This document shows, piece after piece, positions 1 through 64,000 of a stretch of DNA of 64,000 nucleotides (positions within the stretch are counted from its first letter, which is position 1; every line of letters begins with the position of its first letter). A program made the position numbers and the translations under genes. Source of the stretch: Glaucostegus cemiculus. Taxonomy: Eukaryota. Under the pieces are notes generated by a model. It was not told the DNA's origin. It did not search any database and was given only the letters and a program-made list of their open reading frames with translations. The stretch is taken from positions 25,978,001-26,042,000 of the forward strand of contig CDPCPM010000073.1 of the NCBI GenBank assembly GCA_976551045.1, read 5' to 3'.

Positions 1-242
1 CAAAGTTTATATGTGAATATTGGCCAATTAGGCAGAATACAGAAGGGAAACCAACATCACTGAATCTGCAGGCATCCAATGGTTTTAGGAGAGGAAAAGA
101 TCAAAAGGTAAAAATCACAGTTTAGGGTCTGTCAGACACTGAGATTCTCAACTGAATGAAAACAGTGAAAAATGTTAATTAAAAATTATGGTGTAGAAAA
201 GTAAAAACACTTTAAAGGAATACAATAAAGCCTCAAACTTAC

Positions 243-321
243 ATTAATAATGTGCTCTTGTAAGAGTTTTGCCATCATTTTACGCCCATCTATAATTTGC
301 CAATACAGGTAGATAATAGCA
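243..321 (-). CDS. TMC5: TMC5 exon ([26 protein letters not shown])
   Basis: 79 nt, phase 2-0; donor gtaagt. Confidence 0.95.
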
Positions 322-3300
322 CTTGAGAAAACGAGAAAAGGGTATTAGCAGTGTTACTTGAATTTAATTGTTTTATGATACATAGGTAGTTGGTTCATGT
401 CTAGAACCACAAACACCGTGGTATAGTATAAAAGATACTAATTAATTGGATGCAAGTTGTGTGTAATTTGACACCATATTATCAATCCTTTGGCAGAAAT
501 ATTTTGTTAATTCAGAGGTACAGCCATGCAACAATGGAAGTGTATTTTAAAAGTAAAGACATAATCTGAATACCAAGCACATTAAAATCAAAAACTGTTA
601 ATCACCGCCTACAGCTGGTTCCATGGATAGTTGTCTCAAACTAACTTGTACCCCTCCTGAAATGGGTTCCACTCCTACCCTAACCAACCATTTCCATAAT
701 GTTTCAGTTTCCTTCCTGACCTTCTCCTAATCTTTTCTACATGCTGCCCTTCAGTTACATTCTTGGAAGGACCTAGTCTGCTTCATATGTTAAAGACAAC
801 CTGGAATTCTGTACTTCCATCACCTCATTTACCTCTAATCAAGCAACATGGTGTTTGATGGCTTTTTAACAGCATTAAAGGGTCAACACACTTTTTCCAA
901 TTTAACATCGGCATGAGTAAAATAAGTATGGTAGCTTAGCGATTAGCGTAATGCTATTACAGCACCAGCGACCCGGGTTCAATTCTGGCTGCTGTCCATA
1001 AGGAGTTTGTACGTTTTTCCCCATGTCTGCGTGGTTTTCCTCCAGGTGCTTTGGCTTTCACCCACATTTCAAAGACATACGGGTTAGGAGCTGTGGGTAT
1101 GCTATGTTGGTGACAGAAGCATGGTGATACTTGCAGGCTGCCCCCCCAGAACATTCTATGCAAAGATGCATTTCACTGTGTGTTTCGATGTACGTGTGAC
1201 TAAAAAAGAAGTTTTTAAAAATCTTAAATGACTGTATAGAATGACCAAAATCTCCACTGCCCAATAATGAATTTATTTCCTCCTCCATGTTTTCAGTCAG
1301 GTTGAACCTAACAGAACCTCTGTACTTTGAGATTCAGAACAGACATTTGAACCGCATGTCATTTTCATTATGAAAGATGTCTATTTCCACATTACGAAGG
1401 CACTAAACATCCCATCCCCATGAAACTGAACCATAGCAGCTTAGAGTGATTGTTGTGAAAAAAACATGTCAGGATGCTTTGTAGTAATTCACAAATTGTT
1501 GGGAAGACAAGTAATGTGAAAATTAATACAAGGTAGGCTTTTAAGAAAGTCAAAGAGGAGAAGTCAGCAAGACAAAGTTTTGGAAAAGGGAACTGAAATG
1601 ATTACGGCCTATTGATTAAAGGCACATACACCGATGGTAAACTGAAGAAAGGTGGAAGAATGCGTAATTATTGAAAAAAGTGTAAAACTAGATAAAGTTA
1701 CATAAATAAGCAAAGGCTCAACAAGATTTAAAAACAAGAATTTTAAATCTTAAGTATTGGGGACTGGGAGCCAATGAAGATCAATGATGACAGGAATAAT
1801 AAATGAATTGGATCCGGAATAGAACAGGATATGGGTGGTACATGCTGAAGTTTATTGAGGGTGAAAGATGCAACTCCAGACAGGAAAGCTTTGGTAACTT
1901 TTAAGTGAAGGGTGACAAGGGCATGGGTGACCTTTCAGCAAGAGATAGGTTGAGGTAGTGGCAGAGATAATTCAAAGTGGTAACAGAAGGATGTTCTTGT
2001 GATGAAGAGGATATGGAATTTAAAGCCTAGCATGTACTTGTGAACAGCTTGGGTCAGCCGGATATAATGCCTGTGGAGAAAGATGTAATTGGTAGCAACC
2101 GGAAGGAACTTCTAGTAGGAGAAGAACCAGGACTTTGCTCTCTCCCACTTTCAACTGGAGTTCATTTCATGTCATCCAAAACTGGATATTGGACAAGCAA
2201 ACTCACAGCACTCTGGCACTAGAGGACTTGAACCAATCGGCAAAGGAATAGAGTTAGGTGGTGGTTGAAATCACTAAATGTAAGCAGTCACTCAGCGAAG
2301 GAAGATCTTGGTAAGAACTTGTGATAGCTTGGTGGATGTGGTTTACAGTCACTTTGCATCAAGATAACTAAATAACCTTGGATAAAATGTCAGAACATCA
2401 GAATCTTGGTTAAAACATCAGAAGATCTTCAGTTCGAAACATTAACTTTGTTTCTTTCCACAGGTGCTGCCTGAACTTATTCAATGTTTTTAGCAATCTC
2501 TGTTTTTATTTATTATTTCAGATTTTCAGTATCTGTATTGGTTTATTATTGTCACATGTTCTGAGATACAGTGAAAAGCTTTTGTTTGAGTCCCATCGAG
2601 TCAGATAGTGTCATACATAAGTACATCAAGGTAGTAAAATGAAAGAGACTGTAGAATATAGCATTGCAGTTACGGAGAAAGTGCAGTGCAGGTAGACAAA
2701 CAAAGTGCAAGGGTCATGACAAGGTAGACTGAGAGATCAAGAGTTCATCTTTTAGCATATGCGAGGTCCATTCAAGAGTCTGATAACAGCAGGAAAGAAG
2801 CTTTCCTTGAGCCTGATGGCACATGCTCTCAAATTTTGTTATCATCTGTCCGAAGGGAGAGGGGAGATGAGAGAATGACTGGGGTGGGACGGGTTCTTGA
2901 TTATGTTGGCTGCTTTCCCGAGGCAGTGGGAAGTGTAGATGGAGGGGGGCTGGTTTACGTGATGGACTGGCTTACATTCACAACTTTGTTATTTCTTGCA
3001 GTTCTGAGCAGAGCAGTTACCATACCAAGCTGTGCTGTATCCAGATAGGATGCTCTCTATGGTGAATCTGTAATTGATTTTCAATCCAATAATTTGCATT
3101 GATAATTTAACATCAATTAGCAATATCGAATTCACCTTTTGATAGCTGCAAGAAAGTCTTATGGAGCTACAACAGAAAATTTACTACTGAGTTATTTTAT
3201 CATCGGATATGTGCCTCATACTTACAACACAATAATTGTTAAGATGAAGAAGAATAGTGGGTTCACAAGCAAGTTGTCATAGATCCATATAAGCCCTTCC

Positions 3301-6300
3301 AGTTTATAAATCTTCCCATGAATAAATCTAGAAATGGAACTATAGGGTACACTTAATCCTCTGAAGGGGCCACAGAATTCAGAAGGCCTCAATCTGAAGA
3401 AAAGATTTCAAAATATATAATTAGCAAAACAGCAAATACAGAAATGATAATACACTGATAGAATACCCACTTTGGGCATAATGCATATCAAGGACTGCTT
3501 CAATGTACTTCTTCTGATTTAATCTGTATCTTAACATATCACCTGCAGGTAGAAAATAACAATATAATTATGTCTATTACATAGGAATTTAATTACTTCT
3601 TAATTATCTTGAACACTTATGTCAGTTTCCAACACTTGTATCATAAGTATCATGAACAGAAACATCATCAACTTGGCCGTAATATGCAAAAATAAGATAA
3701 ATCAAATGGGCCATAATTTTCTGTCAAAATATTGCGGCTCATGGTGCTTTTGTTTACTGAAATGCAAATGAAATTACAGGCTGACGTGCAGTTAAATTCA
3801 ATATCCAAAAACGGCAGTCTGAATTGGTAAAGCAGTTGGCTTCGCAAAGACAGTATTTTGCTGTGTGGCACACAACTGACTTGTCTTCAGAGGTGCTGTT
3901 GCTGCATTTGCACAGCATATACAAAATAACTTTGCCACAGACAGTTTTTACACTAGCTGGCTGTGATTTTCTAATGTTTGCGTATTGCATTAAAATTATC
4001 ACTGACTCCTTATTCTCAAATACTCAGATCTTGTTGCCTTAATAATCTGTAAATCCATCATAATAAGTAGTTTGAGCCTTGGTAGAATATGTTTTTAAGT
4101 GCTGTAACTGTACCAGAATTACATTTAATGTGCATACTACATTTGGAGATGTAGCCATTATGGATTCAATAATTACAACATATTATTGGAAGAAAATTAA
4201 AAACAAAAACAAAATGTAAATGCTGGAAACTTAAAACATAAACAAAGTTACATAGTATCACCAAGGATACCTGGGGCAAAGACAGAGCATTTGATCCAAC
4301 CAATCCATGAATCATAGAATGTAGAAGCATAGACTGGCTCTGTATAACAGCAATCCAATGAGTATCATTCTCCCACTCTCTCTCCCATAGCTCTGCAATT
4401 TTTTTTTCCTTTCAGATACTTATCCAGCTATCTTTTGAATGTTACAATTAAGTGTACCCCCACCACTAACCTTGCAGTATAGTCCAGACCATAACCACAG
4501 CCACTCACTGCAGAAGAAAACATTCCTCCTGTCACCTTTTGTTCTTCTGTCAATCATTTTCATTTTACTTTCCCAAGGAAATTCTGGGCTTTGCTATCTT
4601 AGTTGCCACTTTTTCTCTTCCTTTCATTTAAAGCAAGTTCAATGAAAAGGAGTGAGGATCAAATTTAACTAAAATCTTAGGAAGAATAAAAATGACTTAC
4701 TGCCATTTTAGTGGTTACCTATTAAAGTGGAGAAAAATCTAATACCGTTCATTGAAAGCTTTCTCCCCATCCCTCCGAGAGATAATGACATCTGGTTTAA
4801 TGCTGTGCACATCATTCTCTTTCAGGGCATTCCTTATCATTGATGTGATTGGAATAATGTAGCAGGGACATGGACTGTGCTTGAAACTTTTAATATTGAC
4901 AAGAAAATTGTTTCTTTTTAAGCCAAGCATATTTGTCCACTGTAGGAATGCATGATATTAGAAAACAGAATGAGTATTCCTATCAGACCTTCTCTTTATA
5001 TGCACATAATTAATTAAAGTGTGCAGCAAACCTCCAGGAAGTACATCAATAATGCTAATCATGCTACATTAGGTTAAAAAAAATGCAACCTACCTCCACA
5101 CAGTTACACCTATCAGGCAAAGAACCCCAATAAAGGCAGGAAAGAACAACAGGAAAATGAAGATTGTCGTCATGTGGGAAGCTCGCCAGGCCATGCGAGG
5201 TGGCTGACAATTCATCATTAGGCTAACCTGAACACAAAGTCATATCTATTATTCAACTATTTCTCAAATGTCATGTTATTTCCAAGCTACTGTTAATACA
5301 CAAGGATATGTTACATTTAATAAGAAATGCAGGTGTTAACACATGCAATAAAATATAATATATGCTAACTTTAATAATGACTAATGCCACATATTTAACA
5401 TCGAGTTAGCAACAACTAGGTATTTCTATGATGTCTTAGAATAAGTAGTAAATGTAAACAGCTTCACAATTTCAAGACATGTACAGTTGAGAATACTTGT
5501 GTGTTAAACAGGATTATGCAAAATTGTTTTTAGGAATGAAAATTCTAGTAATCTCTCAGATACTGTAGCCATCGATGTCTATCGACACATTATGGAGTAG
5601 AAATTCATCTTTGGTCTCATGCATTAAGATGCAACATAATCCTGGTTGTGTGTTGCTTAGTGTTTCTTAAATTTAGTCACTTGAAGTCAAAGGAAACAAA
5701 TTTCAGAAGCAGAACACAGCACAGAGCCATTCAAACTCTCAAGCCTGCTCTGCCATTTATTCACTGTAACCTTGACTCCACATTCCTATCCAGACATGGT
5801 AACCTTTCATTCCCCTAATTACCAACTATTCATTTGCCTCTGTCTCAAAAATATTCAAAGACTACTTTGACATTTGTTTCATCTGCCTTAAATGAGGACC
5901 AAATGAAACTAAAATCTTCGGAAGAATAAAAATGACTTTGTTATTTTTTTAATGGTTACCAAATAGAGGTGGAGAAAAATCTCATTGAAAGCTTTCTCCC
6001 TATCCCTCTGATAAATAATGACATCTGGTTTAATGCTGTGCACATCATTCTCTTTCAGGGCATTCCTTACTATTGATGCAACTAGAATAATCTAGCAGGG
6101 ACATTATTTATTTAACCAGTGGCCCATATGTCTAGATTCTCCCAGCAAGAAATATCACCTGTATGTTAGAACCTTCAGGATCTAATATTTCAATCAAGTC
6201 CCCTTTCAGTCTTCTCAACTCCAGATATAAGCCTAGTCTGTACAACCTCTCCTCATACGATAACCCACCGTTTCAGAATTTAGTCTCATAAACCTTCTCG

Positions 6301-9300
6301 GAAATGTTTTCAATGTATTAATATCCTTGCTTAAAGGAAAAGATCAACACTGTATATAGTATTTCAAATGAGGCCTCACCAATACCCAATGTAACCAAGC
6401 ATATTCTCAACATTTTCATAAAATGAAAATAGAAATTACTAGAAAAAATATCAACAGGTCGGATAGCATCAACAGAAAGAGAATAAGTTAATGTTTCAGG
6501 TCAAAGATGTTTCCTCAGAATTCCTATTTTCATAGTCAATTATCCCTGCAATAAACACTGAAGTTCAGTTAGCTTTTCTAATTTCTTCCTGTGCCTGCAC
6601 ACCAGCCTTTGCATTTGTGTGTTAGGACAACCCGATCACTTTGTATCTCAGAGCTCTACAATCTCTCACTATTTAAATAATACACGATTTTTTGTTCAAT
6701 TCTCATGCCAAAATGGACAATTCTACATTTTTCCATATTATTCTCTGTTTGCCAGACTTTGTCCATTCACTTAACTCTCTATTCCCATTGTAACCTACTT
6801 ATGTCCTCTTTGCAACTTATGTCATTAGCATATTTAGCAATCATACCTTTGGTTCCCTCATCAAAATCATTTATAATATTGTTAAAGCCCCAGCACTATC
6901 TCTCTGGCACATCACTCTTTACATCTTGACATCCAGAAATAGACCCATTTATGCATGTTTTAATTTCCAATAGCCAGCCAATGGTTTATGCATGCCAATG
7001 TGTTACCTCCCATACCTTGACCTTTTATTTTCCTCAATAATATTTGATGTCGCAACTTATTTGAAACTGAATTCCATCCCCCCCCAAACCATTTGACTTT
7101 GCCCAACTGTCCTCCTATGAAGTTTTAAATAATAGTTTCTAACATTTTCCCAGCAACAAATGTTAAGCTAATTTGAACTCTTGTTTCCTGCTATATCTCC
7201 CTTTTTTTGAATACACGGAGAAGATAGTTGAACAATAATTAAACATATTCCCCACGGCTGTCCAATCCCCACAATATACTCTTACTCACATGTGATGTGA
7301 GCATTACTTGGTAAAACCCATCTATTGTTATTGTTTCTCACAAATTGCAAGTATCCAAACAATTGTGTCATCTATACAATAAACGATGAGGAAGTAATTT
7401 CCTCCAAAGAGATTGACCGACTAGACCGTCCTCAAAAGGAGAGTGGAAGATTATAGGTATGGATTATAACTAACAAGATAGTACTGTTCATAAATTATAT
7501 TTCATTTTGACATTAAATCAACAAGAGTGAGAGGTATGTATCACGTAGGTTGATGCCATTTAATTCTGTCACCTGTTATAGTGACTGGGAAACTTAATAT
7601 CCAGTGCCAGCAACTATTGAATGAAAATGGTTGGAGGATCAAATCCTATTTTCTGCCTTTCCCTCCTATTCTGTGCTCCTAGCTCCTGTATAGACCAATT
7701 AAAAGTCTGTTACAAATTGACAGTAGGAACAAACTCATGAATGTGGCATCACACTTCTGCCACTTATCTCATGGACAACTCTCACCAAAATTTCTTTACT
7801 TAATTGAGGAGCTTCTTTCTCCCATAAGCAAGGACAAGCATTTCCTTACAAACCCCCTAAGCCTTGGTATCACATCCAAGGAGCATTACCAGAACTAGGA
7901 GCAGCCTTTTAAAGGCGGCACTTTTATCCACCAATTTCTACAGTTCTCAACTCCAAAATCCACCAAAAAAAAACCCTGTTTGTGCAGTCCTGTTCAATAC
8001 TGGAATTGGAATCCACTTCTGTAGATCATCATCATTCATAATCACACTGATTGGCTGGGATGTTGGAAGCGGAACTACACCACAATAGGTTAGGTTAAAA
8101 AGCCATTACAGGCTCTCTCTATTACCTCCTACTCTCCGCATGTTAAGAAATTAAAATTCAGACTGCAATTTTTACAGTAGCCACAGTTCCAGGAAGTTAA
8201 AATAAATTGTAATAATTAACTATTTACCATACCTTTTTAACATGAAATATAATGAAGAACTTAATGATCTGTATTGCTGGTAAAAGAGGTGCAAAGAAAA
8301 GTCCAATCCTAAAAAAATAAACAAAGAACATTGGTAAATACAGAGTACTGAAAGTGCATAAATCTATGGACTTTTTAAAAAAGTATCTCATGTATGTCTA
8401 CTCACCATCCAAGCGTTTGTGCATAGATCAATGCTAATACATTCCTTGCGATGTCAAATTCTGGTATTCCAAGTTTTGGGCAGCAATGTGTCCCCATGAT
8501 GCTGAAACAATTTTAGAAATCAAGAGTTAAGTTGTTGATATTCCATTAAAAATATTGATTGCTGTGTCATTCCAGGTAATTTCAAAAATTACCATTATAA
8601 CTATCAATTGCTTGTTGTCATCAACTATTGTCATTGTAATTAATGCTTATCGTCAATTGTAATGGCTTATTCCAGCATAAATTGTAGGTGCCTGGATGAA
8701 GTTTCCTAATGAACTGAGACTCAGGGGTTGGGATAGAGACCAGTAGGTGATAAATGGAACTAGATGGAGAGGGGATGATGAACAATTTTATTGCTCCATT
8801 TACGCACGTTGTATAACTCTGCTCACATGGACAGTGTGAATTGTTCCTGAGGATACTAGGCTGAGGGGGGAAGGAGTTTGGGAAGGGAAGGGGTTAAGTG
8901 GGCAGGTAGGCGAGGAAAAACAGTACTGGACTTCATCCACCTTTAAAAGCAATAATTGTTTAACATTTCATTTAATTACAGGTTTGCAGCAATTAATATT
9001 TTAAGCGCAACACACTTGTCAAACCTCAAGGCGTACCTTCGAATGAATTCCCCAAAGAAGGAACTGAATAAGGAGAAGATAAAGTCAGTCACTACAAGTC
9101 GATAGAGATCTTGACCTACGAATGTTTCCCAACACTGTCAAGTAAACAAATGTCACACTTGAAATAAAATTTTGACAGGTAAAGTTTAAATCTCAAATAC
9201 TTATAGACAGTTTAGTTATGAATTGGATTGTAGTTAGAATGACAAATTGTAGAAAACAGAGCATACCTCCACTGTATCTGCTACTATCACCAACCAATAG

Positions 9301-12300
9301 TAACACAGAACTCCAATCATAGACATTTTCAGCAAAACATTTCTGTTTGGAGAAGAAATGAATACATTCACTATTAGTCAAACTTACTTCACACAGTAGT
9401 ACCTTAATCTCAGATTCATATTCTTCTACTAAGTGGAAAAAATATGGAGGTGAGTACAACTGGTTGCTGATACACTTGCTAGTGACAAAAGAATTTCTCC
9501 CCTAAAGGTTCTGTACAGCAATCCAGTAACATCACCTGAAATTGCTGAACTCAGTATTGAGTTCCAAGGGCAGCAAAATGCCCAGATGCTATGATTTGGT
9601 GCTGTTTCTCAGGCTTACATTGGCCCTCAATGAAACAGTGTAGGAGGCCAAGGACTGAAAAGTCAGATCGGGAATGGGATGGAGAATCAAAGCGATTAGC
9701 AATTGAGAGAATGTAGAAGTTCTGCCAAGTGGTCACCCAATATGGGTTTGGTTTTTCCAAATGATCAAATCCATATTGAGCTCACTGAATGCAACTGAAT
9801 TACTGCTTACCTTGGAAGGACTGTTTGGGTCCCTGGATAGTGGGAAGTGAAGAAAAGGACAAGTGTTGCATCTCCTAAGACTGCATGGAAAAGTGAAGCA
9901 AGAAGAGTAGTTGGAGGTGACAGAAGAGCAAACCAAGCAATTGTGGATAGAATGGATTGAATGTGGTTGAAATTGTGGAGGAAGATCAATCAAAAGTTGA
10001 GGCAGGTGGGATGGATGGGAGACCCTGCCCCTATTCTGGCTGAGATAACATGGCATGAGAAAAGTGTGGGAAATAGAAGAGATGGTTGAGAGCCATCAAC
10101 CATGGTGTGAGGGAAGCCACGGTAGGGGTTCCGCTCATCTTCATCTTCCATCCTACTAGCGTCCTTATTCAACAGAGCAGTGGCAGAACAATGGTATGGC
10201 TGGTAGAGCTGCAACCCTCAGCTTCAGAGGCCTGGGTTCCATCTTAGACTTGGGTACTGCCTATATGGAGTTTGCACATTCTCCAAGACTATGGCACTTT
10301 CCTCTGGGTGCTCCAATTTCCTCCCACATCCCAAAGATGTGCAGTTGATAGGTAGGCCACTGTCAATTGCTCCCATGTAGGTGGCTAGTAGAATTGTTGG
10401 CAATGTTGGGGAGAATAGCTTACTGGGAAAACTAGTGGGGAAAGGAATTGCTCTGTGAGCCAGCACAATGAAGGTAGCAATTCAGCTTATCGAATATTTC
10501 CTGCCAACATATAGGTTACCTTCTATAATATCTACCATCAACAGAATTTCTATCCTGCTTTTTCATCCTCCCGAAGGATGTTTGGTCTTCCATCTCCACC
10601 AACCACACCCCTTCTCAGGGCACTTTCTCAAGCACTCAAGGGTGCTAAACCTACCCTTTTACCTCTCTCCTCCCCGTCATCCAGGGATTCTACGTGAAGC
10701 AGCAATTCACTTCCACATCTTCCACAGTTTAGTGTATTGCATGCAGTGCTCACTGTGGTCTCTTCTACAATCAAGAAACTAAGCAGGTTGGGTGATTACA
10801 TTGCAGAACACTTCCTTCAGACCACAAGGATGATCCCAAGGTTTCAACTACGTGTCACTTTAATTCTTTGTCCCATTCCTACCTATGTCTCTGGTCTTCA
10901 ACACTGTTCCAACAATGGTCAACATAATCTTGAGTAACATTTCACACTGGATCTTTGCAACCCTTGGAATTCCATATTGAATTCAACAATTTCAGGTATT
11001 CAGCCTTTCCCTGTTTGTGTTGGAACTGATCAGCTCTGATGTAATGTAGACTTCTGGCAACCACTGAATTCTGCATTACCGTTCCAACATATTCTTTTGT
11101 TGCTTTTCTCACACCAACATCCAGCTGGCAAGATAATGTTGCCTGGGAATCTTTGACCTCTATCCTATAACAGAACTTTTCTTTTGTTCTCTCCATTCTT
11201 TCTCCTCTCTGTAACTTAAAACATGCTTATTTTCTCATGTTTCCTGTTCTTATTGAGGGTCATTGACCTGAATTGTTGAGCTGTCTTTCTCTACAGCTGC
11301 TGCCTAAACTGCAGAGTATTTCCAGCATTTATTGTTTCAGTAATTTAAATGTACAAATTTGATTGCTTTAAAACATTAACCAAAATCATCAGAAAACCAA
11401 ACAATGTTGTCCTTAAAGTTAATTTCCAAGGCAATTGTTAACACCAAAAATTTTATTTGATGGAAAAGTACCTTATAATAAGGACGTATATCTCATGCCA
11501 TGGATATTTGAATCTTTCCATAAAGCCAAGGAAAGAGAAGAATAATGGTATGAAGAGATTGATGCTTGCCACCAGAAAAGGCAAAAACAATGTTGCTGCT
11601 TGCTTTTGTAATTCTTCCTTAGTTGGATCTTTTTGAACAACCTATAGAAATATAAATTAAATGCTATTATTTTGCATTTTTAGAAGTTTAGAATACTCTA
11701 ATATATTATGCATCTTGCAACTATGATCTGAATACATTTTAGTTTCTCATACATCACAAACAACCTTTTAGTCCTTAGTGCATAGATTAAACTGTAATAG
11801 AAAAAGTTTCGATCCAGCAGATACCAAAAGTCAGCTCAGTTGCAGGCTTCTTTCTTCTCATCAGCAGACACTAACCCGAGTCTACGTTTACTGTTTTGTA
11901 TCTTTTAATCTTTCCCTGAAGAATAGGTTAAGGTAGTATGGGAATTCATAGGTTGATTAACCACCTGATAGGCCAAAGCATTAATGCTCCTATGATCCCG
12001 TAAAAATCTTTCTACTAGTTGATATGATGGTTAATCTAACAAGGTCAGGATGTTTTACAGGCTCATGCATTCATGCAATGCAGAGGGTCAAATACAGTCC
12101 ATATGACGAAAAAGGAACAAGAATGCCCAGGTTCGAGAGCCAGATCGCTTCCTTTTCTTACTCTCATCTAATTTAAATAATTCGCAATAACTAAGTTCCG
12201 ATAGCTGTTGAGGATATCTGCCTTTTATTCCATATCAGAATCTGCATTCACAGAACAATCCTATTTATTGAATGACTCAGCTTTGTTTTGTATTGCATAA

Positions 12301-15300
12301 TTCCATTAGCCTATAGTTAAGTTCCTAATTTTCCTGCTTCTTTGACTTCATCCTTGCCTGGAAATGAGAATATACTGAGAAGACAATTGTGTTGCAAATT
12401 TCTATCATTCACTTTACCATTTAATCTTAAATGCAAAGGGCTATCATTAAATTTCTAGCTAGACCCCAAAGCATCTCCAGGTTATTTTCAATGCGAGTGC
12501 ACCTTTGTAATTTGCTCTAAGGATGCACGAAATAATGATCATGACATCTCAAGATGCCTTGAAAAAACATAAAGCCTTTAACTTTCTGATAATTAATCAC
12601 ATGGTTGGAAACATTCTATGGTAGCAACTTCCTTTCCTCTTTTAAAAAAAAGTGAACTATTTCAGATTTTGTGACCAACCAGAACTTTTTATGGTAATTA
12701 TTTGTAGTGCTCTCCCCAAACTGATCATATTTATTTAATTTAATTTTTTTCCATTTGTAGGAACTCTACTGCACAAATTCACTCTAGAAAAAAAGAACAA
12801 ACATTTTCTTATTCTGGAGTATCTTAGAATTAACTTCAAAGATAAGGAAAGCATAGTTATCATAAAATATTACCCACATTTCATTCCACTACAGCATCTG
12901 AGGTTCATTACTTGTTTAAAACCATAACAGTTAAGCTTTTATCTGAAATATTTATTAATGCTTTAAAAACCCATTAAATTTGGTCTTGAAGAATTGTCTG
13001 ATGCAAACTGCTTATATTATTCCAAATAACAAATGTACAAATTGTAAGCAAAAATTTGCTGGTCAATTTCAAGTTTCCTAATAAAAATCCAGTGTCACTA
13101 CACTTGGCACATTTCAAACTCAGATTGTTCTGATGCACAACACATTAAATAAAGCCTTGCTCTGCACATGTAGATAAGAGTCATATAGCAAAGAAATGGA
13201 CACTTCAGCCTACATGTCCATGCTGACCATTTTGTCCATCTACACTAATCCCATTGCTGCACTAAGTCTGTCCTTGCCCATTCAGCAGCCTATGTAAGTG
13301 CCTCTTAAACATAGTAATTAAATCTGATTCTGCCACCTCCTCTGACAGCACGTTGCAGATATCAAGCAATCTCTGTGCAATAATGTTCTCCTCAAATCCC
13401 CTTAAAACTCCTTCCTCTTGCCTTAAACCTACAAGATTAATCTTGCCCACATCACATGGCAGTTCATATCAGAGTTCATAAAACTTGACATTGCAAAGTT
13501 GTTTAAGGCTACATCTTTAGATTTGGCGTCATTAATAACTAAACTTCAGACCTTCATAAGGGAATTAAGTAAAATGCTCATGTTCATGATAAAGTTCAAT
13601 CAATGTTACTAGTGCTATGATTAAGGAAAGTCAAATTTTAAAAACAATTTACCATTAGTTCTTTATGAACAAAACAACTATAGCTATACTTTTTCTACAT
13701 ACTCACTCTCCATAATCTAGATGTTTGGGTCTGCTTTTCTGTTCTACCTGTCAATGAAACCTCTGCAGCCTTTTGCTTAGTTGGAACAAGATCTTCCCCA
13801 GATTCCAGTTTCTGAGTTAACCAATTTAGCCAGAATCGAAAGTGTACTTGTTTTCCTAAATACTCTATGCAGACCGTCCTACCAGCTCTGTATATGTAAT
13901 GCCAGAGTTGCTAAAGCAGAAAGAAAGTATAGATTAACAGGTCACGTATCTTCATGATGGGTCTGGGAATTTTCTGTTGCAAACTGCTTATTACACTTGC
14001 TGACAAAATACAGAAGTCAGCACTGTTTTGAACATATAGACAAATGGGAAAACATTTAAGAATTTCAATAAGTGAAAATGAAAAAAAAAACTGCAGATGC
14101 TGGAAATCCAAAATAAATAAAAAAAATACTGGAAATACGCAGCAGGTAGGTTACATCTGTAAGAAGAGAAATAGAGTTAATGTTTCAAGTTGAAGACCCT
14201 TTGTCAGTATGTTCTGTTGGAGGGTCCTTGAGCTGAAACATTAGTACAGATGAGGCCTGATGTGCCGAGTACTTACGGCGCTTTCTGTTTTTATTTTAGA
14301 GTTTCACTTTGGTGAGATGTAGTGTACAATTTGTTTTATCTTTCTCTTTATATCTGGGGAAAATGGCCTAAACTTCCGGTGATCAGTTTAAAGGGCTATT
14401 CAAGGGAAGCTCTACAAAATTATTTTGTGTTAGTTTCTGGATAGCTAGTTGCTACAAATGAAGCCATCTTTCTTTGAAACAATTAGATTAGCCTAAACCC
14501 CAGAGTTAAATTTGAGTGCATCAGGGATTTTTATTTTATCAATAACCAGTGGTCACGATGTCAGTATATGATTTTCTGGCCTTCCGTCCTATGCAAACAA
14601 ACATTTCTTCATGCATTTCTATTACTAAATGTTCTAAAATTTTCTGACTTTATTGTGGTGATCATCTTTTAGTGAATGAACAACTCTTATTTAATAATAA
14701 GACCATTTACCAAAAAAATCTAACTCGAAGTAGAGTTTATCGTCATATGCACAAGTACACGTACACACAGGTGCAATGAAAAAGCTTACTTGCAGCAGTA
14801 TCATAAGCACATAGCATCAGATACACAAAATTCACGAGAAAAACAAATTATACATAATTTTTATAAGAAAGAACACAATTAGAGCCAAAAAAAGGTCCAT
14901 TATAGGGCAAAGTGATCAGAGTATTGCTATACTGAGGTAGCGATTAAGGTTGTGCAGTTTGGTTCAAGAGCCAAATGGTTAAAGAGAAGTAGCTGTTCTT
15001 GAATCTGGTAGTGTGGGACTTCAGGCTTCAATTAAATCAATGAATCAATGAAAGACGGTTGTTCATGACAGGAATTACTATTGGGATTGGCTGTATTTGA
15101 CTAATCTTTTTAAAATGATTTTGACATACAAAGTCAATGTTTATTTTTACCAATTTGAACTTCATTGATAAAGTTCAAGCAATTATGATGAAGGAATGTC
15201 AAATATTGAAAAGAATTTACCATTAATTCTCTAGAGTTTAACAAAATAACTGCAGCCATACTTTTCTTTCTACATTCTCGCTCTCCATAACCTAGGTGGT

Positions 15301-18300
15301 TGGATCTACTTCAGCAATATGGAAGCTAATAGTTTATCACTGGGGGGTATACCCAATCCATTTTGTTGGCATAATATCCCCCACTTTCAACATTCACTCC
15401 TTCACCAACACCTGCAAATACACTGCAGAAACTTCCTATTCAGTTTAACCTTCCAAACTTGCAACTTGTATAATCTAGAAAAATAAAAGCAGCAGGTGCA
15501 CAGAAATGCTGCCTTCTGCAAGTTCCTGGTCACAAGGTCTCCTGAATTAGAAACATATCACCATTCCTTCATAATTATTTTGTCTAAATACTGAAATCCT
15601 TACCTCACAAAGAAACTATCATAAGTTTTGCAGCAGTTCAAAGTGGCAGCTTGTCACCACTTCCTCAAGGGCGATTAGGGATAGGCAATAAATGCTGGCC
15701 TTCCTAGCTATACCCACAATGGTGTGACTGAATGAGAAAAAAAAACCTGCTGCCTCTTCCTCACCAGCTGCATCATGCCACATGCCATATGAGATACCCA
15801 TATGGGGGAATGTAGCTGGTAAGAATTTTCAGCAGATCAAATCATGAACTCTTGCATGAATAAGTGTTAGAGGAGAAGGGAGCAAAGTTTAACTTTACAC
15901 CAAGAAAAAATTTAGATGGCTGCAATGCAAACAGGTGAGTAAATAATTAAAAATCTGCCACATTTTCTATTGTCTTGGAATTATTTTTCTCCTCCTTTCT
16001 CTCCCTCACACATATAAATAGAATCTTTAGTGTTAATGTGACTTTTGCTGAAGGTGTATAATTGACCATATTGACTTGGCTGTCCATTTTACATTTTGTG
16101 TTTTTCACTTCCATTGCCTTTCCTCTCCAGGTTGCTAACAAAACAGATGACGTTTTGTGTGCATTGTGAGTGATTTCTCTTCTTTTATTGCGACTGATCA
16201 CATATTCACAAATCCTTCATCGTTTTCCTTAGTATTTTATTGGCCACTTTCCTTAATTTTCAGCTTTTTGGGTCTTTTTTGTTTTTGCTACAATTTTGAT
16301 TTCCATCAATCAACTGCATGACAATGGAATTATAATGCCAAAGTGTGAGAATTGTGGGATGTGTTACACAACAGGAAGAACATTATGCATTTCTGAGATA
16401 GCTGCAGACCTTTTGGCCCCTTTTGTTCATGCCAACTCACAGCAAAACTATTCCATCAGTCCTGTTACCCTACTCCTTATTTTACCTGTAGTCCTGCAAT
16501 TTATGCTCATCAATTCCCCTTTGGTTCTTTTTGCCAGTTACCTACACTCTGGATTAATTTACAGTAGCCAATTAACCTACCAGCATATCTTTGGGATGTG
16601 GGAGGAAACTGAAACACCCGAGGGAAATTCATGCAGTCATGGGAAGAAGGTACAAATTCCACACAGATAGCACCTGAGGTTGAATCCAAGTCTCTGTAGT
16701 TGTGAGGCAGCTGTCCCCAATGTAATCATTCTCATAATGATGAGCTAATATCCCATGGAGCTGTACACAATCATAATCTTTGGATGAAGGGGATTAGTGA
16801 GTAGGAGAACTGGACTAGGGTGCTCAATCATTTCCATTTTAAAGTCATTTTCTGTCTAGTTTTCCAAATTTGATTATATCATTTGTAATATTCTTTGTTA
16901 AAATTTCAAAACACTAAGGTATATTTGACTACAAATAGTCATTGCTGCACATATTTTCTGAGCAGAAAATTGGGAGAAAAAAAGATGAATTCTGAGATAA
17001 AGGAGGTGCTGAAATACATCTTATCGCACATGGTCTCAGACCATCTATCAGGCTATCTAAAGCAGTATTAAGGTCCTTGAATATACGAGTCAGTTGCTAA
17101 ATGATGCTGTTGGGATTATTCCATTACATTTAATGTCACTGATCTGACCAGGTTCTGCTCATTTATTGAAATGTGATGTGGCCTTACCAGAAGTCCTGAA
17201 AGGAACCATGGGAGGTCACCACCAAAAAGGCTGGTCAATCAATGTGAATTTACCTTTAAAAGATAGAACTGCAAGAAAGCTCCTCAGAAATCAAGAGCAT
17301 AGTACTCCTGAGGATTGTTGTCAAGCTTCACTAGCCCCACTTATAACTTCCTCACTACTTCCCAGAAACTACCAGGGGATAGCTGCTGGGGGTCTAAAAT
17401 GGGAACAGATTGAAGTTGTGAAATGGATAAGAAACGCAAGGTCTAACCACACAAAGAGGAAAGGTAATCAGCATTGAACTGGCAACTAACCACACCAACT
17501 AGCCTTTTGCAGCTGGGGACTTGGTGCTCCGCTGCTGAGCAAAAGGGATACTCAAGGTTCTGCTCAAATAAAATGATGTTTTCTTTTCTCCTCCTGATTT
17601 TGTACAGACTTTTCAGGATTCAGGTTTACCCCATTTTTGATCACCTGTAACCTACATCTTACTCAACCAGGATTTACAGAGGCAGGTAAAGAGGAATTCC
17701 TGGTATAAGGGGATTTCCCTCCACTATTGCTCCCTCAGGGAAAACTGTTGACATAACTTGCTTCGCAGGTGCATTCCTCCTTTTTCAAGGCTAACTAGGG
17801 ACTTACTGCAATCAGATCATTTTCCCGTGGTCCTCACAGGACTTGTACTTCAGCAGAGCCCCACCATATTGGGAGCAAAAAAGAAATGGACAACTTTATG
17901 GTTTAAATGACATTGGAACAATATTATCATGCAGTTTATTTGTTGGATGATCAGATTACAACTGCAATCATTTATGATGAAGGTTTTATACTTTTTTTTG
18001 GATGCTAAGCATATAATACTGGCACCAGATTAACTTTCAGCAAATTTATGGATGGCCTCTAAAGCGACCAGACACTGAATGATGACATTAACAGAAATAA
18101 AATGATCTATGTAGTTTAGAAATCAAGTATCACAGGGTACAAAGTGAAATTTGTAAGTACATACCTGAAAATTAGAAACAGAATAGAAATAAACTCCCAT
18201 ACAGCAGCCTAATGTTGTACCTAACGAGATAATCCAAGTCATCAGATGAATTAAACATCTCACAATTTTCTGTTTTCTTGTTAGTTGCCTCTTGTAACGC

Positions 18301-21300
18301 ATTTTGTCTGATAACATTTCCTGTAGAAAATATTTCAGCCTTTTAACTATAGGAATGGTGCAGAAGTTCCTTTAAAGTTCCATCATGCTTATGGGAAAAT
18401 TGATTTAACATCCCTAAAGAAAAACATTCTTCATTGCAAAACATAGTCACCTATAAATATTTAGGGAAGGGAGCACAAAGAACTGGATAAATTGCAACAT
18501 TTCATGTTCCATGTTTTGTTTGATCTTGGACTTACTCATTTAATTATGCTATCAAGAAATAATCATTCTTCTGCATTGACAAATCTGGATCAGGTTTTCC
18601 CAAAAACAGTGGAATACTACATTCAGCCTCAGTGGGGATCAATCTTATGACGCTGCCAGATGGCAAAACTCAAGTGATGCACAATAGGGGATAATCAACA
18701 GGCAGTCAAAGTCCATAGGGAAATGACTATTTTTTTTCCTGTGAGCCCCTTAGAGCTAAAAGTTATTATTTTTTGGTTACCTTTCTTTCTTTAAATCTTC
18801 CTTGGTCTTAGTGGTTTTCAGTGGACGATTGTGCCACTGACATTAACATATCCATGTTCCACAAGACCACAAGAGAAGGGAGCAGAAGTAGGCCATTCAG
18901 CCCATCGAGTCTGCTCCAAAGGGAAGGAAATGTTGTGGGGGGGGGGGGGTGTACTTATTCTAACCCCAAATTCTGGCCTTATCTCCGTATCCCTTGATAC
19001 CTTGATTAATTAGATAGCTATCTATCTCCTCCTTAATAGAACAAGAACAATAGAACAATAGAACAATACAGCACAGAACAGGCCCTTCGGCCCATCAAGC
19101 TGTGCCATCCTACAAACATCTCCCAAACTAACTCTTTCCACCCTCATATCCTACTATTCCACATTCTTCCATGTGCTTATCTAACAATCTCTTAAACCTG
19201 TCCAACGTATCTACCTCCACTACCACCCCAGGCAGTGCATTCCATGCACCAACCACTCTCTGGGTGAAAAACTTCCCTCTGACGTCTCCCCTATACTTTT
19301 CACCTATTATCTTAAAGGCATGCCCTCTCGTCTTGAGCATCTGCGCTCTGGGAAAGAGGCGCTGACTATTAACTCTATCTATTCCTCTCAATATCTTAAA
19401 CACCTCTATCAAGTCCCCTCTCATCCTCCTCCTCTCTAATGAGTAGAGCCCTAACACCTTAAGCCTCTCTTTATATTCCATACCCTCCAATCCAGGCATC
19501 ATCCTGGTAAAACGCCTCTGCACCCTCTCCAACGCCTCCACATCCTTCCTATAATGCGGCGACCAAAACTGAACACAATATTCCAAGTGCGGCCTAACTA
19601 GAGTTTTGTAAAGCAGCATCATCACCTCTCTGCTCTTGAACTCAATCCCTTTATTTATAAAAGCCAACATCCCATAAGCCTTCTTAACAGCCCTATCCAC
19701 CTGCGAGGCAACTTTGAGCGAACTGTGGATATGAACCCCCAGATCCCTCTGCTCCTCTACACTGCCAAGAACCTTACCATTTACCTTATACTCTGTCCTG
19801 GAGTTTGTCCTCCCAAAGTGCACCACCTCACACTTCTCCGGATTAAACTCCATCTGCCACCTATCAGCCCATTTCTGCATCCTATCAATATCCCCCTGTA
19901 AGCTCCTACAGTCCTCCACACTATCTACCACACCACCGATCTTGGTGTCATCTGCAAACTTACCAACCCATCCCTCCACTCCTTCATCCAAATCATCTAT
20001 GAATATAACAAAGAGTAGAGGCCCCAGAACCGATCCCTGCGGGACTCCACTAGTCACAGCCCTCCAATCCGAGGGCACTCCCTCCACCATAACCCTCTGC
20101 CTTCTACAGGAAAGCCAATTTCTTATCCACACAGCCAACCTCCCCTGGATACCTCGACCTCTGACCTTCTGAAGAAGCCTGCCATGAGGAACCTTATCGA
20201 ACGCCTTACTAAAATCCATATACACTACATCCACCGCCCTGCCCTCATCAAGCTTCCTCGTCACCTCCTCAAAGAACTCTATCAGGCTCGTGAGGCAAGA
20301 TCTTCCCTTCACAAAGCCATGCTGACTGTCCCTAATCAGTCCATGACTCTCCAAGTGCTCATAGATCCTGTCCCTCAAAATCCTTTCCAACAGCTTACCT
20401 ACCACAGACGTGAGGCTCACCGGTCTGTAATTTCCCGGACTATCTCTACTGCCCTTCTTAAACAAGGGAACAATATCCGCTACTCGCCAATCCTCCGGCA
20501 CCATCCCCGTGGACAACGAGGACTCAAAGATCCTCACCAGCGGATCAACAATCTCCTCCCTCGCCTCCCGAAGCAGCCTGGGGAATATTCCATCGGGCCC
20601 CGGAGACTTATCAGTCTTGATACTACTTAACAATTTCATCACCTCCTCCCTCTCTATAGCTACATACTCAAGAATATTACCCTTGTCAGCACTCACTGTC
20701 ACATCATCAAGGCCCCTCTCCTTGGTGAATACAGAGGAGAAGTATTCATTAAGTACCTCCCCTACCTCTGCCGCCTCTAGGCACATCCTCCCACCTTTGT
20801 CCTTAATAGGCCCTACCTTTACCCTAGTCATCCTTCTGCCCTTCACATAAGAGAAAAAAGCCTTGGGATTTTCCTTAACCCTACGAGCCAACATCTTTTC
20901 ATGTCCCCTTCTAGCTCTCCTCAGCTCTTTCTTAAGTTCCCTTCTCACTATACTATACTCCTCACGGGCCACATCAGAGCCTTGCCGCTTACACCTTACG
21001 TAAGCCTCCTTCTTCCTCCTAACCAGTCTTTCTACCTCTCTTGTCACCCACGGTTCCTTCACTATTCCATTCTTCCTCCGTCTTGCCGGAACATATCTGT
21101 CCCCAACATCCTGTAAAACATCCCTGAACAACGTCCACATCTCTACAGTACACATCCCCTCAAAAAGGACTTCCCAATTTACACTCCCAAGCTCTTTCCT
21201 TATAGCCTCATAGTCTGCCCTACCCCAATTGAATATCTTCCTACGCTCCCTGCACTTATGCCTGTCCATGACAATTCTAAAGCTTATCGAGGAATGATCA

Positions 21301-24300
21301 CTGTCTCCCAGAGGCTCACCCACTAGTAGATCTCTCACCTGTCCCGGTTCATTTCCTAAGACCAGATCCAACACAGCATTCCCTCTAGTCGGTTTGTCAA
21401 CATACTGCTCCAGAAATCCATCCTGGACACACTTAACAAACTCATTCCCATCCAAACCTCTGGCACTGAGCATGTCCCAGTCTATATTTGGGAAGTTGAA
21501 ATCACCCATTATTACAACCCTATTATCTTTGCTTCTGTCCAAGCACTGTCTAACCACTGTTGAAACTTTTACGGTAAACAATGTGTTAGATCCAGCTGAA
21601 TTAACTGATCAAGAATTCTCAAATTCAGCAGTGCCTTTAGACCATTATAAACAACAGCAAGCTGAATTATAGAGAAGCTAATTTATGCTGTTGTTACTCT
21701 CATATTGAGTTCAGAAGATGTATTACCAGCATCAATTTGTATCATTGAAAGATTGTATGGACATTTTTCAGGCTGAGTTAATTGTTATCAGAATGACATA
21801 GGAAGTCTTGTTTTTAGAACATAGAACAATATGGCACAGGAATTTCTGTAAAAATATTATATCACTTTTTATATGGAATTTAAAGATTCTAGCACATGAA
21901 GTTATACTCAATTTGTTAAACTGTAACATATTAATACTTAGTATAGGGGCATGAGCACATACCTTTAACTGTGTGCTCAGGCTCGTTTTTTTCAGTTGTA
22001 CTGTTTTTTCATTAGTTATGTTAAAATCCCATGAACATAGAAGTCTGGCTGCCTCACCAGAGGAAGTGCCAATTGTTATGAAGTTTTCATTGAATGACTT
22101 TGCTATGCTGCAATAGAAAATTGAATGAGTACATAGGTATACTTTTTTGTACTGATTTAGGATTTAGAAAAAAACCTTTGTATGTTGAGTTTGTGCTCTT
22201 TTTCAAGAATTGCAAGAGGATTTCAATTGTCTGTTGTGATTTTATTTCTAAAACAAAGGGATATGTAAAACAACGAGATGCCAATCAAAGCTGTTGCTGA
22301 TATCTAAAAACTAAAGGAGTATGCTGGGAGTGCCCAGCAGGTCAGGCTGTGTCTATGGAGAGAGAAAAACTGAGTCAATATTATAGACGGATAACCTTGC
22401 CACAGAACTGACCAGTTCTGATATAAACCGAAGAGTGAGTCATCTGAAACCTTTGAATTCGATATCAAGTCCTAAACACTGCAATGTGTTGGTCAAAAAT
22501 AAGACATTGTTACTCCAATTTACACTGGGCTTCCTTGTGCAGGATGCTGCAGACAAATCAGCATGGTGCTGGAGCAAAGAACTAAAATGACAGGCAAGTT
22601 GTCATTTTACAGGAAGCTCGGGGTTAACAAAGGAGCTCAGCAAAGTAGTTACTCAACCTGCTTTTGATTTCAACAATAAGACAACATCATGATCAGTACA
22701 CTCAATTGGAAGAATAGTAAATGAATCACTGTTTCAACTGGAAAGACAGTTTTGGTTCCTGGATAGTGAAAAGAGATGATGTAAAACAAAAGGCATTGCA
22801 CCCCCTTTGATTGGCAAAACGTTGTGGGAATGGGAGTATTTGGTGGAGATGGAATCACAGACCAAGGAGTCGCAAAGGGAGCAGACCCTTTGGAATGCTG
22901 AAATGAGGAAGGAAAATTCTCTTAATCAGTGACAGAAATTTCAAAGGATGATCCATTGAATGTGGAAGCTGGTGGGTGAAAGCTGGGAACCAGGGGAACC
23001 CTATCCTTGCTGTGTCCAGGAGAGGGGGTGAAAGCAGAGGTATGTATGGGAAATAGATAAGATGCAACTAAGTCTCTGTACAGGAGAAACAACAGTTAAA
23101 GAAGTACAAAAACATCTCAGAGGAATGTATGTGGAAAGTTTCAGATCAGATACCATGGAGGAGAACTGGAAGAATTAAATAGAGTCTTTACAGGAAGCAA
23201 GGTGGGAGAAATTTATTGTTCAGATGAGTAAAAAATGTTGGCAACTAACCCATTTCCTGTTAATGGTGACAGAGAAAACTAGAAAGGGAAGGGAGGAGCC
23301 AGAAATGAACCAGGTGAATGTCAGAGCATCTTGGAAATTGGCAACAAAAGTAATGAAATTTCTGTTCTGTATTTGAGCAGGAAGCCTGAGCAGGAGCATT
23401 TCCAGCATTCAACTTTTGATTTCTCTGACTGGCATTTCACTACTTTTATGTGTCTGGTTTTTTTTCCCCTCTCTTTCTCTTACTGCCTTCATTCATACAT
23501 TAACCAGATAGATCCATAAACATTGAGATGACTCCGCAAGCCTGGCCTCACCCTATCAGAAATGTTCCCTTTGCATTATTTATCTCTATAACTTACAATA
23601 ATTATGTCTTTATGTCTTGCACTGTACTGCTGCCGCAAAACAACAAATTTCACTACATATGTCAGTGATAATAAACCTGATTCTGTACGTTATCTTCTAC
23701 ATTCTCTGTAACTCGCTTCCTCACTTTCCCTGTTCAAAAAGGACTTTAACCTGAAATGCTGTCTCTGTGTCTCTGTCCACAGATGCTGAGTGTTTTCAGG
23801 ATTTTGTGTTTTTATTTCAGACTTCCAGCACTTTGAGTTTTTTAATTTTTATTTTGATTTCTTCCTATTGAATGAAGGAAGTAAAGGATGAGATTTAATC
23901 AGATCTCTTTCAAGTCAGGGAGAGCTTGATAGGAGAACTGGAAAAAGTAATTTCATTTTGCACGTTCAGCTGAGACTGTATGCATATATTATTCCCATGC
24001 TATTGCCTTTAGCCTTATCATTGCAGACAGCGCACACTTCATACTTATTTTGCTAACATAAGCAAATCGAAGTCAATAAAGCAGTTTACACTTGATGGCA
24101 AAGAAATGAAAGGATTATATCTAATTACCTGTAAACCAGAGACAGAAAGCAAATCAGCATGTAGAATCCAAATGTGAGGAAATAAGCAAGTTGCATATTA
24201 TACAGTCCAGCAGCAGGACTTGCTTGAATGCTGGCATTAGTATAAAACCCATAATAAAAAACAGTCTGTGTAAAATAACCCTGCAAGAAAAAGGAGTTGT

Positions 24301-27300
24301 CAAGATTGGGAAAATCAGCAACAGTCCATACAACACCCTGCCACCACTTGGGAGCTTCTACTCTCAAAAACAGTGCAGACACTTTAAAAGCTGCCAGTCA
24401 CACAAATGGAATAAGAAAATAGTTGATAACACTAAAATTGCTACAAGGATTTTTAAACAAAATCAATTATCATTTTGTTAAAAAATACATTGTATTTAAT
24501 TTTAATCTTTTTCTAGCTTAATTGATCTACGTTTCATCAGGTCTCTGCTAATTACCTTTTCATCTGGGATAATCAGTTCCATTAATGACCCATTCCTCTG
24601 TCTTTAACAGTCTTCCTTTCCCATATACATCTAATTTCCTTTCAAATTTTGTTAAAGCACCTGGCTTGATGTCTTAAAGTGGCTCAAATTCCTCTTTGTT
24701 CAAAAGATTCATCTACCACTGGAAGTATTAATTTTGACAATTTGTCCATCAAAGTTCCTCATTATTTTGAAAACCTCTGAATCCTACTTATCCCCTCTAG
24801 ATAAGGAAAGGTTAAGTTCCCCTATTTTGGAAGCCTTTCTTGACAATTTCTAGCTATTCTGGAAAAAAGTTCACCCAAATTTCTAACAATGCAATGACAG
24901 GAGCCTTTTCCAATACCTACATCAAGCAGTGAACAACCTCCTGTTCACCAACTGGCTGAGCAACCAATCATATTAAAGAGCACTCAAAGACAAGAAATCA
25001 GGAGACATTTAAATGAATTTTTACACAATATAATGTGTCAAATAAAGATTAAAACATACTTATATGATTAAAGCAGAAGTTGAAATATCAATTAAACTTT
25101 GCTCGTTTGTATTTTAAAATTCCTGATATTTTGAATTATTCATGCAAAGAAATTACAAATTGCATAATAGTCATCCAGGGTCACTTAGATCACATCATTT
25201 CAGGTGATATCAACATGACAGCTATGGAGAAAGCTGTATGCAACATAGCCTATTACAAAAAACAATGATCTATAAATAATTTTGGGATTTCTTCATTAAG
25301 TTGTAAAAAGTTACTGCACGGAATACTAACAGTGAACACCAATAGTTTGCCATCATTACTTCAAAAGCCAGGCCAATATTTCAGATTTATTTTATATCTT
25401 GATGTTTGCCCCATCTTCTATTTTCAACACCTATTTAACATTATGTTTTGTCACTGATAGATAAATAAGCATTCTAAGTATTATATCGGCTTACTATTAG
25501 TCAAATAAAGTAAAAAAAGGTGGCTCATTCTGTTTGCTTAGACCTTACTTTCATTTCAATGCTTAATTTTAATACTACTTTGCTTTCTATTGTAAATATG
25601 TTTTGCTTAATTTAAGGATACTTACTGCACCAGTGAGAAGCTCCAAGCCTGTGAAAGTGAGGTTGTTGGGGCCCAAGGCAAAGAATTGTGGGATGGTAAT
25701 GAAGCTGAAGTTAATCAGGAAGGAAAAGACATTAAACATAAGCAGCCACTTGAGGAAGGTGAAATAAGAGAGAACACCTGTTCCAAACTTGCCACCAATA
25801 ACTTTCAGGGATCTATGCCAGGGATGAATGGAATGGAAAATTTCAATCATATTTTCACGAAAGCGTCGAAGAGACTGTAAAATGAGAACAAGGAAGAAAC
25901 ACTATCATTACATTGAATTAGTTTGTGTGGAATCTTTTAATTTTTCTGGAAGTAACACAACTGTGGAGGGTTTCCCCCCCCCCCCCCCCCCCGAGTCTTA
26001 CATTGAGAGATGCCCACTGTATTAGCAGTTTTCCCATTGTTTGCATTTCTCTTTTCAACTCCAAATGTTTGAACCATTTGAATTATTTTATGTTAGTAAT
26101 TCCAGGAGATTTTTTAACAAAATTCTTTATAATAACTGAACATTTTCTACCTTCCCCTCTGAAAAGATTTGACTTTTATTTGCATTTCCTGAATTGAAAC
26201 AAGGTAACTCTTACATTTTTTTTGGCCTTGACACTAGAGCAGTGGATGTGAAGTCAGATTGGTAGACTTCATAAAATGGACATTATGTTGCATGCAAAAA
26301 TAATTTTCACCAGATGGTAACAGTAGCTATTCTGGTTTAATGGAAAAATTGGACAGGAAAGGTTCAGAGAGCACTATAGAAATTGTACATTACTCTTTTT
26401 ATTAAAATGATTCAAATTCTAGGTTGCTTTTATGTTTTCTCTTCAGTCCTTTTTAAATCCACACATTGAGAAGTCAGCTTTTATTGACCATCTCTAATTG
26501 CCCTTATAAAGCTGAAACACTTTCTTGAATCACTGGATTCCATGTGGGGATGATACTCTCCTATTTCATTTTTAATTCAATTAACTGGCTTGCTAGGCCA
26601 TTTCAGAGAGTAATTAAGAATCACCATATTGCATTTGATTTGGATTCATTTGCAGATTAGATAGGTAAAAGACAACAAATTATTTTTCCCTTTTTGAAGT
26701 CTAGTTTTTAATGGGCATCTTTAGTCACCATTACTGACACTTAGCCTTTTCATTCCAAGTATATTTAATGTAACAGTTGTGATGGGATCAGGTAGGTCTC
26801 TGATATACCAACCCAGTAGCATTATTAATTTTCTATCATGTATCAAAGTCAGAACAGAGGAATGCAACTTGTATTGGAGAAGCCAATAAATACATTACAT
26901 GTATCCCTAGGTTATGCTATTGTTTAACAAGCACTTGGGCAGCAAATCACGCATTGAAGATACAACTTCCATATTGGTAAGACTGAAACAACATTCAGAG
27001 AAAACTGTAAAACACAACTCTTTGCCCTCAGCTATCTATATCTAAGTGAAAAGGCAGGTTTGAAACCAGTTTCTAACAATCAACCTGAAGAAAATGTCTA
27101 GTTTTTCCCAATGTATGGTCTCTTGTTGATTTGCTTGAAAGCACAAGTCCATTATGCAATGCCCTGCATCTTCGTTTCATGGCACACTGGAGCTCAAATG
27201 AAATACCTTTCCTGACAAAAAACCTCATTCTGACAGTATAGCAGAACTGGGCTGAAGTAATACAGAAAATGAGATCCACAACACAATCATTTTGTTTTAA

Positions 27301-30300
27301 ATGAGCTGGTCCTGTGCAAAACTGAGAAAAATAAAGGAATCTTCTGAAAGAAAACACAAAACAAAGGGATCAACACATTAATAACATTTGTAATTGCCAT
27401 GTACATAATTTTTGATAATTTGAACTGAGGCAATTTGAACCCAAGGAGTTCTTCTGACCCACAGGTTGCAGTCTCTTTCATCACTGTATTCTCATAAATT
27501 GCACATGGAAAGGGGAAAGATTTGAAAGGGAACTGAGAGGCAACATTCTCCACACAGAGGGTGATCCATATATGGAATGAGCTGCCAAAGAAAGTGGTAG
27601 AGGTGGGTACAATTATAACATTTAAAATATATTTGGACAGGTATAAGGTTTAGAAGGGGTATGGGCAAAGTTTAGGCAAATGGGACTAGTTCAGTGATTG
27701 GCATGGACAAGTTGGGTCTAAGGACTTGTTTTCCTTGTTGTGTAGCTCTTTGATTCAAAGTACCTGGCTTCAAACCTCATTATGGTGCAACCTAAATACA
27801 GACAAAAGAACTGAAATCAAGAGGCAAGTTGAAGGTTTTGGCTGAGACCCCAAAAAAATAGAAATCACTGGGAATTTGGGCAACATTCTCCACCAGCTCT
27901 GTCATACCTGGCACAAAGGAGATGATTTTGATTGTTGCAGATCAAATCATACCCTGAGTAGGCCTACCATTGCTACTTAATTATTAATTATTTCTCCATC
28001 AGAACGTCAGAAATGAGGATCTTTCTGGATGACTACAATGTTCAGATCCATTCACAATTCCTCAGGTAATTTCCCATTCGCAGTTTGATCTTAACACTAA
28101 GGGTCATTCTTGTGTACTACTGTGCACCATTTCAGTTGGGTCTTTCCTGCAGGTAGGACTGGACATTGCTAAGACTGGTGACGGAGGAGACTAGGACATT
28201 GACTGAGATAGATACTTGTGTAAGCATGACTATGTTGCTCGATTAGTCTGTGGGACAGCTCCTAATCTTGGTACACGCCAGATTAATTTAATGAGATGTA
28301 CTATGCTGAATGTAATAGACAACTTTTGCTACATGCTTTTGCCATATCTGGTACCTACATTGATAACTTGTGATTTACTTCTGTTTTTTTTTGTTGTGGC
28401 TTGATACAACTGAGTCAGAGAGAAATTAAGAATCAACCAGTTGTTGTGAATCTGACATCATACTGAAGCTGGACCTATTGATCCTAAAATAAAAACAAAG
28501 TTCTGTGAGGTACTCAGGAGATCAGGCAGGATCTATGGAGAGAGAACCAATGTCAATTAACTTACATCACACTTGGATAAACAGGTTTTAAGATGCAGAG
28601 AAAAGAGGAAAGGAGGAGAAAACATACAAGAAGTTGTGCAGTAGAATGGAATTTTTTTTGTCACCTTACATCATTACCACTTTTGAAATTTAATCTCTCC
28701 TGTGTTCCACCCCCATTCTCTCCATCTTAAAATCACCTTATCTTTAACTATTTCCAGTTCTGATGAAAGGTCATTGACCTGTAATGTTAACAGTTTCTCT
28801 CTCCAGCCATACTGCCTGACCTACTGAACATTTTCAACATTTACTCCTTTTATTTCAGATTTCCAGCATCAGTGGTATACTGCTTTTGAACGACTGATAT
28901 TAGCTTTTTATACTTTATTTATTGGGTGAACCAACTTCAAATTTGATCTGAACGAATATCACCACATCATTAGTTGAAGCTGCTGGCTCACCAGCACAGT
29001 AACATAAGCTCTATGCTAATAAACCATCACAACCTCTGTACATACACAAACAGATGCATTGAACCTAAACCATCAACTCCAGTGGGAAAGAAAACAGCTG
29101 GAAAAACACATGCAGCTGCTGTGAAAGATCATTCTCTGCCACTGCCCATCCCAATTAATTAATAACAAGCCAAAAATCCCAATTTATGCACTGAATCCAA
29201 CAATTTAGTATCCTTGATTCAAGGATTCCTTTTGTATCTGCTCTTGTTAATACTTACAGATGATATGCTAGTCAGAAGCTGGGTGCAGCTAGCTATCTGA
29301 TAATCTGCTTCCATTGACTTTGGCCCAATCTCCAGATACACCTGATCCCTGGTATGAAAAAGGGGAAATGAACAATTCACATTGCAATTATAAAATAAGC
29401 ATTTCATGTTCATAATAACTATAGAAAACCCGTCTTAGTGCATTCATCCACAAAGCAGCATTTACAGATTCTAGCACCATCATTGGCTATCCGACAGCTT
29501 GCAGAAAGATGTTTACCAAATTGTGCAAAGAAATTCTTCCTGACACCAGTTTTAGTCTTCACCAAGTTCAAACTATGGATCCATTACCTATATCAAATTA
29601 CTTGAAATGCATGAAGGTTCATATTTTATATTTTATTTATGTTCCATTTGTTCAGAGGGTGCCTCTTGTCAACTCTTTCTGTAAACTGAAGATTTCATCC
29701 TCTGTGTTCTGTCATCTGAGAACCTCTTTAAAAATTCAGACATGTTATATCTGATAAAGTCCTATAACAGTGTCAGGGGATGGCCAAATGAAGGAATCAT
29801 TAGATTTTAAAAAAGAAATCTTCAAAATTCAACTCAGTAGGATGCATTTTTGGGGGCTATGGTGATAAATTGATTCCAATTTGTCTCTGGCACTTGCTCA
29901 TGCATTTTTGATAGAACCTATGACATGCTGGATATCCTAATGAGCTGTTAACACTGCTCATAGTATCACAAGATCACAAGACAAAGGAGCAAAAGTAAGC
30001 CATTTGGCCCATCGAATTCACTCCGCTACCTCACCACGAGCTAAACTATTCCCATCTAGCCCCAATTTCCAGCCTTTTCCCCATATCTCTTGATATCCTG
30101 ACTAATTAGATACCATTCTTTCTCCTCCTTAAACACCCCCAGTAATTGGGCCTCCACAGCTGTATGTGGCAACGAATTCCATAAATCCATGACCCTCTAG
30201 CTAAAGAAATTTTTTCTCATTTCTGTTCTAGAGGGGTACCCTCTAATTCTAAGACTGTGCCCTCTGGTCCTGGACTCACCCACCAAGGGAAACAACCTAG

Positions 30301-33300
30301 CCACATCTGCTCTGTCAGTATCTTTGTGAAGTGAATACTCTGGAGCTTGAAGCTAATGCTAATGACCTCTCAACAGCAAGACTGGGTTTCTAACAGTAAA
30401 CTGTTTAAAGGGATTATCAACTTCTTTCAGGTTAGTTGGTCATTGACTTTTAATAGATGTTAATATGATTGTACATATACTTGGTGATTTCTACAATTAT
30501 TTATATTTCTGAAGATCTACTCTTAATGATGCAGCATGTGCTAAAGAACTCATCCTAACTTTAAGGCCTCTGCACAACCCACATACTCCCAGTCAAGCAT
30601 TGGTAGGCATCCTTTCTGGAGTAAAGCATAGTGGTTAGAATAGGTGGGAGCTGCTGGATGAGAGAGGCAGGTGAGAACAGGGAGAATGGTCCTAGTTGTT
30701 GTTGAGGAAATCATTTTCCCCTGGACCTAGGCAAGGAACAGATTATTATACTGGCACTTCAGTAAGGGTGCCCTCATTGCAATCTGCTACCCGTTCTAGC
30801 TACCAGGTAACTGCAACCTCAGAACCAGGGAAGGACAACTCTGCCAGTGGGTGTGAGGGTGACTGTACCCTTGGGTACTTAGCAAAGCATGAATCAAGAA
30901 TTTTGATGGCCTGCTGTATGTTGCACAACTCTGCCATCATTTGTTAGCACATCTCTTGCCACTAACAATAGGTGAACAGCTATGGAAAATTAAAGGGGCA
31001 GGAGGAGACGGGAAAGAAAGAGGAAGATGAGTTAAGACAGCAGCTTCCACAACCCTTTTCTTAAGGGCATGTCCATAAATGACATCTAATCAGCAAAGGA
31101 ACCCCACTTTCTCATTCATTAATAGTCCCAACACCATTGCTGATCTTAATTGTGCCTTTCTGGCCACAGTGAAATAATAAAAAGGTTATTCAAAATAATC
31201 ACCAAAGCAAGCTTATAAATTAGGTAATAGAGAACTGCACAGAAAAAATCATTCAACCTCATGTATTTGTTAAGTGCTTATTTTCTATGCATGCCACGGT
31301 AGTATAGCGGTTAGCATAATGCTATTACAGAGCCAGCAACCTCGGTTCAATGCCTTCTGCTATCTGTAAGGAGTTTGTATGTTCTCCTCCGGGTGCTCCA
31401 GTTTCCTCCCACATTCCAAAGATGTACAGGTTAGGAGCTGTGGGCATGCTATGTTGCTGCTGGAAGAGTGGCGACACTTACGGGCTGCCCCCCGCACATT
31501 CTTAGCAATGTAAAGAGACGTATTTCACTGTGTGTTTTGATGTACATGTGACTAATAAATAAATATCTTATCTTAATGCTTTTTCACAGTATTTTCCCAA
31601 TTGCTGCAACACAGCTAGGGGAAGGGTGCCATCTTCCAATGGAAGAGACCTTGGAGAACCACCTTAAGCAGTTCTCAAAAGCTCAGATCATACCACCTCA
31701 GTATATCCCACAGCAAACTGGGCTGGCTGGCTCTCAGGCAACAGCAGAAGCTTTGGTAGGTAAAAGACAAAACTCAGGAGATGATTTTGCTCCAAGAAAC
31801 CGCTGCTACCCAACATGTCCCAACAGTCGTAATAATCTGATGGTCGGAATAATTGCTGGACTGCTGTGCAATTCCACAAATCTCTTTGGGCATCAATATT
31901 CAGAGCTACAACAATAATGGTATGAATTCTCATTACAAGCCAAGTATGAGAGTGCTATAAGCTCTTCAAAATGTCGCATAAACTTGATGCTGGTCTCCTC
32001 TACATTCCTAAACAAAGCACACAGACTTTTGATAGGCATACTGATGCATCGGACACTTGTTTGTGCAAAACCAAAAGCCATCTTCTGTATAATGTCTCTT
32101 CAAAATGATCACCTCAGAACTCTGCAGCAGAACGTGTGAATTAAAACTAACTTGTTTTCTCTCTTTCCCAGTTCTGATGATAGATCTATGACCTGAAACA
32201 TTAACTGTTTATCTATCTGCAAATGCTGCTTGACTTTGAGTGTTTGCGCATTTTCCAGTGTCTTACCATTTGCAGCCCTTCCCTCTCAGTCAGCCACTAC
32301 ATTATGCACAGTATCAGTACCCTAGCTCATGACTGTGATTGTTATCAACTCAACAGAACTTATGATGAAAAGTCAAGACTATCTGTTTCTTTCTTCAGAG
32401 ACACTGCCTAACTTGCTGAGTATTTCCAGCATTTCGTATTTTACAATCACATTCTTCTGCATGGTAAACTTCAGAATGATGTCACTGCCTTGAATAATTC
32501 AAGACAATGGCTTCTATTAACCTTAACAATTTCCACAAATGTATTTTAGAGCACAGCAGAAGTTAGCATTTATGCTCCACACTATTCTTCATCTAACTAC
32601 AATAAGAAATCTTTTCATTTTCCCTTTTGTGTTTAACTAGTTTCCCCATAAAATGCAACTCTTCATCTCAACCACTCCCTGTGGTAGAGAGTTCCACGTT
32701 CTAACAACCCCAAAGGTTAAGATTTTTCTTCTGGCTTCCCTACCGTTTCACTAGTAACAATCTTGCATTTAGTATCCTGATCTTCTTCTCACCTTCAAGT
32801 GGAAGCATCCCCTTTCAAAATCTACCCTTTTAAACCATTTCATAATCTTAAAGATCTCTTCCGCAAATGAAAATTTAAAAAACAGTATATGTTGAAAATT
32901 TGAAGTAAAACCACAAAATGCTGGGCGGCGCGGACTCGTTGGGCCGAAGTGGCCTGCTCAGCAGTCAGGCCACACTTACGGAAAGATAAGCAGAATTAAC
33001 GTTTCAGGTCTGAGACTCTTCATCAGAATTGAGAAAGAGAAAACAAGTTTGTTTTCTCTTTCATTTAGGTTGCTCCTTTCTAATCTCTTATCAACTGACA
33101 TCTTTTCCTCTTTCCTGATTGGTATAAGCTTCCAGTTCTGGTCTCATTTTTGTCATTTTTTGCACCCATGTTAATGCCGTCATAGGTTTAAAATCAATTA
33201 TGGTCATTAGCACTAACTACTGTGAGAGCATCAAGCACCAATTGTACTTGCCTCCTAACATCTAGTTCTATTGGAAAAATTGGAACCAAATGTCAGATGA

Positions 33301-36300
33301 GTAAAGATGACAGCCAATGTTTTCGAAAGAGTTTAGCTCTCTTGAACAATGACAAATTTCTCCCTCTTTAATGATACTTGTTGAAAGTACACAAAGTACA
33401 GTTAAACCAAGGTTCTTGTAAAGTTCAACAAAACGTTAGTAAAAATTTCATACTACACTTATGTTTAGGTTCAACTCCATGGTGGAAACTACCACTTTAT
33501 TTTTATGAGCGCAGTCACCTTGGAGCCAAAGCAACACTTGCTGCTAGTGGAAACTTTATAGCGTACTGATTTAGGACAGATCCTTGTATGCATAACACCA
33601 GGTACAATTTTTGGTGAATGGTTATTCTCTTTATGCAGGGCCATGGTGCACAGTTGAGCATCACTATTTGTTTAACTAATAGCAGTCATTATTTTTAATG
33701 ATCCATGACACTAAGCTGTCCACAAGGTGATTATTCATAAGCCATGTCTCCGCTAGTTGAGATATGCTATTTTAGTCTGAAGAGCACAAGGTTCGCCTGG
33801 AATTGTTACAACTGCCATAGCTGCCAATAATTTATTATTATTTTTTTAAATTTTATTTACAGCATGGTAACAGGCCCCTTGGGCCCAACGAGTCTGCGCC
33901 ACCCATTTTCAACCACCAAATTAACCTACCCATACGTCTTTTAGAATTTCTCCTTCCAAGGATAGAAAAATCCCAAGTTATCAACTTCATGTTAAAGATC
34001 TGTAGTTGTTGTTCCAATACAAGTAACTTAAACACATATGTATAATTTTTAAGGGATATTGTTAAGGGCACGGATAATGTTCCTGCATTGTCAGAATTAA
34101 TCCCTGAACGAGGATGAAGCCAATCCTACTTGTGAGAAAACAACTGACAAATGTTACAGATTCTTCAAGGAATGATAATGGCCCACTGAAACATTTTAAA
34201 CTGCAATCATATTCTTAGTAGGCATCTCTTTCGCTGCATGTTGAGATGCTATTCCTTCTGCTTCGTAAAATTGTGAATAACTAAGGCAGTGGAGAAATAA
34301 ACAACTAGAAATAGTCCATCAAATACTGTGTGCTTACAGGAAACACAAGTTCATTCAAGCAGAATACTGTTGTATTGAAAAATCAATCTTGAAGGACTTG
34401 TACCTTATCTCTCGTTTCTCATCCATGCTCACTGTCAATTCTTGGATGGCCCTCGCTCTTTCATTGGGTGATAAGGTCACCAGTTCAGCAACAAGCGCTC
34501 TCTTTTCTGCATATAATCAAATAAAAATTATTCCTTCCAGATTGTGTGTTTTTGTCACATTTTTTTTCTTCTAGTGATGCAAATTTGGGAGATTTACACA
34601 GTTGATGCATGTTCTTTGATGAGTGTTACCTAGAGTCATTTTACCCACCTTCTTTCTCTTCTTCACTTATTTCCGGTTCTGGTTTTATAAACTGCGAATA
34701 ACTCAAGCCAGCCAAGGATGCTAATCGTATTGCAGTTCCAATACTTCTACGCCTTTTCGCTGCAGCTGATAAACACATGGTATCATAAGAAATTATTCTA
34801 TTGATTCCTATTATTTACTTCAGACCATCAAAATTACACTTCCTGATGTATTGTGCAAAGTTTACAAGTGATCTGGAGGAATTTGGTCTGCAACCCCCAA
34901 GGTCACAGCTCCTCAAATAAATATCAAAATATCTTTTAAACATGCTGGCTGTTCTAGCCTCTATTACCCTTTTTGACAGCGAATTCCAGATGTCCTATTG
35001 TTAAACAGTTATTTGCATATCTACTGTTTAATCCTTTTAAAATCGATGCTTCCTGGGTTTTGCCCCCTAGCTAAAGGGAACAGGATCTTCCTATTAAATC
35101 TTTCTAGGATCTTCGTAATGTTATACATCTCAATTATGCCTCCCTTAAGCAACCTAAAGTTCTAGGTCAGTGTCCCTTTCAATGCACATGAACACATCAT
35201 TGATAGTGACATAATTGTGGCACTCATGCTATATTGTAGATACTCTCCAATTCTAATAATTTCTTAAGCCTTAACATATACCTAGAAAAATAAGCGTCAT
35301 CACTCAGAACTCTACCATTACCTTTCCAGCGTGCATCATTAATTTTGTTCAGAGTTGCCAAAGTATCATCATCGATATTTACTGTTACTCGATTTCTTGG
35401 TATTTTCTGTGTTCTTACTGGAGTAGCAGTGGTGAGCTTTTCTAATGCATCATCCTGTATTATATCTGGTTTCTTAGGACCATCTTGAAAGTTAAATGAT
35501 TCAGTATATTTGTAATCTGGATAAGTTTCTTTAAAATAGTGGTAGAAAAACCTAACCAGTGCAACAAAAAGTTGCCAGAAGTGTTGGAAACATTGGCAAA
35601 ATGTTAACTTTTCTGGTGTATCATTTTGCTCAATTACATTAACTATTGACAAACTTTCAGCACGTTCATCTGTTAAAACATTTTCACCATATTTTTCTAT
35701 TTGTACAGCAACTCCTTTTTTGCCTTGGGTCATCTTCCTCACTATATCTTTTTTATATTTATTCCTTAGCTCTCCACACAGATACTTCCATTGAAACGTA
35801 CTCTTCCATTGTAATGTTCTTCTAAAATGGCCTCTAATGTAAATTTCTTCTATGTTGACTTAAGCTTCATAATAATTACTTGCAAGCACAATGTCAAAAT
35901 GCTTATTGTAATCAACAAAACTGAAAAAAAGCATCCAATTTTTCCAAGCTTTTAGCTATAGGATTTGTTTTTAAAAGCCAAAAGAAAATCCAAATTTGTA
36001 AGCAGATTTATAACACAAACAGTATAAGTAGCTAGTCAATTGTCATGATACTTCCTCAAAATTCCCCCCTGCATTCTAGAGAAGGATCGGTTAATAAATA
36101 AGTTTAAAAGTACACATTACAAAAGTTCTAGAATCATGGCACAACAACACAATATTCAAAATTGAAATAATACCCAAGCTAATGAAGTAATAATGTTTAA
36201 AATTATGAATACATTCTAGCAAACAAGGCTCTGGAACACATGTATTCTCTGTACATTCCAAGTCATTTTAATTAAGTTTCCACCTGTTAAATACAGCACC

Positions 36301-39300
36301 ACAATTTCCCAGGTAAGTACAGGATAAACAAAGGATTACAGATGCTAGAATTTAGATGAAAAATAATAAGATACCAGAGGAACTCAGCAGGTCAGGCAGC
36401 AGCCGTGGGGAAAAAAGACAGTTAATGTTTCGGATCAGGACCCTTCTTCAGGACTGAAGATAGGAAAAGGGGAAGCCCAATATATAGGGGGGAAAACAGA
36501 GCAGTGATAGGTGGACAAAAGAGGGGAGGTGGGGTGGGCACAAGGTGGTGATTGGTAGATGCAGGTTAGAGATAGTGATAGGCAGGTGCAGGGAAGGAGG
36601 GGAGAGCAGATCCACTAGGAGATGGGTCAAAGGTATGGAGGCAGGTGGCATGGAGGAAGGGGAAGAGAGGAAAAGGAGAGAGAAAAAATGGCAAGGAGAA
36701 AGAAGAGAGATAGGCTAGGAAAGGGAAGAAAAGAAGAGGCAAGGTGTGGGCAGTGTGGAGTGGGGGTGTGTGGTGCTGTTGGTTTACTTAAAGTGGGAAA
36801 ATTCGATGTTCATCCTATTAGGCTGTAAGGACCGAAGACAGAAAATGAGGTGTTGTTCCATTTTACAGTGACTGATTCATTGAACACCCATTCTCCATCT
36901 GTAACTGCGATCTGCACCTCCCATTGTGAGTCACTTCAACTTCCCCTCCCACACCTTCACTGATATGTCAATCCTCAGCCTCCTCCACTGCTGGGAGAAG
37001 TTCAAATGCAAACTGGAGGGACAACACCTCATTTTCCAGGAGTGGCACACTGTAAAATGCAGCACGTAGAAAGTACATCATAACAATAAACTTGACTTTA
37101 ACAAACAGCTCGACGAACAACATCTGAGGGATATGCACTTTTGGAAATTTATGGGGATGCACTAGTTGTATGCAAGTACACCTCACTTCAAACAAGGCAG
37201 TAGCAGAGTAAAGGTCAACCAAGGACCTGACTTATGGAAATGCATTCAAAAGAACATAAATCAGTATGTACAGAATACAATAAGAAAGGGGGCAAACAGG
37301 AAGTTGTTTTGGAGATTCAACCTAGCTAGCCATCAAAGGTGTGAATGGCAGAGCATCTTGGAATCTGTGATTATCATGTTATTAGTTTTAGCAAAGCTAT
37401 GCCAATGGGCAAATGTATATCAGAAACAAATTATCTCATTGTGGAAAGTGCACTGTGAATGAATAATTGTGGTGAAATTACACCATTCAGGGCAGATGTC
37501 ACATGCGTGATACTCAAGAGAAAAGAGGAGCCAACATTCTTCACTCCACAAACCATTACCAATGCAATTTAATATTATTGCACAGTGGAATCTTGATATG
37601 ATGCACCTTGGTATATTGCAGTTATACTGCAGAAGTTTTATGTCCCAAATCAGATGTGTTTTATCTCATAGGACAAAGTCTGTGGTCCACTATGCATGGG
37701 TACTTTATGAATAGATTATGTTGTTGGGTTCTGTAGCTTTATTAGATTTACAAAGGGAAATTAATGGATTAAATGACTGTGCAGAGTCTAACAAATGGAT
37801 TCTAATACAGGCAAATGTGGAGTCACGAGAACTGGTGTATCTGTAGACCTGTACCAAATAGTCAATGTCTGCAAATCTGTCACCCAATGAGAGTTAGTGT
37901 GTAGAGCTGGATACTGCTGAAAGTCAGTATTTGTGAGACCCAAACCCCAGTGAGAGTCAATGTCTGTTGTCTGTGACATCATACTCTAGTGAGAATCACT
38001 GTGTCTTCAACCTGTCCCTCAGGAGAGTCGTCATGTGCGTATGTGTCTCCTGCTCTGTACTGTATGGCTTCAATATTCTCAAAGTGTTCCTTATGCTCAG
38101 ATGTGCTCAAATTACTCCAGGATCATGGAGAGGCAGTAATATTCCCAGCAGAATGTAATTGAACTTTGTTTGTGAAAGTCTCTCTGACGATAGCAGTACT
38201 GAGGGAGCAACGGATTCTGGTACAAGATCAAAGTCAAAGACAAGTTTACTGCCAATGCACAAGTACATGAGGCACAGGTGCAATGACAAAAACTTACTTG
38301 CAGCAGCATCACGGGCACATAGCATCATGTACACAACATTCACAAGACAAACATATATTAAACATAAATTATTCACAATTCTTTACAAGGCAGAACACAA
38401 TTAGAACAAAAAAAAGTCTGTTGTAGTTCAAAGTGATCAAAGTGCTCACAGTGTTGCTGTACTGAGATAGTGAATAGGGTTGTGCAGGTTGGTTCAAGGG
38501 CCGAATGGTTGAAGAGAAGTAGCTGTTCTTGAAGCTGGTGGTGTGGGACTTTATGCTTCTATACATCCTGCCCAATAGTTGCTGCAAGAAGATGGCATGG
38601 CTCAGATGGTGGGGAGGGATGTGGTCATGATATATTGGGCCGAGTCCACTGCTCTCTGCAACTTATGTTCCTGAGCATTCAAATTACTGTACCAGACCAT
38701 CATTCAACCAGTCAGGATACCTTCAACAGTACACCTGTAGAAGTTTGTTAGAGCGTTCGGTGACATACAGAAGCTCCTTAACCTTCTAAGAAAGTAAAGG
38801 CACTGGCACGCCTTCCTTATGATTGCATCTATGTTTTGGACCCAGGACAGGTCATCTGATGTGCTACCACACATGAATTTAAAGCTGCTGGCTCTCTCCA
38901 CCGCCAATCCCCCAATGCAGTCCACCATATGTTCACCCTTCTTTTCCTTCCTGAAGTCAATAATCAGGTGTTCAATCTTGCTCCTGTACACTGGCTTTAG
39001 CACCTGTGATTCGTCCAACAACAGTGATGTCATCAGCGAATTTGTATATGGCACTGGCGCTGTGCTAAGCCACACAGTCATGTGTGTATGTAGAGTAGAG
39101 CAGGGGGTTCAACAGGCAGCCTTGAGGTGCACCTGTGTTGATAGTCAGCAAGGAAGAAATGTTATTATGAAACCTCACTGATTGAGGTCTGCCAATGAGG
39201 AAGTAGAGGATCCAGTTGCAGAGAGAGGTACAGAGTCCCAGCAATCTATTAATGTGCAACCAGTCTACAAATTGTAGCTGTGGGATACAGTATTGAGATT

Positions 39301-42300
39301 CAGTGGATATTACATAAATCTGTTCAAACTGTCTGCATGCATACATATTTGTATCTAAATACTTGATCACTGGTGAAGTAAGTTTCTGTGGGTGAGGGCA
39401 ATGAGACCTGGAGCCATGTTGTGTACGTGGAACAGAGGTGCATGGTAGATGAAAATAAATAATGCTTACCTGACTCTTGGTTTGAAATGTCAACATTTCC
39501 ATGAAGGTCAGGTATGAATGAAGGATCTTGTTGGCTACGCCCATCATATGTTGATGAAGCAGAGCTATAAGATTCATCTGTTATTGGCTCAAATCCAGGA
39601 TTAACTATCCAATGGAAACAAAAAATACAGTATTTGTAAAAATTTGATAACATATGCTTTAATGTACTGTTTCTGTTTTTACCTGTACTACATCAATGCA
39701 CTTTGTACTAACTCAATGTAACTGCACTGTGTAATGAATTGACCTGTACAATCGGTTTGTAAGCCAAGCTTTTCACTGTACCTTGGTACAAGTGACAATA
39801 ATAAAACAATACCAATACAGTGATTGAATAATCAAGGGAGCTGTTAGGCAGAATACAGGAACTTTTCCATTGCTGCTTTTACAGTGCTGAGCTATGGTTC
39901 ATTTTGGTAGGTCAAATATGTTGGATGAATATAGTATTAATGGTAGGACTCTTGGCAGTGTGGAGGATCAGAGGGATCTTGTTTTAGTTTTGATTCTCTT
40001 TGAAAGAAGGTGTAACCATGATATGTCAAATGGTCTTTTCTTCTACTATAAACCTGTGACTTAGTTTGCCGTTTTGATATTTTAATTGAAAATGTTTCAT
40101 ATTCATTTTTAAAAACATGCCTACAATAGAAAATGTTTGGTATTTTTGCTTGATTATTGTATCTAATTCTAAACAAACATGTATTTATTTATTTTCTTTT
40201 TAAGACACTCAGTACTATGGCAGAGAATAATGAAAGAACCCGAGATCAAGTGAAGAATCTGTTACTCATTCAGCCAGCAGGTCAGACTTACACTGAAGAT
40301 ACTCATATTGTCTCTTGTCCAGATGTTATTAAACAATAATACACAATTTTCAATAATATTAACACATTTAACCAATACCTCATACATAAATGATACAGAA
40401 TTGCCACCATTTCATCCTCATGAGTGTTTCATAAATGCATTCAATACAAATCAGTATTTTGAAGTCAAATACCTATTCTAAACAATAGCTCCAAGTAATA
40501 CAGAAAACATACCAAATCCAGTGTTATTTTCATATGGATTCATGTTAGTGAATCGAGGTCTTAATTCACTGTGTTCTCTTCCAATTGTCGTCATTTGTAT
40601 AGTCTCTGGCCGGTCCCAATTTCTCCAAACACCAGATGAATCAAACAGATCCCGCTGGTCGGAAGATGGCAATGAAGTTGTGCGGAATGTAGATCGCACC
40701 TGTGTACTAACAGAGCAGAACACAAAAACTAGCACAATGCTGCATTGCTTGATTATTCATAACGTATGGATTTTGCTTTGTAATATTAGATTCTGGGATC
40801 ATCTGAAGTTCTTTGCTTATGTGCACTGATGTCCCAGCTTAATAGTGAATTGAGAGACCTCATTAATGAATTCAAACTGGTAGTCATTAAGCATGTTTTG
40901 AAGATGCTACAAAATATATATCCAATGTTTTTACAAGATGCTTTTGCCTATGCAAAGTTAATTTTCTAGAATCTACCATTTGTTAAACTTCTTTTACTCA
41001 AATATATCCATGTCTTTTTTTTCAGTAATGTGAAGTTAACCTATAAAGTAGAAATACAAAATATTATGCTTCTCCTGCAGAGCATTGTATGTTGGACAAT
41101 AAGCAAACATTATTCCTTAATTTCCCTCAAGACTACAATAATTATAAAACAAACACCAGAGAATTCTTCTGTGAATATCATGCTCATTAGGTTAACTACA
41201 AGAGTTTTTTCAAAAATATCTAAGAAATAGCATCAACATTTTAATGTTATTTTAGCTTCTATCAATCTCTAATTATTAGCTATCAATAACAAGAGATATT
41301 TTATTTCTTAAGCAGGAAAGTCATTCCTTAACAATCCCTACTTTAAAAAATAATTACCATTGTGAAATACATACACAGCTTTACCTCACACAAGACTGAG
41401 AAGACTAACAACTACATAAAGAATACAAGTCATACTCATTTTAAATAATTACAGAGTAGGGAAATGTTGAAGCTATAATTTAATTGATGCTCAAGCCAAT
41501 TCTTAATTCTTGTTATATAGAACGTCACTTGAACTTCCCCATTAGGTTACTGACTGATAACTTGCAATCATTCATTATACTACGTATCACTCTTACAGGG
41601 TATTTCTACATTTTTTGCCTTGTTAGCACAGAAGAAGTGTACAGTAGAAGGAAGAAGCTTGATCGTCTTGTCAGCAGTAACTCAGCATTGTTATGGGGGT
41701 TAGTAAAATATTGCTTTCTTGACCAGACATACAGTGCCTTCAGATTTCAATGTTTTGAGCATTGGGGAAAGGTAGCGATGCAATGAAGGGAAGAATATGT
41801 GGAATAATCCAATGACATCACCAGATATGTACTTTTTAAAATTCTGCTTCTCTTTGAATGATTGAAAATTCTATATTTTAGGCTACCTATTGTTAACAAT
41901 AACAACAAATGCACTGTAGGGATATCATCACGTTCTAATGAAATAAAATGTGGAGCAAAGCTTTCAGGGTTAAATTGACTAAGATCATCATACTATCTAT
42001 TCACATTTATATACAATGCACAATATTTAGTGCTGTTTGACAATATGCACAATTGATTAAAATGTCTGGTATAACCATCCTTCTATGGCAAACAGCGTAA
42101 TGCAAGGTCAAATATTGTTGGTGAACGGAAGTAGTTCCATGGCAAGTTTGGACTTGAGCACATACAAATTCAAATGCAGAAATCTGGAACTTGCCAACAG
42201 CCAAGAACAGTCCATTGGAGAAGCGTAAATTTGTTTGCTCACAAATCCAACACCAGGTTAGACACAGCGCAGGATCAGAAATCCTGCATCGGGACTGGCT

Positions 42301-45300
42301 AGCATGTTGCACCTTAATGATCCAAATCAGGTAAAGACAGGGCAATGAGGAATCAAAGTGGTGACTGCTTGCAGCAAGTACCACTTGACAAATCTGGGCC
42401 TAATGACATATGATCCAATAAGTTACGCAGTTAAATATGTTTTGGTTCCTGCAGGCATTCTGTTATGAAAATGTGATATATATTAGGTCTGAAACCTTCT
42501 TTTCAAATCTGCTTAAAATGAGAAAACTCCTGAAGAGGTAGTGTCACTGATCAACGCTGGGGACTTGTTATTACAGTTGCCCATCAAGTTTGACCGAATG
42601 AAAAATAAAAATGATATATTGACACATGACATTATCAAAGACTTAATATTTCTTCAAAATTAAAACATCTTATTTGGTTCAGTGGTGGCACTCCCTGTCT
42701 CTAAGTTAGGAGTACAGTCAAGTACAGTAAAGTCCCATTCCAGAAATTTAAGTATATGGTCTAAACAGAAACTTTGGTGCTTAGGGAACATTGGTAGAGA
42801 CAAAATGAGACAGAGACATAATGGGGAGAGGGACAGAGAGGGAGATGAGAACTAAAAGTAAATACCTTTTGCTATCTGAATTACCAATTCACCAATGCAG
42901 CTTTAGAAGTTCCTGTTGCTTACACAGCTTCTTCCACCTTTTATTCCATTCTGCCTATCTACCACTACCAAATTCTCAAAACTGCTTTCCCATTCTTCCA
43001 CAGTCCCTGGTTTCTCCTTTATGCCTGGTATCAAATGGTCTCCTGGTTCTTGGAATTTTCCACAAATTGGCTGCTGCCTCAACACCTTACAAAAAAAACC
43101 CCAGCTTTCCAATAAAACGTAACAACATTTGTAGAGGACATGTTATCATGATCAAACCTCCAGGAAAAGTCTCTAACTAGAGTTAACATTAAAGTTGAAA
43201 ATCCAAAAATGCAGCATAGAAGCACAGACAATGAAGTTGAACCTGACAATAGTTATCAAAGTATAAGCAGTAGAATAAGACTGACAAACATTATATCAAG
43301 TTGCACTTTTGGATGGGATCATGCAATCAATCAGCTGCATAAATCACTAGCCGTATAAACTGTTCTTTTATCCAAAAATAAAGTTCATTTCCTAATGGTC
43401 CTGCTCTCTATTTATTTGGTCTACCCACAGAGGGTGGGTAGAAAAAAAAGTTCTTTTGCCTGAAACAGTTGAAAGAGTTTGCAACTAACTTTCTGAACAG
43501 CACGATCATGAAATAATTTTTCCAATTGAGCACATCGTAGAAGACATTTTAAAAAGAAGTTGTGAACTGATATATTTTTACTAAAAATTTACTTTATTCA
43601 TATTATATACAATAGAGACACGTCTTTCCCTACATCCATTGTACCATCAAGTCAATACATTCTGTCACTACATGTCAACACCCCTCATGTTTCCTCCTTA
43701 AATAAAGCATTTGTCAATTATTTGAGGGACTGTTAAACAGGGACGAGCCTCTCTATGTTGATTGGCAATGGACCTTACATTGTCATCCTTCCCTGCAGAG
43801 CCTTTGTAGTGACTGCTCTGAGCCTCAGGGTGTCCCTCAGCATTTACTCCTGTACCGTGGAATCTACCAGTTGGCAGCATTTGCTTGCTCACATCTGCTT
43901 ACACTGGAAGACCAACAAGTTTCAGTAGGCCAATCTGTCAATGAGTTGATAATCTTCCAGCAGCTGTTGATGTTCATTTCAATATGCTTCCCTGGGAATA
44001 ACCCGTAGAGTCCTGTGTTACATAGCCACCTAGGACAAATCTTGATAAGGACTGCCGGACCCCTTTCTAGCCCTTCAAGGCAAAGGCACCGCCCACCAGG
44101 AGACTGACAATCATCTCATCCTCACTACAGCCATCTTGAGGACAGCTTGCAATGGGACTGAAGCCCTACATGAAGGATCAAATGGAGAGGGCTCCTCTCA
44201 TTACCAGCTAAGTGAGGTCTTAGTGCTTGTTTGACAATTCTGGCAATAAGGCATTCCGCAAAATGACTTAGATCCATCCCACTGGATCTATTGTCTTTTT
44301 CTCCTGCAGAGCCTTCAGAATGGTCCGCACTGATATTTGTGGTTGGTAGTGCTTTTCTGCAGGAATTTTACCTACAAAGGTCAGGTAAATAAGCTCAACT
44401 GCCATATCCTAGTAATTAACTGTTCTTTGTGCCAGAATTATATTAGCTATCATTCAGAATTGCCAAGTGTTTTTGAACAATCGACTTTAGAAAATCTGAT
44501 TTGGTACAGATTTAATATACTGAAACTATGCTGCTTTTGTCCTAAATAGAATGCAAGATGTTGGGCCCAGTACTAAATCTGTTCATAAAGTAAAAGACAC
44601 AAGAAGGAGTTTATAATCTACTTATCATATTAATCTGGGCACACAAATTACTTAGCAAGCTTTGATCTTTACCCTTTTAAAAATCAGCCATTGTTTTACT
44701 TCCAAATACATTGATCTAGCTTATCAATGCAAGGTGAATATTACACAAAAATATAAACTTGCAAGTAAAGGCTCTTTTTATAGTCTGAAATAAATTGGCA
44801 TGATTCAGAGAAAATGCTTAAACTGAAGTGAAACAAAAGCACATATTGCTGTTCTCCCATGAAATGAGAAGCCTTTAATATTGAAACTAACCTCAATTAT
44901 TATTGTATTTTCTTGAATTATTTATTTAGGTAGCCCTGGATTTACTTGAGTGTTGTGTTAATTGGACAAATGGATGCATTTCCCAAAGGTCTGGTTCAAG
45001 AAATGATAGATTCCCATATCTTTTAGTTCACAGATCCATGGGTATGTTTGCATTTTCCAAGAAGACCTTCTACTGTCACTTCAGCAGAATGTTGGTAGAA
45101 GTCAAGGCAAAAGTACAAGTGGCCATTTAAATTGCTTCTTGGAGGCTTATTTTGATCTCTCACCCCAGGGAAATTCTTCTCCAGCATTTTTTGCTTTGTT
45201 CAAAAATAGAAAGATAACTGCTAAATATCTTGATAAGATCTCTTCAGACTTCCTGCTGTGGCATGAGTGGAAACCCTGGAGAAATGGGAGAAAGTATAGA

Positions 45301-48300
45301 TATGGCTTTGCCTAATGTTGTGACCATAACAGAGATCCTTCCAACACTCCAGATATTATCGATCTGCTTCGAGGATGAGAAACTCCTTGAAACATTTCTT
45401 CTAGCAGAACTGGGGGCACTTTTCTTCCTTTAGCTCACTATGACAGTCACCTCATGTGATCTGACTTGGCCATCACATCTATGTGGAATGTCTGCCCATG
45501 TGCAAACCATGTGCCTTGACCCACATCTTGACATTTTATCTTTCTTCAGAGGTTTACATTAGCCCAACAAAGTCATAAGAGATGGGGAAAATTATGGACC
45601 TCCAAATTTGAGAAATAGATTTTTAGATTTTAAAGGAATCAGGGTATGTGGGAATAGTTCAGGAAAGTGGTGCCGAGGGAAAAGATCAGCAATAATCTTA
45701 TTGAATGGAGGAACAAACATAAAGGGGATGAATGACCCACACTTGCTTTTATTTTTTGCTGTTCTTACTTTCTTATTTTGTGTTGAAGCTAGCTTTGGCT
45801 GATCCACTATCAGTTACCATAAATTTACCAACACCAGTTGCGTAAAATGCAATACTGACATTCACAAGATCTTTTGTATTCTCTCCCTCACCTCATTGCA
45901 ACTAAAATCTAATTTTAAAAAAATTTCCATCTCTATTCTGATGAAGAGTCTTTGACATGAAATGTTAACTCCCGTTTCTTTCTATAGATGTTGCCTGAAC
46001 TACTGAGTGTTTCCCACATTCTGTTTTTATGCCTGCTGTTCTCTTAAAACTTGCATCAACCTTAAAATTTCTTCTAAATTAAACTGGCTCATATTTTTAA
46101 AATACTCACAGCAATTTAGAGCTCTATCTTCTCTGAGGGGTCAACTAACAGAACTTGATTCAACTGAATTTTTAACTCCCTTCATCTATGTTCACAAGCA
46201 CACTTCATACCAGGGACATATTTTAAAGGAACATCGACACATTGGCACATAATCTTTTCAAGGATCTCTCCACTTTAATAACCTGATTAATTAGTAATAT
46301 AATCCTAGGGTATATAAATCACAAATCTTAGATTTTCAGCATTCTTGCTATGTTTTTTCTAAAGAAAATATGATCCGTCAAGTCTGCATTGCTGTATATG
46401 CTATAAAAATACTGAAACAAAAATACATCAAAATCCACTCATCCTTCTTGTAGCTATGGGTTTAAATTACATAACTTCACATAAAAGATACATATATACT
46501 TTCAAGTACTGTTCTGCCCATCATAAAATAGGCCCTTGCATACCCCTTTCAAATCAAAGTTAAATTTGAGCTTAATTTTCACTGATATTTCCTACTAATC
46601 ATTTGTTTGAAATATTAGATAACTATATGGAAATACAGGGAGGCTCTATCATGTAAATTCTGGAGTTTGTTTCCAGAACAATGCAAACATTTCCTGCTGC
46701 TTATATGTGATGCATGTTTTTTTAAATTTAAGTTGGTACTTTCAGAGTAATATTTTTATACTTTCAGAGTAATATTTTTATCTTTCATTATGTTTGCATT
46801 TTACTAAGATTAAAAGAATAAGAGCTATAGCAATCTAAATTTAATATTATTTTCTGTAATAAATCGCGTGCAACAATAACCAGGGCAGGAGGACTGAGAT
46901 CCATGGCCAATGCAAGGGAGTTAAGGCCACTTCTAATCAGTCACAAATGGATCTTGAACAGCTTAGACAATGCTACTTATGGGACCAAAAAAGGGACAAG
47001 GATTCAACTGAAGGGACATAGATTCAACATGGGAAGTCAAAAAGGGTCCAAGAATTTTCAAAATATTTTTATGAAGAATTAAGGACCAGAAGAACAACTC
47101 CTTACTTCACAGAGTGACCAAGACCAACGCCATTCTAGCCCCTACCCAGTTATCTCCTCCTGTTGGATTTGCTTCTGCCCTTCATACGAGTTGAAATGCT
47201 TATGGTTCAGAGAGGACCTACAGACAGCAGAATTTTTTTTGTCTAGGTGGATCTAATGATAATTTGCATACATTGGGACAGATTTTGCAGAAAACTACTC
47301 AGAGTCCTTCATGTATGTACGACCATTTGGGATTTCTAGAGAAAGGTGACCAAATTTGCCAGCCATTATTCACAAGCAATTTCCTGACTGCTCTCTGATA
47401 TCATTGAAATGCAAAGCTGTGCCAATTCCCAGCACTTCAGTTGGGGAATCTGTATGTTGAACCTGTGCCAGATTAGCCCAGGTGCAGAAATAACAGCTGC
47501 ATATTTGAAAGAAGTGGAACATCTGCAAGGGAACAGGATAGTAGCTCATTTGTTTTGATTAAATGTTTCTAATGGTTCTTGTATTTAGTTTTTATTTATA
47601 TTTAAATTAATAATTTGATTTACTTTGTAATAGTTTTCCAACATTTCTGAATGCCAGAGATTTTCCATTGGTTTGATAGTCACCTAATCACTCCGCTACC
47701 ACTATGATGGTGCCCTTCTGCTTGCTTGGGCCTTGCCATTGAAGACTGAGCCCACTTTGGAGCCAAGGCTGAAACTGGGGGCCTGCAAAAGTTCAGGCTT
47801 TTCCAGCACTGCCAGAAAATTCTGGCCCAATGATATTTTGCTTACACAGTGCATAGTAATTATACAAAGTGGTGCATTCAGGGAAATATCTAATATCAGT
47901 CACAAATAAGACCATCTTTATTATATAAAGCTTTCTCTCTTATTTGCTCATCTTCCATCATTATTTATGGTAGGGAATTTCTTTCATTACAATTATTTTC
48001 TTAATCTCTCACTCATTTCTTTGGTCATGGATTTTAAATTAATATCCTGTAGTTAATAATTGACTAATATTAAGTTGCCCTCTTTAAATAATCACATTTG
48101 ATCATAATTTTGACCACATTTTAGATAAAAGGGAAAGCACAAAAAGTACCAGATTTCAGTAATCATAGACAAAATCTCACTGTTTTCTTTCTAGATGCTT
48201 CTTTCCTTAGCACATGCAAAATTGGAGAGAATATTCTGACAACTGTCTAACCAACAGGACTGTTATTTGAGGCAATTATGTAGTTAGTCGGTTGATACAT

Positions 48301-49561
48301 TGGAATGTTTTACTATCTATGAATAAAGAGTCATGAAATAAATATTTTTATCAGGATATGTCAAAAATATGCTAAAGTCTTGAAATATCCAAGTATATAA
48401 ACCTAGTGCATGATTAATCACACACTAGTCTAGCAGTAAATGCTGGAAAACCTCAGTCAGGCAGCATCTGTGGAAAGAGAAACAATCAATGTTTTGGGCC
48501 TGCAACCTTTCTTCAGACCTAGTCAGTGAACATCTTTGAACTATGCTTTAAAGAAAATATGCATCTTTCATCTTACTATACTTGCAAATTGCTTTGGAGG
48601 CTTACCTCTTCGTGAACCATGCTTATGGTTCATAAAACTGCTTGGCAGACACTGCCACTGTACCAGAATGGCCATAATCAGTCACAATTGACGTCCTTCA
48701 TAATGCTGACCATAATCAATACTCTCCTATAGTGAAGCCAAGGCTTTGAGATGTTCAAATGGTCAATCACTAATTAACTTTTTTAATCAATACTTTGCTC
48801 TTTCTATACAGTTTGAAATCTGTGCAGTTGAAACTGGTACATTGAACCTTTGCTTGAATGTCAACAGCCAACCCTGCAATCATTTTATTTTTGATTCTGA
48901 ACTACCAAAATAATTTTATTATGCAAGCATTACAACATGTCACAACATTATTTTGCTTCTCAGTCACTGCATGCAATGCATTAGTTAATTCTGCTTTCTG
49001 GAAATACTCATTAACAGGCTTTTACATGAACACAGCCAGGTAATCACTGACAGAAAAACCAATAAGGAAATTGGCAGCATAGACAAATCTTTCACTGTTA
49101 AAGAATGTTTTGTTCTTTTGGTTATAATGCTTCCAAATGCACTGTGTTCTCTAACCTGTTGAGTCCAGGTTATATTTTAATATTGCTCATTTCAGACACA
49201 CTGAATACAAAGGAAACATTGGCACTGGTAAGTTTCCTGGAATTTGCTGGCAGTCTTAGGGTTAGTAAGTTTTTTTTGCTTTGACATAAATATGGCTAAT
49301 AGGCAAATTAAATGACTAACCTGTTTACCTGATCAAATTGCACCTGTGCTGGCAGAATCCATTTAACTCTTTAAAGTACAATTGCCAAGAATAAGGAGAT
49401 GTTTTGGGGTAGTATATAATAACTACAATATTAGGTGATTAACAAATGTTACTAATCTCTTATTGCTACTTGTTTAATTCATACCCTCTGTCCATTTCCA
49501 GTGTTTCTGAGTGGTGATATGCATAGTTTTCAAAGCATTCATTATCTTCTTGATGGTTCAT
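243..49561 (-). CDS. TMC5: Transmembrane channel-like protein 5, spliced gene span (17 coding exons in window; 3' end lies beyond position 1)
   Basis: The joined exons give one open frame of 733 codons with TMC motifs [54 protein letters not shown] and CGPFRGL. The N-terminal SETLEMDRG and VNPGF segments and the exon order match recalled TMC5. All intron phases are compatible. Confidence 0.9.
927..1205 (+). mobile_element. tRNA-derived SINE (V-type)
   Basis: A-box/B-box (gggttcaattc) and central ggagtttgtacgt...ctgcgtggttttcctcc. Confidence 0.9.
1500..2300 (-). mobile_element. Degenerate L2-like LINE
   Basis: Reverse-complement similarity to 62200-62750. Confidence 0.5.
2530..3075 (-). mobile_element. 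Rex1/Babar-like 3' fragment
   Basis: Tail ggtttattattgtcacatg...cagtgaaaagct; inverse of the tail at 39670-39818. Confidence 0.65.
3226..3393 (-). CDS. TMC5: TMC5 exon ([13 protein letters not shown]...[11 protein letters not shown])
   Basis: 168 nt, phase 2-2; CGPF motif. Confidence 0.96.
4653..6104 (+). repeat. ~215-bp local direct duplication (4653-4871 and 5893-6104)
   Basis: Shared block ataatgacatctggtttaatgctgtgcacatcattctctttcagggcattcctta. Confidence 0.9.
5094..5227 (-). CDS. TMC5: TMC5 exon ([21 protein letters not shown]...GVTVW)
   Basis: 134 nt, phase 0-2. Confidence 0.96.
5700..7200 (-). mobile_element. Old CR1 remnant, interrupted by a local duplication at 5893-6104
   Basis: Degenerate CR1 3' tail and RT-like sequence similar to the 19-21 kb element. 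Confidence 0.65.
8233..8308 (-). CDS. TMC5: TMC5 exon ([25 protein letters not shown])
   Basis: 76 nt, phase 2-0. Confidence 0.96.
8406..8501 (-). CDS. TMC5: TMC5 exon ([32 protein letters not shown])
   Basis: 96 nt, phase 2-2. Confidence 0.97.
9037..9134 (-). CDS. TMC5: TMC5 exon ([32 protein letters not shown]), start of TMC domain
   Basis: 98 nt, phase 0-2; CWET signature. Confidence 0.97.
9267..9342 (-). CDS. TMC5: TMC5 exon ([25 protein letters not shown])
   Basis: 76 nt, phase 2-0. Confidence 0.93.
9535..10165 (-). mobile_element. Penelope-like element fragment (GIY-YIG region)
   Basis: [15 protein letters not shown]...EKQHQI resembles the PLE endonuclease C-terminus. Confidence 0.7.
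10176..10468 (+). mobile_element. tRNA-derived SINE, related subfamily
   Basis: gggttccatc B-box, ggagtttgcacattctcc core. Confidence 0.8.
10500..11340 (+). mobile_element. Penelope-like element fragment with terminal repeat
   Basis: [16 protein letters not shown] motifs; terminal ...agtatttccagcatttattg. Confidence 0.7.
11472..11641 (-). CDS. TMC5: TMC5 exon (VVQKDPTK...[12 protein letters not shown]...[15 protein letters not shown])
   Basis: 170 nt, phase 0-2. Confidence 0.93.
13175..13440 (-). mobile_element. CR1 3' fragment
   Basis: Translation ...[23 protein letters not shown] resembles the CR1 ORF2 end. Confidence 0.7.
13583..15311 (+). repeat. ~150-bp diverged direct duplication (13583-13736 and 15161-15311)
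   Basis: tgataaagttcaa...aatttaccatta...ctctccataa occurs in both copies. Confidence 0.8.
14725..15030 (-). mobile_element. Rex1/Babar 3' fragment
   Basis: Close match to 38240-38555. Confidence 0.75.
16425..16715 (-). mobile_element. Old SINE
   Basis: gggatgtgggaggaaactgaaacacccgaggg is the inverse of the SINE core. Confidence 0.75.
18165..18320 (-). CDS. TMC5: TMC5 exon (EMLSDKMRY...[15 protein letters not shown])
   Basis: 156 nt, phase 0-0, canonical splice sites. Confidence 0.92.
18859..19036 (-). mobile_element. 3' end of a second CR1-type family
   Basis: Tail cacaagaccacaag plus hairpin ggccattcagccc; similar to 29966-30315. Confidence 0.75.
19037..21553 (-). mobile_element. Young 5'-truncated CR1 LINE: C-terminal part of the APE endonuclease plus a complete reverse transcriptase
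   Basis: ORF 19128-21581 without stops: [19 protein letters not shown] (APE); [32 protein letters not shown] (RT). 3' hairpin (ggcccttcggccc) and 8-bp tail repeats (TATTGTTC)n at ~19037-19068. GC- and CpG-rich compared with the flanks. Confidence 0.97.
21963..22107 (-). CDS. TMC5: TMC5 exon (IAKSFNENF...[26 protein letters not shown])
   Basis: 145 nt, phase 2-0; TMC WDF motif. Confidence 0.95.
22275..23830. mobile_element. Penelope-like element fragments in inverted arrangement (minus ~22275-23370, plus ~23395-23830)
   Basis: Terminal motifs at both ends facing outward; internal PLE-like coding remnants. Confidence 0.6.
24129..24280 (-). CDS. TMC5: TMC5 exon ([13 protein letters not shown]...YNMQLAY...SLVY)
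   Basis: 152 nt, phase 0-2, canonical splice sites. Confidence 0.95.
25626..25874 (-). CDS. TMC5: TMC5 exon (SLRRFREN...[20 protein letters not shown]...GLELLTGA)
   Basis: 249 nt, phase 0-0, canonical splice sites, TMC first transmembrane region. Confidence 0.95.
27500..27760 (+). mobile_element. CR1 3' fragment
   Basis: Reads [24 protein letters not shown], followed by the 3' hairpin. Confidence 0.8.
28755..28793 (+). ncRNA. Degenerate hammerhead motif
   Basis: CAGTT-CTGATGA-A-AGGTC-ATT-GACCT-GTAAT; perfect helix II, but the GAAA box is mutated. Confidence 0.55.
29258..29348 (-). CDS. TMC5: TMC5 exon ([30 protein letters not shown])
   Basis: cag| acceptor after a pyrimidine tract, |gtaagt donor, phase 2-0. 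Confidence 0.82.
29966..30315 (-). mobile_element. CR1 3' fragment
   Basis: Tail cacaagatcacaag, hairpin, and ORF2 C-terminal sequence. Confidence 0.8.
30700..30950 (+). pseudogene. Harbinger transposase C-terminal remnant
   Basis: [23 protein letters not shown] resembles ALQY....IILACCVLHN. Confidence 0.5.
31292..31575 (+). mobile_element. tRNA-derived SINE, same family
   Basis: Matches 927-1205; tail atcttatctt. Confidence 0.9.
31580..32100 (-). pseudogene. Degenerate Harbinger/HARBI1-like transposase fragment
   Basis: [12 protein letters not shown] and [17 protein letters not shown] resemble recalled Harbinger motifs GISQASMSRCV and WLLGDSSF. Confidence 0.45.
32169..32207 (+). ncRNA. 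Minimal hammerhead motif
   Basis: CAGTT-CTGATGA-TAGATC-TAT-GACCT-GAAAC-ATT-AACTG; perfect 5-bp helix I. Confidence 0.65.
32994..33030 (-). ncRNA. Minimal hammerhead motif with intact ACGT palindrome
   Basis: Minus strand AATT-CTGATGA-AGAGTC-TCA-GACCT-GAAACGTT-AATT. Confidence 0.7.
34404..34506 (-). CDS. TMC5: TMC5 exon ([35 protein letters not shown])
   Basis: cag| acceptor, AG|gtacaa donor, phase 1-2; TMC N-terminal helix motif. Confidence 0.9.
35322..35733 (-). CDS. TMC5: Probable alternative first coding exon of TMC5 ([13 protein letters not shown]...NDARWK, 137 aa)
   Basis: ATG with A at -3; 412 nt open in AT-rich non-repeat sequence; donor AAAG|gtaatg, phase 1, compatible with the next exon at 34506. 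Confidence 0.65.
36330..37060. mobile_element. Penelope-like 3' end (minus) with an inverted GIY-YIG piece (plus, ~36860-37060)
   Basis: gaaaatgaggtgttgttcc at 36841 is the inverse of acaacacctcattttcc at 37021; terminal motif contains a hammerhead core. Confidence 0.72.
36419..36456 (-). ncRNA. Minimal type I hammerhead ribozyme motif (Penelope-associated)
   Basis: Minus strand CAGTC-CTGAAGA-A-GGGTC-CT-GATCC-GAAAC-ATT-AACTG: both core boxes, helix II and helix I arms. Confidence 0.7.
38228..39245 (-). mobile_element. Rex1/Babar-type LINE fragment
   Basis: Frameshifted RT: [55 protein letters not shown]; 3' tail at ~38228. Confidence 0.88.
39470..39604 (-). CDS. TMC5: TMC5 exon ([12 protein letters not shown]...ISNQES)
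   Basis: Acceptor ...ggatag|TT; donor G|gtaagc; 135 nt, phase 1-1. Confidence 0.8.
40513..40706 (-). CDS. TMC5: TMC5 exon ([10 protein letters not shown]...[17 protein letters not shown]...NNTGF)
   Basis: Acceptor ctctgttag|T, phase 2; donor G|gtatgt, phase 1; 194 nt open. Confidence 0.8.
43585..44340 (-). mobile_element. Tx1/L1-clade LINE 3' remnant (probably continuing at ~45080-45560)
   Basis: Degenerate C-terminus resembling NLLVFQ...CCQL...[11 protein letters not shown]; poly(A) signal at ~43591. Confidence 0.6.
45935..45970 (+). ncRNA. Degenerate hammerhead motif
   Basis: CTGATGA-AGAGTC-TTT-GACAT-GAAAT-GTT-AACT. Confidence 0.5.
46737..46780 (+). repeat. 22-bp tandem duplication
   Basis: (tactttcagagtaatattttta)x2. 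Confidence 0.9.
49485..49561 (-). CDS. TMC5: TMC5 first coding exon ([26 protein letters not shown]); the exon probably begins at acceptor 49639 with 5' UTR
   Basis: ATG at 49561; donor GG|gtatga, phase 2; upstream acceptor tttttaag|. Resembles recalled TMC5 SETPKMTRG. Confidence 0.75.
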
Positions 49562-49726
49562 TGTGATGAATATATTTCTTAAAGGTTTTGGTTCTCTAGT
49601 CCAATGGCAAAATTCTTTGTTTCTGATGAGGCATCTAACCTTAAAAATTAAACAACATAATGTAAGCACCAAAAACAATACAATCATTGTACTCTTCATT
49701 TCAATTCAAGCAGATTATTTTATAAG

Positions 49727-50404
49727 ACCATGAATCTTGTGTTAACTAAAGTAATGTAATTACAAGGACCGGAATACAAGGACCTGAATTTGGTCTGGTA
49801 GGCAACTGTTCCTCTCTGGTGCTTAAAGGTGGTTTTGAGCTCTTACAACAGCTTTCATTAAAAAAATAAGATCAGAACGACAATATTTTTAACCAGTAAT
49901 CAACCTGTAAAATTAATATTTTAGCAATGACACTACCTAAATACAAAATTGCACAAAATAAATAATCTACTTTGGGTCCCAAGGGCAGCACAGTAGCATA
50001 ACTCTTTAGCACAACACTTTAGCACCAGTGCCAACGACCTGGGTTCGAATCCGGCCACTGTCTGTAAGGAGTTTATACGCTCTCCCTGTGTCTGTGTGGG
50101 TTTCTTCCAGGTGCTCCGGTTTCCTCTCACATTCCAAAGACGTACAGGTTACGAAGTTATAGGCATGCTATGTTGGCACCGGAAGCATGGCAACACTTGC
50201 GGGCTGCCCCCCAGTATCACTGAACAAAAAGGTGTACATCGAAACACATGTGACTAATAAAGATCTTACCTTACCTTAAGTTATTTTAATAACATTGCTT
50301 TTGGTTGTAGACCATAGAGGGACAGTTGCCTGCCAGAGCAAATTCAGGTCCTTGTATTAAGGTCCCTCTAATTATATTACTTGGGTTAACACAAGATACA
50401 TGGT
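49727..50404. mobile_element. Long inverted repeat / MITE-like element with a SINE inside
   Basis: 49727-49820 is the imperfect reverse complement of 50311-50404 (e.g. aatacaaggacctgaatttg / caaattcaggtccttgtatt). Confidence 0.75.
49983..50278 (+). mobile_element. tRNA-derived SINE, same family
   Basis: B-box gggttcgaatcc; tail (ccttac)n. Confidence 0.9.
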
Positions 50405-52825
50405 GTTCTACAATACAAACATGTTAATAGCCCCAAATCTGTGGTTATAACAAGAAAGTATTTGTCATGAAAATTCTTCATAATATGTAAAACAGGTGGA
50501 ATCTTCTGATGCATGCAAATGCTCAGTTAAATCTGGAAATTAGAAAGCCAGTGATAACCTGCTTCTACACAAGTAACACTATGATAACCTTTGCAACTAA
50601 GATCAAAACGTAATCAGTGATATGACTTGAACTTCAATCTTGTACATTTCATTCTTGTATAATGACCATTGAAATTGCTAATTCTTGCTTAAGGCCTAAC
50701 TGGGTTCTCAATTCTTGCCAAAAAGCATTTCTAGCTATAAAAATAGAAGTTTATAAAAGTTTGGAGTACAATTCTCTTGGAAAAAGATTTGAAAATGCTA
50801 TGATTTTTTAAAAAAGATTATTCATATTTCAGCTTTCACCTTATGCCCATGTGTCCAAATCTTTGTTCCACTTTCTAAAAATGAGTAAAAAATTAAATAT
50901 CACATTTCCCCATTTATGGTCTGTGATATTTCTTCAATTTGATTGGTTGCTCAGTCTACATGATGACAGGGCAAATTGCAATGGAAAAGAATAATGGATG
51001 CCGCAAAACCTATTCAGACTGTGGGTACACTTTCTTTAAATTCTGAACAAAATGACTGTGAAATCCAGGCTGATTTTGTATCTCCTGTTATTTGGCACTC
51101 TGCTAAAGATGAACTATTCGAGTATTCAGCCTTATAGCGCTGGAGTTGTCATTGCAGGATTAGGAACAGGAACCATTGATGAATACACATTTGTTATTTT
51201 TAGTCTGATAATTGTAGACTCAGAAAATAAGAATGTTACAGTATTGTTATTGGGGTATTCTGAAAAGCAGCAATGATTAAGTGCCACTCCCTTGCCCAGA
51301 TTCTTTATTGAAAATTGTCCTTTACTCATCATCCAAATCCTAGTGGTATACCAGTCCTACTATTTCTCTTAACTTCTCCAAGGTCTGTGAAAGTTAATTG
51401 TGACTTAACCAATCATAGAAGGGGACCAAATTTTATGTACCCAGAAAGCCATTTAGATACTGTGTGTAAAGTTAAAAATGCTGAACACAGCTGAAGCTCA
51501 TTTTTCACTGATAAAAGCACAGAAGCACACAGTTGGGCATTTGTGATCATTGAGACATTTTGAATGAAGTATTGAGCATTCAACCTTGCTGATCTAATGG
51601 CACTGAAGAGAAAAACAAGAAAGCTATTGTTATTAAATGGAAATTTACCACATTGAAAAATCATTACATTTTAGTACAAAATGCACTGTGAAAGAAATGT
51701 CTGGTGCTACGTAGGGGAGAGTGACTCGGTCAGTCGTTAATTAAAGACTGAACAGAACATGCTGGAAGCATTAAGCAGGTCAGACAGCATCTGTGAAAAA
51801 ACAAAACAGCCCTGACTAGCAACTGAAAGATAAATAAAATATCATTCTTCAGACTGGCTATGCACTGGCATGCATCTGATAAGGGGGTTGATTGAAATGG
51901 GTGTTTGGTTTGTACAGAAGCAAACAAAGGCAGAATGGGGCCAGAAAATATTGAAACTATATCTTGACCTGCCCTCAAGGTCTTTCAGCATTACCAATGC
52001 TGTAATTTGTGATGCGGAGTTCACAACAAGAAATTAAAAGGGAGAACATTGGGATAAAGAATGTGTTCAGCTCCACTTCTGAGGGGTTTGATTTCACCAA
52101 GAGAACTTACAGCCACATTTTCCAGCTCATTTTTTGACTGGGGGCATTACAACCCTTCAAATTAACAATGAGTTTAATACTTTCAGAATGATTCTGCTTT
52201 TCCCACATACTTTGCTAGACCCATCTTTTGATTCTTACGCCATTACCGTCTCACTTCGCATCACTTTTGATCTTTAACTTTCCTGCCTGCCACCATATTC
52301 TAAGACCTTTTCTTTAATATTTTCTCCTCACCCACTATCCCCACTTCATAAAACCTTTCCTTTATTCCCAATTTTTCCCCTGTTCTGATGGCCTGAAATA
52401 TTAATTTTCTCTCTAGTGATTTGTCTAGGTGGCTGAGTATTTCAAAAGTCTTCTGCTGCTATTTTACATTAATTACTTGTGTGGTGATATTGTGGCGATT
52501 CATAGCACCACTGCCATTTGCTAATATATAGTAGCAAAATTCAGTGTTTCAAAGATGCATCATATCACGTGATATGAGAATGGAGGTAAAACTGCTTTTT
52601 CCTGATGAAAGACCTCATCCTTCATTTCACAATATTGTACCAATGACTTCATCATATCGAATGCATCTTTATGATTTTCTCAAAAGAAAATGCTGGGTAG
52701 AAGCAGAGTCAATAACAAGGAAGATGTATGATTTGGAGTTCAGATCCAAGACAGCTATTGTTGCTCAGAATGAACCACACTGTACAAGTGTCACAGAAGG
52801 AAAGGTGATAGACTTGGGCAACAGA

Positions 52826-53040
52826 GTGGTGTGGGAGCAAACAATGCTGCCTCACAGCTGCAGAAACCCAGATTCAATCTGTCTGTGTGGAGTTTTACAT
52901 TCACCCTTCCCCTGGGAGAGTTTCCTCCAGATGCTGATTTCTTTCCATAGGCCATCATGCTGGTTAGCAGACTGAGTATTGTAAATTGTTCTGAGTGTAG
53001 GTGGATGGCAGGAGAATGGGAAGGGGTGGGTAGTTAATAG
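52826..53040 (+). mobile_element. Old SINE
   Basis: ctgcctcacagc...gattcaatc...ggagttttacatt. Confidence 0.65.
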
Positions 53041-53092
53041 GGATGAAGGAGGACAAAAAAAAAAAATCAGATTGGTTTGGATAGGTTTGAAA

Positions 53093-53127
<35 letters not shown>

Positions 53128-53142
53128 CATACATACACACAC
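53093..53142. repeat. (TA)n/(CA)n compound microsatellite
   Basis: Directly visible. Confidence 0.9.
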
Positions 53143-53155
53143 TTTTTTAAGATGG

Positions 53156-53993
53156 TGTTACAAAACCAGCAACAAAAGAAGCACACCAAATCATACTACA
53201 GTGTTAAAACTACTTTATTAATAACTACTTCTGATAATACGTAAAATAAGAACAAAAAGTTAGTATATTAGTACAAAACAAAATATTGGAATCTTAAACT
53301 ATAACCCCAAAAACTACTCGTCGTGTATGTGTGTCGAATTCCTAAACTCCAAGTCCAGGAATTAGTTCTTAAAGTTCAGTTCAATAAGCCGTAAGATGAA
53401 ACACGAATAAAGGCTTCTTCACAAGCACTGTCCACCGAAGACAAAACATAGATATAGAGAGAACTTAGAGAGGAATCACAAAATCCGAATGTTCCACTCA
53501 GAGTTCAAACAATACTTCAGGGCTTACTCGGTAGTGACTTCCTCACCCCGAAAACTCCTGGATCGTGACCGTCCATGCAAATACCTGTGTTCTTCTACAG
53601 GTTAGCAGCAAAGTGAATTCCGTCACTTTGTTCCATAGTATCTGCCACTCTGAAGAGCATCCAAAATGTGGTTGTCCACGCAAACACCTGTGTCCTTCTA
53701 CAGGTTACCGACAAAGTGAACTCCACTGGACTACTCCAGAAATCCATCCACGGATTTTAGTGACAAACACAGTTACTATCCTTCATCCATCGACAGAAAC
53801 AAAACAGGCTGCCGTCTCTCCTTCTTCTCTCTCTCCGTCTGTTTGTCTCTCTCTCTCTCCTATCTTTTTCTTTCTTGTAATGACCTCATCACGTTAGTCT
53901 TATCTTCTGTTGACGTAATATGTTCTTATAGGCGCGCACACACAATGTCCCATCTTAAAGGGATATTTGCCTATAGTAAGCTACTTCGTAACA
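53156..53993 (-). mobile_element. Solo LTR (838 bp; Gypsy- or ERV-type)
   Basis: Termini TGTTAC...GTAACA; 4-bp TSD ATGG at 53152-53155 and 53994-53997; AATAAA on the minus strand at ~53215; interrupts a CR1 3' fragment (tttaagATGGaggtagatagattc). Confidence 0.88.
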
Positions 53994-55339
53994 ATGGAGG
54001 TAGATAGATTCTTTATCAGCAAAGGCATGAAAGGTTACTGCCAGTGAGCATAAATGGAGAATTGAAGTTACAATCGAATCAAACGCGTTCTTACTAAATG
54101 TCAGAGGGGGCTTGAAGTGCTGGGTGGCTATTTCTGTTCCCAAGTTGTACATCTGTATGTAACAACAAATCTAGAAACACAATCCTGGCTGTACAGCAAA
54201 GCTCCCCCCATTTTGTTCAGGTTACTGAAGAACTGGTTTAGCATACCGATTGTGTGAAGACGTTTTCCCATGATGGTGCAGCTTTCTTTGTGGCCCAACA
54301 TGTGACTGCTTGGACTCCCGATGGGATTCTGAGAAGAGTTAGCTTTGGTCCTTTGCCAGTTAGTAGCTAGCCTGTGACAAGTTGGGCCAGCGAATGAAAG
54401 CCCTAGTAAGTCATCCATGCTCAACTGTTATATATAAACAAAAACTGTCCAGCATAATCATAATTGTATTGGCAGAAGTTGTAGAAGGAGAAAATAGACA
54501 AAAGAATTCCTGAAAGTTAAAACATAAGCCAAAAGCTAAGCCAGCAATCAGCTACCCCTAAGCCCAAAGAATGCAAAGCACTTGAAGTATATGTCATGCT
54601 TATAATAATATTTTTACCAATAATCAAAACATAATTGAACTAGATAGTTATGTCAAAAATCACAATCAGTCCCCAAATCTAGATGCACCCTTCAATGCAC
54701 CAATTTGTAGATATTCATCATGTTTTCTCTAATTAGAATGTTGTATTTAAAAAAAATTAAAAGTTCTGCAACACTGGTCATCAACTTCATTCTTTAATTC
54801 TTTTTTGAAAACTAATATTCCCAAGCAAACTATTCTTAATTAATTTTAATCAAATTATTTTTCCTAATATTCTGACCATAACATTGTTCAAATTCCCCTC
54901 CTTACTTTTAACCTTCCTTCAATGTTTCTTGACTGTACTGTTATTAATTCTTCATGTTAAACATCTACACTTAAGAAATAAAATTGGCATTAAAACACTT
55001 GCACTGAGATACAGCTTTATGCAAAATGATGTGTTAAGTACTTATATTACACATTTCAATGCTTTTCTCCCCCCTACTGTGGAAAGCTACAAGATATACA
55101 TAATGTTATTCTAATGAATGATCCGAGAAGGCCATCCACAAATATCAAATTCTTTAAAAATATTTTCAGAATAATCAGCAGGAAGAAAAATTTACTCTCC
55201 CACTGAAACATCTTATCATAAATCAACTATTATAGTCAAAGCAATCAATATTTAACTAGATGATATTGAACTGCATATTTTGTAAATTTATTGTTCCTCT
55301 AGTCACTAGCATCCTAATATGAACATTATATGCAATTTA

Positions 55340-56110
55340 TGGCAACAATTAATAATTATTGTAAGCTTATCACATACATACTTCTTCTCAAAGGCCAGAA
55401 GACCACATACCTGACATATACTTCCTTCTTTTTCCTGACCAGAGGTTCAAAGTCCCTTGTCAACCAAGGCTCGCAAATTCTGCCAGCCTTGTTCTTCATT
55501 CTAACAGGAATGTGCTGTCCCTGAACTCCCCCCAATTTATTTTAAAATCCTCCCTCTTGCTAGACGTCCCTTTACCTGCAAACAGCCTCTCTCCCAATCA
55601 CCTTGGAGTTCCTGTCTAATGCCTTTGAGATTGGCCTTGGATTTTAATTTGTGGATCAGCCCTATCTTTTTCCCATAACTACTTTAAAAGTAATAGAATT
55701 TTGATCACTGGTCCCAAAGTACTCCCCCACTGAAACTTCAGTCACTTGCCCACCCTCATCTCCCAACAGGAGGTCAGGTGTCCAGCATCTACATACTGTT
55801 TGAGAAAAGTTTCCTGGGCACAATTAAAAAATTCTGCTCCACCCAAGTGCATTGCACTATGGCAGTCCTAGTCAATACAAGGGAAGTTTAAAGCACCTAT
55901 ATAAACAAGCCTATAATTTTTGTACTGTGTTCTACTTCCTACTGACTATTGGGCAGGCAGGCATCTAATACCATACATTCAAAGTGATTATTCCCTTCTT
56001 ATTTCTAAATTCCACCCCCCCCCCCACCGCCACCGAAGAATATCCTCTAAGTGGCACTGTGATGTTCTCCCTAATCAAAAACACAACTCTCCCTCCTGTC
56101 TTACCTCCAC
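55340..56110 (-). mobile_element. Degenerate CR1 fragment (endonuclease/linker part)
   Basis: Similar by eye to 20900-21500 of the young CR1. Confidence 0.6.
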
Positions 56111-59100
56111 CTCTATCATGCTCATAGCACCTATAGCATTTACTCCAATGTAGTGCACTTCATTTGGTATCCACAGTGTGGTCCTATCCACAATGGAGAA
56201 ACCAAATACAGATTGGGTGACTGCTTTGCAGGCATCTATGTTTAGTTTGCAGGGGTAACTCAGAACTACCTAAAGCAAAGCTACTTCTCCATCCCACCCT
56301 GGCTCAGACTCTGGCCTCTTGCACTGTTATAACAAAGGCCCAAAGTATGTTTGAAGAACAGCACCTCATCTTCCCTCTATATACATTTGCAGCCATTTGG
56401 ACTCATTATTGAATTCTACAACTGCAGGTGACACACTTCTCTCTATTAGAAATGGCCATTTCTGGTCATCCATCTGTTATATTATCAGTTTTCCTCTCTT
56501 CATTAGGCCCACAGTCCTGCATTTTACAACCCAAATTCCTTTGCTTATATCCTCACTCTTTAACTACTCTCATCGCATAGATTAACGGAGAAAATAAAAG
56601 CTATCAACTGGTTGAGAAATCAGGAGCAAAGCTATGCTAATCATAAAGAAAATCAGGACCACCTCATAACATGAGGGGTGGTAGAAATTTGGATCTCTCT
56701 GCCTTACAATTCTGTGGATGTTCAGACAGCCGGAGCTTTCAAAGGCATATTTTTATTAGATAATGGCAATAAAGGGCTAAAGAACAATATCAAAACAAAC
56801 AGTATCAGCCACCATCCAACTGAACAGTGGAGAGAACTTGTGTGTCTCAAGACACTATACCATTCCTTATGCTTGCAGTTCCCAGTGTTCACTTTTCCAA
56901 TATTTGCAACTCAATAACCATAGAAGACATAACAAATAGAAAGGGGACCACAAGCAAGCATATTTGAACAGAAAATTGCAAAAACAGAAGTACCTTTGGG
57001 GAGGGAGGAACTGTTACCTGTACTTAAAAATATTTTCCAAATAAAACTTGTTAATTAAACTTCTTCAATATCAGTAGCCAGTGTCAATATGACATATTGT
57101 TTTGGTAATAGTGATTTTGTTGTGCAAGAGCAATGGATGGACTGCTTTCACACACAGGCTGCTGCAAGACTGTAGTAAGGGGAAAAGCCAAGCACCAGCA
57201 TCTATACTTATTGCTGGAGAACATTAACCAGGTTTGCAATAATATTTTATTTTCCCATATTTACAAATCTATTAAAATATTCATTTTAAATTGTTATATT
57301 CAACAGTTATTCACTTTTTTGTGCACAAAAGCTAAATGTATTGAATTTCTGAAGCTTTTTTCCCTCTTTAGCAGGATCCTACTAAGGTTGCACTCCAAGT
57401 AATCACATTATAGCAAGTTAACATCTCCTCGACAGTTCAAATAAGACCTTGGATACAAGTGACTCCTGCTATCATCTTCCAGGGGAATAGATGCCAAAAA
57501 TAAATAATGAGATCTATCAAATTGAATTAGAATGCAACATTATATCACTGACGTGAGGTGCCATTGTGAACAGATGAGTCAGCTCCCTTTCAGAAGAACA
57601 AAGAACATCAGCAAATAGAGCTTGGGTGGTCTATTTGGCCTTTCAAGCCTGTGCCACCCTTCAACAAAATCATGGCTGACATTTATCTCAGTACCATCTT
57701 CCTGTCCTATCTCCATACCACCTGATTCCACTAAAATCCCCAAAATTTTGTATTTCAATGAGGTAACTTCTTTCTTCTAAACTGCAAAGAACAGAGGAAT
57801 TGCCTGCTCAATCTTTCCTCACACGACAGACTTGCCATCTGAGCAACCAGTCTGGTGAATGTTCTTGCTCTCCCTTCAGACCAAGTGTAGCAAGGACAAG
57901 TTTGCTATCGAAGGAGAGCAGTGAATACTCAATGGCAGTCTCAAAAAGGCCTTGTAGCAAGATATCTTTACTCCTGTATTTATATCATCTAGCAATAAAG
58001 ACAAAACACCATTAGTCTTAACTGTTTGCTGTACCTGCATGTGTGCTTTCAATAATTTGTGCACAAAGGTTCCCAGGTCATCTTAACCATCATTTCCCAA
58101 TTTCTCACTATTCAAAAAATACTTAGTATTTTTATTTTTCTGCCCCAAATAAAAATGTAATTGCTAAATGCCTATTTACAGACATGAAATGGAGTTGAAA
58201 ACAACAGGATGGCCACTTTCATTTTAATATCTAAATAACATTAAATAATTCTGATCAGAATAATACAATTCAAATCCACAGTTATCGACTGATGCTTGTT
58301 TAATATAACAAATTACAAACCCAGTAATTTAAAAATGCAGGAGTAAGCTATACAGCCCAAGATGTTCTGCCATTCGATGTCCATGATTAATGTTATACTT
58401 TGTCCACTTTCTGTCTAATCCCATTTGATTTCCTTACTGTTCAAAAATCTATACATTATGCTGTTGGATATACTCAATGTGAGCTTTTACATCTCTTTGG
58501 GTAATATCCAAGATTTGCAAACAGCTAGCTAATGAAATTTATCCTTTCCTCAGATCAAAGTGGTAGGCCCATTATGCTCCCCAGTTATAGAATGTGTCAC
58601 CTATGGAAACACCCTCTCGATATTTACCCTCCCATACCATCTTGTATCATCTCTCATTCTTAAAAACATTTCTGCCTCCATGGCAAACATGTCCTTCCTT
58701 TTGAAGATGAAAACCATACACACAACTCTGGGTATGGTAATACCAAAGCCCTGCACAAAAATTTCCTCACTCAGTTACTCCAAGCTCATTGCATTAAAAG
58801 GCAGGCATACCATTTGCTTTCCAAATTGGTTCCTGTACTGCCATGTCAACTCCCTGTATTTTGTGAATCAGCATAATGAGATATTCTGCTGCATTATTTT
58901 TCCCAGTAAAGTGAATCATTTCATTTTCCCCACATTAAAATTCATTTGTCATTTTTGCCACTCTTTAAATCATCTCCATCTTCTTTTTAAGATTCTTTGC
59001 ATCCTTCTCACTTTTCATTGGAATTATAATTCACAATTATGTCAGATAGTAATACAGTAGTGTAAGAATAATATTCAGCTGATTGTATCCCTCTACTGCT

Positions 59101-59169
59101 ATCAACATCAAACCAGAGAGAATTGGAGGAGATGGTATTTCTCATGTCCTTGTGACATGGAAGTTTCCC

Positions 59170-59415
59170 TAGAACCTATCCTCTTACATGTGCCCATTAA
59201 CACATCCTGGTTTTCCTACTACTCACTTACACTACAGGCACTTTACCATACTCCATTAACCTGACAATCAGCATCTATGGAGTGTGGAACAAAACTAGGA
59301 CAAACCCACAGCCACAGGAAGAATATGCAAGCTCCACTCTAATTGCATCAATGGTCAGAATTGAACCTAGGTTACTGGAACAGTGAGGCAGCTACTGTCA
59401 CTGCAGCATCACTGT
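59170..59415 (-). mobile_element. Old SINE
   Basis: aattgaacctagg...gtgaggcagc is the inverse of the SINE head. Confidence 0.6.
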
Positions 59416-60478
59416 CCCAGTGCTATTTAGTCAATTATGCTGCTACCAACAGATGTGGCTCTTTCTGTCCTAGGTAATTACAATATCAAATCATGTACGA
59501 GAGCCACAAAAAAGAGGTTGGGAGAAATTCAGAATGTAGAAAAACAGAGAAAGAAGAGAGAAAAGGTCAAAAAAGGTTAAACAGAAAAATGGACAGAAAG
59601 ATAAAGAGGAAATAAAATTGGGTGAGAAAAAATGGGGTGGGTTTAGCAAAAAGTAAAACACAAGTTATTAAAATCAAACTATTTGAAAGTAGAAAAGAAG
59701 AATGAGGAAGCTAATTTAGTGATACACTTTTCTTCAATGAACCAAATAACTTAAGACAACCATATATATAAAAAATAAGATAATATTGCATTTTATAGCA
59801 GTGAATTGCCATGACTAATGTCATAATTAGCTTTTAATGCGTCACCAACAAATAAGGCTTTTTGATCGGATTACTTCCTTGTAAAATATTTCCACCAAAA
59901 GCCCAATTTCCTTTCAGAGCCTACTTCCTTCTATATTTTCTAATGGATAAAACCTCGCTGTAAATCATGGCTGATCTTTTACCTCAGCACCATCTTCCGG
60001 CACGATCCCCATATCCCTTGATTCCCTTAATACTGTGAAATCTATCATTCTGTGTTTCGATTGAACTCAAAGACCATGCCTACATAGGCTTCCAGGCAGA
60101 GAATTCTAAAGACTCACCATACTCTGCATGAAGAAATTTCTCCTCCTCTCAGTCCTAAGTGGCTTATGTCTAATTCTGAGACTGTGCCCCTGGTGTTCTA
60201 GGCTTCTCAATCATGGCAAACATCACTGCATCCAGCCTGTCAACCCCTATAAGAATTTTGCAAGCTTCAATGAGATCTCTTCCCATTCTCCTAAACTCTA
60301 GAGAAGACGGGCCTAGTATTCTCAATCTTTCTAATACAAGAAACCTACTATTCTTGGAACCCAAACCCTATACAAGTAAGACAAATATACTTTTGTACTC
60401 TTGCAATAAAGGCTAACATGGCATTTGCCTTCCTAATCACTTTCTTCACCTGCATGTTAACTTGTGTACAAGGACACC

Positions 60479-60680
60479 AAGATAAAATACAAGACATCTT
60501 TATTAGTCACATGTACATTGAAACACACAATGAAATACATCTTTTGTGTAGTGTTCTGGGGCAGCCCACAAGTGTCACCATGTTTCTGGCACCAACATAG
60601 CATGCCCACAACTTCCTAACCTGTACATCTTTAGAATGTGGGAGGAAACCTGAGCACCCAGAGGAAACCCACACAGACAC
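60479..60680 (-). mobile_element. 5'-truncated SINE, same family, nested in CR1
   Basis: Reverse complement of the 3' half of 927-1205. Confidence 0.85.
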
Positions 60681-60949
60681 CCTTTGAGCATCAACATTAC
60701 CAACTCTCCTATCACTTGAAATTACTCTGATTTTCTATTTCAAACATCAAATTGGGTAGCTTCTCATTTTTCCATATTATATTACAACTGCCATATTCAT
60801 GCCTACTCGCTCAGCTTGTTATATTACTGCCAATGCAGTTTCAAATCTCCAGCTCTTTTGACTTAATTTTACTTAACATTATATTTCTGCAACCACCAAT
60901 CTGCTCAATCAAACCCTCACATCTGCAATTGTTTCAATTCAATAAAACT

Positions 60950-62830
60950 ATTACTTTCTCTGATAAACTTGAGAGAACAAAGGTGAATCCTTAAGAGATA
61001 GCTATGGCAGATATTTGGTTTGGTTATCTGTTATCAGATCTGGCTAGACCACAAGGCACCACAAGATCTCAGAATCTTCGGCTAAACCTGCTCCCTATTC
61101 TGGCATTACCCTAGATATTGAAGATAACCCTGGACTTTCATCAACACATGCGAGGAAATCTCATGGAAATCTTTAATATCGAGACTGTTCTGCAATCTCT
61201 GGCACTTCCTGTTTTCCTCTAGCCAGCAAGTCAAACATCCCCAGGATCTGAATATACACATGTTGGACTTGCATCTTTTTCTATTTTCTAACCGCTCCTT
61301 TCCAAGCTCATCTTGTCCAGGTATCACCTCCTGTTCCCTTGACCCTCTCATTCAACTTATTTTCCTGGCTCCCATGTTGGTTAATAATGGTAAGAGTTTC
61401 CTCCCCTGAGATACCATCTTCATTGACTCTTCCCTCAAAAAAAATCCTTGACTAATTTTTCCTTAAAGTACTGCCCCATCTAAATTTCCTTTCCTCTCTA
61501 AAGCCCTTGGATATGCTGTTATTTTGCAAATCCATTTCTATCTTTTCTACAATGCCACAATTAATCACACCATTCTCCCAGCACTTCCAAGTAGGATTCC
61601 TCTGTCTAGTTCCACTTGTATCTCTCCAGTCCTGAGCAAGGAATCACCTTCAATGGTTGTTCTTCTTGCTCTTATGGTATTGTCACAAATGACCTTCAAG
61701 AATTTAATTTTTAGCCCCCTTTGTTTTCTTTGGTCCGGAGGAGGCTGAGGGATGGACATGGTAGAAGAATACAAGATCATGAGGGGCATATATGGGGTAG
61801 ATAGTAAAAAAATCTTTCCCCATGGCAGAGCTATCTAAGAATAGAGGGCATAGGTTTAAGAGTAAGAGGTTTAAAAGGGATCTGAGTACGTTTTTTTCCA
61901 CCCAGAGGTTGGTTGCAATCGGCAACACATTGCCTACACAACATTTAAGCAACCAGATGATCATTTGAATTGCCAAGGCACAGTAGGCAATGGACTAAGT
62001 ACTGGTAAATGGGATTAGTACAGACGAGTACCTGATGGTCAACATGGACTTGGTGGGCCGAAGGGTCCGTTTCTGTGCTGTAGAGCTCTAAAGACTTATT
62101 TACATTACTTTTGGCAGCTTCACCTGAAAACACATCAGCTTCCATATCTAGCTTTGGTACTTAATCACTCTCCTTAGCAAATGCCTAAGGCTGCACCAAA
62201 ATATTTGTAAACTATATGTTATATCTGATCCCAAAAAGGATTCCAATAACATCCACTCCATCATCTAGACCTCCACTTTCATCCTCATAACAATGCCCAA
62301 TTCTGTCCACACCTCAGCTCATCCGCAGTTATTCATTCAAGGCTGTTCTACTCTATTATGTTCCTGATTAGCCACCTAAATGAGCTTCAGCTCATCCAAA
62401 ATTCTATTGCTCAATTTATAATTTATGCCCAGCCCCAATCACCCATGACCTTTATGCTCACCTGGGACACTTGGTTAAACAAAACTTCTATTTTAAAGTT
62501 CTCTTGGTTTTGAAATGCTTCCATGCTTCACCCTTCCCATATCTGTTACCTGCTCCAGGTTAACAACCCTCTCAGATAACTCCACTCCTTTAATCCTGGC
62601 CTCCTGCATATTCCCAGTTTTTCATCATTCCAGCTCTGGCATCTGACTTTTAGTTGACCAGACTTCAAGTTCTGAAATTCCCTATCTTAATCCCTCTTCT
62701 TTCTGCTGCTATTTAAAATATAATCCCTTTAATTCTGTCCTAAAATTCCTTAATTAGCTTGCTGTCATATTCGTGGTTGATGACAATCCTCTATACCATC
62801 TTGGGACTTTCTTCCATTAAAAGGAAAATT
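60950..62830 (+). mobile_element. Degenerate L2-like LINE
   Basis: ORF2-like remnants (LQLIQNS, PIT.., FKVL). Confidence 0.55.
61735..62095 (+). mobile_element. CR1 3' fragment nested in an L2 remnant
   Basis: Reads RRLRMDMVEEYKIMRG; 3' hairpin gggccgaagggtcc. Confidence 0.75.
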
Positions 62831-63689
62831 GTTGTATTCTACACACAGAATAAGCTACTGATTTTTTTATTTTGCTCTATTAAATCTGAAAGTCCTACTG
62901 TTGATATTTATAAGAATACTCTGCAATCAGTAAAGTTGAAAAATATGGCCATTGTTATCAGCGCCCAGGTTAGAAATTCATAGTCTCTGTAACTGCCTTT
63001 ATAAAAGACTGCACAGACAGAAATAATTAAAGATGAGAAGACCAATAGAAAGAGAAATATGATTACAGTGAAAGCTGTATTTTAGCATTACTCCAGAATT
63101 TTATAACGTGGCTGTTCTAGCAATCAGCGTTCCAGAGGAAGTGGCCATACTGATGGATGGGCAGCACTGGCAGATTCAATTAACCAGCACCTGCCAAGTC
63201 AAGGTAGATTTACAAAGCTTTCACTATATTTGTATATAATGTTCTCAGGAATCAAACAAATGTAAGAGAATAATGTTAACATTTCCAGGATTCTGTTTTT
63301 ATTTAACAGGTCAGGCAGCATCTATGGAGAGAAAATTAAATTTCAGATTGATGACCTTTCATCCTCAATTTCTTTGCCAGTAAAATGGAACACAAATGAG
63401 AATTTTAAAAAATGTTTTCAAAACTGGAGTAAAAGACAAAAGGTTGTTTTCTTTATAAACTACTGAACCTCTAATAAGTGGACAGAGATTTAGGATTACA
63501 ATGGGACAAAAATCAATAAGCAAAATTATTTTTTTCAGAGTCTCATTAGAACATGGGATGTCTTATCATAACACTTAGGCAGGCACGTGCGAGACTCTTA
63601 ATAAAAGGGAATCAAATGGTCTAAGGTATAGGAAATAAATTAAAGACTTCAACTAATCAGCAGAATAACATATTAAAAAGCTTGTTTTA

Positions 63690-64000
63690 TATAATGCCTT
63701 TCAGGAAGTCTCAGAACTCTTTATAACCATTGAGGTATGACTGAAGTCTAACCATCATTATAAAGTACAAAAGACTGCACTGTATACAAATGATAATGTG
63801 ATTAAAGGCCAACAATATGCTTAAATCATGTTGGCTGAGGTAGAAGGCTGGTCAGGGTACAGGGAGTAATTCCTGTGCTTTCCTTTGAAATAGTGCCATG
63901 GAATATTTTACATCCACTGAAGAAAGTAGATGGCTCTCAGTTTAACATCTCGCCTAAAAGCCATCCCTTTGACAATGCTGTATTCCTCCAGCCTATATAT
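63690..64000 (-). mobile_element. Deu-domain SINE (SacSINE/AmnSINE-like)
   Basis: Minus strand gagatgttaaactgag...ggatgtaaaatattccatggcactattt resembles the recalled Deu core. Confidence 0.7.

Follow-up and report, generated by a model that had tools for sequence, protein, structure and literature searches.

Minimal hammerhead motifs in the TMC5 introns of the batoid Glaucostegus cemiculus as probable fossils of a Penelope-like element family

The introns of TMC5 in the batoid Glaucostegus cemiculus hold a number of short motifs with the core letters and the pairing of a minimal hammerhead ribozyme. It is very likely that these motifs are the terminal-repeat hammerheads of an abundant Penelope-like element (PLE) family, present as truncated, often inverted stubs that have probably decayed neutrally and that are predicted not to cut in TMC5. 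As found, the feature is ordinary and matters little by itself. It extends the PLE minimal hammerheads to a batoid genome, that is, a known kind of transposon-borne ribozyme in a new host, represented here by fossils.

The repeat unit and its copies

We refer to the whole stretch of DNA analyzed, 64 kb in length, as the window. A first profile was built from 30 genome loci with intact cores and run on the window, where 17 of the 20 matches had E < 0.01; against the same profile, the reversed window and five shuffles produced a best E-value of 0.84. Using a profile of older copies (n = 30), 18 of 20 matches had E < 0.01. An earlier note on this DNA had reported about a dozen minimal hammerhead motifs, and all 12 sites that it named are among these 18, displaced by 1-5 nt, with the unit at 52381 marginal (E = 0.0099). 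The Rfam hammerhead models have no match in the window, nor in five loci holding intact genome copies; since intact copies are missed as well, the Rfam blank in the window carries no weight.

The recurring unit extends beyond the 37-nt motif, as a conserved tail of ~60-70 nt always continues from the motif. In the 30 intact-core loci, similarity runs from ~50 nt upstream to ~90 nt downstream of the core, and the full repeat of ~100-140 nt, which contains each motif, is the terminal repeat of a PLE. There are also units that have the tail and no hammerhead motif. The family majority has the core C3-U4-G5-A6-N7-G8-A9, G12-A13-A14-A15, U16, H17, together with the features of type I: an extra nucleotide between 9 and 10.1, a paired helix II, and a short helix I that closes the ends. 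A palindrome, ACGU at 15.1-16.1, replaces helix III. In pattern-selected rows, 88% of the helix cells are paired across subfamilies, and individual window copies have one or two mismatches per helix. The helix II sequence AGGTC, given earlier for the recurring unit, represents a sub-lineage only, as position 10.1 is G in 18 and A in 11 of the 30 older copies.

The host gene is TMC5, on the minus strand. Its exons match the TMC domain and the solved TMC-1, and the best named homologues are all TMC5, with ray and sawfish proteins at the top; the first of them is 100% identical in the query exon and 91-98% identical in several others, which points to a batoid close to the sawfishes as host. The first coding exon was placed at 49561-49487 by tblastn. 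By the older-copy profile, 15 of the 18 units lie within TMC5 introns and three upstream of the coding span. The description of the named sites as intronic thus applies to ten of the 12, five of them sense, and may not extend to 52381 and 63340, which lie upstream of that first coding exon. The intronic units show no preference for orientation, with seven sense and eight antisense to TMC5 (n = 15, binomial P = 1.0). The gene and the units are as follows.

243..49561, minus: TMC5 coding span seen in the window
49561-49487, 40693-40514, 39605-39471, 35528-35322 (cassette), 34765-34648, 34506-34404, 29348-29255, 25874-25626 and onward, minus: TMC5 exons, approximate positions
36419..36456, minus (sense): minimal hammerhead motif that keeps its core letters, from the subfamily with a 2-nt loop; G10.1-C11.1, palindrome worn to ACAU, A/C mismatch at 1.1-2.1; AUU cleavage site, predicted scissile bond 36424/36423
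36356..36859, minus: PLE 3′ end carrying the 36419 motif, with the ORF C-terminus (…EQHLIF…FSHFK stop), pyrimidine tract, hammerhead and tail
36868..37037, plus: inverted, 5′-truncated piece of that PLE ORF end, head-to-head with 36356..36859
32993..33031, minus (sense): minimal hammerhead motif of the older 3-nt-loop subfamily (the 32994 motif), core letters and ACGU intact; GUU cleavage site, predicted bond 32998/32997; helix II with G-U at 10.1-11.1 and then an A/C mismatch, helix I of four AU pairs
32169..32207, plus (antisense): motif that keeps its core letters, with A10.1-U11.1, a single mismatch in helix II and ACAU as palindrome
32347..32442, plus: degenerate unit that follows the 32169 unit ~180 nt downstream, its core broken
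28755..28793, plus (antisense): motif with perfect helix II, A-U closed; A13 changed (GUAA)
28489..28548, minus: unit that consists of the tail only, in a divergent pair with the 28755 unit
45933..45971, plus (antisense): intron 1 motif that keeps its core letters, with a helix I of only 2 bp, a helix II mismatch and the palindrome AUGU
48483..48521, minus (sense): intron 1 motif in which A replaces the catalytic G12
6485..6523, minus (sense): motif with core letters intact, two helix II mismatches, palindrome ACAU
11244..11282, plus (antisense): motif whose core is broken, with PLE ORF remnants 10586-11002 (plus) and 9531-9953 (inverted) to which it forms the 3′ end
14113..14295: head-to-head fold-back pair, 14174-14212 minus and 14209-14247 plus, both cores mutated
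22316..23815: divergent degenerate pair, 22370-22316 minus and 23738-23815 plus, with PLE ORF remnants 22436-23079 in between
2435..2509, plus (antisense): partial unit starting at GAAA
51750..51802, minus: unit reduced to its tail, upstream of the first coding exon
52377..52457, plus: marginal unit upstream of the first coding exon, helix II deleted
63303..63363, minus: degenerate unit that has lost C3-U4 and, by a deletion, the cleavage region; also upstream of the first coding exon

The 18 units correspond to fewer insertions, since inverted or truncated PLE pieces and head-to-head pairs are shared by units. All core letters are kept in five of 17 units (36419, 32994 and 6487 in sense; 32169 and 45935 in antisense). 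The suspicion that most copies have decayed is borne out: the other 12 have broken core letters, with 28755 (A13) and 48487 (G12) less damaged than the remainder, and the five intact-core units each show damage to at least one of helix I, helix II and palindrome. No unit among the 17 is intact by all structural criteria; only 32994 retains ACGU. For 36419, the mismatch at 1.1-2.1 is enough for it to fail the filters of PMC3088659.

Other repeats occur in the window. A second, SINE-like family has copies at 930-1215, 31298-31562, 50031-50264 and 60491-60680. A LINE lies in sense in a TMC5 intron, with a frame of 826 codons at 19131-21608 (minus) containing endonuclease and reverse-transcriptase domains. 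A LINE-like 3′ fragment at 38224-39580 (minus), with an ALKBH8_N-type Pfam match, sits directly downstream of the 39605-39471 exon and has a relative at 14715-15032. There is a direct duplication of ~215 bp (4653-4871 and 5893-6104) flanking the 5230-5093 exon, and a further local one at 13583-13736 and 15161-15311.

Relation to Penelope-like elements

The assignment of these motifs to the type I minimal hammerheads of PLE termini, in which helix III is cut down to a palindrome, is supported by the repeat and by its ORF context. Upstream of intact copies lie GIY-YIG frames, with Pfam PF01541 matching in three of three (E-values 9e-5 to 4e-4, one above the cut-off), and in one of four in another set of upstream frames. 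All of the GIY-YIG-bearing frames that were translated are degenerate or frameshifted. Motifs resembling reverse transcriptase, read by eye rather than scored by a profile, lie further upstream in line with the unit in L136, which is related to the 36419 element, and are also found upstream in L118. Within the window, the 36419 copy aligns to the PLE end over ~500 bp and adjoins the inverted piece; the PLE piece at 36356..36859 is 7.4% divergent from the majority of 19 relatives. PLE ORF remnants also adjoin the 11246 unit and lie between the 22370 and 23738 units.

Truncated PLE copies with an adjacent inverted piece are a layout already described (10.1101/2021.04.23.441226). Inverted pairs of units occur in 11 of the 16 loci L039-L054, and none of the loci read holds a full-length element between two direct terminal repeats. 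No convincing target-site duplication was found in the window, where the matches are 7-9 bp and at chance level; for the 36419 insertion the candidate is 7 bp long, at 36315 and 37071, and also at chance level. Separately, we observe in L039-L054 (for instance on G000:C161, C75 and C32) a near-identical degenerate inverted PLE insertion on several small contigs, a recurrence that suggests segmental duplication or a satellite and not fresh transposition.

The closest known system is the minimal hammerhead of the pLTRs of metazoan PLEs (Cervera and De la Pena 2014, PMC4209133). The likeness covers the CUGANGA with its extra base, helix II, GAAA, the palindromic 15.2-16.2, an NUH site and a short helix I, and also the genomic layout, in which truncated PLEs have left single copies dispersed in their thousands, with opposite-strand pairs 100-700 bp apart. 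The motifs here differ in having a helix II of 4-5 bp as opposed to 7-8, in a far higher copy number when decayed copies are counted, and in that all window copies are damaged. The Poseidon PLE of Anolis carolinensis (PAc; PMC11167929) offers a second comparison. It shares the vertebrate reverse transcriptase with a C-terminal GIY-YIG, the hammerhead near the insertion end, and the tail, and its internal start of reverse transcription would explain the retention of the motif in stubs. Unlike the family described here, which is known from broken copies alone, PAc is a full element with protein-dependent activity in vitro.

Along these lines, reverse transcription may begin downstream of the motif, so that nearly every 5′-truncated insertion would carry it. 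The masters of the family would have had a working ribozyme, cutting as a dimer through the ACGU palindrome and probably with help from the PLE protein.

The best-surviving alternative, which we still consider improbable, is that the units belong to an independent non-autonomous short element, either retrozyme-like or SINE-like, and are not PLE stubs. Many older units are indeed only 100-140 nt long with little similarity upstream, and PLE-derived retrozymes have been described in vertebrates, including one chondrichthyan (10.64898/2026.07.22.740005). These non-LTR retrozymes are, like our units, PLE-related and non-coding with type I hammerheads, but the same text defines them by at least two tandem units with complete motifs, of which the window has none. 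The absence of tandem arrays in the window, the variable 5′ ends and the lack of convincing target duplications speak against a short element, as does the position of both older and younger units right beside PLE ORF remnants, direct or inverted.

No paper on hammerheads in sharks or rays was found in the literature, where closed retrozyme supplements may list a chondrichthyan family. The supplement text of PMC4209133 that could be searched names no shark or ray; one further supplement file, outside that search, may add species. Neither was any paper found that links TMC5 to a ribozyme.

Abundance, subfamilies and decay

The family is abundant, with units on both strands across the whole genome. 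Three exact patterns gave 533, 624 and 3740 matches in the 2.85-Gb genome, and zero for the reversed control of each. A PLE ORF query returned 44,647 candidates at first look; 106 of these were scored. As background we used 40 arbitrarily placed 10-kb stretches (400 kb) with the same score cut-off as in the window. They contain 67 units, compared to 17 in the 64-kb window (P = 0.11), so that the density around TMC5 is not clearly higher than in the genome at large; reversed background controls (200 kb) gave none. Extrapolated to the genome, this amounts to ~480,000 units, or ~17 per 100 kb. At such a fossil density, caution is needed in ribozyme scans, and a few intact-looking sense cores are expected in any long gene.

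A single background unit out of the 67, L089:6310-6404 (plus), is intact by all structural criteria, with a GUC site and the ACGU palindrome. In a contrast that goes against our reading, intact core letters are more common in the window (5 of 17) than in the background (5 of 67, P = 0.025), also when the contrast is restricted to units that span the core (5 of 10 versus 5 of 32, P = 0.04), and the per-position rate of core mismatches does not differ between the two (P = 0.18). The window was picked for its visible motifs, and two of the five intact cores are antisense; the remainder of the excess is unexplained.

The units fall into at least three subfamilies. In a young one the loop is 2 nt long, the closing pair is G10.1-C11.1 and the site is GUC; that of 36419 has the G-C closing pair with GUU; and an older one, to which most window copies belong, has a 3-nt loop, U2.1-A1.1, GUU, and U11.1 opposite G or A. 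In this older lineage U11.1 is ancestral, as genome patterns give 1156 matches with TG and 129 with CG or CA, and CA accounts for ~73 of the first 100 CG and CA matches listed. The palindrome CpG, by contrast, has decayed evenly and appears in the 30 older copies as TG in 11, CA in 9, and is kept as CG in 4. By eye, among the first 100 matches listed, an ATT loop often goes with A10.1-U11.1, and the loops TTT, TCA and CCA go mostly with G10.1-U11.1.

Between subfamilies the pairs change together, with C-G versus U-A at 2.1-1.1, and G-C, G-U or A-U at 10.1-11.1. These are pattern-selected rows; they suggest, short of proof, that the master elements kept the hammerhead fold under selection. We considered the U11.1 closing pairs as a possible new ribozyme variant and rejected it, because the published alignment in Fig. 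S3 of PMC4209133 already has G-U and A-U closing pairs (in the cichlid, Xenopus 1, Latimeria 1 and 2 sequences), together with GUU and AUU sites. The series of subfamilies (GUC with G-C; GUU with G-C; GUU with G-U or A-U) could be used to test which minimal hammerheads PLEs need.

For the inserted copies the picture is different from that of the masters. The 36419 motif has 4 differences in 38 positions, and the rest of its element the 7.4% divergence given above. Thirty relatives of 36419 were gathered with a query that lacks the motif: 10 have a changed G12, two show deletions in the core, all core letters persist in 15, and two are intact by all criteria. Since half of its relatives keep all core letters, the intact core of 36419 is unremarkable. 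Counting all core mismatches there is a deficit, which also goes against our reading, both in 20 relatives of 36419 (3 versus 16.4 expected) and in the relatives from the motif-free query (9 versus 23.4 expected, P = 0.018). The deficit disappears for singleton mutations (5 versus 6.6 expected, P = 0.30, in a test of low power). Selection on the genomic copies was therefore set aside as an explanation, and the deficit is read as the result of several masters and of ascertainment. The marks of domestication that we looked for, selection on the motif and sense placement, are not seen (singleton P = 0.30; 7 of 15 sense). After insertion, CpG deamination would erase the palindrome, and in younger subfamilies G12 too, and other mutations would then break the helices.

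Cleavage of the TMC5 transcript

Even intact PLE minimal hammerheads show no cleavage as monomers and weak cleavage as tandem dimers (PMC4209133). The anole PLE hammerhead needs the protein, is dispensable for insertion in vitro, and has no RNA-seq reads ending at its site (PMC11167929). Judging from modelled folds, we consider it unlikely that the window copies cut the TMC5 transcript.

A slim chance, somewhat below that of the short element, goes to a few copies keeping a trace of activity in trans, with intact PLE transcripts or PLE protein, and with no regulatory meaning. The best candidate would be 32994, which keeps ACGU and GUU. Intact copies do exist (the 533 exact matches and the one background unit in 67), and the requirement for the PLE protein in the anole (PMC11167929) fits this possibility. 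On the other hand, the homodimer fold of 32994 comes to +8.1 kcal/mol, the translated GIY-YIG frames are all broken, and the missing read ends in the anole study also count against it.

The earlier note had placed the sense copies 36419 and 32994, 3.4 kb apart, on either side of an alternative first exon and the 34506-34404 exon. They do flank exons, three rather than two: 35528-35322, 34765-34648 and 34506-34404. The first of these matches an internal in-frame exon in two of 120 homologues, both from skate (P0004, P0011). Upstream of its acceptor at 35528 an open frame of 211 codons, 35859-35322 (minus), has an ATG near 35732, and it is plausible that 35528-35322, extended to this ATG, serves as an alternative first exon of TMC5. 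The upstream extension has no match among the 120 homologues and none in the protein atlas.

The further proposal was cis pairing of these two copies with cleavage of the TMC5 pre-mRNA; as a double hammerhead that cuts around the three exons, the pair might tune isoforms or output. This is not supported, and we regard it as the most remote of the readings discussed here. In a double hammerhead each core acts on the cleavage strand of its partner (legend to Fig. 1 of PMC4209133). As 36419 and 32994 are from separate subfamilies, their swapped helix I strands make a poor match. Mismatches fall in helices I, II and III: helix III forms three of four pairs, the exception being a C/A mismatch beside 15.1-16.1; in one swapped helix I the scissile pair is a C/A mismatch; the second swapped helix I forms four of five pairs and relies on the weak helix II of 32994, with its G-U and A/C at the base. 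The active-dimer fold has an energy of +12.3 kcal/mol, 26 kcal/mol above the best cofold (−13.7 kcal/mol). Pairs of intact copies (30 copies, 435 pairs) have a median of −10.1 kcal/mol, and none of the 435 is as poor, for energies calculated without tertiary contacts and control copies picked for intact helices. Random pairs of old copies are as poor in 27% of cases, so the pair falls within their range.

In its favor, both copies are sense, keep all core letters and lie around the three exons, one swapped helix I is nearly complete, and the window has its mild excess of intact cores; moreover, domesticated intronic hammerheads are known in amniotes (PMC6155905), and weak stems can still work in natural hammerheads (PMC3088659, section 8). 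Against it, besides the pairing and the energies, half of the 36419 subfamily keeps its core by chance and there is no strand bias, and a short isoform starting at 35732 would exclude 36419 from its RNA. The type I hammerheads of RECK and other amniote genes resemble the present motifs in being intronic and on the pre-mRNA strand; they are single and highly conserved (PMC6155905), whereas ours are minimal, multi-copy, on both strands, and mutated at the rate of the repeat. The form of the idea that relies on the more complete helix I, in which the 32994 core would act on the AUU site of 36419, perhaps with the PLE protein, and cut the pre-mRNA upstream of the cassette exon, is just as remote. 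Were cis dimers between separate fossils to cleave pre-mRNA, transposon debris would have a new way of regulating genes, and, with some half a million such motifs in the genome, chance dimers would make intron cleavage a general process that has gone unrecognised in cartilaginous fishes.

Two smaller observations concern structure around the units. The 32994 motif has a 13-bp fold-back upstream, and its tail is broken by a fragment of another repeat. In the background, a fold-back PLE stub at L089:9375-9507 gives Rfam matches to plant microRNA precursors that are below the gathering scores; stubs of this kind would make long intronic hairpins.
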